From Obrimoposthia wandeli (Eukaryota), in contig CDROCS010003167.1 in NCBI GenBank assembly GCA_977020255.1, positions 1 to 64,000 on the forward strand: a DNA stretch of 64,000 bases. Reading direction: 5' to 3'. A program made the translations under genes and the position numbers. A model generated the notes under the pieces. The model worked only from the letters and a program-made list of their open reading frames with translations, had not been told where the DNA came from and searched no databases. Of this stretch, positions 1 through 64,000 are shown piece after piece; positions within the stretch are counted from its first letter, which is position 1, and every line of letters begins with the position of its first letter.

Positions 1-986
1 CCACAGTTGCTACCTTTACTTGTTTTCCATTCAAGATGCAAGTTGATTTGACAGCACTGCCATTGCTAAGGCGATTATTTACAGAGCAGCAAGCTGTAGA
101 ATTAGTTAACCTTTCTCGAGATTGCTTATTTGGAGCTGAAATTATAAAAGTCTGCCCATCAGTTTTTGAATGATTGTGACTCTGCATGAAATAGTCGTGC
201 CATGAAGTAATTCAGCAGTTTTATTGAAGAATCGTGCATTAGTTTTAACCGTAAGACCATCTTTTAGTAAACCGAATAATTAATTTAACTAGCGAGGCAA
301 TTAACCTCGTTAAATCCGAGCATCAAAGTGATATCAATCAAAGATATTCAAACCTTGGATGGAGTGATTCAACTGCATGACGGAACCAAACAAGAAAGGT
401 AACCGTTATTCACGCTTAATCAAGCCAGTGGTGGGCGGCTGGTGAACGCGAGCAGGCTGGATTTATCAGTTCACATTGGCTTAATTGCACTGGAGTTTGC
501 AGTGTTCCTACGCCGACAGAGATGTTACCACATCAGTGCCAGTAGTGATGCGACTACCTACCTGCCAGTAGGATGCGACTACCTGCCAGTGTGTTACAAC
601 CACTGTCATATATTGGGCAATCCCACTTATTTCAGTCTAAACACAACAAAACCACTGTTGAACAAATACTTAAGTTGAAATAAAGTGATAGACAATCAAT
701 TGCAGCAAAGGTCGAAAGACATGTTTGGCTGCTGCATGGCGCTAGGCATGTCTGATGATGTACTTAATTTAGCTGAAAACCTTACTCAAGTTGAATCTGA
801 ATTTGAACGAAATTGATCACATTGGAAAAACAAGGCAAAGCCTCAAGCTTATAGACAACCATTGCCTATTAGAGAAGCAGTATTCCAACCTAGTTGATGC
901 CCAAATAGCCCATTCAGAATTCTGCCTTAAAATGCAATAGTGTAACTCCTGGATAATTTCACTCCCTCATGTTCAACATCAGGTAA

Positions 987-1505
987 ATGTCTCGATTGTT
1001 TCCTAGAAAAGCTCAACTTCCTCAATCTTCATCGACGCCTTGGTCAGAACTGATAACTGACTGCATGAAGCTAGGCTCGCCTATGGCTACAGGTGAAGCT
1101 ACAACTCGCTTTTCAGTTTTAGAGAATGTAATCATAGAGTCATCACTTCGATCAGCAATGGAGTACATGTCATCAAAGAAAGGCTTAATCGCCGTATTCT
1201 CAATAGAAAATCAAAGTCGAACCTTATCAAACCGATTCTCTAAGACCATCTATACAATTATTAATAACGGTGTCGGCATTTACTGCATACACAACCCAAA
1301 AGATAACAACCCTTACAGCCTTATCTCTAATCATTCTAGTGAATACAAGTCGGCCAGAGAACTTCCTTTATCAGGTTACGAAATAGGTGGCGTACTCAAA
1401 TTGATTTACAGCACTTTAATTCTCGCTAAAGGTGATTACCTAAAGCAAGCGAGTGTGGATGATGTGAGCTTCATCGAGTCATCAAAATCTATGTTACTGT
1501 CGTGA
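987..1505 (+). CDS. hypothetical protein
   Basis: 172-aa ORF from the track; no recognisable motif. Confidence 0.4.
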   Translation: MSRLFPRKAQLPQSSSTPWSELITDCMKLGSPMATGEATTRFSVLENVIIESSLRSAMEYMSSKKGLIAVFSIENQSRTLSNRFSKTIYTIINNGVGIYCIHNPKDNNPYSLISNHSSEYKSARELPLSGYEIGGVLKLIYSTLILAKGDYLKQASVDDVSFIESSKSMLLS

Positions 1506-1553
1506 TTGGACTTAAAGTCAATAATGACATGAACTTAAAAAGTATAAAAGATA

Positions 1554-1844
1554 TTGGTAGAAAGGCTCAATGCCTTATGTAAAGAATTTGATAAGACGAC
1601 CATGATCCCTGAATCTCTAAAATCTGAGGTACTTAATTTATCACTCGGCAACTCAACTGAGGAACGAGAAAATCCTCACATGTATCTAGAAGTAGGCAGC
1701 TGTGTCGATTTTTACATAAGCAAGAACAGCAAAGAGAAGATTTTCTCACGCCAACTACTTACGTTTGATGTAAACACGGTCGGAACTGAGGATTATATTA
1801 GATCAACAAAGCTAAAAGTAGCTAGGTTTAATAAGCGTCATTGA
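1554..1844 (+). CDS. hypothetical protein
   Basis: 96-aa ORF overlapping the start of the next ORF; no motif. Confidence 0.4.
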   Translation: MVERLNALCKEFDKTTMIPESLKSEVLNLSLGNSTEERENPHMYLEVGSCVDFYISKNSKEKIFSRQLLTFDVNTVGTEDYIRSTKLKVARFNKRH

Positions 1845-2321
1845 TGATGACAATGTCATTCACCCCAGATTCAATTGAAAGACCAGGCGCATTAATTAAG
1901 ACCTTAGGTACTGTAGAAATTTTTCGGATATTAAAAGAAAGCTGCCTAGAACAAGGCTGCGAACTCGGTGCACCTCAAGGATACAAGCTAAACGCCAGAG
2001 GCAATACTGATTTACTAGTCAATATGTACCAAGGTACTAGCCTTAAGAATGCGTGCGAAGATGCCAAACATTATCACACCGGCTCACCTCGCGGACAGGT
2101 AGCTGTAGATCTCAACGGTGTGAATATCAATAGCCATAGACTCAAAAGTCTGTGCTGCAATGATTATAACAGGAACAGGCAAGCCTGCACTTCAAAGTTT
2201 GGTACAACTCACCAACCCATCTCTTTACAAGTTACTGGCCGCTTACGAGGCTACAGGGCTACAGCTCGAACTTACTGAAAAAGAAAAAGTGGAAAAGCTT
2301 GAGGCCGCATTACACTTCTAG
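1841..2321 (+). pseudogene. probable frameshifted gene
   Basis: ORF 1841-2278 reads protein-like to ...VAVDLNGVNI. A +1 shift near 2130 continues as IAIDSKVCAAMIITGTGKPALQSLVQLTNPSLYKLLAAYEATGLQLELTEKEKVEKLEAALHF* ending at TAG 2319-2321. Confidence 0.4.
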
Positions 2322-2459
2322 GCAAGAATGGATAACCAACTGAAAGTGAATGCATTATCCAAAAGGCAATGTAGAGGACCATATTCGCTAATCCTGATGC
2401 CTACTTGTTATGGCAATTGGTTGCAACTAAAAGAGATAACATTCAATGGTAGAAGATAA

Positions 2460-2798
2460 ATGTTTGTAATCTTGGCGCTTAACCTAGCGTTAACCGCCAA
2501 GATCTTATTTGGTAATTACATCGGAGTTTTTGTGAGTAAAAGTATTTTAGGCAAAATTGTGAACTTGAAAAACGGCGAAAATCATTACCCCGGCCACCAC
2601 GGTATTGTGATCTCTGAAAATAGTGAAGATAATGAGTACATTGTTGCTGGTGGATCAATCTCAATACTCGAAGAAGATGGCTCGATTACAGGTCCAGCGC
2701 CGAGCTTTTGTAGAGGCGATTTCACAGTACCGAGAGTCCAAGCACCGAACGATGACTACCAGCGATGGTTAGCGTTACAAGATGAGATAACAAGATGA
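2460..2798 (+). CDS. hypothetical protein
   Basis: 112-aa ORF; true start may be downstream. Confidence 0.5.
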   Translation: MFVILALNLALTAKILFGNYIGVFVSKSILGKIVNLKNGENHYPGHHGIVISENSEDNEYIVAGGSISILEEDGSITGPAPSFCRGDFTVPRVQAPNDDYQRWLALQDEITR

Positions 2799-3440
2799 GA
2801 TTGCACGAAAGGTTAGCGCACCGATTTTTCATGTGGCTTAGATAAGTTCGAGACCGAAGAAACAAGCTTGAGGACTCTATCACAGATTTTTAACAGTAAG
2901 AGCCGCAAATAAGGCGATTACTGTTAATTAGATACCAAAAGCAACGGTGATGAACGGATGGCGACTTCGGTTAACCAGAGTCGCTCACCGTAGTATTATT
3001 CGGCTACTTCTTCTTTTCTTTTTGATAAGTCTTTTCGGAGTTCGCTGACTGGTCTTACATTTCCTTGCTTAACATCGTTCTAGTATGGTTTATTTTTGAT
3101 TAACCGGATAACCCCGCTTGCGGCGGAGAGAAGTTCGAACGACCCAACAACGTACTGCAGGAACCCACTTTGAGTAACTGCACAATTGGTGAGCCATTTG
3201 CAGGTAAGCAGCATTCTTTCAGGGAAGCCACGCTTCCGTTCTTAAGCCGTCTTTTTTAGTGTTTCTCGTACCATTTTTTGTATTCTCATTCATGCTTTTA
3301 TTTGACAAGAAAGCCTTGTATAAAGGCTTAACCTGCACTTCCTTTGGTTGATTGATTAGGACTTATTCGCCGCATAGCTTTAATGTTTGCGCGACTACCT
3401 GAGCGGCTTTGGTTAATCTCGCTTATAACCGCTTGGCGAT

Positions 3441-3510
3441 CAAGCTAAATATTGTAGTACCAACAGTTAGCGCAGACCATTAATTACAAAAAAACAAAAT
3501 AAAGATCATA
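3441..3510. repeat. 70-bp direct repeat, copy 1 (hairpin with degenerate left arm)
   Basis: caagctaaatattgtagtaccaacagttagcgcagaccattaattacaaaaaaacaaaataaagatcata; about 90% identical to 5271-5340. Confidence 0.9.
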
Positions 3511-3647
3511 CTTGAGCACAGATTGATTTCACCTTCTCCACCTCTTACACTTATAATAAAATGATCGAAACAAATTACCCCCTAAAAAGTAATAGCCTAA
3601 ATCAACTAAGAAAGTTGATATGTCTGTGATCTTATAGGAAAGCCTCA

Positions 3648-3836
3648 TTGTTGATAATCATAAAAAGTATTTCAGCAAAGATGTATCAGCTTTTCATCAA
3701 TAGCCCTGATGCATTCGATCTTGTAGCTGTGGAGATGGATGGCGTTCCGCTTAGTCACCAAATTGATTTCGAGGAAGACGTTAGAACTTACCTAAGTAAA
3801 ACCAAATCTATGATTAATGACCATTATGAACACTAG
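3648..3836 (+). CDS. small hypothetical protein
   Basis: 62-aa ORF overlapping the next ORF. Confidence 0.4.
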   Translation: MLIIIKSISAKMYQLFINSPDAFDLVAVEMDGVPLSHQIDFEEDVRTYLSKTKSMINDHYEH

Positions 3837-4002
3837 CCAAGACTTTGTAAGGAACGAGGATGTTCTGGATGATACAGACCCCCTTTTTAATGCTACTACT
3901 GAGTATTACGAGATACTTAACAGGCATCTATTTGATATGTTTAAAAGTAAAGAAAGTTTAGTCAAACATTATGTAAAGCTTATGTCCAACATCTTCAGGT
4001 GA
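3817..4002 (+). CDS. small hypothetical protein
   Basis: 61-aa ORF in a same-strand run of four ORFs. Confidence 0.4.
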   Translation: MTIMNTSQDFVRNEDVLDDTDPLFNATTEYYEILNRHLFDMFKSKESLVKHYVKLMSNIFR

Positions 4003-4085
4003 AAGCTGTGTTGTTTTGTGGCGGTCGCCTGTGAGACAGTGGCTGTTAAAAGCCTGACACTTTACTTCCAAGTACAGCCAAGACG

Positions 4086-4682
4086 ATGGCAAGTGCCAGC
4101 AACAAGGTGACTACGGATGCAATAATAAATCTTGCATCAGGTAAGGTTGGCGTCACTGGATTCGAAGCTGCAAAAACCCATGTTGTCACCCCTGATGTTG
4201 TTGACGGTATATCTGCTGTCGCTAATGAAGTCGTAAATGCAACTGCAACTGCCAGCGCAAACGGTGTTGACGCTCTATTCGCTAGTATCATGGATTCACC
4301 CGTCACGGCCACCGTAATCCCATTAATGGCCGTCTACGCAATAAGCAAGAACAAAGACAACTTCCTGCGCATGATCGGGCCGCTTAAACACAAGATTGCA
4401 AAAAGGCTGAGGAAGCACGCTGGATTTCTACAGCCTGAAATAGATAAAATATTAAGTGATTCAGGTATGAGAAGGGTTAAGCTACTAGCAAAAGAATTGG
4501 CTACAGTTCAATCTAAGGATCAGCGCCTAAAAATAATCAACAATACACTAAAGGAAGGTGATCATTACTCGGACGTCAAGCCTCATCTGGAAATCCTCAG
4601 CTCACTCAAGAGAACCAGAATCCTAAATGTTCATATTAGAGGGTTGTCAATAACAACTGATGTTAATACCAACAGAGGTTGA
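4086..4682 (+). CDS. hypothetical protein
   Basis: 198-aa ORF overlapping the next gene. Confidence 0.65.
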   Translation: MASASNKVTTDAIINLASGKVGVTGFEAAKTHVVTPDVVDGISAVANEVVNATATASANGVDALFASIMDSPVTATVIPLMAVYAISKNKDNFLRMIGPLKHKIAKRLRKHAGFLQPEIDKILSDSGMRRVKLLAKELATVQSKDQRLKIINNTLKEGDHYSDVKPHLEILSSLKRTRILNVHIRGLSITTDVNTNRG

Positions 4683-5211
4683 TGGCAGTGCCCTCACTCA
4701 ACTCCGAGATAGCGCATTCTATATCGCCGAAGCTATAGCTGCTATAAGCGACTCATTTAACGATGAACTTAACTCAAAACCCAATGCAGTAACGTTCAAT
4801 AAAAAAGACCGAGGAAAGTTCCCTTATAGTGACAGGCAGATGGAGATATCTAATCACATACTTAAAGCTTGCTCGGCGGCCGCAGCTTTCGATCCCGAAC
4901 AGTGCCTATTAATGCACCCTGAAGCTGGTGGTCTAAGGGAGTTCGCTGATTTGTGCGGCTTTATAGCCCAATTCAAGAAAGACTACCAGAGTGATCCTGA
5001 TTCACTACCATTACTAAGTAACGAAGTAAAAGATGAAATGCTGACGTTATCAGAGCTTGTATGCAAGGCCAGTGAAAACAAACTAAACACCCTTATTGCA
5101 GTCAAATTCGAAGATTTAACTTTAATCAAGCAGCAATCCATCGAACTGGAAAATCCACCAGCCCCACCTACACTTGAAGTGGAAACGAGAACAAGTCGAT
5201 TGTCGCTGTAG
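4660..5211 (+). CDS. hypothetical protein
   Basis: 183-aa helical ORF with a Pro-rich linker and C-terminal tail RTSRLSL. Confidence 0.7.
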   Translation: MLIPTEVDGSALTQLRDSAFYIAEAIAAISDSFNDELNSKPNAVTFNKKDRGKFPYSDRQMEISNHILKACSAAAAFDPEQCLLMHPEAGGLREFADLCGFIAQFKKDYQSDPDSLPLLSNEVKDEMLTLSELVCKASENKLNTLIAVKFEDLTLIKQQSIELENPPAPPTLEVETRTSRLSL

Positions 5212-5270
5212 ATACGCGGTGGTGACGGAATTCTCCGATCATAGCTTTTGAGCCAAAGTAAGATAGCGAG

Positions 5271-5340
5271 CAAGCTAACTGTTGGTAGTACCAACAGTTA
5301 GCGCAGACCATTAATTACAAAAAAATAAATAAAGAACATA
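5271..5340. repeat. 70-bp direct repeat, copy 2, with perfect 13-bp hairpin
   Basis: gctaactgttggt-agt-accaacagttagc at 5274-5302; the rest matches 3441-3510. Confidence 0.9.
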
Positions 5341-5432
5341 TACAACAAGTATTTAGGCCGTATAAATCCAGAGCCTAACTACATTTGGCGCAAGGTGTAA
5401 CGACCCGATAACGACAAGGTTACCAATGTTTG

Positions 5433-5789
5433 CTAATTACTTACCATCGCCAAATGAACATTTTTTGGCTTCTGAGTGGTGATCGGCGCGATGGCTTTGT
5501 AATAGCCTAATAAGTATGACTCCATTGCAGAACCAAAAATAACAGAGCTATCAGGCAGGCAGCAATAGACCGCGTCTAGCTTGCCATCATAGCCAAATTT
5601 AACATCCAGAGGACAGGCGAGCGAGTTAGTATCAAAGTAATACAGTTTTGTATTAATAGAGTCACCGTAAGAAAGCTTAAGTACAAGCTTAGTTGCATCT
5701 AGGAACTCTGATAGTTTTGCGTGTGTAATCGCTGTGTATCGAGCGCTGTTTCTTGCTGCTCTGCTTTGTCTGGCTGTTAACTGTGTCAT
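5433..5789 (-). CDS. hypothetical protein
   Basis: 118-aa ORF with RBS-like AAAGGG upstream. Confidence 0.65.
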   Translation of the reverse strand: MTQLTARQSRAARNSARYTAITHAKLSEFLDATKLVLKLSYGDSINTKLYYFDTNSLACPLDVKFGYDGKLDAVYCCLPDSSVIFGSAMESYLLGYYKAIAPITTQKPKNVHLAMVSN

Positions 5790-5941
5790 TTGAAAATTCC
5801 CTTTGGTTGCAAATGGGCGACCGCTTGGATCACTTCACTGGCGTTTGAAAACAACTTGGCTGAACCAACAGCCAAGTTATTTGAATTTGGTATTACGGAT
5901 TCAAATATATATCTGAATTACTTGATGGTGAGGTGTTGAGC

Positions 5942-6850
5942 CTACTCATCCTCACAATAACCGTCACTGAAGTTGTGAGGAATATTCTTCGATAGTTGCG
6001 TTGTGACTTTGATAATTTGAGCGCCGTCAACATCATCAGGCCACCAGCCAAAAGTTCCTGAAATGACGGCCTCAAGAGCCTCTTCTTCTGACTTGAACAT
6101 AAGTTCAGATAGATGAATCTCAAAATTTTTCCCGTCAATATCCAAGAACGTGGCAAAACCATTGTCGTCATTAGCTGGCTTTACCCACTTGTAGTAAACG
6201 CCTCTGTCAGTGCATGGCATTGTACGCTCTGAAAGTGGAGTAAATAAGTCTACACGGTCATACTCGCCATCACCTCCCTCTGCGTCACCGAAAGTTAAAG
6301 CGATTGAATCATAAGATTCAGGGCTGCCGTCCTTGTCTGTATCGAATACATCAACAATCAGTCCCTCACCAGTTCTTACAATACTTAAGAAAAACCCGCC
6401 GCCGACATTATAGCAACCACGGTTCTTACTGCCCGTGGAATCGATGTTATCTCCGTGTTCGATAAGATCGTAATTGGTTCCAGCCCCTTGGTACATACAT
6501 GCTTGTGATGAGTCGTTATTAATTAGCATGAAATCTTCTGAGTTAGCTAAAGATCGACCATGACAGCCCTTGCTATCTTTAGCTACCACAACGATGATGT
6601 TACCGGCTTTGATAGTTATCGCATTATCTTGAATCGGACAGCGTTCAATAAAGAAATGGTTGCGGATGCGATCTTCACGTTCAAGAGATGGCTGTAGAGC
6701 CTCATATGATGAATAGCCAAGCATTCTTGCTGCGACTTGGTTTTGTAAATTTTTGTTTTGGAGATTCGTGTCAAGAACAGATAATGCGTTAACAAGTTCG
6801 TTCTTTTTGAAGTTCTCGAAATTAGAGATAGATGTGTATTGACCTTGCAT
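5942..6850 (-). CDS. hypothetical protein with short N-terminal helical domain (VAARMLGYSSYEAL) shared in type with 54363-54959
   Basis: 302-aa ORF with AAGGA RBS; motif resemblance by eye only. Confidence 0.75.
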   Translation of the reverse strand: MQGQYTSISNFENFKKNELVNALSVLDTNLQNKNLQNQVAARMLGYSSYEALQPSLEREDRIRNHFFIERCPIQDNAITIKAGNIIVVVAKDSKGCHGRSLANSEDFMLINNDSSQACMYQGAGTNYDLIEHGDNIDSTGSKNRGCYNVGGGFFLSIVRTGEGLIVDVFDTDKDGSPESYDSIALTFGDAEGGDGEYDRVDLFTPLSERTMPCTDRGVYYKWVKPANDDNGFATFLDIDGKNFEIHLSELMFKSEEEALEAVISGTFGWWPDDVDGAQIIKVTTQLSKNIPHNFSDGYCEDE

Positions 6851-7217
6851 AATAATTATCCTTGTTTGCTGGAAAAAGTGTTTTTACCCATTACTACACC
6901 ACCAGCGAGATAAAGATTGCATGGTTAATGATAGATGATTATTAATAGTTTGTTTTGGCACCAAAAGGTCGGGTAAATGCCTTGGAGCTAACAACTCCAA
7001 CACGAACACCAGTAGGGTTGATTTCCTCCGTCATTCGATTTAGCTATATTACCACAATATAAATTACTGTCAATGTGATTATTCGTGGTTCCATTGTTTT
7101 TTGACAAAAAATTAATGACCGAAGGTTCTAGATATTGTGCTTATTGGATGAGTAGGTAATTGATGAGTAGGTAATTAGTGCGCTAGTTTGTAAGCTCTAA
7201 CGCATCAATTAAGGTGG

Positions 7218-8906
7218 TTACATCCTTGGTGATGATGGCGCACTTAGTTTTGCGACTTCCATTGTTGGTTCTTGTGATGGAACAGGTCCATTGTCAAATT
7301 CTATACTCGACATAACGGATTTAAACTCATCGCTTTGGACATGCTCTACCGTTGCACTCTCAGCAATACTGATGAAGTCATTGTATTTATCGACCTCGAG
7401 TTCACTCCAGTCATTTGTTATGCCCTCTAAGCTTACCATAACGTGAGATGATGTATCTATTACAGCTATGGCTAGTTTTAATGGGTCATTAGCGAGATCC
7501 AATAGTTCTGGGTTGATTCCGTTCCGCGCAAGTTCAAGCGCCTGCATCCACCCCAGAGATAAGTAGTTTGTGTCGTGGATCTGCATACTCTCCTCGCCAA
7601 GGCCAAGTTTGCTAAATTTGATGTCACCGCCCTCTCTGTTGTAGTTATTGATGTAGGATATTTTTCTTGTATTGATCTGAGCCTCCATCACATGTTCCCA
7701 TTCGGCCTCAGTTCCGTTGGCGGCAACGACTGTCAGCGCGAGAAGATCGGGAAAAGTCTCGTTAAATAACAGGCTACGAGATTCAACACGCTCTTCTCGC
7801 TCACCATTCTCGTAGCCCTCTTCGACTTGAACTGAATCGTTTGGAGATACACCACTAAGCCTGTCATGGACATTGTAAATCGTTGAGTTAGTGAACTTAT
7901 TAAGACTTCCGTTCGCTAGTGAGTGGCCCATTTCGTGAATAAGAGTTGTGACGTTATTCAGCTCGGTTTTTTCGTCGTTAGATAACTCTCCTTTGTACAA
8001 TGGGTTTTCATCCAATGCACTTGTCATGAATGGCAAGTTCTCATCAACAACCCTTCTTTGGTAGTCTGGGTTGGCTACAATAGCCTTAACCTCCTCAAGC
8101 GCGGCATCCATCTCACCACCAGCTATATGAATAACACCTACCCCAATCTTCGCATCGCCGGATTTAAGATACCAGTCAACACCACTATTTTTAGAGTAGT
8201 TAACCTTAGTTGTCCGATTTGCTTGAAAAACATCATTTAATGCGAGTGAGTTAGGTAATGAGTCATTTGGTGCCGGGTGTGGGCGGTCATTAAATTTTCG
8301 GAGTATTTCGAAATTGTTGATGTTATCAGTTATCAACCTTTGAACTTTATTGTTGCTATCAAGAAAGTCTTTCTGGTTATGATCTCCTTGTATATTTTCA
8401 TAACCACCTCGCACCTCTTTCCATGGCTTATGCTCGACATCACCAAAGGTAAATGCATCACTGAGGAATGTACTTTTCTTCTCGAGATTAGTCACAATTG
8501 ATACTGATGACAGAGAATCAAGAGAAAATGGATTTCGAATTAAAATGTTGGGGTTTGTGTTGCTGGTGGATGTAACTATATCCTTGTAATCATCTAGTGT
8601 TATAGGCGTTTTTACGAGGCCTCGCCTTTCCATGTCATCAAGGATCTCTTTTCCACCAGCGTTGGGTTTGTAGGTATCAACAAGTCCTTGAAGCAACTCC
8701 TCTTTGGTTTGGTTTATAATTGGTGCGGAGGTCGAGAATTCCTTTAGTTCGCTAGCGGAATAGCTATTATGTGCATGATCACCGTGAGCGGCTGCTGGAC
8801 TGGACATTCCAATCCCTGCGCTTGCCACCACAGCTAAGATGGACATTTTTAATATTGAGCCAGCTTTAGAGAAGTCAAAGGTACAATCTTTTAGCAAATC
8901 GTTCAT
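7218..8906 (-). CDS. secreted zinc metallopeptidase-like protein
   Basis: Hydrophobic signal-like segment ending SPAAA, a His-rich stretch, HEXXH (LIHEMGHSL) and a downstream NETFPD glutamate as in gluzincins. Confidence 0.65.
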   Translation of the reverse strand: MNDLLKDCTFDFSKAGSILKMSILAVVASAGIGMSSPAAAHGDHAHNSYSASELKEFSTSAPIINQTKEELLQGLVDTYKPNAGGKEILDDMERRGLVKTPITLDDYKDIVTSTSNTNPNILIRNPFSLDSLSSVSIVTNLEKKSTFLSDAFTFGDVEHKPWKEVRGGYENIQGDHNQKDFLDSNNKVQRLITDNINNFEILRKFNDRPHPAPNDSLPNSLALNDVFQANRTTKVNYSKNSGVDWYLKSGDAKIGVGVIHIAGGEMDAALEEVKAIVANPDYQRRVVDENLPFMTSALDENPLYKGELSNDEKTELNNVTTLIHEMGHSLANGSLNKFTNSTIYNVHDRLSGVSPNDSVQVEEGYENGEREERVESRSLLFNETFPDLLALTVVAANGTEAEWEHVMEAQINTRKISYINNYNREGGDIKFSKLGLGEESMQIHDTNYLSLGWMQALELARNGINPELLDLANDPLKLAIAVIDTSSHVMVSLEGITNDWSELEVDKYNDFISIAESATVEHVQSDEFKSVMSSIEFDNGPVPSQEPTMEVAKLSAPSSPRM

Positions 8907-8909
8907 GAG

Positions 8910-9191
8910 TTATATTGTTAAGTTTAATGGGCTAGCTAATAGCTCACCTGATATCATTTTTCCTATGTATATGACTTTGCGGCGTAGCTCGTCTGCTATC
9001 TCGTCACTAAGTCCTACAATTGAGTAATCCTGCATAAAGTGATGGAACACTAACGAGTAAGTGCCATTAGGGGCGCGCGTTAGCTCACCATCTAGTTGGT
9101 CGTGCTCAAGTAATACCAATTCATTGCTTTCGTGAATAAACACGGTGTGCTCACTGTTATTTGCTATTGCATATTCGGAGATTTCTGTCAT
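8910..9191 (-). CDS. hypothetical protein
   Basis: 93-aa ORF ending 3 bp before the start of the metallopeptidase gene. Confidence 0.65.
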   Translation of the reverse strand: MTEISEYAIANNSEHTVFIHESNELVLLEHDQLDGELTRAPNGTYSLVFHHFMQDYSIVGLSDEIADELRRKVIYIGKMISGELLASPLNLTI

Positions 9192-9358
9192 TTTTTGTGT
9201 CTCTTTATTGGTAGTTTAGTGTTTTATCACTTCACTGACAAAGCCATTTATAGATTTATAACCTTGGCTATATAAGTACATAATGCGCTCACGTTGACAT
9301 ACATCCATTTAGGTTCATACTTGTGGCATTATAGGTGTACACAGTTATGTTATAGAGG

Positions 9359-9967
9359 TTGATTTTGAACGCGAATCCATTGTTTACTGAAGATAAAAGT
9401 GATGTTGTTGCTTATTTTTGTTCTGAGTGTCGATATGTTAAGTCACGAGAGGAAGACGCTGAAAAGTGCTGTAGACCTCAAACCTGCAAATGCGGTTCTA
9501 GTGTAGAGCTACACACATCCCTCTGCCGTCCGTGTATAGCTAAGTTTGATGATGAGCGACTAAGACGTAAGCTATCTAAAGCGACAAGGGTTAAAGAACC
9601 TACGAATGACTTTGTTTTCACAGAGGAAGTGGACGAGAACGATGGTTATTTTAAGTTTGATGATATTGAGACTGTTTTCGGTGAATCTGATAAGCCCTTG
9701 TTCGTTTATGATTGCGATCAGGTAACTTGGGCTGGACTTGATACAGATGACCTTATTGAGTGCGCTCTAGAGGCTGGTGATTGGCATGAAGATGCTATCG
9801 AGGATGTTATAGCTAAAGATGAGTTAAAAGAGCTTATCGAAGCTTGGAATAAAAAGCAGAACCTAACCCAGTATGAAAGCGTTGGGACACGGATCATCGT
9901 TTTAGACCAAAAAGCTTTTGATGCGTGGATGGCAATGTCGCCAATCAAGCCAATTAACAAATCGTAG
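9359..9967 (+). CDS. Cys-rich (probable Zn-binding) hypothetical protein
   Basis: CSEC, CC, CKC and CRPC clusters in the N-terminus; acidic C-terminus; GAGG RBS. Confidence 0.75.
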   Translation: MILNANPLFTEDKSDVVAYFCSECRYVKSREEDAEKCCRPQTCKCGSSVELHTSLCRPCIAKFDDERLRRKLSKATRVKEPTNDFVFTEEVDENDGYFKFDDIETVFGESDKPLFVYDCDQVTWAGLDTDDLIECALEAGDWHEDAIEDVIAKDELKELIEAWNKKQNLTQYESVGTRIIVLDQKAFDAWMAMSPIKPINKS

Positions 9968-10252
9968 GTTACTTATGTTTGATGCCAACCTAAGATATCT
10001 TGAGCAGCATGATCAATGCATTGTCGATGTTTAGCGTGCAGCTAGATGAAAAAGTAAGAAGCAGGAATCGCGAGAAAAGGCGACCCATTTGCTCTGCTTA
10101 AAGTTGCGGAAAATGATGCACGATTTATAACAGCAGCAGAAATTCTACTTCCTACCGGAAAAAGAATTCTTGTCAGTAATCAAACGCCGCGCAATGTCGA
10201 GTGGTTAGTTTACCATGGCGGTTTACACGCGCAATAACCCGCCCAATAAGTT

Positions 10253-10295
10253 TGTTTTCAAAAACCATTGACAACCAGAGTGATTGTGGCATTAT
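10253..10295 (+). promoter_or_regulatory. shared promoter element (palindromic box + sigma70 promoter)
   Basis: TGTTTTCAAAAAC-ca-TTGACA-16bp-CATTAT. Confidence 0.7.
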
Positions 10296-10521
10296 TACTA
10301 TAAGTTTTGAGCGTGAGGTAGGAATTGAGGTTCTCCTCAGCAGTAGAGATTTGCATCTTCCTGCACTTTTAGTTTTAAAACAGAAGCTTGGGCTCAGCAC
10401 AATCGTTGACACCACTACCTTCCGTGGTAGTATAGGCCAATCTGTTTAGAGGCTGATTCTTGTGCAAAGAATAGCTCGCGCTCTTTAATTAACAGAAAGA
10501 TATGACATTAATTATAAAGGA

Positions 10522-12045
10522 ATGAAGATGATTTATACAATCAATAATAAGAAAGTGCTCGCACTTGCTGTTGCATCAGCATTAACTCTAACTGCCTGTG
10601 GTGGCGAGAGTGATTCTGGTGATGGCGGCTCTGATAGTGCTAAAGACGCAGCAGTATTGACATTCAATACTGAGGGTGCGACCGGATTTACCACAATGAC
10701 ACAGCCTATCCCATCATCAACTCAGAAGAACGGTTATGCAGCACAGCAATTCTCAGGTGAAGTAGTGGAAGCGCGAACACCTTTCCAGTGCGAATCGTTT
10801 ATGAAAAATGTTGGGACTGACGAAAATGGTATCGCTAGATTAGAACCTCTTTTTGAATTTGGAAGTGATGCAGATCTTGATAAGTTTGGTGCCGTTTGTG
10901 AAGTTCAGAGTGCTATTGCTACCGAGTCAAATTTATATCTTCAAGGGGAGTTTATGAACTTCAAAGTACCTGCCGTGGATGATATGGAAATAGGTTATAC
11001 ATTCCTAAACTGTAGCGTACTTAAGGTGCCAATGGCTGATGCTGGTGGCGATATCGAGTGTATCGCAAAAAGCAGGGAAACAGATGGCGAAATACTTGAG
11101 TATTCATATAGCGCCTTAACAGCAGATAGCAATGCCGATAGTATTTATTACTCTCGAAAAAGTATAGAAACGGAGAACTACTCACTCTTCAAATACAATG
11201 AAAATCAAAAGCTAACTGAATTGTTTAGTATTGCTACTAGTGACGCTCAGAAGGGTTTAAACGCTAGTGGCGACTATGAGGTTTACGTAACAAGCGGAGA
11301 TTACGTAGCTATTAACTATGGTGAAGGCATCGCTCTTGTGGATTCAGAAACCAAGGAAAGTAAGATAGTCTCTCTAGGGCACACTGGTTCGACTAATGCC
11401 AAGATGCTAGGGCTTAGTGGTAAGGTTGTTACAGAGCTAACTAGACCAAATTACGTAGGTAGCATGGTTATCGATCTTGAGAACGGTGAAATTGACTACC
11501 TAAGTTCTTCGGTTCGAATGGATAGATTTACGATGGGATCTGATGATAGTTCTGCTTGGACTGGTGCCCAGTATAACGATGAACTCATGTACCGCCTAGC
11601 CAGTTATGACGTAGAGGCAAACAAACTTAGAAAGGATTCATCTGACACTCTGCTAGCATTCGGTTTCGAGTTTGCGCGTGAAGCTAGTAAGCAGATGCCA
11701 AAAGACCAAGGTCTGTTCGTGAAGAGTAAGGTTGGTGACGAAAACTTCACATATGTACCTGTATCTGGTCAAAATAAATGGGGTGAGCTATTTGTATCCG
11801 CGGTTCACTACATTGATCTAGCTGATAATGAATATCACGATAAATCCAACCTATTAGATGCACTTGATTTAAGCGCATTTGAATACGTGGATCTACTAAG
11901 AGTTTATTCTGGTGGCCTAATCGTCAGTGGTAAGGGGCTAAATGGAGGCCGAGTTCGTGCGTACCTAGACCAACAAACACTGACTGAATACTTCCCTACT
12001 GGCCCAGTTGAGAGTATTCACACGCAGATTGATATCCTCCGTTAA
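10522..12045 (+). CDS. lipoprotein, paralogue of 36562-38136
   Basis: Lipobox LTAC followed by a Gly/Asp/Ser linker; shared blocks R.P.QCE.FM, LYL.G.F.NF.V and NCS.L.VPM...GDIECIA. Confidence 0.85.
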   Translation: MKMIYTINNKKVLALAVASALTLTACGGESDSGDGGSDSAKDAAVLTFNTEGATGFTTMTQPIPSSTQKNGYAAQQFSGEVVEARTPFQCESFMKNVGTDENGIARLEPLFEFGSDADLDKFGAVCEVQSAIATESNLYLQGEFMNFKVPAVDDMEIGYTFLNCSVLKVPMADAGGDIECIAKSRETDGEILEYSYSALTADSNADSIYYSRKSIETENYSLFKYNENQKLTELFSIATSDAQKGLNASGDYEVYVTSGDYVAINYGEGIALVDSETKESKIVSLGHTGSTNAKMLGLSGKVVTELTRPNYVGSMVIDLENGEIDYLSSSVRMDRFTMGSDDSSAWTGAQYNDELMYRLASYDVEANKLRKDSSDTLLAFGFEFAREASKQMPKDQGLFVKSKVGDENFTYVPVSGQNKWGELFVSAVHYIDLADNEYHDKSNLLDALDLSAFEYVDLLRVYSGGLIVSGKGLNGGRVRAYLDQQTLTEYFPTGPVESIHTQIDILR

Positions 12046-12066
12046 GCCTGCCTAAGTTATCAAACT

Positions 12067-12100
12067 AAAAGCCTATCAGTTTATTCTGATGGGCTTTTTT
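12067..12100 (+). terminator. intrinsic terminator
   Basis: aaaagcctatcag-tttatt-ctgatgggc followed by a T tract, downstream of the lipoprotein gene. Confidence 0.8.
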
Positions 12101-12244
12101 GATCTGCGACAAAAGAAAAATGTAATCATTTTACGTGTACTGCGGATTAGCTATTTCGCTTTCTTAAGGTCGTGATGAACTATCATCGTAGCCTTGGTTT
12201 ACGCTCTACCTGCAGGAGCTACTTGTGCGACAGGCCAGCAAAAC

Positions 12245-12278
12245 GCCTATAAAGTCTATATAGATGGACTTTATAGGC
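12245..12278. promoter_or_regulatory. probable HipB operator
   Basis: Perfect 12-bp inverted repeat GCCTATAAAGTC-N10-GACTTTATAGGC about 90 bp upstream of hipB. Confidence 0.65.
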
Positions 12279-12370
12279 ATCTATAGATAATATACCTGTA
12301 TGATCACGCTTATGAGTAGTCAGCCTAAACTAGGTTTCAGATTGATAGAAATACAGGGATACATAAAATC

Positions 12371-12679
12371 ATGGCTAAAACAGTTAAAGCGCTTGAAACA
12401 CCAGACCTCTCCCAGCGATTCACCACAACTCTTCTCGGTCAAGCAATCAGAGCAAAGCGAACTCAAAGCAAGTTAACACAAGCTGATGCAGCGGACTTAT
12501 GTGGTATATCCAAACAAACCTACGTGAACATTGAGCAAGGAAAGGGGGATGTTAGGTTGTCCTCAATCATCGAGGTCGTTGCCGGGCTTGGTATTAAGAT
12601 TAATATCGCCCCGTGGCAAGATTTGTCGGGTAAAACACCAGTAACAGAAATAGATGGAGTAGATGATGACTGGGTTTAA
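12371..12679 (+). CDS. hipB: HipB-like XRE HTH antitoxin
   Basis: LTQADAADLCGISKQTYVNIEQG HTH; overlaps hipA. Confidence 0.85.
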   Translation: MAKTVKALETPDLSQRFTTTLLGQAIRAKRTQSKLTQADAADLCGISKQTYVNIEQGKGDVRLSSIIEVVAGLGIKINIAPWQDLSGKTPVTEIDGVDDDWV

Positions 12680-13982
12680 TGGATATGAATTGGATGTTAT
12701 TTATAGTGGCGCGATCATAGCCAAGCTTCAGCTTAGCCGAGAAACCAGTGAGCTAGGCTTAATTTATAGTGACGCTTGGGTGGCCAATGGCTTCCCTATA
12801 TCTCCCCCACTCGGTTTATCTGATGATATACGGCCGTCATCGATCCGAAAATACTTAGAAAACCTACTACCTGAAAACCAAGGTCTTGATTACCTGATTG
12901 AGCACCTTGGGGTTTCGAGAAAAAATGTATTCTCCTTAATTAAGGGCATAGGTGTTGATACATCAGGCGCAGTAATGTTCGTCATGAACTACATCGAAAG
13001 TCAGGTGGAGACAACATTCAGACCTATTGATGATGCCGAATTGATTATGAGATTATCAGATCCAACGGTTTGGAAGATGGAAATTTGGGACGATAAACCG
13101 AGGCTATCTGTCGCCGGTGTACAGTCAAAAATAAACGTCCTGAAAATGAATGACCAATTAGGTTTTGGTGACGGTGATTTGTGCTCAACACACATCATTA
13201 AATTCGAGAAGAATGACCAGCAGCACCTCGTCCTTAATGAGTTCCTTACAATGAACCTCGCGAAATCAGTCGGCTTGGATGTTGCTAATGTTGAATTTAG
13301 ATACTTCGGACAGTATCCAGCCCTGCTAGTCGAGCGCTTTGACCGCAAGCTTGTCGGTAGCGTTGTTAAGCGTAGGCACGTAATTGACTCCTGCCAAGCG
13401 CTAGATGCCTCTGTCGATATGAAGTATGAACGTAATTTGGGAGGCCAGAGAGATGTTAAGCACATACGTGATGGAGTAAGCTTGTCTCGCTTGTTTGGTT
13501 TAGCTGAGCTTTGTGAAAACCCTATAGCTACAAAGCTAGCACTTCTAAATTGGACGTTGTTTAATCTTTGTGTTTTTAACTGTGATTCACACGGTAAGAA
13601 CTTTAGCTTTTTTGTTACCAAGAATGGACTTAAAGCGACTCCACTGTATGACTTGGTTAACGTGCGGATGTATCCAGAGTTTGAGCAAGATTTAGCGATG
13701 GCTTTAGGTGATGAGTTTGATTCAGATACTGTTAACGCATATCAGCTGGTGGACTTCGCAGAGGACTGCAATATAAACCGCAGGCTTCTACGCCGCAGTT
13801 TGGTCATGATGGCCGAGCAAGTGCTCTCAGGGCTTGGTATGTTTGATGCTGCAATGGATACAGTGGGCACCCCTGCTAGTGAGTCTCAAGAAGAGTATAT
13901 AGCTCGCTATAAAGATGTCGTCACACTTAGGTGTAGCCATCTTATCGAGCAATCACATATTATTGATGACATAGAACTTTAA
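12663..13982 (+). CDS. hipA: HipA toxin (Ser/Thr kinase, N-terminal couple domain plus C-terminal kinase)
   Basis: Motifs SVAGVQSK, HIIKF, NEFLTMNLA, LLVERFDR, NCDSHGKNFS, TPLYD. Confidence 0.95.
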   Translation: MMTGFNGYELDVIYSGAIIAKLQLSRETSELGLIYSDAWVANGFPISPPLGLSDDIRPSSIRKYLENLLPENQGLDYLIEHLGVSRKNVFSLIKGIGVDTSGAVMFVMNYIESQVETTFRPIDDAELIMRLSDPTVWKMEIWDDKPRLSVAGVQSKINVLKMNDQLGFGDGDLCSTHIIKFEKNDQQHLVLNEFLTMNLAKSVGLDVANVEFRYFGQYPALLVERFDRKLVGSVVKRRHVIDSCQALDASVDMKYERNLGGQRDVKHIRDGVSLSRLFGLAELCENPIATKLALLNWTLFNLCVFNCDSHGKNFSFFVTKNGLKATPLYDLVNVRMYPEFEQDLAMALGDEFDSDTVNAYQLVDFAEDCNINRRLLRRSLVMMAEQVLSGLGMFDAAMDTVGTPASESQEEYIARYKDVVTLRCSHLIEQSHIIDDIEL

Positions 13983-13990
13983 TCCCGCTC

Positions 13991-14029
13991 AAGCACCAAG
14001 TTAACCGTCTAAAGGTTAACTTGGTGCTT
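13991..14029. terminator. bidirectional terminator-like hairpin
   Basis: Perfect 16-bp stem aagcaccaagttaacc / ggttaacttggtgctt between convergent genes. Confidence 0.75.
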
Positions 14030-14042
14030 ATGATATGGAACG

Positions 14043-14330
14043 CTAAACCTCTACCTCATATGGTTCTATGACTAAGTTAGATTGCGTAAGCCTGTTTGAG
14101 TTTAGCTCAGCCAATACTGCCTCCGCCTTGCCTTTGCTTGCCAGTGACCAGAATGTTGTGCGGCCGCTAGATGCCGTGACCTCGAAGCCAGAAACCTGCT
14201 TATCTCTATTTTTCCTCAAGCGCGTGACGTAGTGGCTATTAGCTGAGTTTGCGCCGACTTTCAGTCTGTATCGAGTTTTAGTTGTAGGTTTTGGGTTGAG
14301 AGATTTCTCTGGTGATGCATTGCAATTCAT
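14043..14330 (-). CDS. hypothetical protein
   Basis: 95-aa ORF directly behind a shared promoter element. Confidence 0.7.
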   Translation of the reverse strand: MNCNASPEKSLNPKPTTKTRYRLKVGANSANSHYVTRLRKNRDKQVSGFEVTASSGRTTFWSLASKGKAEAVLAELNSNRLTQSNLVIEPYEVEV

Positions 14331-14353
14331 TTCTTGAGCGCCTTAACTTTTTA

Positions 14354-14429
14354 GAGGGAAACCACTTCCCCCTCGACCTGTAACCAATTATACAGGTCAC
14401 GAGAAAAAGAGCAACTGTTTTCGAAAACA
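14354..14429 (-). promoter_or_regulatory. shared promoter element with GTGGT-loop hairpin
   Basis: TGTTTTCGAAAACA-g-TTGCTC-16bp-TATAAT...ACAGGT..GGGAA-GTGGT-TTCCC. Confidence 0.85.
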
Positions 14430-14686
14430 ATGTTTTGTGCGTTATCCCACCAGCAGCTAATACTGCTGATTATTCGAATTTCTCACCTGTTGCTTTTATG
14501 CGATAGTGCACTAGCTATGTCCGGCCATATTATACGCGGTTATATTATACTCGGTCATTTTACGCCTCACACCGGCTTGTGGTATTATAGGTTTTCAACG
14601 AGGCGGTCCATGCTTAAACTCCAGATGAGCCATTACTTACCTCTAAATATTTTTATAACTCTATGAAATAGAAACATAAGGCTAAG

Positions 14687-15268
14687 ATGTTACAAAAAAT
14701 AAAAACAGAGAACCTATCTTCAGTTCCAAAAGAAGATGTGTTAGTAGCGGAGTGCAGTCAGCACGCGCCAAAGAAAGGTGGCTCAGTTACTCGCAGTCCG
14801 CGTAAGAAAAGAGTAAACCTCATAACCTTGGAAAAATGCAAAACAGTTGCACTGGAATTCCATACAAGAACATCATTCCAGCAAGCGGAACCACTCGTTT
14901 ACAAAACAGCAAAAGAAAACGGCTGGCTAGAGGAGTGTTATGCGCATATGCGAAAAAAGGGTGAATGGACGCTAGAAGAGTGCATCCTGAGCGCCGAAAA
15001 GTACAAAACACTTAGTCAGTGGGAAAGGGGCGCTGGTGGCAGCTTCCGTTTTGCGAAGAAAAAGGGGTGGACCAGTAAATGCACAGCCCACATGATTGTT
15101 AAGGTGTCTTGGACGAAAGAATTATGTATGGAAAGTTCTGCTGGTTTCCTTACGAAATCAGACTGGCGATGCGCAATACCCGGTGCATATCAACAAGCAT
15201 ATATCCAAGGTTGGATGAAAGAGTGCTGCAAACATATGCCAAAGCCAGCGGAAAGACGATTTAATTAG
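14687..15268 (+). CDS. protein of three ~47-aa tandem repeats (W/I-T-x-E-x-C...GW...C-x-HM)
   Basis: Repeats visible in the translation; resembles repeat domains seen in phage and homing-endonuclease-associated proteins. Confidence 0.75.
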   Translation: MLQKIKTENLSSVPKEDVLVAECSQHAPKKGGSVTRSPRKKRVNLITLEKCKTVALEFHTRTSFQQAEPLVYKTAKENGWLEECYAHMRKKGEWTLEECILSAEKYKTLSQWERGAGGSFRFAKKKGWTSKCTAHMIVKVSWTKELCMESSAGFLTKSDWRCAIPGAYQQAYIQGWMKECCKHMPKPAERRFN

Positions 15269-15369
15269 GATAGCCACTTGCGCCAACGCTATTACAGGCC
15301 ATGCCACAAGCTCTAGCAAAGTCCATAAACCATGTTGGAGCGGTTAGCTACAAGAATTAAGGTGACGAA

Positions 15370-15939
15370 ATGTCCAGAGGAAGAAAAACAAACCAGCAGA
15401 ATAGAGCTAAGCCTAACTACGAAACAGCAGTTATTGACACCAGTGCTATCTTGATTGGTTTTAAGCGTTTAGAGATTCTCTCAGGCGCAATGAGCGCCAC
15501 TAAAGATAACTATATCAAAGAGGTTCGCACTCAGATTATAACTTCTGAATTAGATAAGGAGATCTTGACGAATAAATACTTGGTCCTACATCAAGTCGCG
15601 CAAGAATGTGACTTTGCCTATTCCGGTTTCCGCCGCGGCATAAAGGTGATGGATATAGCCAGCACAAGAATTATCGCTTATTCCAGTCCAGCACTTATCG
15701 TAGCGGTAGAGTGCCTTAGAGGCCGAATGGATGCACACAAACAGCGCACTGATTACGCTAAGTTACGATTTGAGAAAAGTGTGGCAACAGGTAACGTTCG
15801 TTGCGATACTCTTTTTTCTCACTTGGAATACGGTAGATTCGAAGATACGCTTACAAGCCTTTACGACCAGATATCAGCTGGATTTGACCTGAGGCTAGCA
15901 AAGCGCTTTTATGCATCCGCAGTACGAGAAGACTTTTGA
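15370..15939 (+). CDS. hypothetical protein
   Basis: 189-aa ORF, basic N-terminus, AAGGTG RBS. Confidence 0.75.
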   Translation: MSRGRKTNQQNRAKPNYETAVIDTSAILIGFKRLEILSGAMSATKDNYIKEVRTQIITSELDKEILTNKYLVLHQVAQECDFAYSGFRRGIKVMDIASTRIIAYSSPALIVAVECLRGRMDAHKQRTDYAKLRFEKSVATGNVRCDTLFSHLEYGRFEDTLTSLYDQISAGFDLRLAKRFYASAVREDF

Positions 15940-15983
15940 CAATAATGTTATTCCTTGCTGTGAAATTGTAAACTAAAATCAAA

Positions 15984-16619
15984 ATGAAAGTGTTGGATTT
16001 GCACTCAAAGCTACAGATTGGTAAATACGCAGATGAGAATAATTTGGAAATTAAAGGTTACTTGGCCTCCGGACGGAACGGCCATGTTTACCAGACCGTC
16101 TGCGGCAAGGCATTGAAGTTGACAACTGATCTTGCTGAGGTCCATAATTCGCTTCGGTTAAGCTCGTTGTCACTGGATAATGTGGTGAATTTCTACAATT
16201 TTACTGAAGTTGGTGTTAGAGAATTCATTATAGAGATGGAACTCCTCGACACTAATGGCGTAGAGGCCACTTTTGATGAGCTAGAGTGCGCTTTGGATGA
16301 GGCGGATGGGGATTTGCTCGATTGCGAGCTTGATGGCTTTAATGTATCGCTTGAGGCCGAGAAAATGCTAGTAGATCTTAAAGCCGCCGTAGCTGACGCT
16401 GGTTCTTACAAAGTAGCACTTACGGATATCCATGAGGGAAATATCGGCCGAACTGCTTCAGGTGATTATAAGGTTTTTGATCAGCGGACGTTGAACATGA
16501 GTGATGTGAAATTAATGAACCAACTTAGCTCCATGCACGATGACTTTAAGCTATGCAAAAAAGAAGCAGTTCCAGCTGTTGAGCTGTCCAGTTCTCTGCC
16601 AGCTAAGAATGCGTTATAG
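15984..16619 (+). CDS. protein kinase-like fold protein
   Basis: Gly loop LASGRNGHVY, ALK lysine, catalytic TDIHEGNI and VFD metal-binding motif. Confidence 0.7.
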   Translation: MKVLDLHSKLQIGKYADENNLEIKGYLASGRNGHVYQTVCGKALKLTTDLAEVHNSLRLSSLSLDNVVNFYNFTEVGVREFIIEMELLDTNGVEATFDELECALDEADGDLLDCELDGFNVSLEAEKMLVDLKAAVADAGSYKVALTDIHEGNIGRTASGDYKVFDQRTLNMSDVKLMNQLSSMHDDFKLCKKEAVPAVELSSSLPAKNAL

Positions 16620-16694
16620 GTGACATAGCCAAAGAGACAAGCCGCTAACAAAGGTTGTGACGGCTTAGTCTCAGAGTCGCTAGCGGAGGTTAGC

Positions 16695-17624
16695 TTAGCT
16701 TACCTTGCGCAGAGCTTCACGCAGCATATCCATCTTGACGGTCATGCCGGTGTAGCATCGGTTAGCACTTGAATAATCGTTAATATTTACCAGCTCATCG
16801 CCCATGCTAAGCGATTCAGCCAATCTGTCGAGATAAGGGCTTCCTTGCTCTAGTAATCGAGGTTCTTGAAGTCCGATTTTGATCGCGCGTTCGATATCGG
16901 CGTGAAGCCCCGTCTTTAACAGCTCAGCCATAAACTCAGAGCCCTCTTCAAACATTCCGCACTCGGTCATTGACCATTCAAATGGAAGTTTGGCGGCTTC
17001 ACGGAATGAGGTGGTCGATACCGAATCAGAACTACTTTCAGCTAAGTAAGAGCCAGTAAGTGAGCAATACTCGAAATACGCACCAGTGTGGCGGCAAACG
17101 ATCACGTAATTGCAATCTGTATCTTTGTCATAATCACTGTCATGCATCGAGTCAAAAATATGGATCCAGCGAAAATCATCTGTCGATTCAACCCACTTAC
17201 CATTGTCATCCGTTTTCTTGATCATATCTAATTTTTCTAGATAAAACTCAAACAATAGATTGTTTGGTACGATGGATAGCTCATGTTTGCTGAGGTGCAG
17301 TGGTTTTTCTAGGTGGTTAAACTCAACCTCGTAAAGCATTCCGCCTTTAGCATTGTGACGATTAATAACCGTGCCTACAAGGCCATCGCGAGTGTAAACA
17401 CTTGAACTTGGCTGAATATCACTTTCGACTAGGCCTGATTCAGGTAATGATAAAGGGTTTGGTTTTAAATTTTGAATTTTCTCCACCAGCAAGCTCGTAA
17501 TTTCTTTTGTGGCAAACATGTAAGCTTTTTCGGTCGTTCCTGTCACGAAAACACCCGTGATGTCCATCTGCCCATCGTCCACAAGCTGCTCAATATTTTT
17601 AAATATATCTTTAATTTTTATCAT
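16695..17624 (-). CDS. hypothetical protein
   Basis: 309-aa ORF. Confidence 0.75.
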   Translation of the reverse strand: MIKIKDIFKNIEQLVDDGQMDITGVFVTGTTEKAYMFATKEITSLLVEKIQNLKPNPLSLPESGLVESDIQPSSSVYTRDGLVGTVINRHNAKGGMLYEVEFNHLEKPLHLSKHELSIVPNNLLFEFYLEKLDMIKKTDDNGKWVESTDDFRWIHIFDSMHDSDYDKDTDCNYVIVCRHTGAYFEYCSLTGSYLAESSSDSVSTTSFREAAKLPFEWSMTECGMFEEGSEFMAELLKTGLHADIERAIKIGLQEPRLLEQGSPYLDRLAESLSMGDELVNINDYSSANRCYTGMTVKMDMLREALRKVS

Positions 17625-17698
17625 TTTTTGCCCTTACAGCCTTACAGCTTCTTGTTGGTTGGTTTACTCAAAGTTCAACCTGATGGAGGTAATATTAC

Positions 17699-18226
17699 TT
17701 ATTCTAGGATGTTTTTTAGATTAGGTAATGATATATGGAATTTAGACAAATCTTTTGCTTTGATCTTGTCTTTTAAGTCCTGTGACGTTTTTTCGTCAAC
17801 TTCGATCAGAAAGTTAATCACTTGAGAGTCATCACTTTCAAACAGTTTGCTAAGTAATTCATCTTTAAGCTCACCCGTTGCGTTGCAGCTTTCGCAGTAC
17901 GCATAGCATGAAACCCCGTAGTCAGAGTGTTTTAATGCTAAGGATTTGAAAAGTTCGTAATTGATTTTATTTCTCATCAAAAGACTATCAAGCATATACC
18001 AGCCACAGTCATCGTGAGACTCTTCTTCTTCCATGATCTTGATAAGATTAACAAGAGTTGGTTCATCGTATCCACAAAGGTACGACGCGGCCTTTAATAC
18101 ACCACCGTATGACTCTTGAGCCTGCTGAGGGCTAAGCTTGAACATTGAGCTGAATAATGCTCCGGCTTCTTGTGCAACGATGCCGCTTAACTCACTAGAG
18201 CCATCATTATCTTGGTTTAATAACAT
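17699..18226 (-). CDS. hypothetical protein
   Basis: 175-aa ORF in a same-strand operon. Confidence 0.7.
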   Translation of the reverse strand: MLLNQDNDGSSELSGIVAQEAGALFSSMFKLSPQQAQESYGGVLKAASYLCGYDEPTLVNLIKIMEEEESHDDCGWYMLDSLLMRNKINYELFKSLALKHSDYGVSCYAYCESCNATGELKDELLSKLFESDDSQVINFLIEVDEKTSQDLKDKIKAKDLSKFHISLPNLKNILE

Positions 18227-18244
18227 ATAAGTTTCCTGCGTTGG

Positions 18245-18667
18245 TTAAGTTAGTTTCGTTACAAGCTCAGATAAGCGCGTGAACTCGTTGTTGTCTTCTT
18301 TAATCTCGGCCGTATCGATAAGTAACGTGGCAATCGTGAATTCACGAATATTTCGTTGTTCAGACCTTGGAAGTTGCTCGAAAGTTTTACCACGAAAACT
18401 TTCAAGGTTACCGTCTTTTGGATACGCATATTCAGAGCGTACAAAGCAAAGGATACCCTGCAAGAAATGACTACCGTTATGTACGTGCCATACGCCTGTT
18501 TTATCCTCTGCTATAGTGATACTTGGGACGATGCGACCGCATAGCATATCTAAACTATCAACAATGTGCTGCTCTTTAAAAGCCTCGCTACGAGTAAACA
18601 CTAATTCATCATATTTAAGGCGTTCGCTAAATAGATTGACGATAGGGTTAAGGTTGCGCATTCTCAT
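18245..18667 (-). CDS. degenerate DUF262 (ParB/Srx-fold)-like protein
   Basis: IVDSL..GRIVPSITIAE..G.WHVHNGSHFL..I..FV...L..FRGKTFEQLP..EQRNI mirrors the DUF262 layout, but DGQQR is replaced by NGSHF. Confidence 0.55.
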   Translation of the reverse strand: MRMRNLNPIVNLFSERLKYDELVFTRSEAFKEQHIVDSLDMLCGRIVPSITIAEDKTGVWHVHNGSHFLQGILCFVRSEYAYPKDGNLESFRGKTFEQLPRSEQRNIREFTIATLLIDTAEIKEDNNEFTRLSELVTKLT

Positions 18668-18743
18668 ATTCAGTATCCTATTAAAACAGTATTAGATATT
18701 AATTTTAGCTAAAGAACCGCGCCGTGGCAGCTCTTTAGCTAGA

Positions 18744-19124
18744 TTAGCAACAAGGCATGTCGCCAACAGATTTGAATTCTTGTTCGTGGTACTCTTCGCT
18801 TGAACCGAAAATCAGGAAAGCAACGCCACTCCAAAGGACGTAAACAACCTTGTCATCGAGGTCTACGGCACGGTACACCTTGCCGATACCTCGGTTAGGT
18901 CGAGTGCTATTAAACAATTCTAGTTGATCATCTTTTGTAATCACATCACCATTATATTCGTGAGTCAAAACCCACTCATCGCCACCTGAAATTTGCTCCC
19001 AGCTATAGCCGTAATGAGCAACACCCGTATGCCCAGTGTGGTGAGCCTCTGGCCAAGGGAAGTATGCTTCGAGAGTGAACTCAAGGCAGACTTCTCTATT
19101 GCTGTCAGTCTTAGTAATGGTCAT
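18744..19124 (-). CDS. hypothetical protein
   Basis: 126-aa ORF with AAGGAG RBS behind a shared promoter element. Confidence 0.75.
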   Translation of the reverse strand: MTITKTDSNREVCLEFTLEAYFPWPEAHHTGHTGVAHYGYSWEQISGGDEWVLTHEYNGDVITKDDQLELFNSTRPNRGIGKVYRAVDLDDKVVYVLWSGVAFLIFGSSEEYHEQEFKSVGDMPCC

Positions 19125-19169
19125 GTGAACTCCTTAATTGCAAAGTGGGTAATCTCTAACTTGATACCT

Positions 19170-19212
19170 ATTATACAGAGCACCCTGATAATAGCAACTG
19201 TTTTTGAAAACA
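19170..19212 (-). promoter_or_regulatory. shared promoter element (no hairpin)
   Basis: TGTTTTCAAAAACA-g-TTGCTA-16bp-TATAAT. Confidence 0.8.
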
Positions 19213-19248
19213 AATGATAATTAACTTAGTAAGAAAGAATGTATTCCG

Positions 19249-19572
19249 CTAGTCGTTCAGCAAAGTATAGTGCCTGTCGATCAAGATGAATGACTCACCT
19301 GTAGCGTGACTAATAGCGCCACATTTCTTTTTAACTGGACCAGAAAGGACAAACTTGATTCCAATGCCAGTTTTCTTTAGTGATACACGCTCAACAACGA
19401 TAATTTTTCCGTTGTCAGTGCAAGAATTAACAACCATTTCATCACCAACTTTGACTGGACAATGCTGTTCGCAGATACGTTTGGCCTGCTCGGCCATTAA
19501 TGTTTCGATCTGTTTTTTTTGGTTTGCAAGGTCATTTAATTTTAATAATTCATTTCTCATAAAAATTGCCAA
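19249..19572 (-). CDS. hypothetical protein
   Basis: 107-aa ORF. Confidence 0.65.
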   Translation of the reverse strand: MAIFMRNELLKLNDLANQKKQIETLMAEQAKRICEQHCPVKVGDEMVVNSCTDNGKIIVVERVSLKKTGIGIKFVLSGPVKKKCGAISHATGESFILIDRHYTLLND

Positions 19573-19632
19573 TATAGTTCTAAGTAGTTGCTGGTGTCTT
19601 GGCGCGGATCAACCGCACCAAGTCAATATTAT

Positions 19633-20226
19633 CTAATCACGATAAACATCTTCTGACTCGTTGAACGGTTCACTCCGGTCAAATGTGATGCCACCAGAAA
19701 CAATGCCAACTCTAGCCGCCTCGGGAAGATCGCAGTGATTAGCTGAACTTTGCGACACGCAATCAATAACTGTATGTTTGAACATTTCCGCACAGCAATC
19801 TTCTAGTGATGAAGCCCAAGGTCTTGGATTTGGGTTCTCAGGAATAAGAATATCTCTTACAGACTGAACCATGTCATCAGTTAGGCTTTCGTTAAGGAAT
19901 AGGCGTAAGTTAGCTTTAATGCTTAGCTCTATGTCATCTCGAGTCAACCTGACACCTGTAGTGAAGCTTTGATCTGCGTCAGGCACGTAGAGATCAATGT
20001 TAAGGATAGCATCATCATTCGTTATAGTTTCTTTAACCACTTGCATTTCTATAGCTGGATCCGCTTCATGTCGTTTTAAGGCTAGATTTTTGATAGATTT
20101 GATAAGAAAGTCTAATTCGAATGGGTCATCATCGAGTAATGAATTATAAATCGAATTGATAACTTCGTTCGACATATAGCTTTTTACTGCTATGTGCAGT
20201 GTAACTGGAAGAGATATGATTAACAT
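19633..20226 (-). CDS. hypothetical protein
   Basis: 197-aa ORF behind a shared promoter element. Confidence 0.7.
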   Translation of the reverse strand: MLIISLPVTLHIAVKSYMSNEVINSIYNSLLDDDPFELDFLIKSIKNLALKRHEADPAIEMQVVKETITNDDAILNIDLYVPDADQSFTTGVRLTRDDIELSIKANLRLFLNESLTDDMVQSVRDILIPENPNPRPWASSLEDCCAEMFKHTVIDCVSQSSANHCDLPEAARVGIVSGGITFDRSEPFNESEDVYRD

Positions 20227-20250
20227 ATTGATACTTAACCTTTTACTTTA

Positions 20251-20323
20251 GAGAGGTACCACACCTCTCTACCTGTAGCTATAATAACACGGGGTTACTT
20301 TAATGCAAGTGTTTTTGAAAACA
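20251..20323 (-). promoter_or_regulatory. shared promoter element with GTGGT-loop hairpin
   Basis: TGTTTTCAAAAACA-c-TTGCAT-16bp-TATTAT-AGCTACAGGT-GAGAGGT-GTGGT-ACCTCTC. Confidence 0.85.
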
Positions 20324-20407
20324 CCAGTGGTTTAAGTGGAGGCTATAGCACTTGAGATCTGTAGCTCGGTACAAGTGTTGCCGCACCAAGCCTGTGCTTA
20401 ATATAGG

Positions 20408-20983
20408 TTAAGGCATTTCAGCCGTGAATGATCTCAGATCATCTGGTGAATGAGGATTCGCCTCGCCACTGAAGTAGTCAAGAATTGTTCCGTCACTCTC
20501 GAACTCAGCATCATACTCATTGCCGTCATCGGAGAATACTTTGATTACCACCATGCTATTAAGTGACACCTCATCATCAGCAAGCTCTCTGCTGGAATCA
20601 TTTACGATGGTACGACTGATAGCAGCTAGAATGTCTGCACTGTGCGTAACGCAGAGCACATCTCGCTTACTGGCAGATATTTCAAATAGTTCAGTCACTA
20701 TTTCGTGATGATGCTCGCCATGTAAACACGCGTCAGGATGAATTAATGTGATGGCATCACAGTCACCTGCGCGCTCGATCAATTGAGCTACATGACTTTT
20801 TGATTCAAGGGCGTTATGTTGAGCAAAAGCGCTGGCAGGTACAATAAAGTTACCTTGATTACTGAAACCTCTAAGAATGTGGTGTAGCGCACCGGAATTT
20901 TTGTACATCAAAATATAAAGCATTTCTGTGACCTTATTGACTAGTAACTTGTGAGTTTTGGTTCGGTTCGTTTGTTTTGCCAT
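20408..20983 (-). CDS. degenerate C-terminal half of an AAA_21/DUF3696-type ABC ATPase
   Basis: ITLIHPDACLHG resembles IEEPEAHLHP; VLCVTHSADILAAISR resembles the THS H-loop; no Walker A. Confidence 0.5.
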   Translation of the reverse strand: MAKQTNRTKTHKLLVNKVTEMLYILMYKNSGALHHILRGFSNQGNFIVPASAFAQHNALESKSHVAQLIERAGDCDAITLIHPDACLHGEHHHEIVTELFEISASKRDVLCVTHSADILAAISRTIVNDSSRELADDEVSLNSMVVIKVFSDDGNEYDAEFESDGTILDYFSGEANPHSPDDLRSFTAEMP

Positions 20984-21022
20984 TTGGTGCTGGTGGATGC
21001 CACCAGCACTCTTGCAACTTAG

Positions 21023-21346
21023 CTACAGAGAGCCTTTGATTAGCGGAGTCCAGTAATTAACTTCTAGTTGATTAACTTCTAGTTGATTATTCTTAATATC
21101 AACGACAAACGCAGGCTTGGCACTGAAGTGTACACCACCAAGTATATCGCCGTTAAAGTCGTTCACGATTGATATGGTTGAGAAAAGAACGGCAAAAATA
21201 GCCATTAAAATTGATAGCATAATAAAGCTAGATATAACCTCTTCTCTGGCATGTTCTTCTAGGCGTTCCAATTTTTTATCGTAATCAATGAGATACATCT
21301 GCCACCCCCTCTGCGTACGCTCGAACAACCTGCAGTGATTTCTCAA
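21023..21346 (-). CDS. small membrane protein
   Basis: One TM segment; tandem NQLEV duplication encoded by a 15-bp repeat. Confidence 0.6.
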   Translation of the reverse strand: MRNHCRLFERTQRGWQMYLIDYDKKLERLEEHAREEVISSFIMLSILMAIFAVLFSTISIVNDFNGDILGGVHFSAKPAFVVDIKNNQLEVNQLEVNYWTPLIKGSL

Positions 21347-21707
21347 TCAGGGACTTTTTCTGCTCAGGAGTTAAAAATAGCGTGAACTCATCATAGATAA
21401 ATTTAACGTTGTTGTATTTAAAGTCTTCTGGTATTACGTCATTTGTATCGAGTTCGTAGTGATGGAAATCAAGTAGCGCCTTTTGGAACTCGTCAAAATC
21501 AAAGTCTAGTTCGAGTTCATCTTGCTCTTTAGTTATTTCGATGCATTTGACGCTGGGTAATGCTTTTTTAAGGTGGGTGTAGATATCATCAACAAGCGCA
21601 GGGCAGCTGCCGTGGTCATAGCTTGCCAAAATCACTGTGCCATTAAGAAGAACCGCATTAAGTTCCTCATCCGTGCCTTTAAGTAGAACTTCAACTCTTG
21701 CAATCAT
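21285..21707 (-). CDS. acidic hypothetical protein
   Basis: 140-aa ORF with AGGG RBS. Confidence 0.7.
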   Translation of the reverse strand: MIARVEVLLKGTDEELNAVLLNGTVILASYDHGSCPALVDDIYTHLKKALPSVKCIEITKEQDELELDFDFDEFQKALLDFHHYELDTNDVIPEDFKYNNVKFIYDEFTLFLTPEQKKSLIEKSLQVVRAYAEGVADVSH

Positions 21708-21793
21708 GTTATTAATCCCTAGTATTTATTTCGCCTTGACCTCAAGGGCAAGGCGGTTTCGTGATGATGCTGGTGGATGTTTGCTTTGATGGA

Positions 21794-22105
21794 CTACAGC
21801 GAGAATACAATCCACTTGCAATTTTCGTCCATTTCCACGCCCAGCTGGCACGAGAGGTATTTCTTCGGGATAATTGACGGGAAGATATCAATAAGACCTT
21901 TAACACAACGTACATCCCACTGGTCAACGACCTTAATCATGGCCGCTCTGTTTTCTTGTACAGATTCGCTGAATGACACCTTACCCTGATTACCATTGAG
22001 CGCGCTATCAATGAGGGTTCTAAATAGAACTTCAGAGTGATCTTTTTGTAGGTTTAACTGCGCAACAGCAAGGTCTTTTAACTTATCAAATGGAACGTAT
22101 AGCAT
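21794..22105 (-). CDS. hypothetical protein
   Basis: 103-aa ORF. Confidence 0.6.
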   Translation of the reverse strand: MLYVPFDKLKDLAVAQLNLQKDHSEVLFRTLIDSALNGNQGKVSFSESVQENRAAMIKVVDQWDVRCVKGLIDIFPSIIPKKYLSCQLGVEMDENCKWIVFSL

Positions 22106-22213
22106 GATTGTATTTTCCCGTTAGGATTATCTTTGGAGACTGACGGGGTTTTAAGCATTAAACCCGTCAGCGTTAACTCGAATAGCTAGCCCCGTGAGGA
22201 GCCGCTTAATTAC

Positions 22214-22618
22214 TTAGGCGTCAAAGTCAGCCCAGTCTGTCATCGTTAGAACTTTTAGTGTCCCATCCACATTAATGACATCACCCATTGATGTACTAGA
22301 CAAAAATGCGTCTGCATTAATTTCCGTGATGCAATCTTGCTCAGCCCAGTGACAATCAGGGTCTTCAACGTTAATGTTTGTTTTTCTAAACAAATCGCTC
22401 TTACGTTCACATTCAATTTTGAATGCTTCACAGAAGTATTCTTTTGGAAGTTTAATCGCAAGCTTGGCTAGTTTGATTTGTGATTCATCATCAAAAGTGA
22501 ATCGCTTTGCGTTGAACACTTCTTCTAGTTGAGGTGTTGCTGAAATAGAGTAGTTATGAAAGTCTGCATACTTTTCCATAAAAATACGAGTGAAGCGGTA
22601 GTTAATTACTTTTTTCAT
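22214..22618 (-). CDS. YodL-like domain protein
   Basis: C-terminal SSTSMGDVINVDG resembles the YodL S.SVGDV..DG signature. Confidence 0.5.
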   Translation of the reverse strand: MKKVINYRFTRIFMEKYADFHNYSISATPQLEEVFNAKRFTFDDESQIKLAKLAIKLPKEYFCEAFKIECERKSDLFRKTNINVEDPDCHWAEQDCITEINADAFLSSTSMGDVINVDGTLKVLTMTDWADFDA

Positions 22619-22644
22619 TGTTTAAGCCTTTAGTCTTAACCTTG

Positions 22645-22719
22645 TCGGCGGTACCACACCCCCGAAACCTGTAGCTATATTACCACAGTAAGCTTCAATG
22701 TAAAGCGTTTTCGAAAACA
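22645..22719 (-). promoter_or_regulatory. shared promoter element with GTGGT-loop hairpin
   Basis: TGTTTTCGAAAAC-gc-TTTACA-16bp-TAATAT-AGCTACAGGT-TCGGGGGT-GTGGT-ACCGCCGA. Confidence 0.85.
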
Positions 22720-22841
22720 AATGTCATTATCTAAAACAGAGTAATAAGTGATCAGTTTCGTCTGCTCCAAAAGTAGGCTGGATTGATATTGGCCACTATA
22801 GTGGTAATATAGCTCGCACATATCCAAACTTGGTTTAATTT

Positions 22842-23357
22842 ATGTCAGATACTTTAAGTGGTCGCAACCAGATAGATCCGCGTGAGGACTGTGCTGGTGA
22901 GCAATTTAAATATGAGATAGTCCACCCGTCAGGGGGTAACGATGATATTTGTGATAATGTTGATAGTGACATGGTTCAGGAAGCAAAGGCGCTGGCAGAG
23001 CGAAGGGGTTTAAAGATAAAAGAAGATGAAGAGCTTCATTCTCTTGCCCTATCTGGAGGCACTGTTATTGGTGCAGCGTGGAACTTATTTGATGGTGAGA
23101 ACTATGAATTTACGGTTGTGGTCGATAAGGAGTATGAAAGTAAGGGCTTAGGTAAGCGGCTAGCGGCTCTGGTAGTAGAGGCTAGAAGTCATCACGTTGA
23201 TACACATGAAGATAGTTTGATGCTTGTTTATGTAGCCTCTAATCAGATGAATAACATCCTTAGGCAACAAGGCTTTGTTGTCACCAGAGTTTTAAATGCC
23301 ACCAGCGCTGTTATGGGGCTTAGAGGTGAGTGCACCTGCGTTTTTGATATTGATTAA
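22842..23357 (+). CDS. GNAT-family acetyltransferase
   Basis: Motif A FTVVVDKEYESKGLGKRLA. Confidence 0.7.
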   Translation: MSDTLSGRNQIDPREDCAGEQFKYEIVHPSGGNDDICDNVDSDMVQEAKALAERRGLKIKEDEELHSLALSGGTVIGAAWNLFDGENYEFTVVVDKEYESKGLGKRLAALVVEARSHHVDTHEDSLMLVYVASNQMNNILRQQGFVVTRVLNATSAVMGLRGECTCVFDID

Positions 23358-23444
23358 CCTAGTTAATTAAGCGAACCTCAACAAGATTTACCAATGCTAG
23401 AATAGAGAGCCAGCAAGCCTTACAACGTGGTATTATAGGTTGTA

Positions 23445-24038
23445 GTGAATGGTATGGTGTCATTTGCATGTAATAAGGTTATGTTGGTTATGCTCGCTCT
23501 CTCAGTTCCTGTCACGTTAAGTGTGTCCATTAAGAAGCACGTACCGCTTAATATTAGGTACGCAATTCTAGATTCACTAATTTGTTCTCGTCCGATCGTC
23601 TGCTCCACTAACTCCGAGTTCTTAACGGATGTTGTAAATAAATTAGTAGTTAGTAGATTGAGAGCCAGAGAGTCGCTTAGAGGCGCTGCGGTGTGCGTAG
23701 TCGATAAATTAGAGTGCATAGGTGCATCGATTGGTACAAATCTACTGGCAATGAGCGTAAAAAAAGTCAACTCAGACCGTCTGGTCGTAAGCTCAATGCT
23801 AAATATATCTCTTTGTAATAGCCTGACTGCTGAAGCGGTCACCTACATCCGCACACTGTTTATGGCTGGGGCGCTGGATCAAACGCCTTGGTGCGATTTA
23901 TTCACAAAGAAGTGTCAGTACCTGCTAATGCTGGCGATTATAGAGTGCAGTTCTGATGGCTACTCTGAGTGTTGCGACCTTGATGAAGTTGCCCCGTCAA
24001 TAATAGTATCAGCAAACCTCGAATTTAATAATGCCTAA
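23445..24038 (+). CDS. hypothetical protein, possibly a highly degenerate serine-recombinase catalytic domain
   Basis: VCVVDKLECIGASI resembles LVVWKLDRLGRSL; weak similarity. Confidence 0.4.
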   Translation: MNGMVSFACNKVMLVMLALSVPVTLSVSIKKHVPLNIRYAILDSLICSRPIVCSTNSEFLTDVVNKLVVSRLRARESLRGAAVCVVDKLECIGASIGTNLLAMSVKKVNSDRLVVSSMLNISLCNSLTAEAVTYIRTLFMAGALDQTPWCDLFTKKCQYLLMLAIIECSSDGYSECCDLDEVAPSIIVSANLEFNNA

Positions 24039-24110
24039 GTTATTTATTGATTTGACTACGATTTAACCTAAAACACCACAATATAGATTTCCTAATGGTA
24101 ATTACAAGAA

Positions 24111-24147
24111 AGTTCGATATAGGCATTGACCAAGCCTAAATCGAACT
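24111..24147. promoter_or_regulatory. 37-bp inverted-repeat operator overlapping a sigma70 promoter
   Basis: AGTTCGAT-N21-ATCGAACT spanning TTGACC (24126-24131); TACTAT at 24149-24154. Confidence 0.7.
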
Positions 24148-24202
24148 GTACTATGCAAACAAGTAAAGCGAACCAGCTTAATCGAACCAATAAGGGTAGA
24201 CA

Positions 24203-25408
24203 ATGAACGCAACAACAAGAACACTAACGCCAGTAATTACTAAACTAACTAACGCTGAATTATCTCCATTGGGTAAATCAGTATTACAGTTGGCAGTTTC
24301 ATTGTCTGCGCTATCTACGCTAGAACCAGATGACGACACTGGTACGGATGAGCGATACTGTGCACTTGTTGAGGCTCGTGATAACTCAAAAGCAATGAGC
24401 GATCAAGCTGGTTGTAAGCCAGCTACCCAAGCGCTAGTTAAAACATCATTAACTATCACAAATATAAAAGGCTTTATCGATATGGTCGTAATGGCTGTAA
24501 CAAATACTGCATCTCAAGCCAATATCAAAGCAGACAAGGCTACTGACGCCACTGCAACTCAATGCGGTAAGACTCTAAACGAACTACAGGCTATACAAGA
24601 CAAAGGTGGTAAGTTCCTTGTAGTGGCGAATTCTGTAGTGATTAAGTCATATAAGTTAGAGCGTGCCGCTACCGAGTACGCTGAGAAGAATGGCGCGGTA
24701 TTAGTATCTGTAAAGGATGTAATTGAACTGCTTGAGTCTACTCCAGTAAGTAACAAGGCTACCAAGAGCGCCGCACCTCAAGTGGCGCGTAAAACTGCTC
24801 ACCAAGCAGAAATGCAATTAGATTTAATCGGTTTTGATGCACCTGATGCCAACCACGATAAAGACAAAGACTCTGTCAATGAGCGCTTAAACGTGATCAG
24901 ACTTGATACGGAATGCGCAACCATTGCTAACCAGATTGATATTGCTATGTCGCTTAATAAAGGCCTTACCGAGCTAAGCGAAATGGCCGAAGAAATAGAG
25001 ATCGGTTACAAGGCTGAAATCACACATCGCGCCGAGGTAAAGCTAAAAGAATCGGAAGACCTGTTAGATGTTATTAGCGTTGATACCGAACTGGACGAAA
25101 TAAGCGACCTAATCGATTCCACTCGCAATATGACAGGCCAGACGAAGATTGATAGCCTAGAAAAAATAGAAGCTCTGTACGCCTCTGAGTTGGCCCAGCG
25201 ACAAGTCAGCAAGGCAAGCTCTCTCTGGAAAAAGGTTGTGCGACTCAACAATGTAACGACCAACTCGGATGTCAAGTCAGCAATAAGCGCGGCACACCAG
25301 TTTTGGAGCGGAGATAAGCTGTTAAATCCATCCCTCCTGATTGAGGCTTGCCTTTCGATCCTCGATTACTCCAAGGATGCCAACAAAGAGCTTCCGTTAG
25401 CGGCCTAA
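24203..25408 (+). CDS. helical/coiled-coil hypothetical protein
   Basis: 401-aa ORF, AAGGG RBS, heptad-like C-terminal half. Confidence 0.8.
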   Translation: MNATTRTLTPVITKLTNAELSPLGKSVLQLAVSLSALSTLEPDDDTGTDERYCALVEARDNSKAMSDQAGCKPATQALVKTSLTITNIKGFIDMVVMAVTNTASQANIKADKATDATATQCGKTLNELQAIQDKGGKFLVVANSVVIKSYKLERAATEYAEKNGAVLVSVKDVIELLESTPVSNKATKSAAPQVARKTAHQAEMQLDLIGFDAPDANHDKDKDSVNERLNVIRLDTECATIANQIDIAMSLNKGLTELSEMAEEIEIGYKAEITHRAEVKLKESEDLLDVISVDTELDEISDLIDSTRNMTGQTKIDSLEKIEALYASELAQRQVSKASSLWKKVVRLNNVTTNSDVKSAISAAHQFWSGDKLLNPSLLIEACLSILDYSKDANKELPLAA

Positions 25409-25444
25409 GCCTCGCTCGTAACACAATGTCTGTAATATTTGCAT

Positions 25445-25481
25445 AGTTCGATTTAATCCATATAATGCGGTTAATCGAACT
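25445..25481. promoter_or_regulatory. second 37-bp inverted-repeat operator overlapping the resolvase promoter
   Basis: AGTTCGAT-N21-ATCGAACT containing TATAAT (25461-25466); TTGCAT at 25439-25444. Confidence 0.7.
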
Positions 25482-25518
25482 AGCTGCGTAGAATCAAAAC
25501 GGTAAGGTAGAAGAAATA

Positions 25519-26142
25519 ATGCAAAAACAAATTAGAGCGTATGTGCGAGCAGCAACCCCTAGTGCAATCAAGACACCTATAAATGAGTTAGAGTGCTTTG
25601 CGGCTAATCATGGCTTGCCAATAGAGAGCCTTTACCGTGAGGTTGTATCAGGCTTACACCTTGAGCGACCAGAGCTAGTTATGCTGGTGGATGAATCGTC
25701 CAAAGGTGATGTGCTACTTGTAGACCTTATGAGAACGCTTACCGACTTACCTTATAATCAATGGATGTCATTGCTGCATCAAATAGAAGATAAAGACTTG
25801 ATTATCGTAGTGGCTGAAATGCCTATGACTTTAGATCAGTTATCTAACGACAGTAAGATTTCCAAGCTAACCGCAGCTCTCACCCCTTTTATTATTGAAA
25901 TGGTCACTATGACCGCTTACAAGGGATTGTGTGCAAGACAACTAACTCAGGCTGAGGGAATAAAGAGAGCTCAGGCCGCTGGTAAGTTTAAAGGTAAGCA
26001 AATCAATGCTGAGTTACACGCTGATATTAAGCGGTTGCTTGCGGGTGGCTCTACTTACTCTGCTATACAGGAAGAGCTAAAGTGTTCTCGCTCAACAATT
26101 GCAGTAGTTAAAAAAATAATAAATAGTCATGCTGGTGGCTGA
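25519..26142 (+). CDS. serine resolvase-family protein lacking the catalytic serine
   Basis: RAYVRAAT in place of RAY.RAST; SG...ERPEL, GDVLLV, GKFKGK and a C-terminal HTH (STYSAIQEELKCSRSTI). Confidence 0.85.
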   Translation: MQKQIRAYVRAATPSAIKTPINELECFAANHGLPIESLYREVVSGLHLERPELVMLVDESSKGDVLLVDLMRTLTDLPYNQWMSLLHQIEDKDLIIVVAEMPMTLDQLSNDSKISKLTAALTPFIIEMVTMTAYKGLCARQLTQAEGIKRAQAAGKFKGKQINAELHADIKRLLAGGSTYSAIQEELKCSRSTIAVVKKIINSHAGG

Positions 26143-26178
26143 GCACCTGACTTTAGATTGAACTGACTAACTCTCTAT

Positions 26179-26251
26179 TGTTTTTGAAAACACTTGCGCG
26201 GAAGCGCTATTGTGTTATTATAGCCACAGGTTGAAGAAACGTGGTGTTTCT
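26179..26251 (+). promoter_or_regulatory. shared promoter element with GTGGT-loop hairpin
   Basis: TGTTTTTGAAAACA-c-TTGCGC-16bp-TATTAT-AGCCACAGGT..AGAAAC-GTGGT-GTTTCT. Confidence 0.85.
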
Positions 26252-26279
26252 CAAAAGTATTATTAGGCAGGTCAATAAC

Positions 26280-26522
26280 ATGAAAGAATTAATCGCGTTT
26301 ACAATCAAACAAAACGTTCTGCAAGATCTGTTTGGTGAGCCGCAGTATCCAGTCGAGCCAACACTGCTAACGAAAAAACAAAAGCAAGATTTAGGTTGGG
26401 CAATCGAGGGGCAATTATCGCCTGAGAACCTTGGTTGCGATGGTGAAATTAGCGTGTTGAGTGCTCGAAGCAAGGAGCGCTTACTTAACACAGTAAAAGA
26501 CCAATTGGACGCTCTGCAGTAG
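26280..26522 (+). CDS. small hypothetical protein (LSPENLGCDGE motif)
   Basis: The track ORF starts at 26241, inside the hairpin; ATG at 26280 is the more likely start. Confidence 0.7.
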   Translation: MKELIAFTIKQNVLQDLFGEPQYPVEPTLLTKKQKQDLGWAIEGQLSPENLGCDGEISVLSARSKERLLNTVKDQLDALQ

Positions 26523-26535
26523 CTAAAAAGTAAAG

Positions 26536-26563
26536 CACCGGCTCTAAGCACTGAGAGCCGGTG
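26536..26563. terminator. terminator-like hairpin
   Basis: 10-bp stem caccggctct / agagccggtg after the stop codon. Confidence 0.55.
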
Positions 26564-26921
26564 TCAGTTAATTTCGAGGTATCAAGCTTTCGCTGAAATC
26601 TAGCCTCAACAGTCCTTTCCCGATGAAAAATATCTCTTTCTTACTACTCGCTTCCGTGCAAAAAAAATGGTGACCTGCATAAGCTAATGAGGTTCCTGCA
26701 ACTGCCAAGTAAAATATGGTCAGCCGTTTTTTTGATAAAGCCATCTTGCCTCTGATTGGATTGTTTCATCTTTTTGATGTTGGTAGTACCAACAACGTAT
26801 TGCTGTGGACTATGCTTTCTGGAAGTTAGTTGTGGTGATGTAGATTACTGCGAGGAATTCCATTGTAACGCAACCTGCTAAGCATCAACTTAGATGCCAC
26901 TTAGCAGGCCAAATTATATAA

Positions 26922-27695
26922 CTACTGAGCTTCTACTTCGTACACACTTCTGTTCCAGTCAGATAAACTAACAGGTATCAACTGTATGTCAATTCCAGCA
27001 ATGTTAAGTGGTTCGATGTTCGCCAAAATATATGAAACTTTACCTCTTACGAACTCAACCGGTACACTGCCTACGCTTTCAAACCTTGAATCGCGGCTTT
27101 CATCACGGTTATCACCCATAACAAAGATCTCTCCACCCGGTACAGTCCACTCACCAGATCTAAACTTAGTATCTGTACTATCTTGAGCCAATCCATCCTT
27201 ACTTACAGAATATCTCGTTAGGAACTCTTTACCGTTAAGAGTTTGCTTGTAGGTGCTGTAACCACCCTCAAGACCTACATGCTCAGACTTAACAACCTTA
27301 CCGTTAATGAACAAGTCATGGCCGTTGATTTTAATCTTGTCCCCTGCCAATCCGATAACTCTCTTCACGAATACAACACCGGAGTGACGCTCGTTGAATA
27401 TAACTACATCACCTTGCTCAGGCTCGCCCTTTCGGAAAAAGCTAACATCAGTCATAGGAACTCTGTAGCTATATGCATCCATATCAACAATGACCCGGTC
27501 GTTAATCCTCAGCGTTGGGATCATAGATCCACTTGGGATGTGGTACCAAGACATGAATGTGCCTCTAAGTACAATTATCGCCAATACAATTAACATCGTT
27601 GTCCAGTTACTATTCATCACTCTTTTAAAACCGCTTACTGAAAACATATTTACTCCTTTGGGATTTATTTTGTTGGAGCTTAGTAACTTGAGCAA
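26922..27695 (-). CDS. signal peptidase I (S26 family), possibly the conjugative-pilin maturase type
   Basis: IPSGSMIPTL (Ser), VKRVIGLAGD (Lys), MGDNRDESRDSR box; N-terminal TM. Confidence 0.9.
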   Translation of the reverse strand: MLKLLSSNKINPKGVNMFSVSGFKRVMNSNWTTMLIVLAIIVLRGTFMSWYHIPSGSMIPTLRINDRVIVDMDAYSYRVPMTDVSFFRKGEPEQGDVVIFNERHSGVVFVKRVIGLAGDKIKINGHDLFINGKVVKSEHVGLEGGYSTYKQTLNGKEFLTRYSVSKDGLAQDSTDTKFRSGEWTVPGGEIFVMGDNRDESRDSRFESVGSVPVEFVRGKVSYILANIEPLNIAGIDIQLIPVSLSDWNRSVYEVEAQ

Positions 27696-27786
27696 GGGAA
27701 ACCAAAATTAATTAATAATGCCTCTTCTGCTGGTGGATATGAAAATTTGTTTGCTCACTCACCAATGAGTAATATAAAGAAAAAGC

Positions 27787-28332
27787 ATGGACTTCGAGAA
27801 TAAGCTAAAAGCGGCTGTATCAAACACTACATCACCACTTGGAACAATCGTAAATAAATCATTAGACCTTACGCATCGCTGCTACACAGTAAAAGACGCT
27901 AAATCAATCCAAAAGAAAGGCTTTAACTTGAAGCGATGTGGTACAACGGCAAAATTATATGGCGCGCCAGACTTCCTCGTTAAATACGATCCAATTTGTG
28001 TGTTCGCCTGTGTTGATAAGGATGTATCTCAACCTGACAGTTACGCTGTGGTGAAATTCAGTATCCGTGACGCAAATGTATTGGAATACAGTGGAATGAC
28101 ACCTACAGCGTTTAAAAAGGCGATGTATGAGCACTTTGATGTAAGCAGCGTTCAGGAGCTGACCGGTAAGCTAAAAGAACTTGGAGTTGACGCGGTGATG
28201 TCGCCGGATAAAGATAATGCAGGTATGGAGGTCTTGGTTATAAATACAGATAAGATCGGAATTACTTACGCTGGTTATCAACTCGACGCACCAACAAAAA
28301 AAGTAGGTTTAAAACCAGTTGGAGTTAGTTAA
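27787..28332 (+). CDS. ADP-ribosyltransferase-like protein
   Basis: THRCY...SIQKKGF N-terminal strand and GVDAV...EVLVINTDKI C-terminal motif typical of ART folds. Confidence 0.5.
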   Translation: MDFENKLKAAVSNTTSPLGTIVNKSLDLTHRCYTVKDAKSIQKKGFNLKRCGTTAKLYGAPDFLVKYDPICVFACVDKDVSQPDSYAVVKFSIRDANVLEYSGMTPTAFKKAMYEHFDVSSVQELTGKLKELGVDAVMSPDKDNAGMEVLVINTDKIGITYAGYQLDAPTKKVGLKPVGVS

Positions 28333-28360
28333 GTGCGCCGTCGAAATGTAGGTGTTTGTG

Positions 28361-29785
28361 CTACTTGGTGAGTGCGTCGCCTAGGTCAATAATGCCATTA
28401 AAATAGTCTTCATCGTAAACGCTATCCGAAACAGCGTTTGCATGAATTAAAACAGGATGGAATGACACGCCTTTTAAATTTGGTAGTCTCTCTATTTTGT
28501 CTTCAACTTCCTTGATGATAGATCTACCAATAGCCTCCGCATAAAGCTTGCATTCGCAAACATAAATCCTATTTCTCGTTTGAATCAGTAGATCCACCTG
28601 AACACCTCTGCGAGCTGCAGTTGGTGTTTGCACGTAAGATCCAGCAAAAACAACATCTTTAGATTCAACTCTTAACTCAGCCAGTATGAATTCAATATTG
28701 TTGTGAGTAAGATTTTCAAATTGAAGTCCAAGTAACGACGATAAATTTTTTGGTGGTGCAGCTTTAATTAAGCTTTGTGATTTTGTTTTTATGATAGATC
28801 TAAAATAAAACGCGGTGTAATTGTCTGAAATACGTAATACGTATTTACCACCACTTTTTTTAGAACTGAGATCCCAAGCTAGGACTTTTCTTATAAAACC
28901 AACTTCTTCAAGTACCTTTAAAGCATGTGAATGACGGCCCGAATACGTTAGGCCCATCTTACTTGCGAGTTCCCCTGTTGTTAGGAGTTTGCTTGAATTG
29001 GCAATTGTTTCGAGTATGTTTCGGTAAAACTTATTTTCTTTAGAGAATAAGTCTTGGAACATTTTCTCAAACTCATCATGTAGAAAGCCAGACTCATTGA
29101 AGGCAATATTTGCTAGATTAACTTCTGCAGTTTTGTTTAGGTCAAACTCTTCGAGATATCGAGGTATGCTGCCGGTTGCACTTATAAATTTAATTATATC
29201 AGTGGTTGGGGCTTTGTTGATTTTTGCGCCAAAAAAATCTGGTAGATCTTTTAGTGGTAATTCTTTTAGCGATATAGAAATAGATACTCGCCCTACAAAG
29301 CCTTTGCTCATTAGGATATTCTCTTCTATCCACGATGATAGAGATCCGGATAAAATGATCATAAAGTTTTTTTTGAGTGTGAATTGATTTTCCCATAGCT
29401 CAAAGATAATAGACATAAATGAAGGTGACTTTGTCGCAATCCAGTTAACCTCATCAATTGCTAAAATTGTTTTTTTATCAGAACAAAGATCTCCAATAAA
29501 AGAAAAGAGCTCTCTCCAAGATGAATGCGGGGGAAAATAAGGGAGGTTAAATTCACTTTTTACCTGCTCTGCATATGCCGTGCGCTCATCGCTGTCGCTC
29601 ATGCCGGACACTGGTGGTGCTGAGGTTAGATATCGAAGTGTTATGCCTCTTCCATATTTTGGAAGCTCTTTTATTAGCCGAGTCTTGCCTATTCGTCTGC
29701 GGCCACGAATGACGTTTATCACGCCTCTATCTTTACTAAAGCTTCCAAGTAGTTGACTTATCTGTTCCTTTCTTCCTGCAAACAT
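28361..29785 (-). CDS. archaeal-type ATPase + wHTH + PD-(D/E)XK (DUF234-like) protein
   Basis: Walker A GRRRIGKT, Walker B AIDEVNW, GSIPRYL, GLQFEN, QVDLLI..VCECK. Confidence 0.85.
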   Translation of the reverse strand: MFAGRKEQISQLLGSFSKDRGVINVIRGRRRIGKTRLIKELPKYGRGITLRYLTSAPPVSGMSDSDERTAYAEQVKSEFNLPYFPPHSSWRELFSFIGDLCSDKKTILAIDEVNWIATKSPSFMSIIFELWENQFTLKKNFMIILSGSLSSWIEENILMSKGFVGRVSISISLKELPLKDLPDFFGAKINKAPTTDIIKFISATGSIPRYLEEFDLNKTAEVNLANIAFNESGFLHDEFEKMFQDLFSKENKFYRNILETIANSSKLLTTGELASKMGLTYSGRHSHALKVLEEVGFIRKVLAWDLSSKKSGGKYVLRISDNYTAFYFRSIIKTKSQSLIKAAPPKNLSSLLGLQFENLTHNNIEFILAELRVESKDVVFAGSYVQTPTAARRGVQVDLLIQTRNRIYVCECKLYAEAIGRSIIKEVEDKIERLPNLKGVSFHPVLIHANAVSDSVYDEDYFNGIIDLGDALTK

Positions 29786-29846
29786 CGGTATGACCCCAAC
29801 TAGTATCGTTATGTGCGGTTATATTAGCAGATATATATATACCTAT

Positions 29847-30134
29847 CTATACATGGAATTGTAAAATATGATTTTTATGTATAGCAAATAACAGGCATCA
29901 AGCTATACATAGAATTGTAAAATGTTATTTTTATGTATAGCAAATAACAGGCATCAAGCTATACATAGAATTGTAAAATGTGATTTTTATGTATAGCAAA
30001 TTACAGGTATCAAGCTATACATAGAATTGTGAAATGTGATTTTTATGTATAGCAAATAACAGGCATCAAGCTATACATAGAATTGTAAAATGTGATTTTT
30101 ATGTATAGCAAATAACAGGCATCAAGCTATACAT
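29847..30134. repeat. 56-bp tandem array (5 units plus 8 bp), each unit with the inverted repeat CTATACAT-N22-ATGTATAG
   Basis: Units start at 29847, 29903, 29959, 30015, 30071 and 30127; few substitutions; no unique spacers. Confidence 0.95.
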
Positions 30135-30310
30135 GTGAATACGTTTGTATTCGGTTTCATCAATGAAATTTCTAATCTCACAACTGGCCTTATTGGTTGC
30201 CTTAACTAATTAAGTCCAATACTACGATGTTTTGATTATCGAATTAATACAATCTTTCGAATATCGAAACATTAATTTAGCAAGGCAGTCATTCCGTGAT
30301 CAGTTTTTTG

Positions 30311-30703
30311 CTATTTATCTTCGATGAAACCGAACTCTTTATCTTGCACATAAACGATTTTGCAATAATCGATATAGGTAGCACTGTGAATACGGTTAGC
30401 CGCAATGTAACCCGTGTCACCTTGGTTAAGCGTTAGCTCTTCACCATCTTTAACAAGTTCGCCATTTTCACGGATGTAAAATACCAAGTGCATTTTACCT
30501 TCAACCATGACTGTCATATCATCATGTGGGTGGTGGTGAGGATCCTCTATTGTTCCTGCGGCCCACGTTTCCAGTAATACGGTTACACCTTTTTTGTTTT
30601 CTGGAAAAGTATCTCGGTATTTAAAGCCTGCAGGTGCCTCGTTGTCAGTTAAGAAGTTATCCCAAATAGCTGAGTTGTCGCCGTTGTGTAGTTTAGTTGA
30701 CAT
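30311..30703 (-). CDS. cupin-domain protein
   Basis: HHHPHDDMTVMVEG and GDTGYIAANRIHS cupin motifs. Confidence 0.8.
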   Translation of the reverse strand: MSTKLHNGDNSAIWDNFLTDNEAPAGFKYRDTFPENKKGVTVLLETWAAGTIEDPHHHPHDDMTVMVEGKMHLVFYIRENGELVKDGEELTLNQGDTGYIAANRIHSATYIDYCKIVYVQDKEFGFIEDK

Positions 30704-30869
30704 ATATTGTTTCTTTAATTTAATTGTAATTGGAATTCTAACCTATAAATTAGGTTTTATTAATTATTTTATATTCATTTTTATAATTAACATGAATTAT
30801 AACACTGAAAAGTTAGCCTCTATAAAGCGCACCGCTCCTAACCGGCATGATCACATGTGAGGTGTTTTG

Positions 30870-30940
30870 CTATATATAGAATCGTGAAATATGATTTTCA
30901 TGTATAGCAAAAGGTAGACCACCAGCTATACATAGAATCG
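30870..30940. repeat. diverged copy (about 1.3 units) of the 56-bp repeat
   Basis: ctatatat-N22-atgtatag...ctatacat with the same 56-bp period (30870, 30926). Confidence 0.8.
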
Positions 30941-31048
30941 TGAGGACGTCACCACTCGGAGCAATCGTAAATAATTTAGATAAAAAATGCCGCCACATGT
31001 AAGTGGCAGCACCGATATAAGCATATATCTAACAGCGGTCCGGTAAAT

Positions 31049-32803
31049 TTAGTCTTTTTTACAGAAATTTGCCGCGTATGTTCTTGATCTAAAGGTTATA
31101 GCTCGGGGCCTTGATGCTCCGCCGTTAGATGAGGTCCTTCCGGCTGTAGAAATAACCCTATCCCTATTCCCCCCCTTCCAGTGAGGGCTGGTACCAACGC
31201 TTGAAAAACTATGGCGATGCTTAGCCATATGTGACGATGATAAAGTAATGGCCCCTTGATCCCTAACGGACGTCATGACACCTGAATTAGTCCCGTGAAT
31301 GCGTGACCCGCTACTTAATGCTGTGAACTTAGACCAGCCATAAGGGCACCCGCCTGAGAACGGTAAAACCGCATTGCGAGGGTAGTTAGTTGCCAGCCAG
31401 CGTCCACCAACGCACTGAAAAAGTTCCCCTGATGAATCTGTTGCAAGCGATGCTCCTGAGCATGTTCTAGGCAGCCCTAGTGCGGTTTCTAATTGAGGAA
31501 ATACGCCATCAAGAGTTATTACAGCCACATTCCCGGCGAAGTTTGATGCAGATTCATCGGAACCGCTGGGATTTAAGGTATCGTTAATTACCACGTTTTT
31601 CGCCTCAGTCCCACCCTGTAACACTAAATCATTAAAAGCAAGAACTTCTCCAGCCACCTCCAAGTTGTACGCAATTGACATATCTCCGTCTCTACCTACC
31701 GATAAAACAGCTGACTTGGCATCTCCGGCTTTATTACTGCGGACTATTAGTTGCTCCTCCAAGTACAACACGTTTGTTAAAATTCGGCTGTATATCGAGT
31801 TTTTATCAGAGAGGTTAGATAAAGCTGTACTCATCCCGCAACTTGCATTAGCGCCATTTCTATCCACACACAAAGAGTCCGTTTTAATACCTTTGCCGTC
31901 AGTTCCTGCTGAGTCAGCTACAGCGATCAGTGAGCCAGTTATTAACGTGTTGATATTTGCATTCACCCTATCTTTAACGCTATCAACTTCAATCCCGCAA
32001 GATGCCTCCTCTCTTTTTGTACCAACCATTCGATAGCACTGGGCGCTATGTGCGCCTGTTTTAAATGAAAGGTTATCACTGACCAGAACGGACCCATCCA
32101 CACGAATACTATCGGAATTTAATGAATGCTGAGCATTAGGTTTGTACTCTGCAAGGATTGCGCACTGAGTGTTTAGCGTATAGCACTCATCTGGCGTAAT
32201 TGGGGTACTAGTCCCCGCCTGAACTAAGTGCACATTGAAATCTCCCGTGACGCGCATACCTTTTCTGCTGTTAGCAGTATTGATAACGCGATCATAATGT
32301 CTAAACCAGCGGTCAAAAAGCTTCTTTTTGCTATGCCTTAGCTCTATGGCCCAGCTACCTATTTTCGCTGGATTCTTATTGTCATTCGTTCTGTATCCAC
32401 TTACCTTGAACCCCATCGGAACCATTGCAGGGTTAAAGAAGTTACAAGGAAGTAAAGCTAGTGATTCATTCTCAGTTATATAGGGTACCCACCCACTAGG
32501 GTCCCCACAGGTTGGGTTTTTGAACGCAGTAAGTTCCTTACTGAACAACTCTGATTCAACAGCAAAAGAATCTGCGTACTCCTGAGTCCATGTGCCAGTA
32601 CTAAAATAACCATCCAAAAATATCCGCGTATCCATAGCCTTTAACACTTCGGAGACCTGAACACCTAGGTTGTTAGCTTCATTCTGTTCATGAACCCGCT
32701 GATCTAAACCCGCCTTTCCAGCAATCGTTATTCCAACAATAACTGAAGCAAGAATAGCCTCTATTATAAAAAACCCTTTTCTAAATCGATTTATCCTGTT
32801 CAT
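31049..32803 (-). CDS. PilV-like prepilin adhesin C with tail-fibre-like C-terminus
   Basis: RFRKG|FFIIE prepilin site; C..SLATDSSGELFQCVGGRW; LPFSGGCPYGW; SHMAKHRH; ends FCKKD. Confidence 0.75.
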   Translation of the reverse strand: MNRINRFRKGFFIIEAILASVIVGITIAGKAGLDQRVHEQNEANNLGVQVSEVLKAMDTRIFLDGYFSTGTWTQEYADSFAVESELFSKELTAFKNPTCGDPSGWVPYITENESLALLPCNFFNPAMVPMGFKVSGYRTNDNKNPAKIGSWAIELRHSKKKLFDRWFRHYDRVINTANSRKGMRVTGDFNVHLVQAGTSTPITPDECYTLNTQCAILAEYKPNAQHSLNSDSIRVDGSVLVSDNLSFKTGAHSAQCYRMVGTKREEASCGIEVDSVKDRVNANINTLITGSLIAVADSAGTDGKGIKTDSLCVDRNGANASCGMSTALSNLSDKNSIYSRILTNVLYLEEQLIVRSNKAGDAKSAVLSVGRDGDMSIAYNLEVAGEVLAFNDLVLQGGTEAKNVVINDTLNPSGSDESASNFAGNVAVITLDGVFPQLETALGLPRTCSGASLATDSSGELFQCVGGRWLATNYPRNAVLPFSGGCPYGWSKFTALSSGSRIHGTNSGVMTSVRDQGAITLSSSHMAKHRHSFSSVGTSPHWKGGNRDRVISTAGRTSSNGGASRPRAITFRSRTYAANFCKKD

Positions 32804-32807
32804 TTTA

Positions 32808-32836
32808 TTAGTTTAGTTTAGTTTAGTTTAGTTTAG
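32808..32836. repeat. (GTTTA)n microsatellite immediately upstream of the adhesin C start
   Basis: Five full GTTTA units at 32811-32835. Confidence 0.9.
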
Positions 32837-32870
32837 CTAATTACAAGAAATCCCTTGCGATTCCATATGA

Positions 32871-34550
32871 TTAAATTTTCTTACAAATAGTGAGTACGAT
32901 CCCACGAGCTGTAATATCTACCGCTGCGCCGCTACCAGCACTGCTAGTGGTGGCCGATACGCTCCCAGTCCAGCCCTTATTCCCCCCTTTGTGAGGGTAA
33001 CCACCTTGGTGACTATTATTGTAATACGTATAGTTATGACTATGGTTGGGTAAGTTCGCAGCCAAAAATCTAAAAGAATTACTTCCGACAGTTCTCCCCG
33101 TAGTGGCTGTAGAAGTGCTGCCACCAGTAGTGTTTGGTTGGTATAAAAACCCTTGCTGAGCAATACTAGTAATACTAGAACGAGGCATTGCATCGGTAAA
33201 TCCACTCGGACAGCTTCGGCTGCGCGTATAAATTAGGCCACCAACGGGGTGAACACCCTTAATTTGCCATACCTTGTTCTGACAGGCCATTATTATACCC
33301 TTGCTATTTGTTGATATGGCTCCATTAACTGTGCAAGAACTCATCTCACTTTTACTGCCAGTTTTTATAGTTCCCACTCTTACGGTTCCATCAGTTTTTA
33401 GCGAAGGAGTTTGGTAGGTATTAGCGGATAGCAAGCCGGTTAAGAGTAGATCACTTTCAGCCACAATTGATTTAGCTTTTAACTCACCTCGCAATGCTAT
33501 GTCCTCGGCAACAACCCCTAGCTCATCTGCCCGAAGGACCTCCTTTCCGTCAGAGTTAATCATCACCATGGCACCAAGTACACCAACATGATGTACCTGA
33601 AGAAAGCTGTCACTGACCTGCGTATCAAAAGGTGCAACCCCACAAAAACTGACGTCGCCAGCAGCGTTGACGCACTCAACGACGACCCCTACACTTTTAC
33701 TTGCTAACCGTATGTTTTGTGCATTAACACCGTTAATATTCATATCCAGATTCCCCCTTAAATCCCCTCCGTCAAGATTGAATCCGGGGTCAAAATCCAG
33801 ACCGCAAGGAGTTTCATTTCCTTTATCGTCGAAGCATTCCGATGGCATTGAATTGATAGCAAAGGTTAATCCGCCTATCATCCCGCTATCTCCATCCAGT
33901 CTATAAAATGCATCTAAACTTGTTGATAATTTAGGGAGTATCAATTCCGCTCGGATAGCACAAGTTAAGCCTCCAATTAAACACGATTGCACATCCGTCT
34001 GGTTACCGCTACGATCTACGATTGTATATTGGTAGCGCCCCGTCATTTGTAGGTTAGAGTGACTCTTTGCTGAGTTAAGGGTTTCATTTGCGAAACGCAA
34101 AAATTCATTTTGACGATCAGGCTGGGAGTGGTAAATATCCAAGGCCCACGAGTTTAACCCACCGACCGACTCAACCTTTAGATCCATGATCGCATTCATA
34201 GGGCTGTTATTCCAAAAATCACAACCAATCAATGCAACATCTTCATTTCCCGCTACGACGGGATCCCAAGATCCTGCGCATGTGTTATGCTTTTCACCTA
34301 TTAGGCTATCATGCAATTCATCAACAACAGAAACGCCTGAAATATCAACGTTCCAATTTATGTTTTTTCGTCCGTCTAACAAGACCCTACGGTCGACAGC
34401 GTGAAGCAGAGTGGCAAGTTCCTTGCCAGTCTGCCTTGCCACCACGCGAGCATCCTCTCTAATGTTTAAGTTGATTAGCATAAGCGTGCAGGCCGAAACA
34501 AGTAACGCCGCTAAAATCGCCTCAAACAATATAAATCCGATTCGTTTCAT
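32871..34550 (-). CDS. PilV-like prepilin adhesin B with tail-fibre-like C-terminus
   Basis: MKRIG|FILFE; SCTVNGAISTNSKGIIMACQNKVW; SCPSGF; NLPNHSH; ends ICKKI. Confidence 0.75.
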   Translation of the reverse strand: MKRIGFILFEAILAALLVSACTLMLINLNIREDARVVARQTGKELATLLHAVDRRVLLDGRKNINWNVDISGVSVVDELHDSLIGEKHNTCAGSWDPVVAGNEDVALIGCDFWNNSPMNAIMDLKVESVGGLNSWALDIYHSQPDRQNEFLRFANETLNSAKSHSNLQMTGRYQYTIVDRSGNQTDVQSCLIGGLTCAIRAELILPKLSTSLDAFYRLDGDSGMIGGLTFAINSMPSECFDDKGNETPCGLDFDPGFNLDGGDLRGNLDMNINGVNAQNIRLASKSVGVVVECVNAAGDVSFCGVAPFDTQVSDSFLQVHHVGVLGAMVMINSDGKEVLRADELGVVAEDIALRGELKAKSIVAESDLLLTGLLSANTYQTPSLKTDGTVRVGTIKTGSKSEMSSCTVNGAISTNSKGIIMACQNKVWQIKGVHPVGGLIYTRSRSCPSGFTDAMPRSSITSIAQQGFLYQPNTTGGSTSTATTGRTVGSNSFRFLAANLPNHSHNYTYYNNSHQGGYPHKGGNKGWTGSVSATTSSAGSGAAVDITARGIVLTICKKI

Positions 34551-34598
34551 TTTTAATTTTTAATTTTTAATTTTTAATTTTTAATTTTTAATTTTTAA
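34550..34598. repeat. (TTTTTAA)7 microsatellite spanning the adhesin A stop and adhesin B start
   Basis: Seven perfect 7-bp units. Confidence 0.95.
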
Positions 34599-36285
34599 CG
34601 CAATATAACAACTTTAAGTAACCCGGCTGAACATTTATCGGAGCTGACCCTCCAGCGTAGGCCGTATAAGAACCAACATAACTCGTCATTCCTTTCAGAG
34701 AGGCACCGCCGCCATATCTTATAAATGCATTTTGAAGAATCGGTTTTGTGTATTTATGTGAGTGCGCTGGCATCGTACTCTCGGTCATTCGTATAGAGGT
34801 GACACCTACAGCCTGCTCAACTCTTGAAGCAGGGCCAGAGACAACAGCAGTTCCGGCAGAATTTAACTTTGAATATGAACTCCATCCAGATGGGCAAGTA
34901 GTAGAAGCAAAAGCAGTTACAGTATTTGGCTCTATTGCTCCCATTTCAGTCCACCGATTATTAACGCAACTCATTACGCGGCCAGAAGCTCCTGCGGCAA
35001 TGGCGTTATCCGAGCAACTTTGGCCCACCACTTGATTCGCAGATAGATTGTACTGAGCCGCCTTAATTCTCTTATCGTCAATATACATTGTCTGAGCACT
35101 TAATTGTCCGCTAGATTTTAGCTTGCCATTCACGGTAAGGGTTTCACTCGCGATTGTCTTGCCAGTTACAGTTAAGCCTTGAGCGCTCAATTTATTCATT
35201 TTAACATCAGCCCCTTTAGTTACCTCAAAGATACGGTCAAAGCCGTTAGAGCTGACAACTTCCATTGTTCCATCAGCAACAACCCCTTTAAACGCGGAGC
35301 GCATCTTTAGAGGATTTGTAAGCAAGGAGAATCCGCAGTTAATTTCTTTATTTGCTTCATCCCTGCATAACGTCTCTGTAACTTGGCCGGAACTAATTAA
35401 TGATAATTCCGATATTCTGGTGTTATCATTGTAAACATTGACCTGCCCTGTACTGGCATCGAAGTCAATCCCACAAGGTGTCTTATCGCCTTTGTGATCT
35501 AAGCATTGAGAAGGCATTGTGCTGGAAAAGTGAAATTTGAGCCCAACCTCCATTTCGTTCCCTCCGTCGGAACGTAAGTATGTATAACGCCCACTAGCAG
35601 ATAGATATGGTTTGTAATCAAACAAAATCCCGCACTTAACATCACTTATACATAAGGCCATATTGACCTCACGCATAGTCGCTGTATCGACTAGTCTGGC
35701 CCTAATGTCGCCACTAACAGTGAAAACATTTTTCTTGGTGAACCCCTTGATGATATGGCTGTAAAACTTAGTATACTTCGCTCTATCACTTGAATCGTCA
35801 TGATAAAGCATGACAGTCCAGTCATTTACTACCTTATCATTATCGGCTGTTACATTACGTTCGGCGTACGCTGAGAAAGAGAATGGGAACGCCTGCTCTT
35901 CAGTTGGAAATGTACCGCAAGGCAATAGATCTGATGTTGAAAACTTATCATGGTCTGGGTATTTAGGATGCCACCCGTAAGCTTTCCCGCACGAAGGGTT
36001 CTTGTAGCCAACCAACTCCTCACCAAACAACCCGTCTAAAACTGATTGTGTGCTTGACCACCTCTGCAACAGAGAGCTGTCACTAAAATAGCCGTCCAAA
36101 GAATGCCTCCTGTCAATGGCTGCCATCGCAGAATGCATGTTAGCGCCGAGATTTTCAGCAGAAACCTGAACCCTCAAGTTCTCTTCACTCGTCAATCGCA
36201 AAACCTGTGAAGCTGTAAATATGGTCATAGCTAACATGAGTTCGATAATTGTGAATCCTTGACTATGTTTTTTAAACGTGATCAT
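34588..36285 (-). CDS. PilV-like prepilin adhesin A with tail-fibre-like C-terminus
   Basis: HSQG|FTIIE; SCSDNAIAAGASGRVMSCVNNRW; FASTTCPSGW; TMPAHSH; ends YCVKN. Confidence 0.75.
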   Translation of the reverse strand: MITFKKHSQGFTIIELMLAMTIFTASQVLRLTSEENLRVQVSAENLGANMHSAMAAIDRRHSLDGYFSDSSLLQRWSSTQSVLDGLFGEELVGYKNPSCGKAYGWHPKYPDHDKFSTSDLLPCGTFPTEEQAFPFSFSAYAERNVTADNDKVVNDWTVMLYHDDSSDRAKYTKFYSHIIKGFTKKNVFTVSGDIRARLVDTATMREVNMALCISDVKCGILFDYKPYLSASGRYTYLRSDGGNEMEVGLKFHFSSTMPSQCLDHKGDKTPCGIDFDASTGQVNVYNDNTRISELSLISSGQVTETLCRDEANKEINCGFSLLTNPLKMRSAFKGVVADGTMEVVSSNGFDRIFEVTKGADVKMNKLSAQGLTVTGKTIASETLTVNGKLKSSGQLSAQTMYIDDKRIKAAQYNLSANQVVGQSCSDNAIAAGASGRVMSCVNNRWTEMGAIEPNTVTAFASTTCPSGWSSYSKLNSAGTAVVSGPASRVEQAVGVTSIRMTESTMPAHSHKYTKPILQNAFIRYGGGASLKGMTSYVGSYTAYAGGSAPINVQPGYLKLLYCVKN

Positions 36286-36392
36286 TTTTATTAGATTTTA
36301 CAACTTTCAGATTGTTAAAAGAAGTTGTGGAAGGAGATTATTGAGTTACCGATAGTAAAAGATAAGCCTCGGTCATTATAAGTCGATGGAAA

Positions 36393-36442
36393 ATGAATGG
36401 AGGATGAATGGAGGATGGAGACGGTTTGGAGACGGTTTGGAG
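36393..36442. repeat. two adjacent 11-bp tandem duplications upstream of adhesin A
   Basis: (atgaatggagg)2 and (ggagacggttt)2. Confidence 0.8.
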
Positions 36443-36561
36443 TAAGTGACTTACCGCTAAAGCTAGTTTAAGCCATGTAATAATCAAGCGAAAATTCGTC
36501 CTAAAAATGTTCAAAGCGCCTGTGAACTTTGCCGATGTTCACAGGCTGTACAACTTATTTT

Positions 36562-38136
36562 TTACGGTTGAAGAATTTCTACAGTTGAATGAATATTTAC
36601 AACCTCATCATCTGCGTTGGGGAAGTATTCAATCATATTTTGCTGATCTAAGTATGCGTCAACTCGCTGGTTAGCAAGATTAAATCCACTTACAATGATT
36701 CCACCCGCATAGGTTTTAACCGAAACAATCTGCTTAAAAGTAGTGCTGAAATGTGACAAAATATTTGTATCGTGATATTGGTCAGTATTAAGATCAATAT
36801 AGGAAATCTTATCGATAACAGCCCACGAGTCACCGCCAATGTCCGCATCTTCATCACGGTTAAACACGTATGCATAGTTTGTGTCACCAACTTTTGACTC
36901 AAGGAATGTCGCGATGCTTGGCTCGGATAATGCAGTGCCAGTCAACGAAATGCAGCTACCCCCTGTCTTTTTATAGATAGGCTCGTCTTTTGAATATTCG
37001 CTCAAGCACATAACTGTGCCTCCATTGTAAATGATGCTAGCCCATGTTTTTTCTGCACCAGCTACCATGTAGGGAGTTTCTACCATTTCATTTAGGTAGC
37101 TGTCCTGACCCGTTTCCATATCAATCACCAAGCTGCCACTATTACCTTTAAGTAGTGTTGATACAATAAGTCCGTTAAGTAGGCGGGTTTGACTAACACC
37201 TGTGTGACCACGACTTAATTGAGTTTGTACCTTTGTTTTCATATCCACGCGCGCAAGAGCGCCTAAATAATCAACAATCACATAATCACCGCTAGTTACG
37301 AATATTTTCCACGGAGCAGAAGGTCTTTCTATTTCGGGGCGATCAACCGTTAAAATTTCTATTGCACCATCGTTTTTATTGTATTTAAACACGGAAGAAT
37401 CTGTGCCAGTGTCCATGCCACCAGCACGACCATAATAAACATTATCCAATGTGTCATCTATTTCTAGCGAACTGTAGCTGTAATTATACTCAGCGCCTTT
37501 TGTTGCATATGCATCTGCAATACACTCGATATCTCCAGACTCACCGTACATAGGGACACGAAGAATACTACAATTGGAGAACTCGGTTGGCTCTATAACA
37601 TCTTCATCACCAACAATTTCATCATATCCACCATCTGCATTCGCAACTCGGAAATTTAAAAACTTCCCTCGAAGGTATAAATCTGTCGTTGTTGCTACAG
37701 CATCGATAACTTCGCACTCCATTTCATCATCGGGGTGTAAATTGCTAACCTTAAAGACTGGAGCGAGCTTAGCCATGGCATTGACACCAGCCCCTACTTC
37801 TCGCATAAATAACTCGCACTGTAGAGGGGCGCGGGTTACCTCAGTGTCGGTGCTTTCTGTGGCAGCGACAGTACTAAAAGTCATTGACTTGGAATAACCT
37901 GCCTCATGGCTTGGTTTTTTTTGCGTGGCACTTGGGTCTTCAATAAAAACAAAGCGCGCAGCGTCTTGAGTTAGAATCTTTACCGAAGTCTTAGTTCGTG
38001 AACCATCGCTACCATCGCCCCCATTATTACCATTACTATCGTCATCACCACCACCGCCACATGCCGTCAGCATTAGGGCTGAGGAAATTAGTACTGCTAA
38101 CGTCTTCTTGTTCGTAATTCTTAACACCTTTCTCAT
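36562..38136 (-). CDS. lipoprotein, paralogue of 10522-12045
   Basis: Lipobox LTAC, Gly/Asp linker, and the same conserved Cys blocks. Confidence 0.85.
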   Translation of the reverse strand: MRKVLRITNKKTLAVLISSALMLTACGGGGDDDSNGNNGGDGSDGSRTKTSVKILTQDAARFVFIEDPSATQKKPSHEAGYSKSMTFSTVAATESTDTEVTRAPLQCELFMREVGAGVNAMAKLAPVFKVSNLHPDDEMECEVIDAVATTTDLYLRGKFLNFRVANADGGYDEIVGDEDVIEPTEFSNCSILRVPMYGESGDIECIADAYATKGAEYNYSYSSLEIDDTLDNVYYGRAGGMDTGTDSSVFKYNKNDGAIEILTVDRPEIERPSAPWKIFVTSGDYVIVDYLGALARVDMKTKVQTQLSRGHTGVSQTRLLNGLIVSTLLKGNSGSLVIDMETGQDSYLNEMVETPYMVAGAEKTWASIIYNGGTVMCLSEYSKDEPIYKKTGGSCISLTGTALSEPSIATFLESKVGDTNYAYVFNRDEDADIGGDSWAVIDKISYIDLNTDQYHDTNILSHFSTTFKQIVSVKTYAGGIIVSGFNLANQRVDAYLDQQNMIEYFPNADDEVVNIHSTVEILQP

Positions 38137-38387
38137 ACGTATCCTTTATAGTTTATGAACAACTAGTCCTTTATCTTTACAAGATAAACTAGCGGTTAAT
38201 TTATGGGTTATTCTTGAGTGTACCTAAGTGGCAGTAACCTATATTACCACCACCAGTATGAATATCAACACAAACAGAGTTTAATCAACAGCTTGAGTTA
38301 ACATTAACCCCTTTGCGATCTTTATCGATATAGGTTAACCGCTAGCTGAAAAATCAGTGAGCTTAGCTCCTAGATTCGAATGTATTA

Positions 38388-38458
38388 CTGGGGGCCACTT
38401 CCAGAACCTGTAACTATAATAACACAACATTCGACTTTTACAACTGTTTTTGAAAACA
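38388..38458 (-). promoter_or_regulatory. shared promoter element with decayed hairpin
   Basis: TGTTTTCAAAAACA-g-TTGTAA-16bp-TATTAT-AGTTACAGGT-CTGGAA-GTGGC-CCCCAG. Confidence 0.7.
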
Positions 38459-38530
38459 AGTTGATTTATATTCTTGTGTTGCTTTGAGATTTGCATATAT
38501 AACAGCAATACTGAGGTGTTTTGTTTCTAA

Positions 38531-39022
38531 CTATTCGCTTATCGTTGATATAGCGCACTCAATCGCACGTCTAATGACTATGTTTTTTTCGCTTACGCGG
38601 TTTGTTGCATCGGTAATCTTAAATTCCTCAACCGTGCTCCAGTTGCCATAAACAACCGCAATGTAAACAGTTCCTACTACCGAGTCTGAGTTTGTTGGAT
38701 CTACTCGAGATAGACTTCCTGTAATTCCAACTGAAACAGATGCTCTAACTGACTTCGCTATTCCAGCGTGCGCCATATCGAAGGCTGTTTGGATTGAGTA
38801 CACGCCAAACTCATCGATGGTTCCTTGCTTTACGCCAAGCGCAATCTTTGCATCATTCGAGTAGGTTACGAAGGCATCAAGCATGACTTCGCTCGCACCA
38901 GATACATTTGTTATGCAGTTGGCCATACCGCCACCAGTGCACGACTCGACAGTGGTAATGATTAATTCTTTTTCTTTTAGTAGTGCGACAAGTTTTTCAG
39001 ATAATGCAGTCAGTGTTGGCAT
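38531..39022 (-). CDS. pncC: NMN amidohydrolase (CinA C-terminal / PncC family)
   Basis: ESCTGG, GAS......VTYSNDAKI.LGV, SITG and GTVYIAV motifs. Confidence 0.85.
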   Translation of the reverse strand: MPTLTALSEKLVALLKEKELIITTVESCTGGGMANCITNVSGASEVMLDAFVTYSNDAKIALGVKQGTIDEFGVYSIQTAFDMAHAGIAKSVRASVSVGITGSLSRVDPTNSDSVVGTVYIAVVYGNWSTVEEFKITDATNRVSEKNIVIRRAIECAISTISE

Positions 39023-39126
39023 GTGGATTCCTGTTCTTGGTTGAACATTTTAGCTCGAGTAAATATTGGTTAACCGCTTATAGCGCGCAACCTTTGGTTA
39101 CGCACAGGTGTGGCATAGCTAGTTAG

Positions 39127-39702
39127 TTAACTAGCTTTTGGTTGGTTAATTCTTTTTTTAGCCTTGCTCACAAACTGAATGAATTCTCTTGAGTTGCGCG
39201 GAACGCGGAATTCAGCTTCAACGCTGTTAGCCCACCGATCAAAGTCATTATCGCCAAGCTCAATCACATCCAAGCCGGGTAAAATTCTAAATCGGCGACC
39301 AAACATCTCAAAGTACTCAACAAAGCGCTTATCGCTTTTATTTAATCTAACTTTAGCGTGCTCACCAAGCCAGTGAATAAACTTATGCTTATAGCTATTT
39401 GTTAGCATAATAGCCACGTTACTACGGTAAAGGCTTAGCCTAATATGTGGCAATTTATAGATTTTATTTAGCAAATCAAGCGTTGTATACGCGTACTCAT
39501 TGTCATACAGAGTGGCATAGTCGTATTCGCCGTAACTAATCTCGTACTGAGGAATCGTCTTGTTTTCTTCGCCATCAAAATAAGTCTTACTGCCAATGAT
39601 CAGCGTAAATTTTTTAGTGGATGGATCATCAATATTAACCACTTCAGTAGTAAGAGTAGTGTTGTGGAGCTCGTTACTATTGATTGAATTACTTTTGCTC
39701 AT
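39127..39702 (-). CDS. hypothetical protein
   Basis: 191-aa ORF. Confidence 0.7.
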   Translation of the reverse strand: MSKSNSINSNELHNTTLTTEVVNIDDPSTKKFTLIIGSKTYFDGEENKTIPQYEISYGEYDYATLYDNEYAYTTLDLLNKIYKLPHIRLSLYRSNVAIMLTNSYKHKFIHWLGEHAKVRLNKSDKRFVEYFEMFGRRFRILPGLDVIELGDNDFDRWANSVEAEFRVPRNSREFIQFVSKAKKRINQPKAS

Positions 39703-39724
39703 GTTGTTACCAATTTTCCAATTA

Positions 39725-39765
39725 AATAATGAATAATGAATAATGAATAATGAATAATGAATAAT
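39725..39765. repeat. (AATAATG) x ~6 microsatellite upstream of 39127-39702
   Basis: Five full units plus 6/7 of a unit. Confidence 0.9.
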
Positions 39766-39797
39766 TGAGCTAACTCAGTGAGGTTAGCTCGAAGCAC

Positions 39798-40553
39798 CTA
39801 ATCCTTCTCGAAGCCAATAAATGATTTATCGTTAATTAATTCGTAATAATAACCGTTTAAATCACCGATAGTCTCTTTTGAAAAAAAGCCATTAAGCTCC
39901 CCACTCTTTTCACATATCTTTATCTCAACACTACCTTCGTAACCTGAGAAAGGAAATCTGCTAGACGTATAATTCTTTTTCTCATTCAGTGCAGCAATCA
40001 TACATTCTGCATACCCCTCTCCAAAATGCTCTGCCATTGCCTTACGTACGCGCTCAACTGTAATTACCTCACCCTCGTTAGGTGAACCAGCTGAAATTCG
40101 ATTCTCCCAAGGTGATTTAAGCTTGTCGGCATTTAGGCACTTGCGGATATATGTATTGGAAAAAGATGACTTCTTGGCTAATCTTCTATATTTCTCAACC
40201 GTTGCAATTTGCTTTTTATTTCGTTGATTTACTTTTTCTTCATCTGTTAATTGGCTAACAATTGACACCGATGTGATTACTGGTGAGAAGTAACTTCCCG
40301 CTTTAAACTGATTTCCTGATTTTTTTGAGCCTTTATTGTACATGCATAGGCCTGAACGATCGTGTAAAAAGAACCCTCTGGTGCCCCCATCGACTGTAAC
40401 GGCAGTTACTTCTAAGTGATTTCGCTTTGCTTCAAGGATCATCTCTTCAGCTTCCTTTTGGTAAGAAAGACCAAGAGGGAAGGTTCTTGTGCGTGTTTTA
40501 TCTTTAATTTTAAATGCTTTTGCTGCGATGAATTGTTCTTCTGTTATAGCCAT
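39798..40553 (-). CDS. basic hypothetical protein
   Basis: 251-aa ORF with GAGG RBS; N-terminus MAITEEQFIAA is shared with the neighbouring gene. Confidence 0.8.
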   Translation of the reverse strand: MAITEEQFIAAKAFKIKDKTRTRTFPLGLSYQKEAEEMILEAKRNHLEVTAVTVDGGTRGFFLHDRSGLCMYNKGSKKSGNQFKAGSYFSPVITSVSIVSQLTDEEKVNQRNKKQIATVEKYRRLAKKSSFSNTYIRKCLNADKLKSPWENRISAGSPNEGEVITVERVRKAMAEHFGEGYAECMIAALNEKKNYTSSRFPFSGYEGSVEIKICEKSGELNGFFSKETIGDLNGYYYELINDKSFIGFEKD

Positions 40554-40573
40554 TAACCAAACCTCAACCTTAA

Positions 40574-40647
40574 TAAAGGTACCACACCTTTAATTTGTAA
40601 ACCCATAGTACCACAACCATCTAGAATGTAAAGTGTTTTCAAAAACA
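40574..40647 (-). promoter_or_regulatory. shared promoter element with GTGGT-loop hairpin
   Basis: TGTTTTTGAAAACA-c-TTTACA-16bp-TACTAT...TAAAGGT-GTGGT-ACCTTTA. Confidence 0.85.
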
Positions 40648-40761
40648 CTTGTCACCTTTATCTTGATGGCTGATATACAGCGTTTTGATTATAAATTAAC
40701 TCGCGTAGAGTGCTGTGACAACCGCTCTTGTTGAGCGGTAGATTTTAGGTAGGTAACTAGG

Positions 40762-41031
40762 TCATTTTACGTTGTGAGTCTTTGCGTAACTGTGGATCTC
40801 ACTCAAGGCATAGCTTGCTGAGTGGCCTGCAATTGACCAGATTGGTGAATTACTCGCGATGCCATAACCAAAGGATGCATTCGAAAATGTCTCTATTCGT
40901 CCGGTTCTGGCGTCGACACCTGTAAGATCAAAACGGGCAGTGAAATTTTCCTTAAGATCATCGCTCTCAATCAACCAAGGTGGCGCGCATTGCTTTACTA
41001 CTGCGATGAATTGCTTTTCTGTTATAACCAT
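40762..41031 (-). CDS. small hypothetical protein
   Basis: 89-aa ORF starting MVITEKQFIAV, GAGG RBS. Confidence 0.7.
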   Translation of the reverse strand: MVITEKQFIAVVKQCAPPWLIESDDLKENFTARFDLTGVDARTGRIETFSNASFGYGIASNSPIWSIAGHSASYALSEIHSYAKTHNVK

Positions 41032-41051
41032 TGACCAAACCTCAACCTGAA

Positions 41052-41129
41052 TAAAGGTACCACACCTTTAATTTGTAGGCGCACAATACCATAACAAAGT
41101 AAATAACAAAACAATTGTTTTCAAAAACA
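41052..41129 (-). promoter_or_regulatory. shared promoter element with GTGGT-loop hairpin (altered spacing)
   Basis: TGTTTTTGAAAACA...TAAAGGT-GTGGT-ACCTTTA; about 4 bp longer than the other copies. Confidence 0.8.
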
Positions 41130-41163
41130 GAAGTCTATTTCTTATAAGTTAGAATTGTCTACC

Positions 41164-41664
41164 TTAAGCCGTATCTGTAAGCTTTAGCAAGCCTTTACGT
41201 GGCGTTAATTCGTTTAGCAGATTTGTCGGAATGGAGTTCATCTGCGACCTCGTTATCTCTAACTCAGCCTCTCGCTTGTCCTCAGCTTCCAGCTCAAGTC
41301 GGATTGCTTCCTGCGCCTTCCTGTATTTTCTGGCGCTCCTTAATTTGATTCTTTTGTGTTGTAAATCAATAAGTCTGATCTCACGCTCGGTATTAAAGCA
41401 TAGAGACGCCAGTTTCTTCCAAGTCATTTGGAACTCTCTACCTTCATTTGTAATTTTCAGCACGAAGTGAACAGTTGTAATTGGTGTTACGAAAGAAAGT
41501 ATTCCAGATAGGCTATCGAATCCATAAATATCTAAAAAAGTTTTAGCTATGAAAATGGTCAAAAGAATGCCGCTAGACTTATATAAGTAACCAATCTTCC
41601 TATTAAAAGATTCTTTGGAGTCATAAGGGACGCCACTTTCGCTGTAATCGACTTCTTCTGACAT
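41164..41664 (-). CDS. membrane protein with coiled-coil tail
   Basis: Two hydrophobic segments followed by a charged helix. Confidence 0.7.
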   Translation of the reverse strand: MSEEVDYSESGVPYDSKESFNRKIGYLYKSSGILLTIFIAKTFLDIYGFDSLSGILSFVTPITTVHFVLKITNEGREFQMTWKKLASLCFNTEREIRLIDLQHKRIKLRSARKYRKAQEAIRLELEAEDKREAELEITRSQMNSIPTNLLNELTPRKGLLKLTDTA

Positions 41665-41788
41665 GCTATGTACCTCAGTTATATGCTTTATAATGCCTTT
41701 AGCTGGCCAATCGCCGCGGATTATTGCATCAAGCGAGTGTCATTTCAATAGCTTAAATACCACAACTTGAAATCCGCGGTGTACCAGC

Positions 41789-42682
41789 CTACCGTGGCGG
41801 TAAGAACTTATCTTTGATTGTTCTCACTATCCATCCAGCACTTTGGCTGTAAGTTAGTTTTACGTTCTTGTCGTCAATAGGCCATTTACCATTTAACTGG
41901 TACATATCAACCATCGTTTGGTAAAGATCACTCGCATTATCCTTGATAGGCTTTAAATACCGAAGGAACTTAACAGGAATGCCAAATCTAGCTTCAGCGA
42001 TGGCGCAAGCGATGCAAGCTATCGTGTCAGTATCGCCACCAATATATAGAGCCATTCCAATGGCCTCATCAAAGCTTCTACAAGTCAGGCCTATGAAAAT
42101 AGCTTGTGGTACAGTTTTATCAGCTAATGCAGTGAACCTGTAATTCCTATGCAGCTCGTTTATATCAAAGCTGAGGTTATAGTACTCACACTCTATTCGA
42201 TGCCTAACATCTTTTGGATCTCTACCTTGTAGACAAAGATATATAGCCAATGCAGTTGCCTCCGCAGACTTGAGCCCGCTAGGAGTATTGTGTGTCGCCA
42301 CAGCGCTGGAATGAGTAAGCATTAGCAACTCTGACTCAGTTCTGGCCATAAATGCAATAGGAGCAACTCGCATTGCAGCACCATTGCCTTCCGATTTATA
42401 CGGAATAGTACCATTGCTCATCGCCCACCGCGCAAACCGAGGTCCGTAACCTATGTTAATACCGTGACCATTGCTATAGAGGTCTTTATAACGATGAAAA
42501 TGGCTAAGATAGGACTCGCTAAAGGAGCGGTTAGTTAGCATTGCATGAGCTGTTGCGCAAGTTAGTACGGAATCATCAGTAAATGATGAGCTGTTATGAA
42601 TGTATCGTTTTAAGAAAAATCCTTTCTCGTCTCTGAATTCGTAATGTGAACCACAGATATCACCTATTATCGAGCCTAACAT
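41789..42682 (-). CDS. ADP-ribosylglycohydrolase (DraG/ARH family)
   Basis: IIGDICG, FTDDSVLT, GNGAAMRVAP, GGDTDTIACIA. Confidence 0.92.
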   Translation of the reverse strand: MLGSIIGDICGSHYEFRDEKGFFLKRYIHNSSSFTDDSVLTCATAHAMLTNRSFSESYLSHFHRYKDLYSNGHGINIGYGPRFARWAMSNGTIPYKSEGNGAAMRVAPIAFMARTESELLMLTHSSAVATHNTPSGLKSAEATALAIYLCLQGRDPKDVRHRIECEYYNLSFDINELHRNYRFTALADKTVPQAIFIGLTCRSFDEAIGMALYIGGDTDTIACIACAIAEARFGIPVKFLRYLKPIKDNASDLYQTMVDMYQLNGKWPIDDKNVKLTYSQSAGWIVRTIKDKFLPPR

Positions 42683-42743
42683 TGATCACCTTTTATTTTT
42701 TTGTTACACAAAGATTAAACATTTCAGCAATAAAACCAAAGGT

Positions 42744-42767
42744 AAAAAGGCACGCGAAGTGCCTTTT
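42744..42767 (-). terminator. intrinsic terminator
   Basis: aaaaggcac-gcgaa-gtgcctttt immediately after the 42770 stop. Confidence 0.6.
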
Positions 42768-42769
42768 CT

Positions 42770-43444
42770 TTAAAAAGTGAACACGTAATTAACACCGCCA
42801 AACACCTTGTTGAACGCTGATATGCGCCCATGGCGATTGCCTTTCTCGTCAACGCCGCCAATCTGAAAAGGTTGAACAATCTTATCAACTTCTGCGCGAG
42901 CGATTTCCGAGTCCCAAGAAATAATACTTGTGTTGTATCCATCTTTCTTAACAGAGAACTTCGCACCATTAAACGCCATCTTTAACGCCTTTCGGATATT
43001 CTTGTTGATCGATGCAGAATCGTGAGTATTACGCTTAAATTGCTCTAGATGTGCGTATTCTGCACTTACCTTGAGTGCTGCAACTTCTGCATCAAACGCT
43101 ATCGACTCAGCTGTTCTTTTTGCATCAAGACTTGCGCTATACTTCTCCGCGTTCTGGATTAATATTTCGATATCAGAGTCAGGTATTATGTCTTGCGCAT
43201 TAACCACTCCGTAACTAAGACCTGCACGCAACAAGCTTTCCGAGTACTCACCAGATGAACCATTCTCGAAAACGATATGAACATGACCACCAGAGGCTGA
43301 CACTTTCGCGTTACCTACTATCATGCTGTATCCGTTCTTGTTGCAGCGTTCGTCAACCGATGTGATAACGCCTGCGCCTGTGCCGTAAAGCGCTTGGTGG
43401 ACTTGTTGTCCGCGAATTAAAGTAGAAGAGAAATTCTTAATCAT
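42770..43444 (-). CDS. LPD29-like (polyvalent-protein-associated) domain protein
   Basis: KNIRKALKMAFNGAKFSVK...SIISW...FGGVNYVF. The track start is 43477, but ATG 43444 has the AAGGTG RBS. Confidence 0.65.
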   Translation of the reverse strand: MIKNFSSTLIRGQQVHQALYGTGAGVITSVDERCNKNGYSMIVGNAKVSASGGHVHIVFENGSSGEYSESLLRAGLSYGVVNAQDIIPDSDIEILIQNAEKYSASLDAKRTAESIAFDAEVAALKVSAEYAHLEQFKRNTHDSASINKNIRKALKMAFNGAKFSVKKDGYNTSIISWDSEIARAEVDKIVQPFQIGGVDEKGNRHGRISAFNKVFGGVNYVFTF

Positions 43445-43466
43445 CTGTAACACCTTGACCATTCTA

Positions 43467-43538
43467 GGAAACACCACGTTTCCAACCTGAGATCTATTAT
43501 AATGACTTCCAAGTGATAATCAAGGGTTTTCAAAAACA
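43467..43538 (-). promoter_or_regulatory. shared promoter element with GTGGT-loop hairpin
   Basis: TGTTTTTGAAAAC-cc-TTGATT-16bp-TATAAT..TCAGGTT-GGAAAC-GTGGT-GTTTCC. Confidence 0.85.
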
Positions 43539-43600
43539 AATGATAAATATATTGATTTTTTTATATTTGGTGCGATAATCAACCGCAACAACATAATCAG

Positions 43601-44506
43601 ATGAAATCTTGGCTGCTTCATACTCTCGGCCAGACTCAGGAAACTCTCAATATGCTAGTTTACAATACCGATAGAAAAGATCAGTCAAAAAGTAAAATCT
43701 CAGTGCTGAAGCATTTGAGCACTCTGCCAATGGCTAGCGCCGAACGTGTCGAAGGTATGTTTTCTCATCAGCAACGCTGTGCTATCAACTCAGACCTCAC
43801 TATTGATGTGCTGGATAACTATGGCCATACAGTTAAGACAATGACTCTGGATGAGCATATTGCTGGATTCTGTGACTACGCCAGAAACTTCTCTATCACA
43901 GAGTACGTAATTAAGACCGTCAATCCTCTTCGGCTGGTGGATTTATGGGGTGATGATCCAATTGGTAGCGCAGGTCCAATGGTTGTGGATTCGAGTTCGA
44001 TTACGCCTTTGGAGCTGAAAGAAATTCAAGCGCTATTCGCTCCGTACACGGATGTAATACATCCACCGATGGTGCATCAAGTTACGTCAGCCAAAGATAT
44101 TAAAGATATTAAACGCCGCTACTCAAGCAACGTCCTTTTTGCAAATGAGCTAAAAAAGAGAAAGGCACGCTCAAAGGCGATTGGTGAAGACTTTACTTCA
44201 GCTCAATTTCAGGAAATCGTTTGGCTAGATCTCACATTTAGACTGAAAAGCTGGGCCCAGTCGAAAGGTTATGACTCATTAGTTTACGCTAACCACAGCG
44301 AAGGTGGTGGAGAAGATTCATACATAACATTGCTGCCTAACCAGCTGGATAATACCGGTAATACGCTGGCTTTTTGTGAGCAAAAATATTTGGATGAAAT
44401 ACCGGATATTCTAAAAGAAATGATCCGTAACCAGAAGAAATCGAGTTTTAAAGAGCGGACCGGCACATTATGGGCAAAACAGGACCCGATGGATTACTGG
44501 TCGTAG
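43601..44506 (+). CDS. ADP-ribosyltransferase-like protein (ART-PolyVal-like)
   Basis: YVIKTVNPLRLVD and KGYDSLVYANHSEGGGEDSYITLLPNQL signatures. Confidence 0.65.
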   Translation: MKSWLLHTLGQTQETLNMLVYNTDRKDQSKSKISVLKHLSTLPMASAERVEGMFSHQQRCAINSDLTIDVLDNYGHTVKTMTLDEHIAGFCDYARNFSITEYVIKTVNPLRLVDLWGDDPIGSAGPMVVDSSSITPLELKEIQALFAPYTDVIHPPMVHQVTSAKDIKDIKRRYSSNVLFANELKKRKARSKAIGEDFTSAQFQEIVWLDLTFRLKSWAQSKGYDSLVYANHSEGGGEDSYITLLPNQLDNTGNTLAFCEQKYLDEIPDILKEMIRNQKKSSFKERTGTLWAKQDPMDYWS

Positions 44507-44670
44507 GAAATAGCAATCTAGAAGTTTTTGATTAATGATGGTTTGTCAGCAGCTCGGTAATATTGAGTTACTGACTGCAATCCTTGTGATGGCTAGAGCA
44601 GTAAACAGCTCTAGCCTTGTATGTCGGTAAACCTACAACAGCCTAACGCCAACAAATATTACCTTCTAGG

Positions 44671-45060
44671 TTAACCTCTAAACTCCAAGTCCAGAACATA
44701 GATACCATTTAGGCCAAAATACTTCTCGTTAGTAGCAAGAATGTCACCAGCTGTTGCATCTCGATCGTAAACGTACCGCTCACCGCTCTTAGTCCACCAG
44801 TCAGCAACATAATTGCCAATTGAGTTAGTTGTTGTTTTCGGGCCTCGCTTCCAGCTTTCTTCGCTCGCAACTTCAGTTCGCGGATAACGCTGGTCAAAAG
44901 CGGCTTTGAGTTCGCTTGTATCAGTTGACCTTAGATAGGTTTGTAACCGCAGCACAAGATCTCCTCTAGCCACAAGATTTGGCGTCGTGAGTACCTGCAG
45001 TGAATCAAACAGTAATTGGTCAACGCCGGGCGCGTTTAGTGAATTTTCAGAGTCAGTCAT
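44671..45060 (-). CDS. hypothetical protein
   Basis: 129-aa ORF with AGGA RBS. Confidence 0.65.
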   Translation of the reverse strand: MTDSENSLNAPGVDQLLFDSLQVLTTPNLVARGDLVLRLQTYLRSTDTSELKAAFDQRYPRTEVASEESWKRGPKTTTNSIGNYVADWWTKSGERYVYDRDATAGDILATNEKYFGLNGIYVLDLEFRG

Positions 45061-45173
45061 ATTTGAGTTCCTATTTTTTCTGATGTTACTTTGACAAGGA
45101 GGTGAGCTTGTAGATTACGATGAGGATATTACGCCTGCATAACAATACGAGTTATGCAGGCTTATGGTTAAGC

Positions 45174-45776
45174 CTAAACGAAAGCCATGCAGATAAGTGA
45201 CATAACAAAAACAAACGTCATAGAGATCACTGTAAAGAAGTTAAGCAGTGTAAAGGTTGTGATGCCTTGGTTTATAACCTCAACTGTGTCATCACCCTGC
45301 TCCAAGATCTCATCCAGTGCATCTTTTTTGCTTAACACTATTTTCACGATGTTCTTAATCTTAGCTATAGAGCTAAAGAAGTTGCCTGCAGACAGATTAA
45401 GTTCTTTTAACTCGTTTAAATCAGAAAGGCTTTTATGACTTTCGATAAGGCTCTTTATCTTAGCTAAACCTTCTGTAGGGTTAGATAAAAATCCGAAGAA
45501 AGAGAATGCATCCATAAGGTCACGTAACTTCATAACAACAAAGATAAGCGCGGGAATGCCTATAACCAGTACAACATATGATACATCGGCATCATTCACT
45601 ATTAAATCATGAAGATGTAAGCTCAGGGCTCCCACAAGGTTTGCACCTGTAATAAAAAAACCAAGAAATAGTGGTACCAAACAGAATTTCATAATACCCA
45701 TTAACTTGCTAATTACTTTTTTTGGAGAACCTTGAATTTTTGACATGGTTTTTGAGGGTGAAGTTATTGTCGTCAT
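45174..45776 (-). CDS. multi-pass membrane protein
   Basis: Three or four hydrophobic segments. Confidence 0.75.
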   Translation of the reverse strand: MTTITSPSKTMSKIQGSPKKVISKLMGIMKFCLVPLFLGFFITGANLVGALSLHLHDLIVNDADVSYVVLVIGIPALIFVVMKLRDLMDAFSFFGFLSNPTEGLAKIKSLIESHKSLSDLNELKELNLSAGNFFSSIAKIKNIVKIVLSKKDALDEILEQGDDTVEVINQGITTFTLLNFFTVISMTFVFVMSLICMAFV

Positions 45777-45863
45777 TGTTTATCGCCTTGAGTAAGTGGT
45801 TTTTAAATAAGTTAAGTACAGGCTGGTGGCATTTCCTCGTATGTGGAGCCACCAGCCTACGTG

Positions 45864-46805
45864 TTATCTAACGCCGGATAAGACAACCTGTTTGTTCGTC
45901 GCCTTGGTGATAATGTCGAGGCAAGTCTGCAATTGCTTGGTCCCTACCATCTGCTCCAAGTCATCAATAAAGCAGAAGCCACTGCCTGATTTAAGGGTTC
46001 GAACTGTGTTATACAGGTTGGCAACACTCATCGCCTTCCGTGATGCAATAGAGCTAAAATCTACTCTCGTCTTATTAACTGTTACACAGAGTTTTTTGCC
46101 GCTTCCAAAAGAGTTGTCCTCTACGCTAAAATCATAATTAATATCAAAAGCGCTCATAAATTTATGAAAGTCATCAAGCCCATCCGCTTTAGAGAGAACC
46201 ATGGCTAGGTTATGAATCTTGCATTCTGCTGTAATGATTCGATCATGATCAATATCAGAGCGGCCTTTGAATGAAATGCCCTTGATGAATCCCCAAAAAG
46301 AGTAGAAAGCCTTGGTCGTCTTGCAATCCCTTAGTACTGTGTTGAAGTAGACATATCGGAGGACACTGATGTCTTTATTTCTGGTTAAGTCTAACTTTAG
46401 CGTTTCAGCCCCCTCAAGGGAGCATAGAGCGACGCCGGAGACTCGACGGTCAATTGATATGACTTCATCACCATCTATAGTCATACGTTCGTACACGGTG
46501 CTTTCTTGTGATTCCTTGCCGAAGGAATAAGTGACACTTACCCCATCAAACTTACATTCGAAACTGAATTCAGCTAAGTCAGAGGTTGAGTGAAGGTTTC
46601 TATAGAGTGAGGGCTTGATGAACGGTATTACGTTGTGTAAATGGAATACCGGTTCTATCAACGCATACCCTAAGTTCGTCTTGCCAATTGATATACTGCT
46701 ATCTGAAACGACAATGACCTTGCGGACCTCTGTTCCGTCGATGAAATTAAAGTCTTTTTTTTCTTTGAAGTTTCGGAAGTTTTGGACCGATATTTTTGTC
46801 AGCAT
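45864..46805 (-). CDS. degenerate AAA_15/AAA_21 (AbiEii/OLD-type) ABC ATPase
   Basis: MLTKISVQNFRNFKE start; eroded Walker A (SDSSISIGKTN); Walker B-like FIDDLE. Confidence 0.65.
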   Translation of the reverse strand: MLTKISVQNFRNFKEKKDFNFIDGTEVRKVIVVSDSSISIGKTNLGYALIEPVFHLHNVIPFIKPSLYRNLHSTSDLAEFSFECKFDGVSVTYSFGKESQESTVYERMTIDGDEVISIDRRVSGVALCSLEGAETLKLDLTRNKDISVLRYVYFNTVLRDCKTTKAFYSFWGFIKGISFKGRSDIDHDRIITAECKIHNLAMVLSKADGLDDFHKFMSAFDINYDFSVEDNSFGSGKKLCVTVNKTRVDFSSIASRKAMSVANLYNTVRTLKSGSGFCFIDDLEQMVGTKQLQTCLDIITKATNKQVVLSGVR

Positions 46806-46883
46806 AATTACACCTTATTATCTTGTTTCTGTTTGTGCTGGTGGTTGTTGCCTAAGTAGCTATTTCACCAGAAAAAGAGGTTG

Positions 46884-47666
46884 TTAGTAAAAACAGGTCT
46901 TTGTCTTTTCGGTCCAGCTTTTACCAATTAAATCGATGGCCTTGGCCTCGTCTATATCTGACACTCGAGAGCCTCTTGTTAGCTGCCATTTAACACCGAT
47001 TCTAGCGTTCTCGCATTGAATCATGATGGACGAAGAGATTCCTCTGCAGTTTAGGATGCCTAGTTTTTTCGCGCTCTTCGAGGTTGATGATAGCTTGGCT
47101 TTTGTGATCATACTTTCGGTAATGCGCTTAACTCTTTGTGGATCTATTCTTTCGTGCGTCAGTTTGAATTCAGCAATCTTACGGTCTGCGCTTTGCTTAG
47201 CTTTTAACGCGCTCATCTCTTCTTCTCTGCGCTGATTTCTTTCAATCTCGATACTTGCTGTAATGAGTGCCTGCTCGTTACTCTGGATATTTAGTGCCAC
47301 CAATTTGGTCAGCTGGAGGAGCTTAAGCTCTTTTTCGAACCCGACTTCAAGATCCTCATGATGTAAAATGCCGATACTTTGTGCGTTTAAGCTAGCGTGA
47401 GTCTTCGCTGAACCAGTCCCATTCTCCGAATCGATAGAGATGACAGAGTTGATGTAATGGATCTTTCGTCCGTGCTCGTCCGTAAGGCAAGCTAATACGT
47501 GTTTGCTATCGTGAGATACAGTGACCGTATACGCGTAGTCAGTGAGTTCACTCGGCATAACAACTGAGAACTGGCTACCAGCTTGAAGTTGACTTGCATC
47601 TAAAGTTGGTAGTTGAGGTTTTGTTGCTGTTAACATTATTTGGCCCATTGTTTGTTGTTGTGTCAA
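46884..47666 (-). CDS. hypothetical protein with coiled-coil segment
   Basis: 260-aa ORF. Confidence 0.7.
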   Translation of the reverse strand: MTQQQTMGQIMLTATKPQLPTLDASQLQAGSQFSVVMPSELTDYAYTVTVSHDSKHVLACLTDEHGRKIHYINSVISIDSENGTGSAKTHASLNAQSIGILHHEDLEVGFEKELKLLQLTKLVALNIQSNEQALITASIEIERNQRREEEMSALKAKQSADRKIAEFKLTHERIDPQRVKRITESMITKAKLSSTSKSAKKLGILNCRGISSSIMIQCENARIGVKWQLTRGSRVSDIDEAKAIDLIGKSWTEKTKTCFY

Positions 47667-47678
47667 TTTAGTGAGGTT

Positions 47679-48140
47679 CTAGCGTTTGATGCCTAGCTGC
47701 TTTATTTTTCGCTTTAGCAAAAAACGCCCAACTCTCTCTGCTTGAGAGGGGCCAACTATGCCACCAGCAGTGCACTCACGACCTTGTAAGTCGATCATTA
47801 GCATCTGAATTGGCTCTAGTAATTGAAGCTTAAAGTGCTCAACAAACATCTCCTCCATCAGGCTAATCTTATGCTTTAATGAAGGTAAGGCGCACGCCTC
47901 GCCTTCTTCGCCTTCAAAGGTAAGGTAGGTGCAAACAGCGTCATTAACTTCCTTTAGTTTCCATCCTGAAAAAAACGCGCAAGGTAGTTGATCTGTAAAA
48001 TCCTCGATCGCAGAGGCTAAATCGTTATAACCAAGTTCTTGGTACGTTTCGTCAAAGCCTGAGCTTAGGCGGGAGTAGCATGACGCAATTAGCGATAAGC
48101 TATGATTGTTAGTTGATTCTAGATTTTTGAACATTGACAT
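47679..48140 (-). CDS. hypothetical protein
   Basis: The track start 48182 lies in the promoter hairpin region; ATG 48140 follows the GGTTAAGG RBS-like motif. Confidence 0.7.
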   Translation of the reverse strand: MSMFKNLESTNNHSLSLIASCYSRLSSGFDETYQELGYNDLASAIEDFTDQLPCAFFSGWKLKEVNDAVCTYLTFEGEEGEACALPSLKHKISLMEEMFVEHFKLQLLEPIQMLMIDLQGRECTAGGIVGPSQAERVGRFLLKRKIKQLGIKR

Positions 48141-48165
48141 ATTTTTGTGCCTTAACCATTTGTTA

Positions 48166-48235
48166 GAGGTACCACACCTCAAACCTGAATCTATAATACC
48201 ACAACGACCCGGCTACGCAATGGTTTTTGAAAACA
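48166..48235 (-). promoter_or_regulatory. shared promoter element with GTGGT-loop hairpin
   Basis: TGTTTTCAAAAAC-ca-TTGCGT-16bp-TATTAT..TCAGGTTT-GAGGT-GTGGT-ACCTC. Confidence 0.85.
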
Positions 48236-48259
48236 AATGCAAAAATAAATATGTGTCAC

Positions 48260-48775
48260 TTACTTAATGTAGAAAATACCAGCATCCTCCAGCATGTTCC
48301 TACGGCTATAATGCTCAAACGATTTAACCATTTTTATGGCAGCATGAAATTCATCTGTAGCGCAACCGCTTAAACCCATCATTCCAAGTTCAGGTCTTGG
48401 GACCTCACCGATGAATATAACCGGCTTACTTGGATCCCACATCATTAATGATTTGTAAGCATCCATTACGGTTACTGGCCAGCAATAAATCAGAATGTCT
48501 GAGGTATCGCCATACTCGGCAAGCGCCTCTGATGCAGTCATCTCTTCCACTTCTGTGAAAAGATTAATCTCATGACCGTCATGACTTGATAAAACAGTGG
48601 TAGGTCTTATATTTACGCCTTTCTCGATCAACTTGCTTGCGAGATAACCGTTTCCAGAGAAAACCTCTAGTACGCGCAAATTCCCGCAATACTCCGCAAG
48701 CTCGTTAATGAAGCTATCTGTAACGGTGACGAATGAGCCAAGAGGTCTTGGTATATCAGTTTTAATATTAATCAT
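48260..48775 (-). CDS. class I SAM-dependent methyltransferase-like protein
   Basis: VLEVFSGNGYLA motif I and ILIYCWP. Confidence 0.7.
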   Translation of the reverse strand: MINIKTDIPRPLGSFVTVTDSFINELAEYCGNLRVLEVFSGNGYLASKLIEKGVNIRPTTVLSSHDGHEINLFTEVEEMTASEALAEYGDTSDILIYCWPVTVMDAYKSLMMWDPSKPVIFIGEVPRPELGMMGLSGCATDEFHAAIKMVKSFEHYSRRNMLEDAGIFYIK

Positions 48776-49072
48776 ATCTTGGCAAGCCCTTGGGTATTAT
48801 AAATGTAATGGCAGTTAGACTACCATAATATCGAATTATGTCAACATTCTGGCGAGTTAGCGCTACCTGAATTAATAGAAGAATGGATAATAAGTGAGAT
48901 AAAGCAGAGAAAAAGTTAATCAACCAAGGAAATTAGATTTGAGACTCATAACACCACAAAGATTCATTGTTCTGAGATTATCTTAATAATTGTTTAGAAC
49001 ACTATTTTATTAGCGTCTTTTATCGCCTAAGAGCTGTTTTTATTCACTTTTAAATTGTAGTGTTTAGAAAAA

Positions 49073-50803
49073 ATGTTAATACATAATAAGCTACCGAGGA
49101 AGGGTTTTACTATGCTGGAGTTGATGCTAGCAATCTCTGTATTCGTTACATCGCAAACACTCCGCTTATCAAACGAAGTTCAGCTAAAGAAGCATGATGA
49201 TGCTGAGGCGTTCGGTGAGATGATGTACTCAGCTATGTCAGCAATAGATAAGCGGCATTCGTTAGATGGCTATATAGGGCTTTCAGATTGGAATGCATCA
49301 TGGAGTAATACACAATCAGTACTAGACTCACTCTTTAGTCAAGAGCTCGTTGGCAGTAAAAATAAGATATGCGGAGATCAAAATGGGTGGACGCCTAAAG
49401 ATCCAGATAGTAACGGGTTTTTAGCCTTGCTTCCTTGCCATACATTCCCAAACAACGCCGTAGACATCCCTATGTCGCTAAAGGCTTACGCATTACGAAA
49501 AGGGACAATTGATGATCCGACCATGATCGAGGGGTGGAGTGTGTCAATTTACAATGATGATGTTAAAGATGTTGCTAAGTACGCAAAATTTTACCAAGAC
49601 ATCATAAGGGGGTTTAACAAGAGGAACAATTTAGCGATGACAGGGGATATAACAGCCTCAATTGTAGACCAAGCAACCTCAGAGAAAAGAAACCCATCTC
49701 AGTGTATGGCCGGTGTAAGCTGTGTTATTAAATTTGACTACACCCCATTCCTAACCTCTACTGACCGCTACACCTACCTACGAGGTGATGGTGAGAATGA
49801 TATGGAGGCAAGTCTCCAGTTTCACGTCCAAAATAAACCAGCTCAATGCCTTGATGATGCTGGGGTAAAAGTGGCCTGCGGACTAGATTATGATGGTACG
49901 ACTGTAAACCTCTACGGTACAAGTATCTCTATCTCTGAGCTATCCCTTACTACATCAAAAGATGTGGTCGGTGTACTGTGTCGGGATGAGAGTAACAACC
50001 CTGTAAACTGTGGGTTTTCGTTTACATCAAATGCCGGTGTAAGAAGACTGCAGTCCGCGTTTAAAGGCGGGGTTGTTGATGGAACTCTAGAAGTTATAGA
50101 CCCAAGCCTTCCCACTGTTAGCAGCCGTATGCTAGAGGTCACAAAAACAGGTAATGTGAATGCGACTAAGCTGGAAGCTGAGCAAATCACAGCTGGTGGA
50201 AATGTTAATATAGCTGAAACCCTTGATATTCAAGGGAACCTAATAAATGATCCAAGCCATAGCGAATCAAATATTTTTGTTTCGGAGACAATGAATGTAG
50301 GTAGAATCAAATCAGGAGCTTATAAGTTTAAAGGTAAGGTTGCTATAGGTGATCGATGTACAGGTTCTGATATTACAGCTGAAGATCCTGCATACGGGGG
50401 TAAAATATTGAGTTGCGTAAATGGTCTTTGGCAAATACCTAACGCTGTGCCACAGGGGGCTATAGTAGGATTTCTTAGCAACAAATGCCCGTTAGGCTGG
50501 ACTCCGGATGTAGCGCTAAATAGCTCTGGAGAAGCCGTGGTATCTGGTCCAGTAGCAATGAATGAGCAGAAAGTTGGGGTTCCTAATGGCCAAGCAAGGA
50601 TGACTGTGGATACTATGCCTGCGCATAACCATACATACTTAAGAGGTGAACGTGGGAGAGGTATTAGCTCTGGTGGTGGTGCGCAATTATTTAATCCCGG
50701 AGCAGCCCAAGAGATTACCAGTGGTGTCGCTGGTCACGCAATCCCAGATTCTTTTAATATCGAACCGGGGTTTATGAGTTTAATGTACTGTACGAAACTA
50801 TAA
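49073..50803 (+). CDS. PilV-like prepilin adhesin A' (paralogue of 34588-36285)
   Basis: PRKG|FTMLE; RHSLDG; KILSCVNGLW; FLSNKCPLGW; TMPAHNH. Confidence 0.75.
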   Translation: MLIHNKLPRKGFTMLELMLAISVFVTSQTLRLSNEVQLKKHDDAEAFGEMMYSAMSAIDKRHSLDGYIGLSDWNASWSNTQSVLDSLFSQELVGSKNKICGDQNGWTPKDPDSNGFLALLPCHTFPNNAVDIPMSLKAYALRKGTIDDPTMIEGWSVSIYNDDVKDVAKYAKFYQDIIRGFNKRNNLAMTGDITASIVDQATSEKRNPSQCMAGVSCVIKFDYTPFLTSTDRYTYLRGDGENDMEASLQFHVQNKPAQCLDDAGVKVACGLDYDGTTVNLYGTSISISELSLTTSKDVVGVLCRDESNNPVNCGFSFTSNAGVRRLQSAFKGGVVDGTLEVIDPSLPTVSSRMLEVTKTGNVNATKLEAEQITAGGNVNIAETLDIQGNLINDPSHSESNIFVSETMNVGRIKSGAYKFKGKVAIGDRCTGSDITAEDPAYGGKILSCVNGLWQIPNAVPQGAIVGFLSNKCPLGWTPDVALNSSGEAVVSGPVAMNEQKVGVPNGQARMTVDTMPAHNHTYLRGERGRGISSGGGAQLFNPGAAQEITSGVAGHAIPDSFNIEPGFMSLMYCTKL

Positions 50804-50810
50804 AAAAATT

Positions 50811-52472
50811 ATGAAAAAGAGCGGATTTATATTGCTGGACGCAATAATGGCCTCGGCACTCATATCAATAAGTGTTTTGGCAATAGCGAACTTAAACAAA
50901 CAGGAAGACTTCAGTGAGGACTCGCTACTGGCTGGTAAAGAACTTGCTCAATTACTTCACGCCGTAGACAAAAGGGTCCTCCTAGATGGCAGGGCGAACG
51001 TGGATTGGAATTCAGCTGAAGCTGGTGTCTTGGTCGCCGAGGAACTTAGGGGGAACCTAATCGGTAACGGTAATGTACGCTGCCCCGGGACATGGGATCC
51101 AAAAGTTAAAGGGAATGATGATATGGCATTGGTTGATTGTGACTTTTGGTCTAACCCCCCTATGGGTTCATATTCTGAACTCGATGTTAAATCAAGAAAT
51201 GGATTGAAAGAGTGGCGATTGGATATATATGATCCAAGGCCAAACTATCAAGATGCACTTATGCTTTCAGCTTCAGATATTATTAAATCAGCAGAACTTC
51301 ATTCAGTCCTTCAAATGACAGGTTTATATCAATATAGTGTGGTGGATCGTGGGGCAGACTCAACAGTATCACCATCAGAGTGCCTTAAGGGGGGGCTTGA
51401 TTGCGCAATAAGAGCAGAGTTAGTATTTCCTGAATCCTCTGTGAATTTAGATTCACTTTACAGAGTCGATGGTACTAATGGGATGGTAAAAGGCTTATTT
51501 TTCAGTATTAACACGAAGAGTGCTGCAGTCTGCTTTAACTCTCAAAGTGACCCTGTTGATTGTGGTTTGGACTTCGACCCATTGACGGAAGATCTAAATG
51601 TTACAATGAATAGAGTTAATGTGAGCAATATTCGCTTAGCAAGTAAGGCTGAGGGTGTTGCAGTTAGCTGTATCGATGAGGCTGGTAAGGCAAGCTTTTG
51701 TGGTATATCACCAATAAATACAGCGCAAAGTGAAGGTTTTGTTCAGGTAAACCATGTCGGCGTTAGTGGGGCTCTTAGTATAGTGAATACATCGGGTGAA
51801 GAGGTGTTTAGGGTCGACGAAAATGGTGTGGATTCAAAGGTTATTGAACTGGAAGGTAGCGTCACTGCCAAAAATGCATCAGTTAAAGATCTTGAACTCG
51901 CAGGTGATTTAACCACAAAAATAATGACTGCCCGATCAATAACATCTGAAGGGGTATTTTCAACGGAGCATCTAAAGGTTGACTCTGTACGTATGGGAGG
52001 AACTTGTGAGAAGGCATTAGCAGGTTCTATTACTACAAGTAGTGCAGGGAAGCTTGTCTCTTGTAGGGGTGGTCTCTGGTTGGAGCCGCCGCACCCAGCG
52101 GGTGGTGTGTTTTATACAAGAAGTAAAACTTGCCCAGCAGGGTTTAAGAGTGCGACAAATAGAAACTCCGTGGCAAGCCTATCTAAGGTTGGGTTTAGTT
52201 ATACACCTTCAGGAGGGGTGAGTGACTCGTCACGCGGGTCTGGTGTTGGCGGGGTCTATTCGGGTAATCATTTCGCTATAAACAAAACCCTACTACCTTC
52301 TCATTCGCATTCCTACCAAAGGTATACGTCTGATCGCCACACAAGAAAAAGTGGGAGTCGTAATGCCTCGTGGGGCGGCGAGTCGACGCAGACAACGACC
52401 GATACTGGAGGGAGTAAACCTATTGATATAACAGCACCGGGGATCATATTGACAATGTGCGTCACTATCTAA
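50811..52472 (+). CDS. PilV-like prepilin adhesin B' (paralogue of 32871-34550)
   Basis: MKKSG|FILLD; RVLLDGR; GKLVSCRGGLW; TCPAGF; LLPSHSH. Confidence 0.75.
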   Translation: MKKSGFILLDAIMASALISISVLAIANLNKQEDFSEDSLLAGKELAQLLHAVDKRVLLDGRANVDWNSAEAGVLVAEELRGNLIGNGNVRCPGTWDPKVKGNDDMALVDCDFWSNPPMGSYSELDVKSRNGLKEWRLDIYDPRPNYQDALMLSASDIIKSAELHSVLQMTGLYQYSVVDRGADSTVSPSECLKGGLDCAIRAELVFPESSVNLDSLYRVDGTNGMVKGLFFSINTKSAAVCFNSQSDPVDCGLDFDPLTEDLNVTMNRVNVSNIRLASKAEGVAVSCIDEAGKASFCGISPINTAQSEGFVQVNHVGVSGALSIVNTSGEEVFRVDENGVDSKVIELEGSVTAKNASVKDLELAGDLTTKIMTARSITSEGVFSTEHLKVDSVRMGGTCEKALAGSITTSSAGKLVSCRGGLWLEPPHPAGGVFYTRSKTCPAGFKSATNRNSVASLSKVGFSYTPSGGVSDSSRGSGVGGVYSGNHFAINKTLLPSHSHSYQRYTSDRHTRKSGSRNASWGGESTQTTTDTGGSKPIDITAPGIILTMCVTI

Positions 52473-52583
52473 TTACATATCAGTTAAGTTATTTTTCTCG
52501 CTAAAACATGTCCTAATTGGATATGTTTTTTTTTAATACTTAAACAGTTGGTGCATATCATATATAGTTAAATAAAATTAAAA

Positions 52584-54278
52584 ATGATTAAACATAACAA
52601 GGGTTTCTTTATGGCCGAGGCTGTTTTTGTTGCAACTATTATCGCATCCACCGTAGTGGGTAAAGCGAAAATGGATGAATACATTGACCAACAAAATGAC
52701 GCAACAGCCCTAGGTGTGCAACTGACAAGTACATTATCCGCAATAGATAAGCGTATATTTTTGGATGGCTACTACAGCTCAACAGTGTGGGACAAGGTCT
52801 ACCCTGACGCTATATCACTAAGTAATGATTTGTTTAAAAAGGAATTAATAGCGAAGAACAACCCCACTTGCGGGGATGCTTTTGGTGGGTGGGCACCGAG
52901 CATTAGCGTAAACGATGAGCTAGCACTGCTACCTTGTGGTTTTTTTAACCCTACCCTAATCCCTCTAGGTTTTGAAATTAGTGGCTTCAGGAAAGGCGAT
53001 AATGCTGAAGTTACTAAAATCGGATCTTGGGGGCTTGAGTTACATCATAGTGACCCAGATAAGTTTAGTAAATATTTCAAAAGCTACTCCCGCATAATAA
53101 ATACTATCAAACAGAGAAAGGGTGTGCGGATTACAGGGGATTTTAGCGCGTACTTAGTTCAAGTGGGTACAGATAGTAAAATCGATTACCTGAAGTGTGA
53201 GGCTCTTTCTACAAATTGTGCAATTAGAGTTGAGTACACACCTCATGCCGATTCAGCTTTTAGCGCTGAGAATATACGGGTTGATGGTTCAGCATATCTA
53301 CGCAAAGACTTATCTTTTCGAACTGGTTCAACCAAGGCGGAATGCTTTAAAATGGATGGGTTAAATCAGGTTGTAACCAATTGTGGGATCGAAGTCGATG
53401 GGGCTAGTGTAAATGCTAATGTGATGACCTTGACAGTCGAATCACTGATAGCGGCAGCTGATGGAGGGGCTCCGACAGACAGCTTATGTCAGGGCAAGGA
53501 TGGTGCTTTAACATCTTGTGGGATCTCAGTGTTATCTACAAACTCTTCAGTGTACAGCCAGTTACTCACAGGCACACTCTACTTGGAGGATCAGTTAAAG
53601 GTGTATTCAGATAGAGACGGTGCGGACCCTAAAAAGGATGTGGTTCTATCTGTTGATAAAAAGGGAGATGTGTCTATAAAATATAACCTTGGAGTGGAAA
53701 GTGATATAACAACCTCCGGTTCGCTAAAGGCTACAAATGGCGTGAATACGACTAACTTAAATATTGGTAAGGACGCTTGGATTACTGGTGATGCAGTAGC
53801 AGAGGCTCTTGGTGGAGCCGTACCGCCTTTGGAAACGTTTGGTAAGCTGCCAAATAGTTGCGAGGGTAGCTCAATGACAACTAACTCATCAGGCACCATT
53901 TTTCAGTGCGTAAATTCTAACTGGTTGAAAGTTGACTACCCTTCTCAAGCAGTACTCCCTTTTAAGACAGCGTGCCCAGATGGATGGACCCCTTTGGTAA
54001 TTCCAGCGGGTTACAGAGTAAAAGCCACGGACGACCCGCGCAAGATTGGTCTGGTAACTAATAAGCCAATAACGACTAAGCTTACAGAGCGCAATATACC
54101 GGCTCATACGCATAAATGGGGGCGTTACAGTATGTCAAGTGCCAAGAGAAAGCACAAGAGTCCACGAAGAGTTAGACTTCGTGGTACTTTTAATACGACA
54201 CCAAATAACAATGTATCATCTTCAAGTGTTAATTTTAGATCTCAGACTATGGCTGTTAACTTCTGCAAGAAGGGATGA
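52584..54278 (+). CDS. PilV-like prepilin adhesin C' (paralogue of 31049-32803)
   Basis: HNKG|FFMAE; RIFLDGY; GTIFQCVNSNW; LPFKTACPDGW; NIPAHTH; ends FCKKG. Confidence 0.75.
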   Translation: MIKHNKGFFMAEAVFVATIIASTVVGKAKMDEYIDQQNDATALGVQLTSTLSAIDKRIFLDGYYSSTVWDKVYPDAISLSNDLFKKELIAKNNPTCGDAFGGWAPSISVNDELALLPCGFFNPTLIPLGFEISGFRKGDNAEVTKIGSWGLELHHSDPDKFSKYFKSYSRIINTIKQRKGVRITGDFSAYLVQVGTDSKIDYLKCEALSTNCAIRVEYTPHADSAFSAENIRVDGSAYLRKDLSFRTGSTKAECFKMDGLNQVVTNCGIEVDGASVNANVMTLTVESLIAAADGGAPTDSLCQGKDGALTSCGISVLSTNSSVYSQLLTGTLYLEDQLKVYSDRDGADPKKDVVLSVDKKGDVSIKYNLGVESDITTSGSLKATNGVNTTNLNIGKDAWITGDAVAEALGGAVPPLETFGKLPNSCEGSSMTTNSSGTIFQCVNSNWLKVDYPSQAVLPFKTACPDGWTPLVIPAGYRVKATDDPRKIGLVTNKPITTKLTERNIPAHTHKWGRYSMSSAKRKHKSPRRVRLRGTFNTTPNNNVSSSSVNFRSQTMAVNFCKKG

Positions 54279-54304
54279 TGCGGTAGTTGAGACCACTAAC
54301 AATG

Positions 54305-54336
54305 AATGGCCTGCAATCTAACGTATGCAGGCCATT
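54305..54336. terminator. bidirectional terminator-like hairpin
   Basis: 11-bp stem aatggcctgca / tgcaggccatt between convergent genes. Confidence 0.65.
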
Positions 54337-54362
54337 AATGCAATGGCTACCGACTGATCACC

Positions 54363-54959
54363 TTACTCGAAGATGCTGCCGTCTAAAACCGACCAGACAA
54401 GAGTGACCGATAGTTGACCTAAGATTAAAGATTTTAAAGGTCTGAAAAATTCTTCACTTTCGTAATACCCATCTTCTGATAGTGAGGCAATTGAGCTAAC
54501 AACGCGCTGACAGGCGACCTCAATAACGAACTCCCACACGAGCTGAGGTAAGTCCTCATTGCTACCACCGACATTTTCTTTAAGCTCATCCAGAAAGGCG
54601 GCAGGAGCCAAGGCAGTCAACTTATCACGGCTTAGCGACTCAGGAAGTGGAATTACACCGAACTCAAGATGCCCTTCAGAAGGGAAATTACATAATGGGT
54701 AAAAATCGAAGTAGCTATAAGCAATTTCAACAGCCTCTGAGAATGCTAAGTCAGTAAATTCACGCACAAAATTGGTGTCTAGCTTACCCGTTGCGCACGG
54801 TTGATCTAGCGAGTCCTTGAATGGACGAACGTCGGTGAAGTGCTCTGCTTTTGCGATTGCATGTCGCAGTTCGCTTAATTTGCATTTCTTGAGGTTTTTA
54901 GTAACAGCGATGGTGAACGTATCAAAATCTGACGAAGAAACAAAGTGAGTATTAGACAT
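54363..54959 (-). CDS. hypothetical protein
   Basis: 198-aa ORF with AGGA RBS; N-terminal LRHAIAKAEHF motif of the same type as in 5942-6850. Confidence 0.7.
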   Translation of the reverse strand: MSNTHFVSSSDFDTFTIAVTKNLKKCKLSELRHAIAKAEHFTDVRPFKDSLDQPCATGKLDTNFVREFTDLAFSEAVEIAYSYFDFYPLCNFPSEGHLEFGVIPLPESLSRDKLTALAPAAFLDELKENVGGSNEDLPQLVWEFVIEVACQRVVSSIASLSEDGYYESEEFFRPLKSLILGQLSVTLVWSVLDGSIFE

Positions 54960-55273
54960 ATTTTTATCCTAAAAGATTAAACAATATTGCATGGTTGCTC
55001 CGGTTACCTAGCCTGTTTAATCAAATAAAAGATAAAAACAAAAGAAAGGTTTATTCATCCCTGTTTGCCTTTTTGCGTTAGCAAATTGGAGCGGTGAGAA
55101 GGGTGCCTCATCTTTAGGCTTACGCGGTTTAACCGCTGCGTTGACAAGATGAACAATACCACAGTTAGGTTTCATGTCAATAAAATATTGCGCTAATTTG
55201 ATGAAAAACATAATTACTTTGAATATGACGACGCGAGGTGTCCGCGCCGAACTCACAGTGCTAGCTGAAAAGC

Positions 55274-55585
55274 CTAGCTGCTAGAAGTAAACTTCATAAT
55301 AAAGCAGTGCTGCTCGCAGTTATCCCACTCTTCCTCGTCAAAGTCATCCAGCCAAGCTTCCTTTGACCCATCAGGGATCGCCCCATTCATAGTCTTTATG
55401 ATGCTAAGGGTTGGAGCCTCAGAGTTTAAGAATAACTTTAGGTCTCGGTTAAAACTTGGCTCGATGGTCTGGATTGCAAATAGCTCCCCGTCGCGAGCGG
55501 TTTCAACGAATTTCATAACAGCCTGTCGTGCCAGACTCATAGCTGTTGGGCACCTGTGTGCCTGTAAATCTAATGCGTTCATCAC
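55274..55585 (-). CDS. TusA/SirA-like sulfur carrier protein
   Basis: LDLQAHRCPTAM matches the TusA LD..G..CP.P motif with the persulfide Cys; IEPSFNRDL resembles DDPATTRDI; GGAG RBS just after the upstream stop. Confidence 0.75.
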   Translation of the reverse strand: MMNALDLQAHRCPTAMSLARQAVMKFVETARDGELFAIQTIEPSFNRDLKLFLNSEAPTLSIIKTMNGAIPDGSKEAWLDDFDEEEWDNCEQHCFIMKFTSSS

Positions 55586-55592
55586 AAGCTCC

Positions 55593-56765
55593 TTAAGCCG
55601 TTAGTACTTTACAAGGCATAATGCGTAGCTTTCCACACAGGTATGAACCGATGCGCTTGTCTGATGCAGAAACGATGCCACCTTCCTCTTTCGTTATCTT
55701 TTCAATAACGAAGCTTTCATCTGACATATCAGTTAATGGAAGAGAACTTAATTTATCAAACGCGTCCATGTTAAACGCCCCAGTAACCAACGAGTCTTCA
55801 ATGGCTGAGCGAATTAGATAGCCGTAACCAGTCAGGAATAGCGCTTTTGTAAATAAAGCTTGTTTGTGTATCCCTTTTTTCTCTGTAAGCAATGAGTCTA
55901 GCGGTAACTTCTCAATCAGCATTGGGATTAAGTCCACCAGCAAACTATACGTTCTGTTGTAAACGCTATCATCAAGAAGGTCCTTCGTTAGCTCACCCTT
56001 TGTTGTGCCAAGCGAGCAGTGAATAAAACTTGCAAACTGAGAAAGCGTCCAAGCCTGATGACCTGTTACTTTACCCTTGGATGCAACCCATGAATGCATA
56101 GGTTTACCTTTGATCTCGATGTCCATAAGTTGGTTCATTAAACGACCGTAAGTCGTCGAGCTATCGAAGTACAAAGATATGGAAGCATTTGGTTTCATTA
56201 AAGAAATATGGTAATCACTAAAAGTTTGTCGAACAATTTTTTTCGCTTCATAAATCGTTTCTGTGTTTGTAATTACAAACTTAACTGAGATTGTATGGTT
56301 CGCGAAATCGTTTAGCTGGTCCAAGTCGATACCTTCAAGAGCCAGTACTCCACTTGCAGTTGTATGACGACCCTGCCCGTCAGTTATATGTCGGTCAGTA
56401 TCTTTACTTAGACATGCAACAACCATATCTCTGTTGCCCACCTTTACTGACTTTTCGATTGTTAATTTAGTTAAGAACACCGTAATGCTAGGGAAGATAC
56501 TCGCGCCCTTCTGAACATACTTAACCATCTTCTTCACACGGGGATCTTTTGGGCTGACGTCACGTTGAAGTTTTTCTGATTCATTGATGAAATCTGAATT
56601 TTTCTCACAACTGAAGTGATTAACAAACTCCTTCATAAGCATAATGCCTTCATAAGACTCGACACCTTCGTTAGCATAGTTAAAGCCTTCGTTACCAATA
56701 AACAAAGTAAGCATTAAGTCTTCGTTAAGTGGTGAAATCATTTTTCTGGTTTGTGCGCAAGTCAT
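55593..56765 (-). CDS. DndB/DGQHR-domain protein (variant DGQGR)
   Basis: LQRDVSP..RVKKMVKYV, IFPSITV, ITDGQGRHTT, RQTFSDYH. Confidence 0.75.
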   Translation of the reverse strand: MTCAQTRKMISPLNEDLMLTLFIGNEGFNYANEGVESYEGIMLMKEFVNHFSCEKNSDFINESEKLQRDVSPKDPRVKKMVKYVQKGASIFPSITVFLTKLTIEKSVKVGNRDMVVACLSKDTDRHITDGQGRHTTASGVLALEGIDLDQLNDFANHTISVKFVITNTETIYEAKKIVRQTFSDYHISLMKPNASISLYFDSSTTYGRLMNQLMDIEIKGKPMHSWVASKGKVTGHQAWTLSQFASFIHCSLGTTKGELTKDLLDDSVYNRTYSLLVDLIPMLIEKLPLDSLLTEKKGIHKQALFTKALFLTGYGYLIRSAIEDSLVTGAFNMDAFDKLSSLPLTDMSDESFVIEKITKEEGGIVSASDKRIGSYLCGKLRIMPCKVLTA

Positions 56766-56853
56766 ACGTCCGCCTTGTTATGAGTATTGTTAATTACGAT
56801 TAGTCGCTGTGAGCGTTTAGTTCGAGATCAATATACCCCAAATTAAAATAATG

Positions 56854-56991
56854 GCAATATGTATCACCAAAATAACAATAATAGATTTATTTAGGCCAAA
56901 TAGGACTCAGCGGAGGTCAGCATTTGAACAATAACGGCCATATGGACTACAAAGTCGGATTAAAACCGTTAATTTAAGCAATATGTATCAC
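56854..56991. promoter_or_regulatory. 14-bp direct repeat GCAATATGTATCAC in the divergent promoter region
   Basis: Exact copies at 56854-56867 and 56978-56991. Confidence 0.55.
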
Positions 56992-57004
56992 TTGTCGATT
57001 TTAT

Positions 57005-60000
57005 ATGTATAATGGCGGCATACAAACAAACAAGGTGAACGACATGGACTTACTTAATCAATTTGCAGCAGAACAACATATAGAAGTAAACAACATTCTG
57101 ATCAATGCTGTTGCAGATGATAACGCTCACCTTGTGGCTATACATGATGAGTTCCTTAATGTTGTCGCCGACGCTCAAGCGGTTATCGAACATCCAGCTG
57201 CAGCGGTGGTTCACGTAGGATTTAGTAGCGGCAAGGACAGTAATCTTGTTTTAATCGCGATTATGGAAGCTTACAGACGCTCTATTGCTAGTGGAGCTAT
57301 CGAACCTGAACGATTATTACTTGTCAGCACGATTGATACTCTAATTGAAGCTCTACCTATGCAATTCATGGTTGATTTTAGTAAGCACTACATTGCAAAA
57401 TTTGCAAAAAAACATAACATTAATCTTGTTCACACAATTACATCCCCGACGTTAAGTTCAGAGTACTTCGTCAAGTACGCCGGAGCAGATAAATTAGTAA
57501 ATAATCCAAGTAGAACAGGGGATTGCACGAATATCCTCAAGTTAGACCCGGCAATGAAAGTGCTTTCTATGCAGCGAAAAACAATCTTAGATGGCAAGCG
57601 AGTTATAAGCTGTACAGGTTCAAGAAATGAGGAAAGTCCTCGCCGTCTAATGAACATGAGAAAGCAAGGCGTAAGCAATAAAGCCGTTGACACAATTTTG
57701 ATGGAAATGAGCATGACAGAACTAAGCTCAACCATTAACTTCGCGCCGATACGAGACTGGCCGACCTCTGATGTGTTCGACTTCCTCCGTATCATCGGCA
57801 GTGATGCCTTATATAGCATTAGAGATCAGCGTGACCCTGTTGAATCATACTTCCCACACTTTGCCCTACTCCTTGAGATTTACGGCAAGGCTAGCAACGA
57901 AGCGTGCTCAATCACGGTTAATGTATCAGGTAAGACTGAGTCTAATGGTTGTGGTGGTAGCAGTGAGCGATACGGTTGTAATTTCTGCACCCGCATCATC
58001 ACAGATCGAAGCGCGATTAGTGTGTCACAAAAGCCATACTGGGATTTCCTCGGCACTACTGATGCCCTAAGAGTTCGCGACTGGCTTAGCCGCACAGCAT
58101 CAAATCCGGACGCAAGAACAATGCACCCAAAAGCTGTCGACCCAGTGTTTAACCGAATCATGTTCCAGAGTAATGTTTTGAAGCCCCGTTTTCTGGAGAA
58201 AATGGTAAAATATGCGAGTCAATTAACAGTTAACGCGATAGCTAAAGCGAGTGAATTTGACGACCTAATAAAGCAAGGTAGAGAGGCTGAGCATGAAGGT
58301 TATGCAGCGATTTTAAGTGATAACTCGATTCACCCGAAAGCTAAAGATCAGCTCCTTAAAATGTATAAATCTGGCGCTAGAAAGCCTTACATGCCCTACT
58401 TCAGCCTAAAACATGCAACTCTACTTTCTATGAAGTGGTCATTACTAGGTGTTAGCTCAGCACCGTATCGTCCTCTTAAGATCTGGGATGATGCAGTTAA
58501 AGGCAATGGCGTTATCCCATTCCCTAAATTAAACAGCGAGCTACCGAAGTCGGAATGGGAAATGAAGTCAACGCCAATGGTTGATCCAATTGTACTCCCT
58601 GTACACCCTGCTGAATTTGAAAAGACATTTTTTGAAGAAGGTAAACCTCTCCTGTCTTACTGGGAGAAGCCTTTTGATATTATGGATATGTACGATCATT
58701 CAAACTGCCGCAAAGCGAAGAAGCCGAAAGGAACGTACATGATCAAGGCTTTCTTCAGCGGAACGTTCAATGCTTGTGAAAATGGAATATCACTATCAGT
58801 CGATATAACGAAGGTCGCTGACGCAAAAACGGGTAAAGCTCTGGATTTTAACAATGAATGGGTTGCCAAGTCAGAAATTGAATCTCTACTTGAGAACAAG
58901 GTCTTTTCATACCTAATAGAAAACCATGGTGTGAACAGGTTTAGCGACCTAAGCTTCACAAACAAGCAGGACGCTGAAAAAGCCGCGAGAGAACTTACAT
59001 TATTAGTGAAAGATGTAGAAAGCGGTAACCTCTCAATCTGCTACCTAAATAAAAAGCCTTTATTTTCTGGGATAAAAAAAGAACCTGTAAAATCAATCCC
59101 GAAACGCAATGCGACAGAGCGCGTTAGATTGAGTGGTAAGTCAGGGAAAGTTGTGAAAACATCGACCAGATGTAAATTCTACACACCGAGCACTACACCT
59201 AACCTAGAATTAAAGGTCTGTAACTTCATCAATATGGCCGTAGTCGACTTCAACACAGAAGATGAAAGTACAATTTCAATTCGAGATTACTTTGATGAAA
59301 TACCGAGTGAAATCGAGCCTATTATGTTCAACGAATTAGAGCATCTAAACTGGCTAGACTACGGTGGCTACGAAAAAGCAATCCAACTCCACGATGAGTT
59401 TGTTGAAAGCAAAATTAAGTATCGCCATCTGCAAGACATGCCGCGTGTTCGCCGATACTCAGGTAGTGAGCCAATTTCCCGATTAATGAATGAATCAGGG
59501 CTTATGATTGAACCGAGTTACAAGAAACAGTTCGAAAAAACACTCAAGCGAACACATCTACTAAAAGAGTGCGGAGCATTTGATTTGCAAGCGTTGTCGT
59601 TTGATGATCTTACGGCATACAAAGGTACTATAAGCATGGAACAGCACCGCAGTGATAAGGCAGCTTACCTACTCAAGGTACGTGCAAAGAAAAACGAACA
59701 ACGCCGTGATATTAAAAATCTTGCAGCTAAAGCCAAGACAGACCTACCGTCTTTCGTAGTTGATGTGGCCACTAAAATTCAAAGCGATCTTTTTGCAAAC
59801 GCTATGAGTTACATTGATTACCTAGACGGCATGGCAATCGACTCTGATGGGTTTGTATCGGGCTCAGGTGTTGATTGTGAGGTACCAATGAAGACACAGA
59901 TAAAGGCGTTCAAAACTTGGTTCAACTTTTACGGCGCGGCACTATCAAGCTATGATGAATTTAAAAAGGTCTTCCTCGGCCAAGATTACAACAAGGCTCT

Positions 60001-60343
60001 GTCTTGTAATAGATTCTCTGACTTAGCAATTAGCCGAGCTCATAACAAACTACAGATTAAGCTAGAAAAAGCTGTAGCGACCTGCTCTCATGAGTTAACT
60101 GTTGATTTAAGCAATATGGACCAGAAATCTGTTGAGAAAAATATCGTCAGCAACATGAGCACAAATGATAAAGTAAGCGCTATGAGTGATATGATTCGGG
60201 CGGCTAAAAAAAATAATTCAAGCGGTATGGATAAAAAAGCAGCTAAGATAAACATTGATAGAAAAACTGTCACTAACATGAGTGCAAGTGATAAAGTAAG
60301 CGCTATGAGTAACGTTCTACAAAATTTAAAGAAGGCATCGTAA
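57005..60343 (+). CDS. giant DndC-like PAPS-reductase-family (PP-loop, Fe-S) protein with long C-terminal extension
   Basis: FSSGKDS, DTLIE, CTNILKLDP, GSRNEESPRR, APIRDWPTSDVFDFL, EAC, GCGGSSERYGCNFCT. The start may be ATG 57044. Confidence 0.8.
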   Translation: MYNGGIQTNKVNDMDLLNQFAAEQHIEVNNILINAVADDNAHLVAIHDEFLNVVADAQAVIEHPAAAVVHVGFSSGKDSNLVLIAIMEAYRRSIASGAIEPERLLLVSTIDTLIEALPMQFMVDFSKHYIAKFAKKHNINLVHTITSPTLSSEYFVKYAGADKLVNNPSRTGDCTNILKLDPAMKVLSMQRKTILDGKRVISCTGSRNEESPRRLMNMRKQGVSNKAVDTILMEMSMTELSSTINFAPIRDWPTSDVFDFLRIIGSDALYSIRDQRDPVESYFPHFALLLEIYGKASNEACSITVNVSGKTESNGCGGSSERYGCNFCTRIITDRSAISVSQKPYWDFLGTTDALRVRDWLSRTASNPDARTMHPKAVDPVFNRIMFQSNVLKPRFLEKMVKYASQLTVNAIAKASEFDDLIKQGREAEHEGYAAILSDNSIHPKAKDQLLKMYKSGARKPYMPYFSLKHATLLSMKWSLLGVSSAPYRPLKIWDDAVKGNGVIPFPKLNSELPKSEWEMKSTPMVDPIVLPVHPAEFEKTFFEEGKPLLSYWEKPFDIMDMYDHSNCRKAKKPKGTYMIKAFFSGTFNACENGISLSVDITKVADAKTGKALDFNNEWVAKSEIESLLENKVFSYLIENHGVNRFSDLSFTNKQDAEKAARELTLLVKDVESGNLSICYLNKKPLFSGIKKEPVKSIPKRNATERVRLSGKSGKVVKTSTRCKFYTPSTTPNLELKVCNFINMAVVDFNTEDESTISIRDYFDEIPSEIEPIMFNELEHLNWLDYGGYEKAIQLHDEFVESKIKYRHLQDMPRVRRYSGSEPISRLMNESGLMIEPSYKKQFEKTLKRTHLLKECGAFDLQALSFDDLTAYKGTISMEQHRSDKAAYLLKVRAKKNEQRRDIKNLAAKAKTDLPSFVVDVATKIQSDLFANAMSYIDYLDGMAIDSDGFVSGSGVDCEVPMKTQIKAFKTWFNFYGAALSSYDEFKKVFLGQDYNKALSCNRFSDLAISRAHNKLQIKLEKAVATCSHELTVDLSNMDQKSVEKNIVSNMSTNDKVSAMSDMIRAAKKNNSSGMDKKAAKINIDRKTVTNMSASDKVSAMSNVLQNLKKAS

Positions 60344-60346
60344 GTC

Positions 60347-60859
60347 ATGACAGAGCAAGCAGAGCAACACTACCAACCGTTTAAACTGGTTACAGCGGAC
60401 AAGGTCTCTGGAAAGACCAAGGTCGCAATGTCGACGTTGCGGAAGTGGACAAAATCAAGACCGGACAGGATCCGACTCTTAGAGTTCTCGGTGTTCTTCG
60501 GTTTATTTGACAGTGAGCTTACACCGGCTCTGTTTGATAAGGACCTAACTCTTTACAACGCAATCAAGATTTGCTGTGGAGATGATATAAAGGTTCAGGA
60601 CATCTCGCGGTTAATAGGTGTGCCAGCAAAAACATTTAATAGCTGGTGGGTAGGAGAAGACAGTAAGCGGACGCTTGCCGTCTCAATGGTATTGGCTTCT
60701 GCTGCCCTGCTATTTATAGGCTCTAAGGCGCGTACAGGCTCTTACTGGTCATCAACCGACATAGAGGTTGAACTATCTAATAAGGCGGAGGTAAACGCCC
60801 TGCTAACAAGTGAAGTTGCTACAATTACGTTCCATCATTGGATGGATTCAAAGAACTGA
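60347..60859 (+). CDS. probable DNA-binding protein with two HTH-like segments
   Basis: VAMSTLRKW and ISRLIGVPAKTFNSW; starts 3 bp after the DndC-like stop. Confidence 0.6.
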   Translation: MTEQAEQHYQPFKLVTADKVSGKTKVAMSTLRKWTKSRPDRIRLLEFSVFFGLFDSELTPALFDKDLTLYNAIKICCGDDIKVQDISRLIGVPAKTFNSWWVGEDSKRTLAVSMVLASAALLFIGSKARTGSYWSSTDIEVELSNKAEVNALLTSEVATITFHHWMDSKN

Positions 60860-61758
60860 TGACTTATCCAATTAGTTATCCGGTAGTAATCCAGTCTAGA
60901 GCAGCGTTTGTAGCCGAGTTAGCTGAGTGCGAAAGTGGTCGGCATGAGGATGCAGAGACCGCTCGAACCGATGGTGACTTGGAGCTTATTGCGGACTGCG
61001 GATATGAGTGTGTTGTTAATGACTTCCTATTCCGCCATAACGCAAAGATTGAGTTGCGAAGTCAGGCTGAGCTCGATGAGCTTCATTACGCGCTAACTTC
61101 CGGCACAATTGGAATGTACAAAGAGCGCGCAACAGATCTTATGATTGCTAAGCTAGATAACTTAATTCTAACTGGATGCCAGACAGCGCCAAAGACCACA
61201 AATAAGGTTGGCAAGGTTGATGATGTAACAGCCAAGCAAATTATTGGAATGTTTGGCCATGCAGTTAATGAGCAGCTAAGTCAGGCTGCTCATATCTTCG
61301 TTGTTAATCCTATACCAGATGCCGCGTTCAGTAAGATGGTTATCAAATACAGCAAGTCAAGAAGCGTAACCACCTCGACAGCCGAGATTGTGAATGGCAT
61401 ACCTTCTTTGAAATTTGCGATAGCAGATATTGTTGATGGTCATCACGCAGGTAAAACTAGTTTCCAATATGACGAATATGACTCCATCAAGAACCATCGC
61501 TTAATCGGCTCATGCACAGGCGATATAAACGTTTACATTTCCTGCCTTGTTAGTCATGAGTTGGCTCATATAATTCAGGACTCGATCTTCTTATCAGCGC
61601 AGAGAAGTAAGGATACTTGGAATGGAATAGAGGTATCAACGCTTGAGAAACCACATGGTCAAGGATGGCGAGAAATATACTCGCGCCTGAGGCTAAATCT
61701 AGCAAATAAGCTACCAACTTACCAATCCATAACGGCGACTAAATCAGGTAACCTGTAG
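60838..61758 (+). CDS. SprT-like zinc metalloprotease
   Basis: LVSHELAHIIQ plus PHGQGWREIY; TGATG overlap gives a likely start at 60859. Confidence 0.75.
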   Translation: MDGFKELMTYPISYPVVIQSRAAFVAELAECESGRHEDAETARTDGDLELIADCGYECVVNDFLFRHNAKIELRSQAELDELHYALTSGTIGMYKERATDLMIAKLDNLILTGCQTAPKTTNKVGKVDDVTAKQIIGMFGHAVNEQLSQAAHIFVVNPIPDAAFSKMVIKYSKSRSVTTSTAEIVNGIPSLKFAIADIVDGHHAGKTSFQYDEYDSIKNHRLIGSCTGDINVYISCLVSHELAHIIQDSIFLSAQRSKDTWNGIEVSTLEKPHGQGWREIYSRLRLNLANKLPTYQSITATKSGNL

Positions 61759-61778
61759 GCGATACAACAGCCTCAAAT

Positions 61779-61802
61779 AAAAAAGGCCTCTTTTGGAGGC
61801 CT
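61779..61802. terminator. terminator-like hairpin between convergent genes
   Basis: aggcctc-ttttg-gaggcct flanked by an A tract. Confidence 0.6.
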
Positions 61803-61829
61803 GAAAATATTCTAATTATTCACTAGTGC

Positions 61830-63059
61830 TCATGATGTGCAGGAAACTGGTCGGTCATCTAGCTCAACATTTACATAACCACCATCAATACCATCAATAC
61901 CGGATTCGGTATAAACTTTGAGAATGGTTAATTTAGTTCCATCACCACTAACTCCTCTGTACAGCGTAAACAGCTCAAAACGGTCAATGAGATTGAAACT
62001 TAAATGTGAAATTTGAGCTGAGCGATTACCTAAATCAAGTTGGAATGGTGTTTTTGTCCAAACAGACAAACAGTTGTAACTTCTTCCTGTTGTTAACTGG
62101 TGTGTATTAGCTTTTCGATCAGCCCACATGGCCGTTTCTTTTTTCTCTAAACTCTGCTTATGCAATTGGTTTTTCTTGAGTAAATCTCTTTGCTTTTTAT
62201 TTATTTCCGGTTGTCGCGCTTTGACTGTAGGCATCATTGTGTCGTACTTCATTTGAGCTGTACCATGAGGTAATTCACAGGCTTGCGTCTCTTTGACGAA
62301 ATTAGCGAAATGAGTGTTATATTGATCTCGTATCTGAAGGCATAACTGCTTTACTGTGCTATTGAATAGGCGAGCCTCTTTTTTCCACTTGGTCACGTTA
62401 CTAGCTATTTCTTGTTCAGCGATTTTTACGTCTTTTTCATGCACAACAGGCAGCATGATGTTAAGTTTAATCTCGCTAGGCGAGCCCTGCATACCCATTA
62501 TTTGATCATGAGTCTGGCAAGTTCTTTTTTCAGAATTGTAGCGTGAGTACTTAAATGCTCCACACAACTCCTCAATAGTATTATAGGTTTCAGCTTCTTT
62601 TATCCACGCTGTATTTTGGGATTTCTGTAAGACCTTTTCATTATTAATAAACTCGATTAGCCCTTCTTTATCGTTTGCAGCAAAGTTTGCTTTATTACCT
62701 CCATAACCAGATTTCACATAGCAGCGTCGTTCAAGTCCACGACCATCTAGGTAACCGCCTGTATCTTTACATACTCTGATAAAATCTAATCTTTCTTCTT
62801 CTTTTTTGATTTCTGCCTGCCTCAAAGATAGGGAATATTGGATGTGCGCATCTTTTATTACATTAAACATGTTGCATTCACCACTCTTTGTTAGCAACAA
62901 TCCGTTTTCTCGGCATACTTGATTTCTGTCGAGATTATGCGCCTGCATCTGATCTTTAACTTCATCGCTTGTGGTAGCGCAACCGGTAACAAGTAAAGCC
63001 GTAGAGCACAATATAGCAAATCCAGAACTTTTCATTTTCATTTTCATTTTCATTTTCAT
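61830..63059 (-). CDS. lipoprotein with MKMKMKMKMK N-terminus
   Basis: Lipobox VTGC; several Cys pairs and coiled-coil segments. Confidence 0.8.
   Translation of the reverse strand: MKMKMKMKMKSSGFAILCSTALLVTGCATTSDEVKDQMQAHNLDRNQVCRENGLLLTKSGECNMFNVIKDAHIQYSLSLRQAEIKKEEERLDFIRVCKDTGGYLDGRGLERRCYVKSGYGGNKANFAANDKEGLIEFINNEKVLQKSQNTAWIKEAETYNTIEELCGAFKYSRYNSEKRTCQTHDQIMGMQGSPSEIKLNIMLPVVHEKDVKIAEQEIASNVTKWKKEARLFNSTVKQLCLQIRDQYNTHFANFVKETQACELPHGTAQMKYDTMMPTVKARQPEINKKQRDLLKKNQLHKQSLEKKETAMWADRKANTHQLTTGRSYNCLSVWTKTPFQLDLGNRSAQISHLSFNLIDRFELFTLYRGVSGDGTKLTILKVYTESGIDGIDGGYVNVELDDRPVSCTS
63029..63058. repeat. (TTTTCA)5 microsatellite encoding five tandem Met-Lys
   Basis: Five perfect units at the start of the lipoprotein gene. 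Confidence 0.9.
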
Positions 63060-63294
63060 TTTACCAATCCTTAGTTAACTGTAATGATTTTCAGACGAGA
63101 TATTGATATTAATAGCTTAGTCTTAACATGCTAAATACAAATCTAAACTATCTAGCTATGGGTTATCACATAGTACCACGCACTACCTACAAGTGGATAT
63201 ACAAGTGTTTGTTATAAGTCATCTAAAGTGGTTGTAATAACATAGCCAAGAGAGGTTGCGTTCACATTAATATTGCCTTGTGTTAACACTGCTT

Positions 63295-63337
63295 TGTTTT
63301 CAAAAACCATTGACTACAACTCTAAACGTGGTAATAT
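63295..63337 (+). promoter_or_regulatory. shared promoter element (no hairpin)
   Basis: TGTTTTCAAAAAC-ca-TTGACT-16bp-TAATAT. Confidence 0.8.
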
Positions 63338-63388
63338 AGGCCATCTTGATAGTGCTTAGTCACTGAAATAACTAATTAAGGCCGCGTT

Positions 63389-63640
63389 ATGATCCCTTTG
63401 TGGACCGAAGATACGGAGTTTGTGCGCCAGATGAAGATTTGTCGATTCTACGCTTTAGAGAATTGCGCTTTCTGTGACAAAAAGACAAACCTGTTGCACG
63501 AAAACACAAACAGTTTCGTCTGTCTTGACTGTGCAAAAGTACGAAAGGTTTCAGAGTTACCAGAGGATTATGGCCAGAACATCCGAGCATCTAAACGAGC
63601 TGGCACATTTGACCGTGGTGATAGTGTTAGAGCTAATTAG
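63389..63640 (+). CDS. small Zn-finger-like protein
   Basis: CAFC...CLDC; lies behind a shared promoter element. Confidence 0.6.
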   Translation: MIPLWTEDTEFVRQMKICRFYALENCAFCDKKTNLLHENTNSFVCLDCAKVRKVSELPEDYGQNIRASKRAGTFDRGDSVRAN

Positions 63641-63737
63641 GCGGTCAACAATATCATTATGCTGGTGGGTGAATGCTTTTTCATTCCGAAATTTATAACT
63701 TTTTGATATCAGATATCAAAATTAAGGATCCTAGATT

Positions 63738-64000
63738 ATGTACTTAACCGTTATCTCAGGCTGTGGCGCTATTCATTATGACTTTTGCGAAAGTAATCCT
63801 GATTCACTTAATGCTGATATAGCTCTTGTTATGGCTGGTTACGCTAAGGGATCTGAGCAAGATGCGCATGACCACGGTTACTCAAAGGTTGTAATGATGG
63901 CTGTGCCTGAGACCAATGATAAGATCGAAGGCTTTATCTATCGACAAGGACTTCAGGTTCGGTTATATCAAAATAAGCCTTTATACGATAATAACGGAAA
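63738..64000 (+). CDS. hypothetical protein, truncated by the window end
   Basis: AAGGA RBS, ATG at 63738, frame open to 64000 (MYLTVISGCGAIHYDFCES...). Confidence 0.55.
   Translation, partial: MYLTVISGCGAIHYDFCESNPDSLNADIALVMAGYAKGSEQDAHDHGYSKVVMMAVPETNDKIEGFIYRQGLQVRLYQNKPLYDNNG

What the first reader, a model, noticed from the sequence alone, without database searches (positions are those of the whole stretch)
10253..63337. Dispersed 12-member promoter family (palindromic box abutting -35, fixed 16-bp spacer) defining a plasmid regulon
Seen: the box TGTTTT(C/T)(G/A)AAAAC(A) occurs at 10253, 14416, 19199, 20310, 22707, 26179, 38445, 40634, 41116, 43526, 48223 and 63295. In 11 of 12 copies it lies 1-2 bp upstream of a sigma70-like -35, with a 16-bp spacer and a -10 that is often extended (TGn). 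Nearly all copies head short hypothetical-gene operons. The box centre falls near -42, the class II activator position, but repression is equally possible. Established analogy: the CUP repeats and ArdK regulon of IncN plasmids control establishment and anti-restriction genes. Inference: a zygotically induced establishment or anti-defence regulon whose regulator is not evident in this window.
Basis: partly seen in the sequence, partly recalled or inferred. Interest (0 to 1): 0.85.

Follow-up and report, generated by a model that had tools for sequence, protein, structure and literature searches.

The report
Plasmid-wide operator-promoter-hairpin expression cassette
An uncharacterised marine bacterial plasmid puts about 43 of its mostly unknown genes behind copies of one built-in switch: a 14-letter mirror-image DNA box touching a strong promoter, usually followed by a small conserved RNA hairpin. 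This suggests plasmid-wide control by a regulator that has not been found.

Summary
TGTTTTYRAAAAC occurs at all 12 stated positions, against 0 expected. The same 91.8-kb contig holds three more copies beyond the window, and a second 24-kb contig of the assembly holds two.

In 15 of 17 copies the layout is identical: box, 1 nt, -35, 16 nt, extended -10. This puts the box centre at about -42.5. The box is the most conserved part of the promoter, and all copies are intergenic and face a gene.

Its stems covary and its loop is invariant (GUGG(U)). A UAAGG ribosome site and the start codon follow.

The replicon looks like a plasmid (ParM, HipBA, PilV-like pilins, NrdDG) and has almost no database relatives. 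Searches of three public collections found no cassette elsewhere.

I found no regulator: no KorA/ArdK, ribbon-helix-helix or NusG family hit.

Best reading: an operator for an unidentified dyad-symmetric repressor, working like ArdK, KorA/KorB or Reg576, plus a second RNA-level element. An establishment or anti-defence role is only weakly supported. It is a new variant of a known kind.

The parts
10253..10302 (+). Cassette 1. Box 10253-10266 (TGTTTTCAAAAACC), -35 TTGACA, 16-nt spacer, TGg+CATTAT, predicted start ~10302. No GUGGU hairpin. The 5'UTR is 220 nt, to lipoprotein gene 10522-12045.
14349..14429 (-). Cassette 2. Box 14416-14429, -35 TTGCTC, -10 TATAAT, hairpin agggggaaGUGGUuucccucu (14349-14377). 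Monocistronic 95-aa basic protein, 14043-14330.
19163..19212 (-). Cassette 3. Box 19199-19212, -35 TTGCTA, -10 TATAAT. No hairpin. Four-gene operon 16695-19124.
20246..20323 (-). Cassette 4. Box 20310-20323, -35 TTGCAT, TGt+TATTAT, hairpin agagagguGUGGUaccucucu. Operon 19249-20226.
22641..22719 (-). Cassette 5. Box 22706-22719 (13-mer at 22707), -35 TTTACA, TGg+TAATAT, hairpin cgggggu-GUGGU-accgccg. Five-gene operon 20408-22618.
26179..26257 (+). Cassette 6. Box 26179-26192, -35 TTGCGC, TGt+TATTAT, hairpin agaaacGUGGUguuucu. Monocistronic 80-aa acidic ORF, 26280-26522.
38382..38458 (-). Cassette 7. Box 38445-38458, -35 TTGTAA, TGt+TATTAT, weak hairpin with GUGG in a larger loop. The 5'UTR is 273 nt. 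Operon: lipoprotein 36562-38136 plus three PilV-like prepilin paralogues 31049-36285.
40569..40647 (-). Cassette 8. Box 40634-40647, -35 TTTACA, TGg+TACTAT, hairpin uaaagguGUGGUaccuuua. Operon 38531-40553, ending in a CinA-domain gene.
41047..41129 (-). Cassette 9. Box 41116-41129. The -35/-10 are out of the common register by 3-4 nt. Its hairpin is identical to that of cassette 8. Monocistronic 89-aa ORF 40762-41031, whose N-terminus is paralogous to the first gene of cassette 8.
43461..43538 (-). Cassette 10. Box 43525-43538 (13-mer at 43526), -35 TTGATT, -10 TATAAT, hairpin ggaaacGUGGUguuucc. Operon: LPD29-domain protein, ADP-ribosylglycohydrolase 41789-42682, and ORF 41164-41664.
48159..48235 (-). 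Cassette 11. Box 48222-48235 (13-mer at 48223), -35 TTGCGT, TGg+TATTAT, hairpin gagguGUGGUaccuc. Five-gene ORFan operon 44671-48140.
63295..63344 (+). Cassette 12. Box 63295-63308, -35 TTGACT, TGg+TAATAT. No hairpin. The operon starts with an 83-aa zinc-ribbon ORF, 63389-63640, and runs past the window end.

Best explanation
The box is the operator of a dedicated, dyad-symmetric (dimeric) DNA-binding regulator. It is built into a roughly 95-bp expression cassette:
- a 14-bp palindrome at -49 to -36
- a -35 element
- a 16-bp spacer
- an extended -10
- a start at the A of cAGGU
- a 5'-proximal stem-loop with a GUGG(U) loop
- a UAAGG Shine-Dalgarno site and the ATG

Fifteen cassettes on this plasmid-like contig, plus two on a second contig, tie about 43 mostly orphan genes into one regulon.

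The core promoters look strong on their own: TTG at -35, TGn plus a 5/6 match at -10. A protein on the box would sit against sigma region 4 and the alpha C-terminal domain. The most likely mode is therefore repression by a regulator that the replicon encodes but that has not been identified. That would give a burst of expression wherever the repressor is absent or titrated, as with ArdK, KorA/KorB and Reg576.

The leader hairpin is a second, RNA-level layer. At minimum it is a 5' stem-loop that stabilises the mRNA. Because the loop is invariant while the stems covary, it is probably also a binding site for a specific factor.

Shown: the sites, the register, the conservation profile, the covariation, and the restriction to these contigs.

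Inferred: start sites, protein binding, the sign of regulation, and the biological role.
For: 1. 12 sites against 0 expected. There are 15 on the contig and 2 on contig C4300.
2. The 12 specified box positions are invariant in 16 of 16 aligned copies and carry more information than the -35 or -10. The spacer is not conserved, so the similarity lies in motifs, not in recent duplication.
3. The central dinucleotide is CA in 8 copies, TG in 7, CG in 2 and TA in none. CA and TG are each other's complement, so the centre is read without regard to promoter direction, as a symmetric dimer would read it. TA is avoided (0.75^17, about 0.008).
4. Match quality is bimodal, with no graded tail.
5. All boxes are intergenic and in one register with the promoter.
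6. Promoters of the same core type exist without the box (7060-, 14558+, 82478-). The box is therefore an add-on, not part of the basal promoter.
7. The box is not a common chromosomal site. There are at most 4 per genome in 401 sampled genomes. In the 1.35-Gb assembly, the stricter cassette pattern matches only these two contigs besides three scattered AT-rich hits. The looser box-plus-promoter scan also picks up a eukaryotic repeat and other chance hits.
8. Hairpin: 88% of cells pair, against 41-62% for slid controls. All 8 pairs show compensatory changes, and 0 of 500 shuffles reach this. The loop falls on GUGG in the minimum-free-energy folds. A covariance model finds the hairpin only behind boxes.
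9. Precedents: ArdK's operator lies next to the -35 of five establishment promoters (PMC9723621). Reg576 represses four establishment promoters and its own gene (PMC6294495).
Against: - No regulator was found. Pfam and PHROGs scans of about 100 ORFs gave only a HipB-like HTH, one XRE protein (contig 69255-69776) and a resolvase/invertase. There was no KorA/ArdK, ribbon-helix-helix, ParB or NusG hit.
- The only small protein shared by the two contigs (window 5433-5789) has no homologues and no recognisable DNA-binding fold.
- The T4-N2-A4-N3 layout directly upstream of the -35 is also what an UP element looks like.
- The centre at -42.5 is the classic activator position.
- No transcript data exist.
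- The two contigs may be pieces of one replicon, so conservation in a second element is not shown.
Confidence: 0.5

Rival explanations
1. Class II-type activation. The regulator bound at -42.5 recruits RNA polymerase through sigma region 4 or alpha, as lambda cI does at PRM and LuxR-type proteins do at lux boxes. It would switch the cassettes on together, for example at a particular stage or signal.
For: - The predicted box centre at -42.5 is the canonical position (positions of known activators are from my own knowledge).
- The -35 hexamers are only 3-5 of 6 matches in many copies.
- The 16-bp spacer is sub-optimal.
- An XRE/cI-type HTH protein is encoded on the contig.
Against: - TTG of the -35 is almost invariant, and most copies have TGn plus a near-consensus -10. 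Such promoters normally need no activator.
- Box-less promoters with the same core exist.
- Known plasmid-wide circuits are overwhelmingly negative (PMC9723621, PMC6294495).
Confidence: 0.17
2. No dedicated regulator. The box is an UP-element-like T-tract/A-tract that binds the alpha C-terminal domains. The whole cassette is then simply a strong, constitutive, insulated expression module: UP, extended -10, stabilising 5' hairpin and strong ribosome site.
For: - The box reads TTTT-nn-AAAA-nnn immediately upstream of the -35. This matches the promoter-proximal part of the SELEX UP consensus to within 1 bp (own knowledge, Estrem et al. 1998).
- The 5' hairpin plus strong ribosome site resembles the stabilising leader of T7 gene 10 and ompA hp1 (own knowledge).
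Against: - The G and C at box positions 2 and 13 are invariant, and the distal T is present in 16 of 17. UP elements do not require these.
- The two 'n' positions are constrained to YR, and TA is excluded.
- The centre occurs in both orientations.
- No UP family is known with 12 invariant positions across 17 promoters whose spacers have diverged.
Confidence: 0.15
3. The box is the site of a host chromosomal transcription factor that the plasmid has co-opted, so the regulon reports host physiology and not plasmid entry.
For: - No plasmid-encoded candidate was found.
- The contig is not closed and the host is unknown.
Against: - There are at most 4 boxes per genome in 401 sampled genomes.
- The three public-collection scans, which required box, CAGGT and GTGG together, returned only chance matches. 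They would have missed promoters that carry the box but no hairpin.
- No other bacterial contig of the assembly carries a box in register with a promoter.
Confidence: 0.1
4. The palindrome is a site-specific recombination site through which promoter-leader modules were spread or are exchanged. The crossover would be at the central dinucleotide, carried out by the contig's serine invertase.
For: - TTTTCAAAAACC matches a Hin hix half-site in 11 of 12 positions (own knowledge of hixL).
- A DNA invertase is encoded on the contig.
- Similarity between cassettes begins exactly at the box.
Against: - The dyad axis is in the wrong place for a hix-type 26-bp site.
- The flanks are not conserved.
- The spacers are diverged, so there has been no recent spread.
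- No inverted-repeat junctions flank the inverted pilin gene sets.
Confidence: 0.03

Closest known systems
ArdK regulon of IncW R388 / IncN pKM101 (CUP-associated establishment promoters) and KorA of IncP-1
   Same: - One small plasmid regulator controls several dispersed strong promoters of early or establishment genes.
- ArdK's operator lies next to and includes the -35 (PMC9723621).
- KorA recognises a short inverted repeat. From memory it is GTTTAGCTAAAC, which shares the GTTT....AAAC outline with the box.
   Different: - No KorA/ArdK-family protein was detected here.
- ArdK's operator is a direct repeat, TTGACA-N4-TTGACA. KorA's inverted repeat sits at -10, not at -42.5.
- There are 15-17 promoters here, against 5-7 there.
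- The cassette gave no blastn match in 72,556 plasmids, IncN and IncW included.
- Those systems have no conserved leader hairpin that I know of.
KorB (ParB-type) class I operators of IncP-1 RK2
   Same: Twelve copies of a 13-bp palindrome are dispersed over the plasmid. Class I copies lie immediately upstream of the -35 and repress (own knowledge).
   Different: - The partition system here is ParM/ParR (type II), and no ParB-family protein was found above threshold.
- The operator sequence is different.
Reg576 regulon of Bacillus pumilus plasmid p576
   Same: An autoregulated repressor shuts four establishment-gene promoters. The genes are transiently de-repressed after transfer (PMC6294495).
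   Different: - Reg576 is a ribbon-helix-helix protein that binds dual TTATCCC heptamers. The host is Gram-positive.
- No ribbon-helix-helix hit was found here.
- Four promoters there, against 15-17 here.
5'-terminal stabilising stem-loops (ompA hp1, T7 gene 10 leader) and boxB-type protein-binding pentaloops of lambdoid nut sites
   Same: - A short stem-loop lies within a few nucleotides of the 5' end and is followed by a strong ribosome site.
- It has a five-base loop whose sequence is fixed while the stem varies.
   Different: - The loop is GUGGU, not GAAAA or GACAA.
- There is no boxA and no N-like or NusG-like protein.
- There is no Rfam match.
- A role in decay, translation or antitermination is untested.

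Membership tests
KorA/ArdK-family plasmid regulon | A KorA/ArdK-family HTH repressor is encoded on the replicon | tested here: not met
   Pfam scans of about 100 ORFs of the 91.8-kb contig at E<=0.01 gave no KorA/TrfB-type hit. The only HTH hits were HipB-like, XRE and resolvase. The contig is not closed, so a gene elsewhere is not excluded.
KorA/ArdK-family plasmid regulon | The operator is an inverted repeat at -10 (KorA) or a TTGACA direct repeat including the -35 (ArdK) | tested here: not met
   The box is a 14-bp inverted repeat at -49 to -36 with a different sequence (PMC9723621).
KorA/ArdK-family plasmid regulon | Several dispersed promoters of early or establishment genes share the operator | tested here: met
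   15 promoters on the contig share the box. The 'establishment' nature of the genes is unproven.
IncN CUP repeats | Sequence homology to the CUP conserved upstream repeat | tested here: not met
   blastn (word 11) of a whole cassette against 72,556 plasmids gave no match.
UP element (alpha-CTD site) | T-tract, 2 nt, A-tract, about 3-4 nt, then -35 | tested here: met
   The layout TTTT-YR-AAAA-CAn-TTG occurs in 15 of 17 copies. The comparison with the SELEX consensus is from memory.
UP element (alpha-CTD site) | No requirement for specific G/C positions; binding by alpha-CTD | tested here: inconclusive
   Invariant G2 and C13 and a constrained YR centre argue against a plain UP element. Binding cannot be tested here.
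Class II activator-dependent promoter | Site centred near -41.5/-42.5 together with a poor -35 | tested here: inconclusive
   The predicted centre is -42.5. However, TTG of the -35 is conserved and the extended -10 is near consensus. Start sites are not mapped.
Lambdoid nut / boxB antitermination | boxA plus a boxB hairpin, an N-like protein, and terminators read through downstream | tested here: not met
   A hairpin with a fixed pentaloop is present. There is no Rfam hit and no N or NusG-like protein. Terminator-like sites are not enriched in 36-50 kb: 12 found against 10.7 expected.
Serine-invertase hix/gix site | 26-bp site: two 12-bp inverted half-sites around a 2-bp crossover | tested here: not met
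   Only one half-site-like 12-mer is present. The dyad axis of the box lies inside it, and the flanks are not conserved.

The most novel reading that the evidence does not exclude
The cassette is a two-key switch. One replicon-specific DNA operator and one replicon-specific RNA hairpin (GUGGU loop) are read by two dedicated factors, or by one bifunctional factor of unknown fold. Transcription and mRNA fate of about half the genes of a plasmid lineage with no detectable relatives would then be set together. Such plasmid-wide coupling of an operator to a leader RNA element has not been described.
Probability: 0.25. Interest if true: 0.75.

Novelty: new variant of a known kind. Interest (0 to 1): 0.55.

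Why it matters
Global regulons are how plasmids keep dozens of accessory genes cheap for the host and still ready on entering a new cell. Only a handful have been dissected: KorA/KorB, ArdK, StbA and Reg576.

This one is unusually large, with 15-17 promoters and about 43 genes. Its operator is sharply defined, and it adds a covarying leader hairpin with a fixed loop. It sits in a marine plasmid lineage whose proteins have almost no relatives among billions of database sequences.

The motif marks a coherent set of orphan genes, many of them small and acidic, for functional screening, for example for anti-defence activity. It also gives a compact bait for finding a new DNA-binding protein, and possibly an RNA-binding one. 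The 95-bp cassette is small enough to synthesise and test in a laboratory host.

Tried and rejected
**Searches for relatives**
- Megablast of 10.5 kb against plasmids and phages: no match.
- blastn of one cassette against plasmids: no match.
- The cassette pattern in genome contigs, metagenome contigs and viral contigs gave only single chance hits inside coding sequence. None had promoter features.
- ParM's nearest relative is 68% identical, in Photobacterium sp. DA100. There is no box within 20 kb of it.
- The DnaB-like helicase, the 118-aa protein shared by both contigs and the LPD29 protein have no homologues in the large protein database.
- A PilV-like protein has one weak plasmid hit.

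**Regulator hunt**
- The 95-aa basic protein under its own cassette gave only two weak ankyrin-repeat-like hits among 1.8 billion representatives. The Atlas gave no lead.
- The AF2 model of the shared 118-aa protein (pLDDT 70, alpha-beta4-alpha) has no PDB fold match.
- The AF2 model of the 83-aa zinc-ribbon protein was unusable, with pLDDT 45.

**RNA and transcripts**
- Rfam at gathering and at E<=1: no match.
- RNA-seq: no RNA run holds the contig, so start sites could not be checked.

**Ideas considered and dropped**
- A sigma70-dependent pause at the GTGGTA in the hairpin: half the copies lack the A at the -11-like position.
- An RfaH/ops-like element: no NusG paralogue was found.
- The hairpin as an intrinsic terminator: there is no U-tract.
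- An invertible segment between the two inverted pilin triplets: no boundary inverted repeats.

**Literature**
- String search for the box: only unrelated primers and cDNAs.


Full report
**1. Observation**

That is 19 strand-wise matches, because most copies are full 14-bp palindromes. No match appears in 100 dinucleotide-preserving shuffles. Relaxing to two mismatches adds only two sites, both inside coding sequence.

With three mismatches the picture is bimodal. Fifteen intergenic sites have 0-1 mismatch. The remaining sites have 2-3 mismatches and lie mostly inside genes.

The window is the first 64 kb of a 91,785-bp contig, C3167. That contig belongs to a 1.35-Gb animal assembly that also holds many bacterial and phage contigs. 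The rest of the contig carries three more boxes, at 84452, 85500 and 86486.

**2. Anatomy**

Oriented by the adjacent promoter and aligned without gaps, 15 of 17 copies share one register:
- box (14 nt)
- 1 nt
- -35, with TTG almost invariant (TTGACA, TTGACT, TTTACA, TTGCAT and others)
- 16 nt
- -10 (TATTAT, TAATAT or TATAAT), mostly preceded by TGn

A consensus scan independently called several of these as 16-nt-spacer promoters with TG.

The twelve specified box positions are invariant in 16 of 16 aligned copies. They carry more information than either promoter hexamer, while the spacer is not conserved. The family is therefore held together by selection on motifs, not by recent duplication. 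The exception is cassettes 40634 and 41116, which also share their leader and the N-terminus of the first gene.

With a start 7 nt after the -10, at the A of a conserved cAGGU, the box spans -49 to -36 and is centred at -42.5.

**3.

In 11 of 17 cassettes the transcript would begin AGGU and run within 0-6 nt into a stem-loop of 5-9 bp. The loop is GUGGU (GUGGC once). A UAAGG-type Shine-Dalgarno site and the ATG follow. 5'UTRs are 39-52 nt in 11 of 15 cassettes.

Evidence for the structure, on an alignment of the eleven hairpins:
- 88% of cells form standard pairs, against 41-62% when the 3' arm is slid by 1-3 columns.
- All eight pairs show changes on both sides.
- No shuffle out of 500 reaches the observed pairing or covariation.

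Single-sequence energies are modest, from -4 to -13 kcal/mol with z-scores from +0.65 to -3.9. The minimum-free-energy fold puts GUGG in the loop in each case.

A direct scan for GTGG-loop hairpins and a covariance model both find essentially only the copies behind boxes. The hairpin is always accompanied by a box (11 of 11). Six boxes lack it. Rfam has no matching family.

Covarying arms with a fixed asymmetric loop indicate a single-stranded, most likely RNA, structure and not a double-stranded operator.

**4. Where else it occurs**

In the whole assembly, the cassette pattern (box, GGT, GTGG) matches only C3167 and one site on a second contig, C4300, apart from three scattered AT-rich hits. 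C4300 is 24,254 bp at 40.5% GC.

C4300 has two boxes in the standard register. One carries the hairpin gcagcGUGGUgcugc, yet another stem sequence.

A looser scan (box plus -35 plus -10) again finds bacterial-type promoters only on these two contigs. It also picks up a eukaryotic repeat family and AT-rich chance hits.

C4300 shares only two protein families with C3167, at about 30% identity. It could be a second replicon or another piece of the same one, so I do not count it as independent conservation.

Public collections gave nothing:
- Scans of 185,579 species genomes, 241 million metagenome records and 2.9 million viral contigs returned only single chance matches in coding sequence. These scans used a stricter pattern that required box, CAGGT and GTGG together.
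- There is no DNA similarity to PLSDB plasmids or GenBank phages.
- In 401 genomes sampled from the class of a MAG labelled Gammaproteobacteria, the 14-mer occurs at most four times per genome and usually 0-1 times.

The box is therefore not a common chromosomal site in those searched.

**5. The replicon and its cargo**

Plasmid features found on the contig:
- ParM with a ParR-position gene
- HipA with a HipB-like HTH
- a resolvase/invertase
- NrdD/NrdG, a distant DnaB-like helicase and an S26 peptidase
- a PAPS-reductase-domain giant protein (also noted in s1-204531)

PHROGs gave no virion hit for the ten largest unannotated ORFs or the ten first genes. None appeared among the 25 families listed for the other 62 ORFs.

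Six proteins of about 560 aa, in two inverted triplets, have prepilin-type N-termini. They resemble PilV tip adhesins by language-model features. Each paralogue pair is 42-43% identical. A lipoprotein family precedes one triplet.

The cassettes head about 43 ORFs. Recognisable domains among them are an ADP-ribosylglycohydrolase, CinA, LPD29 and a weak Lar-like zinc ribbon. Most first genes are small and acidic, with pI 4.1-5.4.

This is compatible with counter-defence or establishment cargo but does not show it. No ArdA/ArdB/KlcA/PsiB/SSB family was detected. No relaxase or type IV secretion genes were found on the contig.

**6. Mechanism**

The evidence for a dedicated dimeric DNA-binding protein is set out in sections 1, 2 and 4: extreme and sharply bounded conservation, invariant G2 and C13, a fixed position against the -35, and absence from chromosomes. 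Two observations add to it.

First, the central step is CA in 8 copies, TG in 7, CG in 2 and TA in none. CA and TG are complements of each other, so the centre occurs in either orientation relative to the promoter, as a symmetric dimer would read it. TA is excluded (P about 0.008).

Second, box-less promoters of the same core type exist at 7060-, 14558+ and 82478-. The box is therefore not part of the basal promoter.

Repression is favoured over activation for three reasons:
- The promoters look self-sufficient.
- A protein at -49 to -36 would collide with sigma region 4 and alpha.
- The documented plasmid circuits of this design are negative. ArdK represses five R388 promoters through an operator adjacent to the -35 (PMC9723621). 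Reg576 represses four establishment promoters and its own gene (PMC6294495). KorB class I operators also lie just upstream of the -35 (own knowledge).

Activation from -42.5 remains possible. So does a contribution as an UP element, because TTTT-nn-AAAA-nnn before the -35 is the UP layout.

For the hairpin, the minimal reading is a 5' stem-loop that protects the mRNA. The invariant loop suggests specific recognition, but the partner is unknown.

**7. The regulator was not found**

See Tried and rejected for the details. The contig is not closed, so the gene may lie elsewhere on the replicon or in the host.

**8. Verdict**

The thing works like the ArdK, KorA/KorB and Reg576 class of plasmid regulons, but it fails the membership tests for each. 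It also adds an RNA element. I class it as a new variant of a known kind. Its interest is moderate, limited by the lack of a regulator and of any expression data.

Noticed in passing
window 31049-38136 (-) and 49073-54278 (+): Two inverted three-gene sets encode ~560-aa proteins with prepilin-type N-termini (GFTxxE), PilV/shufflon-adhesin-like by Atlas features (0.95). Each gene is 42-43% identical to its counterpart in the other set. The minus-strand set is preceded by a 524-aa lipoprotein, and paralogous lipoproteins lie at 10522-12045 and on contig C4300. No boundary inverted repeats for an inversion switch were found, and no pilus-assembly genes were seen on the contig.
   Followed up: partly
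window 12371-13982 (+): A HipB-like HTH (102 aa) overlaps a HipA kinase toxin gene (439 aa; HipA_C 4e-43). This is a complete-looking type II toxin-antitoxin pair, downstream of cassette 1 but probably with its own promoter (325-nt gap).
   Followed up: no
window 38531-39022, 41789-42682, 42770-43477 (-): Three cassette-driven genes have recognisable domains: CinA (2e-30), ADP-ribosylglycohydrolase (1.5e-30) and LPD29 (5e-9). These are possible NAD/ADP-ribose-related counter-defence functions.
   Followed up: partly
contig C3167 82400-82480 (-), locus L010 about 8400-8480: A box-less promoter (TTGACA, 17 nt, TGgTACTAT) is followed by a hairpin with an AUGGU loop (aaggu-AUGGU-gccuu). It looks like a variant leader without the operator.
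   Followed up: no
G000 large contigs, e.g. C298:803097, C811:250526, C942:343702, C1142:133081: A eukaryotic repeat family of the animal genome happens to contain GTTTTCAAAAACACTTGAACATCCTACTAATATTATAAT. This is a box plus promoter-like string, unrelated to the plasmid. It could mislead motif scans of the whole assembly.
   Followed up: no
window 14349-14377 (-): The 3' arm and tail of this hairpin (GGTTTCCCTCTAAAAA) are nearly identical to the T7 gene 10 leader hairpin as I remember it (GGTTTCCCTCTAGAAA). This is probably chance, because other cassettes have different stems. Both are 8-bp, five-base-loop stem-loops at the 5' end.
   Followed up: no
contig C3167 69255-72543, locus L009 5255-8543: An XRE-family HTH protein (173 aa) lies directly upstream of plasmid-borne anaerobic ribonucleotide reductase genes nrdD and nrdG. 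This is unusual plasmid cargo. The XRE protein is the only unassigned classical HTH on the contig.
   Followed up: partly
window 57005-60343 (+): A 1112-aa protein has a PAPS-reductase domain (1.6e-5). It is the DndC-like module already noted by the scan (s1-204531).
   Followed up: no

What the first reader, a model, noticed from the sequence alone, without database searches (positions are those of the whole stretch)
14354..48180. Covarying GUGGU-pentaloop hairpin in eight 5' leaders: candidate new cis-regulatory RNA motif
Seen: just after the predicted TSS and a conserved (A/T)CAGGT, eight leaders carry an invariant GTGGT loop closed by stems of different sequence. They are GGGAA/TTCCC (14354), GAGAGGT/ACCTCTC (20251), TCGGGGGT/ACCGCCGA (22645), AGAAAC/GTTTCT (26235), TAAAGGT/ACCTTTA (40574, 41052), GGAAAC/GTTTCC (43467) and GAGGT/ACCTC (48166). 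A ninth copy at 38388 is decayed. Most are followed by GGT(T/C)AAG or a close variant before the RBS. Compensatory stem changes around a fixed loop indicate selection on structure. Inference: a binding site for an RNA-binding translational regulator or nuclease (analogous to CsrA GGA loops, but a different loop), or a ssDNA hairpin read during conjugative entry.
Basis: partly seen in the sequence, partly recalled or inferred. Interest (0 to 1): 0.8.

Follow-up and report, generated by a model that had tools for sequence, protein, structure and literature searches.

The report
Shared leader hairpin with GUGGU loop
Eight operons of an otherwise unknown plasmid-like element begin with the same short RNA hairpin, whose loop (GUGGU) never changes while its stem changes by compensating swaps. 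It is most likely the docking site of an unidentified regulator, and nothing like it was found in any database searched.

Summary
Nine copies (eight intact, one decayed at 38388) of a 15-24-nt stem-loop with apex GTGGT lie between a predicted sigma70 start site and the ribosome-binding site. Each copy belongs to a stereotyped ~125-nt module: TGTTTTYRAAAACA palindrome, -35, extended -10, (A/T)CAGGT, hairpin, A-rich linker, GGTYRAGG, ATG.

All eight stem pairs show changes on both sides (86% of cells paired against 62% in shuffles). The -35/-10 spacers are only 27% identical, which is random. So the fixed loop reflects selection, not recent copying. A covariance model finds only these nine sites in the window.

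All copies are co-oriented with their promoter and gene, including the single plus-strand copy. This favours an RNA or transcription-linked role.

No Rfam family matches. No relative turned up in genome, metagenome, viral, plasmid or phage collections, and the neighbouring proteins are mostly orphans.

Best reading (about 45%): an RNA operator for a sequence-specific trans-acting factor. It would add translational or stability control to a repressor-type promoter regulon of establishment or anti-defence genes, as Aca1 and Aca2 do at 5' UTR hairpins. The factor was not identified, and no transcript data were available.

I rate it a new variant of a known kind, of moderate interest.

The parts
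14353..14374 (-). Hairpin copy 1: GAGGGGGAA / GTGGT / TTCCCTC(T). It leads a 95-aa basic protein gene (14043-14330).
   Evidence: 27 bits, E 8.9e-6
20250..20270 (-). Hairpin copy 2: AGAGAGGT / GTGGT / ACCTCTCT. It leads a 197-aa gene (19633-20226).
   Evidence: 32.3 bits, E 1.6e-7
22645..22665 (-). Hairpin copy 3: TCGGGGGT / GTGGT / ACCGCCGA, with one G/G mismatch. It leads a 134-aa gene (22214-22618).
   Evidence: 29.2 bits
26231..26254 (+). Hairpin copy 4, the only plus-strand copy: TTGAAGAAAC / GTGGT / GTTTCTCAA, with a bulged A. It leads an 80-aa gene (26280-26522).
   Evidence: 25.7 bits
38388..38404 (-). Decayed copy: CTGGAA / GTGGC / CCCCAG. It is followed by a ~250-nt leader and the lipoprotein plus prepilin-like operon (36562-38136 onward).
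   Evidence: 21.1 bits, E 7.6e-4
40574..40592 (-). Hairpin copy 5: TAAAGGT / GTGGT / ACCTTTA. It leads a 251-aa gene (39798-40553), with the CinA-domain gene further downstream.
   Evidence: 28.7 bits
41052..41070 (-). Hairpin copy 6, a duplicate of copy 5 with the same stem. It leads an 89-aa gene (40762-41031).
   Evidence: 26.3 bits
43467..43483 (-). Hairpin copy 7: GGAAAC / GTGGT / GTTTCC. It leads the LPD29-domain gene (42770-43444), followed by the ADP-ribosylglycohydrolase gene (41789-42682).
   Evidence: 28.7 bits
48166..48180 (-). Hairpin copy 8: GAGGT / GTGGT / ACCTC. It leads a 153-aa gene (47679-48140) and four further genes.
   Evidence: 30.3 bits
14416..14429 (.). Palindrome TGTTTTCGAAAACA, ending 2 nt before the -35 of module 1. 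Equivalent boxes lie at 20310-20323, 22706-22719, 26179-26192, 38445-38458, 40634-40647, 41116-41129, 43525-43538 and 48222-48235.
   Evidence: promoter scans pick up the -35/-10 pairs
10253..10266 (+). Same promoter type without the hairpin; drives 10522-12045. Further hairpin-less members lie at 19199-19212 (-) and 63295-63308 (+).
20236..20242 (-). Example of the second conserved leader box, GGTTAAG (GGTYRAG), just upstream of or overlapping the Shine-Dalgarno. It is present in 6 of 8 hairpin leaders and in 0 of 62 other genes.

Best explanation
The hairpin is a selected element at the 5' end of the mRNA. It has a 5-9-bp stem of free sequence and an invariant apex GUGGU, probably a UGG triloop closed by a G.U pair. 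It starts 3-6 nt after the predicted start site and ends 20-26 nt before the AUG, in leaders only 43-52 nt long. I read it as the RNA operator of one sequence-specific trans-acting factor. That factor is most likely a protein of the element itself. It would recognise the loop and probably also the second conserved box, GGUYRAGG, next to the Shine-Dalgarno 13-19 nt downstream. Binding would set ribosome access and/or the lifetime of all eight leader mRNAs together. This post-transcriptional layer would sit on top of transcriptional control through the TGTTTTYRAAAACA palindrome shared by the same promoters. The result would be a two-level regulon for small orphan and anti-defence-like genes of a plasmid-like element. 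Shown here: the motif, its covariation, its placement, its orientation and its absence from known families. Inferred: that it acts as RNA, that a factor binds it, and the direction of the effect.
For: All 8 stem pairs covary and shuffled or slid controls fail. An independent alifold gives the same helix. The loop is identical in 8 of 8 intact copies, while the -35/-10 spacers of the same modules are 27% identical, which is random; the loop is therefore conserved as strongly as the promoter hexamers. All 9 copies are co-oriented with promoter and gene, including the plus-strand copy at 26231-26254. The covariance model finds no copy outside a leader. 5' arms are 47/60 purine in every copy, a strand asymmetry that a double-stranded palindromic site would not need. 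GGTYRAG occurs only in hairpin leaders, and the loop-to-box spacing fits two-site binding. The downstream genes are unrelated to one another, so what is conserved is a regulatory cassette rather than a gene family. There is precedent: Aca2 and Aca1 bind both promoter DNA and 5' UTR hairpins of anti-defence operons (PMC13551039). Repressor-controlled multi-promoter establishment regulons are also known, namely Reg576 (PMC6294495) and ArdK/CUP (PMC6289460).
Against: No candidate RNA-binding protein was found. Pfam, PHROGs and NCBIfam are blank for nearly all genes. The 95-aa basic protein gave only a low-confidence generic ferredoxin-like model. There are no transcript data, so the start sites are predictions. 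No orthologous elements exist to test conservation beyond the seven independent paralogous copies. Aca-type motifs conserve the stem sequence, whereas here only the loop is fixed. Three to four promoters of the same family work without the hairpin.
Confidence: 0.45

Rival explanations
1. The hairpin is a factor-independent 5' stabiliser or translation enhancer. It hinders 5'-end-dependent decay and RNase E scanning. The repeated (A/U)GGU elements at +1, in the loop and before the Shine-Dalgarno act as extra anti-SD-like ribosome landing sites, giving a fast burst of expression.
For: The hairpin is strictly 5'-terminal and never internal. Leaders are short and uniform. (A/U)GGU recurs at +1, in the loop and before the SD. 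5' hairpins are known to stabilise mRNAs (ompA and T7 gene 10 leaders; from my own knowledge). Leading regions of plasmids are reported to be tuned for translation (PMC13478746).
Against: A stabiliser needs a stem, not five invariant loop bases. The 3-6 unpaired 5' nucleotides exceed what classic 5' protection tolerates (my own knowledge). Several stems are weak, with leader folding energies of -6 to -8 kcal/mol.
Confidence: 0.2
2. The hairpin is a single-stranded DNA hairpin used while the element is single-stranded, during conjugative entry or rolling-circle replication. It would serve as a priming signal or a hairpin-type promoter for a transferred primase or polymerase, as in ssi sites or phage N4 hairpin promoters.
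For: 8 of 9 copies lie on one DNA strand. Six Chi-containing 11-mers also all lie on that strand, suggesting a polar replicon. The gene content is compatible with a conjugative or mobile element. Variable stems with a fixed loop fit recognition of a folded single strand.
Against: The plus-strand copy is inverted together with its promoter and gene. Every copy sits at a fixed place between the -10 and the SD, and none lies elsewhere in 64 kb. There is no long Frpo-like fold that would rebuild -35/-10 in single-stranded DNA. No relaxase, primase or N4-like polymerase was detected in the window.
Confidence: 0.1
3. The hairpin is a nut/boxB-like loading site. A pentaloop hairpin in the nascent leader recruits an elongation or antitermination factor so that RNA polymerase reads through terminators inside the operons.
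For: It is a promoter-proximal pentaloop hairpin with conserved flanks. A good terminator-like hairpin (42744-42768, minus strand) lies between the first and second gene of the 43467 operon. LoaP and lambda N bind leader hairpins (my own knowledge).
Against: No boxA-like sequence is present in any leader. The loop is not GNRA-like. Terminator-like sites are no more frequent than in shuffles. Two modules drive single short genes. No N-, Q- or NusG-like protein was detected.
Confidence: 0.08
4. The partner is an RNA. The loop kisses a complementary ACCAC loop of an element-encoded small RNA. Alternatively its UGGU pairs with the 3' ACCA end of tRNA, as the UGGN bulge of T-box leaders does.
For: UGGU is the exact complement of ACCA-3'. 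Conserved loops with free stems are typical of antisense-RNA kissing targets (my own knowledge). A hipBA module lies next to copy 1.
Against: No candidate small RNA with ACCAC in a loop was found, other than the antisense of the leaders themselves. Four to five base pairs in a 5-nt loop is weak. No T-box architecture is present, and there is no Rfam hit even at E<=10.
Confidence: 0.07
5. The element is read as double-stranded DNA. GTGGT at about +15 to +20 mimics the family's own extended -10 (TGTGGTA) and causes a sigma70-dependent promoter-proximal pause, or it serves as a second operator.
For: Class I apexes (GGTGTGGTACC) repeat the TGTGGTA seen in the extended -10 of about half the family.
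Against: Only GTGGT is invariant. The would-be -10 hexamer lacks A-11 in classes II and III and T-7 in most copies. The distance from the real -10 varies from 17 to 21 nt. A double-stranded site does not explain compensatory stems.
Confidence: 0.05

Closest known systems
Aca2/Aca1 5' UTR RNA motifs of anti-CRISPR operons (PMC13551039)
   Same: A mobile-element regulon in which the promoter carries an inverted-repeat operator and the leader between operator and start codon carries a conserved, covarying hairpin. The hairpin is bound by the regulator and blocks ribosome access. Neighbouring anti-defence operons share the motifs.
   Different: In Aca motifs the stem sequence is conserved and is read like the DNA half-site by an HTH domain. 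Here the stems are free and only the loop is fixed. No HTH or Aca gene was found in the operons. There are eight to nine operons in one element rather than one or two.
CsrA/RsmA binding sites
   Same: A short hairpin presents a G-rich loop. A second conserved G-rich site at the Shine-Dalgarno lies 13-19 nt away, within the spacing a dimer can bridge.
   Different: The defining GGA is absent: the loop is GUGGU and the box is GGUYRAGG. No CsrA-family protein was detected in the window.
Lambda-type nut boxB hairpins
   Same: A promoter-proximal 5-bp-class stem with a 5-nt loop, variable stem, fixed loop and conserved flanks.
   Different: There is no boxA and no GNRA-like loop. Eight sites instead of two. 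The operons are mostly short. No N-like protein was identified.
Phage coat-protein and RegA-type translational operators (MS2, PP7)
   Same: A small hairpin just upstream of the ribosome-binding site, recognised through its loop bases.
   Different: Those systems have one operator per genome and usually include the SD or AUG in the hairpin. Here the SD is outside the hairpin and the site is repeated across the regulon.
IncN CUP/ArdK, IncP kor and p576 Reg576 establishment regulons (PMC6289460, PMC6294495)
   Same: Many promoters of early or establishment genes on one plasmid share an operator for one repressor.
   Different: R46 CUP repeats are 90-99% identical over 100-300 bp. Here only the functional positions are conserved. 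The sources I read do not mention a leader RNA hairpin for those systems.
T-box leader (UGGN bulge)
   Same: UGGU could pair with the tRNA 3' ACCA end. Class I apexes even read UGGUACC.
   Different: There is no Stem I, no specifier and no terminator/antiterminator. Leaders are 43-52 nt. No Rfam T-box hit. The host type appears to be Gram-negative.

Membership tests
Any Rfam 15 family | Match to a curated covariance model | tested here: not met
   No hit at gathering score over the window. No hit at any hairpin site at E<=10 over 14000-48500.
CsrA/Rsm target site | GGA in the hairpin loop and at the SD-proximal site | tested here: not met
   The loop is GUGGU in 8 of 8 copies. GGA occurs 0-1 times per leader and never in the loop.
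CsrA/Rsm target site | CsrA-family protein available in cis | tested here: not met
   No CsrA Pfam hit among about 60 window proteins scanned. A host CsrA cannot be checked.
Lambda nut (boxA + boxB) | boxA-like CGCUCUUUA upstream of the hairpin | tested here: not met
   No match with up to 2 mismatches in any leader.
Lambda nut (boxA + boxB) | GNRA-like pentaloop (GAAAA or GACAA) | tested here: not met
   The loop is GUGGU.
Aca-type dual DNA/RNA control | Inverted-repeat operator at the promoter plus a covarying hairpin between operator and start codon | tested here: met
   The palindrome abuts the -35. The hairpin covaries.
Aca-type dual DNA/RNA control | Stem sequence conserved and resembling the DNA half-site; HTH regulator encoded in the operon | tested here: not met
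   Stems differ in every independent copy. No HTH protein in the hairpin operons by Pfam.
T-box riboswitch | Stem I with specifier loop, and terminator/antiterminator with a UGGN bulge | tested here: not met
   Leaders are 43-52 nt with a single helix. No Rfam hit. Only UGGU is shared.
Intrinsic terminator or attenuator | G+C-rich hairpin followed by a U run | tested here: not met
   No run of 4 or more T within 10 nt after any stem. None of the copies is listed by the terminator scan.
Frpo/ssi single-strand promoters of leading regions | Long imperfect hairpin that rebuilds -35/-10 in single-stranded DNA, on the transferred strand only | tested here: not met
   The hairpin is 15-24 nt and lies downstream of an ordinary -35/-10. 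One copy is on the other strand. Transfer polarity itself is not testable here.
Repressor-controlled establishment regulon (CUP/kor/Reg576 type) - applies to the promoters | Shared operator at many promoters of one element | tested here: met
   12 promoters carry the palindrome at a fixed distance from the -35. The repressor was not identified.

The most novel reading that the evidence does not exclude
The loop's UGGU pairs with the free 3' ACCA end of uncharged tRNA, as the T-box bulge UGGN does. The hairpin would then be a minimal tRNA-end sensor in a Gram-negative mobile element, tying expression of its establishment regulon to the translational state of the cell. A hipBA module, whose toxin family raises uncharged tRNA, sits next to one copy.
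Probability: 0.03. Interest if true: 0.9.

Novelty: new variant of a known kind. Interest (0 to 1): 0.55.

Why it matters
If a factor reads this loop, eight operons of one mobile element are controlled at two levels: a DNA operator and an RNA operator. That arrangement has so far been shown only for single anti-CRISPR operons. The motif is small, has natural compensatory variants and comes in seven independent copies, so it is ready for reporter and pull-down tests. It could also lead to a new RNA-binding specificity and help assign function to a block of orphan, probably anti-defence, genes. Its reach is limited for now, because it is known from this one element only.

Tried and rejected
**Searches for relatives, all negative**
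- A promoter-only pattern in genome contigs gave 108 single chance hits, none with a hairpin.
- A promoter-plus-loop pattern in metagenome contigs gave 17 chance hits. Three identical AT-rich loci looked promoter-like but have no GTGGT hairpin and no second copy.
- Two viral-contig scans gave only chance hits.
- Megablast and blastn of 7-8 kb and of one module against plasmids and phages found nothing. A 24-nt hit in E. coli plasmids (E 0.9) is chance.
- The LPD29 protein and the 524-aa lipoprotein have no homologues in 5.8 billion proteins.
- The ADP-ribosylglycohydrolase has its best hits, 47-52% identical, on Vibrio contigs. I fetched two of those contigs, and also a V. penaeicida plasmid region found with the 251-aa protein. 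All three lack both the palindrome and the hairpin.
- No analogous enriched loop exists in those loci.

**Factor hunt**
- Pfam, PHROGs and NCBIfam on about 70 proteins, and one atlas search, gave nothing RNA-binding.
- The AlphaFold model of the 95-aa basic protein has pLDDT 67 and a generic beta-alpha-beta-beta-alpha-beta fold. Its best matches are PII-like proteins at TM about 0.5, which is uninformative.

**Other checks that led nowhere**
- A search for a small RNA carrying ACCAC found none beyond the antisense of the leaders.
- Single-sequence folding z-scores are not significant.
- IncN CUP repeats were inspected as a possible homologue. They are long, near-identical repeats of a different kind.
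- A literature search for GUGGU hairpins found nothing relevant.

**Transcript evidence**
- The look-up of sequencing runs returned only the source DNA sample.


Full report
**What is there**

The window (41.5% G+C, no N) carries a family of at least twelve promoters with one architecture.
- A 14-bp palindrome TGTTTTYRAAAACA (13 matches against 0.67 expected) ends two bases before a -35 TTGnnn.
- A 16-17-bp spacer follows, then an extended -10 (TGnTAtTAT).
- Then comes (A/T)CAGGT, where a sigma70 start site is expected. The simple promoter scan picks up several of the same -35/-10 pairs.

In eight of these modules, and in decayed form in a ninth, the CAGGT is followed within 0-3 nt by an inverted repeat around GTGGT. 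Minor additions: 14354 extends to 8 pairs with one G.U, 22645 has an internal G/G mismatch, and 26235 has a bulged A.

**Is it more than chance or recent copying?**

- On a gap-free, loop-anchored alignment of the nine copies, 86% of cells pair against 62% in column shuffles (0 of 500 reach it). Registers slid by 1-3 columns pair at 57% or less. All eight pairs carry double-sided changes.
- An independent MAFFT alignment of whole leaders, folded by RNAalifold, gives the same single helix. It has 7 of 8 compensatory pairs and an invariant G.U that could close a UGG triloop.
- The -35/-10 spacers of the same modules are 27% identical pairwise, which is saturated. Palindrome, hexamers, CAGGT and the loop are conserved. 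The loop is therefore under selection of the same order as the promoter elements.
- The downstream genes are unrelated to one another, except for the duplicated pair at 40574 and 41052. That leaves seven independent intact copies.
- A covariance model built from the alignment finds exactly the nine copies in 64 kb on both strands (E 1.6e-7 to 7.6e-4). The next hit has E 0.23.

**Anatomy**

| Feature | Value |
|---|---|
| Predicted leader length | 43-52 nt |
| Unpaired 5' nucleotides ((C)AGGU...) | 3-6 nt |
| Hairpin length | 15-24 nt |
| End of hairpin to ATG | 20-26 nt |
| U run after the stem | none |
| Purines in 5' arms | 47 of 60 |

After an A-rich linker comes GGTYRAG(G). It is present in 6 of 8 hairpin leaders and in none of 62 other upstream regions of the window. 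Its 3' half is the Shine-Dalgarno (UAAGG, UGAGG or CAAGG). Its 5' GGU is specific to hairpin leaders; hairpin-less family members have AATTAAGG at that position.

The RNA motif is therefore bipartite: loop GUGGU plus (A/U)GGUYRAGG, 13-19 nt apart.

All nine copies are co-oriented with promoter and gene, and the one plus-strand module (26179-26290) is inverted as a whole. No copy occurs inside an operon or away from a promoter.

**Context**

Most proteins are orphans. Hits are:
- HipA with an HTH partner (12371-13982);
- an LPD29 polyvalent-protein domain (42770-43444);
- ADP-ribosylglycohydrolase (41789-42682);
- a CinA domain (38531-39022);
- a GNAT, a serine recombinase, an S26 peptidase and prepilin-like paralogues;
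- a weak Lar-like zinc ribbon;
- a DndB/PAPS-reductase module.

The nearest relatives of two of the proteins lie on large Vibrio and Photobacterium plasmids or Vibrio contigs, at 27-50% identity. A 56-bp x5 iteron-like array lies at 29847-30134.

I infer a large plasmid-like mobile element of a Vibrionaceae-type host, with the hairpin operons enriched in establishment or anti-defence-like genes. No relaxase or type IV secretion gene is in the window, so calling this a "leading region" is not established.

**Relatives and known families**

- Rfam gives nothing at gathering score, and nothing at the hairpin sites at E<=10.
- Pattern scans of 185,579 species genomes, JGI metagenomes and IMG/VR returned only chance hits.
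- BLAST against plasmid and phage collections found nothing.
- The distantly related Vibrio loci lack both palindrome and hairpin.
- Two element proteins have no homologue at all.

Comparative evidence is therefore limited to the paralogous copies in this window.

**Mechanism**

A fixed, asymmetric loop on stems of free sequence rules out an ordinary double-stranded DNA site. It points to a folded single strand read by a sequence-specific partner.

Orientation and the fixed place inside the promoter-to-ATG module favour RNA. My best reading (0.45) is an RNA operator for one trans-acting factor, probably an element protein. The factor would touch the loop and the GGU box at the Shine-Dalgarno, and so set translation and/or stability of all leaders together. 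This would complement transcriptional control through the palindrome.

The closest documented system is Aca2/Aca1, which bind both promoter DNA and 5' UTR hairpins of anti-defence operons and extend to neighbouring operons (PMC13551039). Multi-promoter establishment regulons under one repressor are known from p576 (PMC6294495) and IncN CUP/ArdK (PMC6289460). R46 CUPs, inspected here, are long repeats 90-99% identical and are not comparable modules.

The differences from Aca motifs are real: the stems are free, only the loop is fixed, and no HTH gene was found.

The two-site geometry resembles CsrA targets, but the defining GGA is absent.

**Rivals**

- **Plain 5' stabiliser or translation enhancer (0.2).** It explains the strict 5' position. 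It does not explain five invariant loop bases, nor the 3-6 unpaired 5' nucleotides.
- **ssDNA hairpin for priming or a hairpin promoter (0.1).** It fits 8 of 9 copies on one strand. That strand also carries all six Chi-containing 11-mers. It does not fit the inverted plus-strand module or the fixed place in the leader.
- **nut-like antitermination (0.08).** One good internal terminator exists (42744-42768). But there is no boxA, terminators are not enriched, and two of the operons hold a single short gene.
- **An RNA partner (0.07).** This would be a small RNA with ACCAC, or the tRNA 3' ACCA end as in T-box UGGN. No small RNA candidate was found and there is no T-box architecture.
- **A DNA-level sigma70 pause or second operator (0.05).** It is prompted by the unexplained identity of the class I apex TGTGGTA with the family's own extended -10. 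But the rest of a -10 is missing and the spacing varies from 17 to 21 nt.

**Limits**

- Start sites are predicted, not mapped.
- The only sequencing run holding the sequence is the source DNA sample.
- The factor hunt was blank. This includes a low-confidence model of the 95-aa basic first-gene product, which shows a generic ferredoxin-like fold.

**Verdict**

This is a real, selected, previously undescribed leader hairpin motif that spans a regulon within one orphan mobile element. The mechanism is not established. I class it as a new variant of a known kind (leader RNA operators of mobile-element regulons) and score interest at 0.55.

The scan's separate note on the 12-member promoter family (s1-204552) agrees with what I found.

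Noticed in passing
window 29847-30134: A 56-bp unit repeated 5.1 times (95% matches) in a 525-nt gene-free gap next to an AAA-type ATPase gene (28361-29785). It looks like iterons or a centromere, so it may be the element's origin or partition site.
   Followed up: partly
window 32808-32836, 34545-34598, 39725-39765, 63029-63062: Perfect short tandem repeats (5-mer x5.8, 7-mer x7.7, 7-mer x5.9, 6-mer x5.7) abut or overlap the start codons of prepilin-like and other genes. They are candidates for slipped-strand phase variation.
   Followed up: no
window 31049-38136 and 10522-12045, 49073-54278: Two paralogous sets of three ~560-aa proteins with a prepilin-type N-terminus, 42-43% identical pairwise in the same order. 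Each set has a partner lipoprotein paralogue (34% identical). All are otherwise orphan proteins.
   Followed up: partly
window + coordinates 2645, 8561, 20988, 21768, 25682, 27728: The 11-mer TGCTGGTGGAT, which contains the E. coli Chi octamer, occurs six times. All six are on the minus strand, which suggests a polar replicon.
   Followed up: no
window 7040-7110 (-), 22783-22810 (+), 23420-23440 (+): Further, more diverged promoters share the family's extended -10 (GTGGTAWTATAG) but lack the palindrome at the usual place and the hairpin. The same GTGGTA also forms the apex of class I hairpins; this is unexplained.
   Followed up: partly
window 12371-13982: A hipB-like HTH gene and a hipA kinase gene converge on the first hairpin operon.
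   Followed up: no
window 42744-42768 (-): A strong terminator-like hairpin with a T run lies between the LPD29 gene and the ADP-ribosylglycohydrolase gene, inside a hairpin-led operon.
   Followed up: partly

What the first reader, a model, noticed from the sequence alone, without database searches (positions are those of the whole stretch)
31049..54278. Two inverted A-B-C triplets of PilV-like prepilins tipped with phage tail-fibre-like domains
Seen: six proteins of 553-584 aa with short class III signal peptides (G|FxxxE; D at +5 in B') and a shared AxDxRxxLDG core. They also share a PilV/shufflon-type C..G.I....G....C....W motif and a C-terminus of the tail-collar/fibre type (F...CPxGW/F...(L/M)PxHxH...C.K). 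Order and pairwise similarity are kept (A/A', B/B', C/C') in two divergently oriented operons 12.8 kb apart. Established: IncI1 PilV is a single tip adhesin diversified by the Rci shufflon to set recipient range in liquid mating. Inference: this element diversifies by whole-triplet paralogy instead, perhaps building alternative heterotrimeric tip complexes that use phage-derived receptor-binding domains.
Basis: partly seen in the sequence, partly recalled or inferred. Interest (0 to 1): 0.78.

Follow-up and report, generated by a model that had tools for sequence, protein, structure and literature searches.

The report
Triplets of giant tail-fibre-tipped pilus-tip proteins
Six intact genes, arranged as two mirror-image sets of three on a plasmid-like piece of marine-bacterium DNA, encode very large pilus-tip proteins ending in a domain related to phage tail-fibre tips; the protein type has been noted before, but its inheritance as a fixed set of three has not, and it suggests a three-part pilus tip.

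Summary
Six intact ORFs of 553-584 aa form two divergent operons, T1-T2-T3, 12.8 kb apart. All six have G|F...E/D prepilin leaders, the AxDxRxxLDG core, 12 conserved cysteines and the CPxG(W/F)...HxH...C end.

With a 72-sequence alignment, the N-terminal 230 residues fold confidently as a type IVb pilin. The best solved matches are the tip minor pilins CofB and TcpB. The C-terminal 145 residues are linked to phage tail-collar/gp10-type fibre tips and to collar-bearing PilV proteins, but only by remote or transitive homology. No Pfam Collar or Shufflon_N model hits the six directly.

A profile search finds 1,157 cluster representatives, almost all with prepilin leaders. None exceeds about 32% identity to the window proteins.

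The new point is the triplet:
- T1, T2 and T3 each have an ortholog in the same order in another genome.
- The window's second triplet is a whole-set duplicate, with dN 0.53-0.54 for all three pairs.
- Six of seven multi-copy loci examined hold exactly three genes, through at least two further independent expansions.

Together with the homotrimeric CofB/TcpB tips, this fits a heterotrimeric tip complex, but that is an inference.

There is no shufflon, and the 64 kb holds no major pilin gene and no recognised pilus-assembly or conjugation gene. Which pilus is used, what it binds, and any role in mating remain open. PilV-collar fusions are already published.

The parts
34588..36285 (-).
   Evidence: N_methyl 23.6 bits against cut-off 21.2; pLDDT above 90 for residues 11-230; CofB/TcpB; phrog_523 tail collar fibre, E 3.4e-4, residues 357-468
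32871..34550 (-). T2m (B), 559 aa, same architecture; leader MKRIG|F
   Evidence: clade with T2p and L007 gene 2, support 98
31049..32803 (-). T3m (C), 584 aa, same architecture
   Evidence: clade with T3p and L007 gene 3, support 96
30986..31013 (-). Terminator-like hairpin (11 pairs, 6 G-C, then a T run) 36 bp after the T3m stop; likely end of the minus-strand operon
   Evidence: pattern match only; the total count of such sites is not above shuffles
49073..50803 (+). T1p (A'), 576 aa, paralog of T1m (43% identity)
   Evidence: N_methyl 17.1 bits, below cut-off; TIGR02532 17.8 bits against 16.3
50811..52472 (+). T2p (B'), 553 aa, paralog of T2m (43%); D instead of E at +5
52584..54278 (+). 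T3p (C'), 564 aa, paralog of T3m (42%)
36562..38136 (-). 524-aa predicted lipoprotein, same strand, 276 bp upstream of T1m; membership uncertain (no counterpart beside the plus-strand triplet or in related loci)
   Evidence: lipoprotein-type signal matches only; no homolog in related loci

Best explanation
The six genes encode modular type IV minor pilins of the tip-adhesin class, the same class as CofB, TcpB and PilV. Shown by sequence and model: each has a short class III signal peptide, a hydrophobic alpha-1 helix, a type IVb pilin head, a Cys-rich and beta-rich stalk with six probable disulfides, and a C-terminal domain related to phage tail-collar/gp10-type fibre tips. Inferred from established pilin biology: a prepilin peptidase cuts after the conserved Gly, the pilin head docks at the top of a type IV pilus, and the distal phage-type domain binds a surface receptor. 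The unit of inheritance is the T1-T2-T3 operon. The three types are old, non-redundant paralogs, and the window carries two diverged copies of the whole set. My preferred mechanism is inferred and untested: one T1, one T2 and one T3 assemble into a pseudo-symmetric heterotrimeric tip or initiation complex. This would be a gene-triplicated version of the CofB/TcpB homotrimer, and the two operons would supply two alternative tips with different binding specificity. That is a hard-wired alternative to shufflon switching. The pilus machinery and major pilin must be encoded elsewhere, either on the same large plasmid-like element or on the host chromosome.
For: Pilin identity: all six carry G|F...E/D plus a hydrophobic stretch. 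N_methyl/TIGR02532 hits the T1 pair. Of 72 aligned family members, 30 hit N_methyl, and nearly all of the 150 best of 1,157 profile hits begin with a classic K/R-G-F-T-L-I-E leader.
Pilus link: in a P. damselae 598-kb plasmid, a 611-aa family member lies directly after the major pilin gene, in a cluster with two T4P ATPases and a GspF-type platform protein.
Triplet as unit: T1, T2 and T3 each group with one gene of the same-order triplet in GCA_943745655.1 (support 98, 98, 96). dN is 0.537, 0.530 and 0.541 for the three pairs. Six triplets, one quartet and four singles were seen among the loci examined, and the L004 trio arose by an independent triplication. All six genes are intact despite about 57% divergence. 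CofB and TcpB act as trimers at the tip (PMC6048534, PMC9565799).
Against: No major pilin gene and no recognised T4P ATPase, platform protein, secretin or prepilin peptidase was found in the 64-kb window or within 10 kb of the closest triplets; not every small ORF was scanned. None of the six hits Pfam Collar, Gp10_C or Shufflon_N even at E up to 1. Their C-termini find no phage protein directly. The model of residues 485-554 has low confidence, so the tail-fibre link rests on transitive homology. Phage collar domains and CofB/TcpB are homotrimers, and no heterotrimeric T4b tip is known. Stalk lengths within a triplet differ (102-126 residues). There is no expression data. The loci sampled for copy number are few and were not drawn at random.
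Confidence: 0.55

Rival explanations
1. Static adhesin repertoire. Each of the six proteins is an independent tip adhesin that forms a homotrimer like CofB or TcpB. The element then offers six alternative tips, playing the role of the seven shufflon-made PilV variants of IncI1 plasmids but through separate genes.
For: The closest solved relatives and phage collar proteins are homotrimers (PMC6048534). Single-copy family members exist and sit in pilus clusters. Distal domains diverge faster than the pilin head: dN is 0.64-0.83 against 0.41-0.47. That is expected for receptor-binding specificity.
Against: A repertoire should vary freely in copy number and lose members. Instead, six of seven multi-copy loci hold exactly three genes. 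Order and orthology of T1, T2 and T3 are kept across elements. Both triplets kept all three genes over deep divergence.
Confidence: 0.3
2. Type IV filament proteins with a role other than pilus-tip adhesion. Examples are a pseudopilus or secretion-type filament, or anchors that display a phage-type binding domain for some other purpose of the giant element, such as uptake or killing.
For: There are no pilus genes nearby. The host elements carry replication and nucleotide-metabolism genes (RNR, pol III beta, ligase, SmpB in related loci) rather than recognisable conjugation genes. TcpB and CofB also serve secretion (PMC9565799, PMC10120004).
Against: The fold and architecture match tip adhesins best. 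The one complete relative replicon places a family member right after a major pilin gene.
Confidence: 0.1
3. Silent cargo. These are orphan minor-pilin genes separated from their machinery, not expressed or not assembled in this host.
For: No machinery was found in the window and no RNA data exist. The two upstream regions share no conserved promoter.
Against: Six ORFs of about 1.7 kb each are all intact. Twelve cysteines and all motifs are invariant. dN is well below saturation while synonymous sites are saturated. This pattern means long-term purifying selection.
Confidence: 0.05

Closest known systems
CofB (ETEC CFA/III) and TcpB (V. cholerae TCP), type IVb tip minor pilins
   Different: CofB and TcpB are single genes inside their pilus operons, form homotrimers, and end in an H-type lectin or another fold. 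Here there are three diverged paralogs per operon, a collar-type end, about 12% sequence identity, and no pilus operon nearby.
PilV of IncI1/IncI2 conjugative thin pili (R64, TP114), and PilV-collar fusions
   Same: Shared features are the prepilin leader, the Cys-loop motif at the end of the constant region, and, in some PilVs, a tail-collar C-terminus. Examples are Hydrogenophaga pBPS33-1 PilV, Atlas clusters with Collar 98% plus Shufflon_N 89-100%, and the PilV-collar fusion in PMC9881135. PilV is a tip adhesin that sets partner specificity (PMC9045228).
   Different: None of the six hits Shufflon_N. There are no sfx-type repeats. No tyrosine recombinase was found among the larger ORFs scanned with Pfam. 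No PilL-PilU genes were recognised in the window. Diversity comes from fixed paralogs, not from inversion.
Phage tail-collar / T4 gp10-gp11-gp12 C-terminal fibre-tip domains (PF07484, PF21939)
   Same: The same linear signature: G-x-I-x-x-F...C-P-x-G-W, then L/M-P-x-H-x-H, then a G-G...hydrophobic-strand end. Homology is transitive. There is a weak structural match to T4 gp11.
   Different: The window copies have lost the G-R-x-L-x-G and H-E-N-R-P-P-Y signatures, carry a terminal disulfide Cys, and give no direct Pfam hit. They are fused to a pilin, not to a phage fibre shaft.
Multiple minor-pilin/PilY1 sets of Myxococcus T4aP, and the GspI-J-K tip of type II secretion
   Same: Alternative or heteromeric tip complexes encoded as small operons (PMC8833165, abstract). 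From established knowledge of the T2SS, GspI-J-K is a heterotrimeric tip.
   Different: Those subunits are small, unrelated in architecture, and lie in or near the machinery genes.

Membership tests
Type IV pilins (class III signal peptide proteins) | Short basic leader ending in Gly, then a hydrophobic alpha-1N of about 20 residues with Glu (or Asp) at +5 | tested here: met
   Present in all six. Pfam N_methyl is above cut-off for T1m only, and TIGR02532 is above cut-off for T1m and T1p.
Type IV pilins (class III signal peptide proteins) | Pilin fold: long N-terminal helix packed on an antiparallel sheet | tested here: met
   AF2 model residues 11-230 have pLDDT above 90. Matches include CofB, TcpB, CofA, TcpA, PilA1 and PilS.
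Type IV pilins (class III signal peptide proteins) | Cleavage and N-methylation by a prepilin peptidase, and incorporation into a filament | not testable with these tools
   No peptidase gene was found in the window. This needs biochemistry.
T4b tip minor pilins (CofB/TcpB class) | Pilin head plus additional beta-rich domains; best structural similarity to CofB/TcpB | tested here: met
T4b tip minor pilins (CofB/TcpB class) | Encoded in the pilus operon beside the major pilin | tested here: not met
   The 64 kb holds no major pilin gene and no recognised assembly gene. The feature is met for a distant family member on a P. damselae plasmid.
T4b tip minor pilins (CofB/TcpB class) | Trimer at the pilus tip that initiates assembly | not testable with these tools
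   No multimer prediction was available. Comparative data (triplets) are only suggestive.
PilV / shufflon proteins (PF04917) | Match to the Shufflon_N constant region | tested here: not met
   No hit at E up to 1 for any of the six. Only the terminal Cys-loop motif is shared.
PilV / shufflon proteins (PF04917) | Invertible 3' segments bounded by sfx repeats, plus an Rci recombinase | tested here: not met
   The only inverted repeats are residual paralog homology. The larger ORFs scanned gave no tyrosine recombinase, and the one recombinase found is a serine resolvase at 25519-26142.
Phage tail collar / Gp10_C domain (PF07484, PF21939) | Significant match to the family model | tested here: not met
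   No direct Pfam hit and no direct tblastn hit to phages.
Phage tail collar / Gp10_C domain (PF07484, PF21939) | Homology shown through intermediates, or the fold | tested here: inconclusive

The most novel reading that the evidence does not exclude
Gene triplication has turned the homotrimeric type IVb pilus tip (the CofB/TcpB/PilV class) into an obligate heterotrimer of three diverged giant pilins. Their three different phage-type fibre-tip domains together form one composite receptor-binding head. Giant marine plasmids carry interchangeable copies of this three-gene tip cassette, two of them here, apart from the pilus machinery, as a modular way to retarget a pilus.
Probability: 0.3. Interest if true: 0.75.

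Novelty: new variant of a known kind. Interest (0 to 1): 0.52.

Why it matters
How type IVb pili choose their targets is known only for a few single-gene tip pilins: CofB, TcpB, and PilV with its shufflon.

This finding defines a large and mostly unannotated family of about 600-aa tip pilins, with 1,157 cluster representatives. It also shows that in one branch the inherited unit is a fixed three-gene set. That makes a specific idea testable: a heterotrimeric T4b tip that evolved from a homotrimer by triplication. Co-expression, co-purification or multimer modelling could test it.

The finding also gives more natural examples of phage receptor-binding tips reused on pili. That bears on how plasmids, phages and pili exchange host-recognition modules.

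If the triplets prove to be separate adhesins, the result is a modest one: a hard-wired counterpart of the shufflon.

Tried and rejected
- Word-indexed protein search with T1m and with the six-way alignment gave no hits. This is why the exhaustive profile search was used.
- Direct Pfam and NCBIfam scans of the six gave only the N-terminal methylation motif.
- Direct tblastn of the T1m C-terminus against 50,697 phage records gave nothing.
- AF2 with only the six sequences was unusable (pLDDT 46). The 72-sequence alignment rescued the pilin head but not residues 485-554.
- Two pattern scans of species-representative genomes and one of IMG/VR found no relative.
- Megablast of 49 kb of the window against PLSDB found nothing.
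- Shufflon hypothesis rejected: there are no sfx-like repeats and no long inverted DNA repeats, so no ongoing inversion or gene conversion between the triplets.
- The upstream regions of the two operons share no conserved element. Promoter and terminator counts do not exceed shuffles.
- dN/dS could not be obtained because synonymous sites are saturated.
- Only one public run holds the locus, probably the source, and none is RNA.
- A phage origin for the element was considered. No PHROG structural hit was found among ten large ORFs and there was no IMG/VR relative. It is not favoured, but it is not excluded for the related giant elements.
Full report
**1. What is there**

The window holds six intact ORFs at exactly the coordinates given.
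- On the minus strand, in order of transcription: 34588-36285 (565 aa, here T1m), 32871-34550 (559 aa, T2m) and 31049-32803 (584 aa, T3m).
- On the plus strand: 49073-50803 (576 aa, T1p), 50811-52472 (553 aa, T2p) and 52584-54278 (564 aa, T3p).

The two sets are transcribed away from each other, with 12,787 bp between the T1 starts. Gaps within each set are 7-111 bp. A strong terminator-like hairpin follows T3m.

Like-for-like pairs are 42-43% identical (E about 1e-158). Cross-type pairs are 23-27% identical (E 1e-26 to 1e-50).
- G-F at the cleavage site, with E at +5 (D in T2p);
- AxDxRxxLDG;
- the Cys-loop C...G...C....W;
- CPxG(W/F);
- HxH;
- a Cys three residues from the C-terminus.

Twelve cysteines are conserved in all six and across related triplets. 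This suggests six disulfides, which fits an exported protein.

**2. They are pilins, of the tip-adhesin class**

All six have a 5-11-residue basic leader ending in Gly, followed by F and a hydrophobic helix. No other real ORF in the 64 kb has this motif; the scan's only other match is a spurious one in a short open stretch. Pfam N_methyl passes its cut-off for T1m, and TIGR02532 passes for both T1 proteins.

Word-indexed searches found nothing, so I ran the exhaustive profile search. It returned 1,157 cluster representatives at E ≤ 1e-3, of which 62 are at E ≤ 1e-30. Nearly all of the best 150 are 520-660 aa and open with a textbook K/R-G-F-T-L-I-E prepilin leader. None exceeds about 32% identity to the window proteins.

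With 72 of these as an alignment, AlphaFold gave pLDDT above 90 for residues 11-230. The model shows a 50-residue N-terminal helix on a beta-sheet.
- Foldseek's six significant PDB matches are all CofB (ETEC CFA/III) or TcpB (V. cholerae TCP), with E 8e-6 to 7e-4.
- The top row of the ESM Atlas shape search is a PilV cluster.
- The nearest named clusters by language-model features are PilV families in which 98% of members carry Collar and 89-100% carry Shufflon_N (scores 0.95 and 0.94).

CofB and TcpB are tip-located, trimeric initiators of type IVb pili (PMC6048534, PMC5207764, PMC9565799).

**3. The PilV relation is real but partial**

None of the six hits Shufflon_N, even at E ≤ 1. Six of the 72 family members do. 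In those examined, only the last ~50-150 profile positions match. That stretch is the end of the stalk plus the Cys-loop.

One such member, P0037, matches annotated PilV genes in 2,541 plasmid records over just that stretch. It matches the whole C-terminal half of the PilV of Hydrogenophaga plasmid pBPS33-1 (36.8% identity, E 1e-23). That PilV lies in a canonical PilN-O-P-Q-R-S...M-V cluster.

The six-way profile aligns to that PilV over the Cys-loop and CPxGW motif with 89.8% probability, E 1.8e-6. But these proteins are not members of PF04917 as that family is defined.

There is no shufflon. The only inverted repeats are residual paralog similarity. The larger ORFs scanned gave no tyrosine recombinase; the one recombinase found is a serine resolvase at 25519-26142.

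**4. The tail-fibre relation rests on intermediates**

No Pfam Collar or Gp10_C hit and no phage tblastn hit is obtained with the window sequences directly. The chain of evidence is as follows.
- The six C-termini align over 140 columns with the C-termini of a family subgroup (P0035, P0036, P0041, P0065, P0120, P0004) at hhalign probability 98.2%, E 3e-14.
- That subgroup hits Pfam Gp10_C at E 7e-5 to 2e-3, just under the gathering score.
- The same subgroup hits PHROG tail-fibre and tail families at about 1e-9.
- It also hits annotated tail-fibre or antireceptor genes of Flavobacterium, Tenacibaculum, Eggerthella and Lactobacillus phages at E 1e-5 to 7e-7.
- Seven other family members carry a bona fide Collar domain.
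- A profile of the domain has tail fibres as its two best PDB sequence hits (9nxk E 0.004, 8kec E 0.017).
- T1m itself hits the PHROG "tail collar fiber protein" at E 3.4e-4.
- The nearest feature-space clusters to the C-terminal part are PilV-Collar (0.89) and phage Gp10_C (0.87).

The shared linear signature is visible. The window copies have lost several hallmark residues, and the model is poor for residues 485-554. I therefore rate this relation as likely, not proven.

The idea itself is published. [quoted passage not shown]

**5. The triplet is the new element**

*Orthology.* In a maximum-likelihood tree of 46 family members, T1m+T1p, T2m+T2p and T3m+T3p each group with one gene of a same-order triplet (595/591/572 aa) in assembly GCA_943745655.1. 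Support is 98, 98 and 96. The split into three types is therefore older than the split of the two elements, and the window's two sets come from duplication of a whole triplet.

*Equal divergence.* Non-synonymous divergence is the same in all three pairs (0.537, 0.530, 0.541), while synonymous sites are saturated. This fits one event, with purifying selection on every member since. The distal half (stalk plus C-terminal domain, dN 0.54-0.83) diverges faster than the pilin head and middle domain (0.41-0.47).

*Other loci.*
- GCA_017916675.1 has two further triplets on two contigs: 615/641/636 aa, which form their own clade and so arose by an independent triplication, and 630/605/623 aa.
- A metagenomic contig has 625/644/600 aa.
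- One 221-kb scaffold has four paralogs.
- Single copies also occur.

*Tally.* Among the loci examined there are six triplets, one quartet and four singles. The sample is small and not random, but "three" recurs through at least two independent expansions besides the window's lineage.

*Reading.* The structural relatives are tip trimers. The simplest reading is therefore that T1, T2 and T3 co-assemble into a heterotrimeric tip, and that the two operons give two alternative tips. This is an inference; nothing here tests assembly.

*Rival.* The main alternative is six independent homotrimeric adhesins. It fits the homotrimeric precedents. It explains less well the fixed number, the fixed order and the absence of any gene loss.

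**6. Context**

The 12.8 kb between the operons and the flanks encode:
- CinA, an ADP-ribosylglycohydrolase and an LPD29-domain protein;
- HipA, a serine resolvase and an S26 signal peptidase;
- a DndB-like protein with a giant DndC-like enzyme;
- many proteins with no family match.

No T4P ATPase, platform protein, secretin, prepilin peptidase, major pilin or conjugation gene was recognised among the ORFs scanned. The smallest ORFs were checked only for the prepilin motif.

The DndC-like protein has its nearest relatives on 120-290-kb plasmids of Vibrio, Pseudoalteromonas and Shewanella. Other notes on the same assembly mention Photobacterium, and the G+C content is about 41%. The host assignment is not proven.

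Related triplets lie on contigs with ribonucleotide reductase, DNA ligase, pol III beta or SmpB. These look like very large autonomous elements.

The only complete relative replicon is a 598-kb P. damselae plasmid. It places its single family member immediately after a major pilin gene, downstream of two T4P ATPases, a GspF-type protein and a PilZ protein. The machinery for the window's proteins is therefore probably elsewhere on the same element or on the chromosome. Which pilus is used is unknown.

**7. Verdict**

- The proteins are divergent members of a known kind: modular type IVb tip pilins with a phage-type distal domain.
- The arrangement is, as far as the searched literature shows, an undescribed variant. 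It consists of conserved three-paralog cassettes, duplicated and inverted here, detached from pilus machinery and without a shufflon.
- The link to conjugation and recipient range is only an analogy.

Noticed in passing
window 29837-30190 and 30860-30941: Five to six head-to-tail copies of a 56-bp unit (90-96% alike), plus a seventh, 79%-identical copy about 800 bp further on. They flank the small cupin-like ORF 30311-30703, just downstream of the minus-strand triplet. They look like iterons or an array of regulator-binding sites.
   Followed up: no
window 38442, 40631, 41113, 43522, 48218 (about 17 bp each): The palindromic motif TGTTTTCAAAAACA recurs in at least five intergenic regions between the two triplets. 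It may be a shared operator for the cargo genes.
   Followed up: no
window 40523-40617 and 41001-41095: A 95-bp direct repeat (88% identity) covers the starts and upstream regions of two adjacent minus-strand ORFs (39798-40553 and 40762-41031). Their products share the same N-terminal residues, so this is a local duplication of a gene start together with its promoter.
   Followed up: no
window 36562-38136 (-): A 524-aa predicted lipoprotein with a Gly/Asp/Ser-rich linker and no family match, directly upstream of T1m on the same strand. It has no counterpart at the other triplet or in related loci.
   Followed up: partly
window 26922-27695 (-); L008 6067-6801: An S26 signal-peptidase gene lies about 3.4 kb from the minus-strand triplet. 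A 28%-identical S26 gene lies about 3 kb from the four-paralog cluster on a 221-kb metagenomic scaffold. This may be coincidence or a shared accessory gene.
   Followed up: partly
window 48260-48775 (-); L002 20493-20993: The 171-aa ORF divergent from T1p is 43% identical to a 166-aa ORF about 8.7 kb downstream of the triplet in GCA_943745655.1. It is the only other gene shared between the two elements in the fetched stretches.
   Followed up: partly
L012 (P. damselae plasmid NZ_CP090497.1, record 562608-597740): This 598-kb 'non-mobilizable plasmid' carries dnaE, ruvB, a 1,411-aa topoisomerase and a 621-aa sigma-70-family factor. It also has a T4P cluster interleaved with three radical-SAM genes. 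This is an unusual giant element that deserves its own look.
   Followed up: no
family members P0079, P0090, P0110, P0113, P0129, P0131, P0132, P0136, P0148: Some relatives of 770-900 aa end in collagen-like G-x-y repeats instead of the collar-type domain. Others (P0043, P0077, about 1,400 aa) carry thrombospondin-type repeats. The distal module of this pilin family is widely swapped.
   Followed up: no
window 12371-13982 (+): A HipA-type kinase toxin (439 aa, HipA_C E 4e-43), preceded by a 102-aa ORF in the position of the HipB antitoxin.
   Followed up: no
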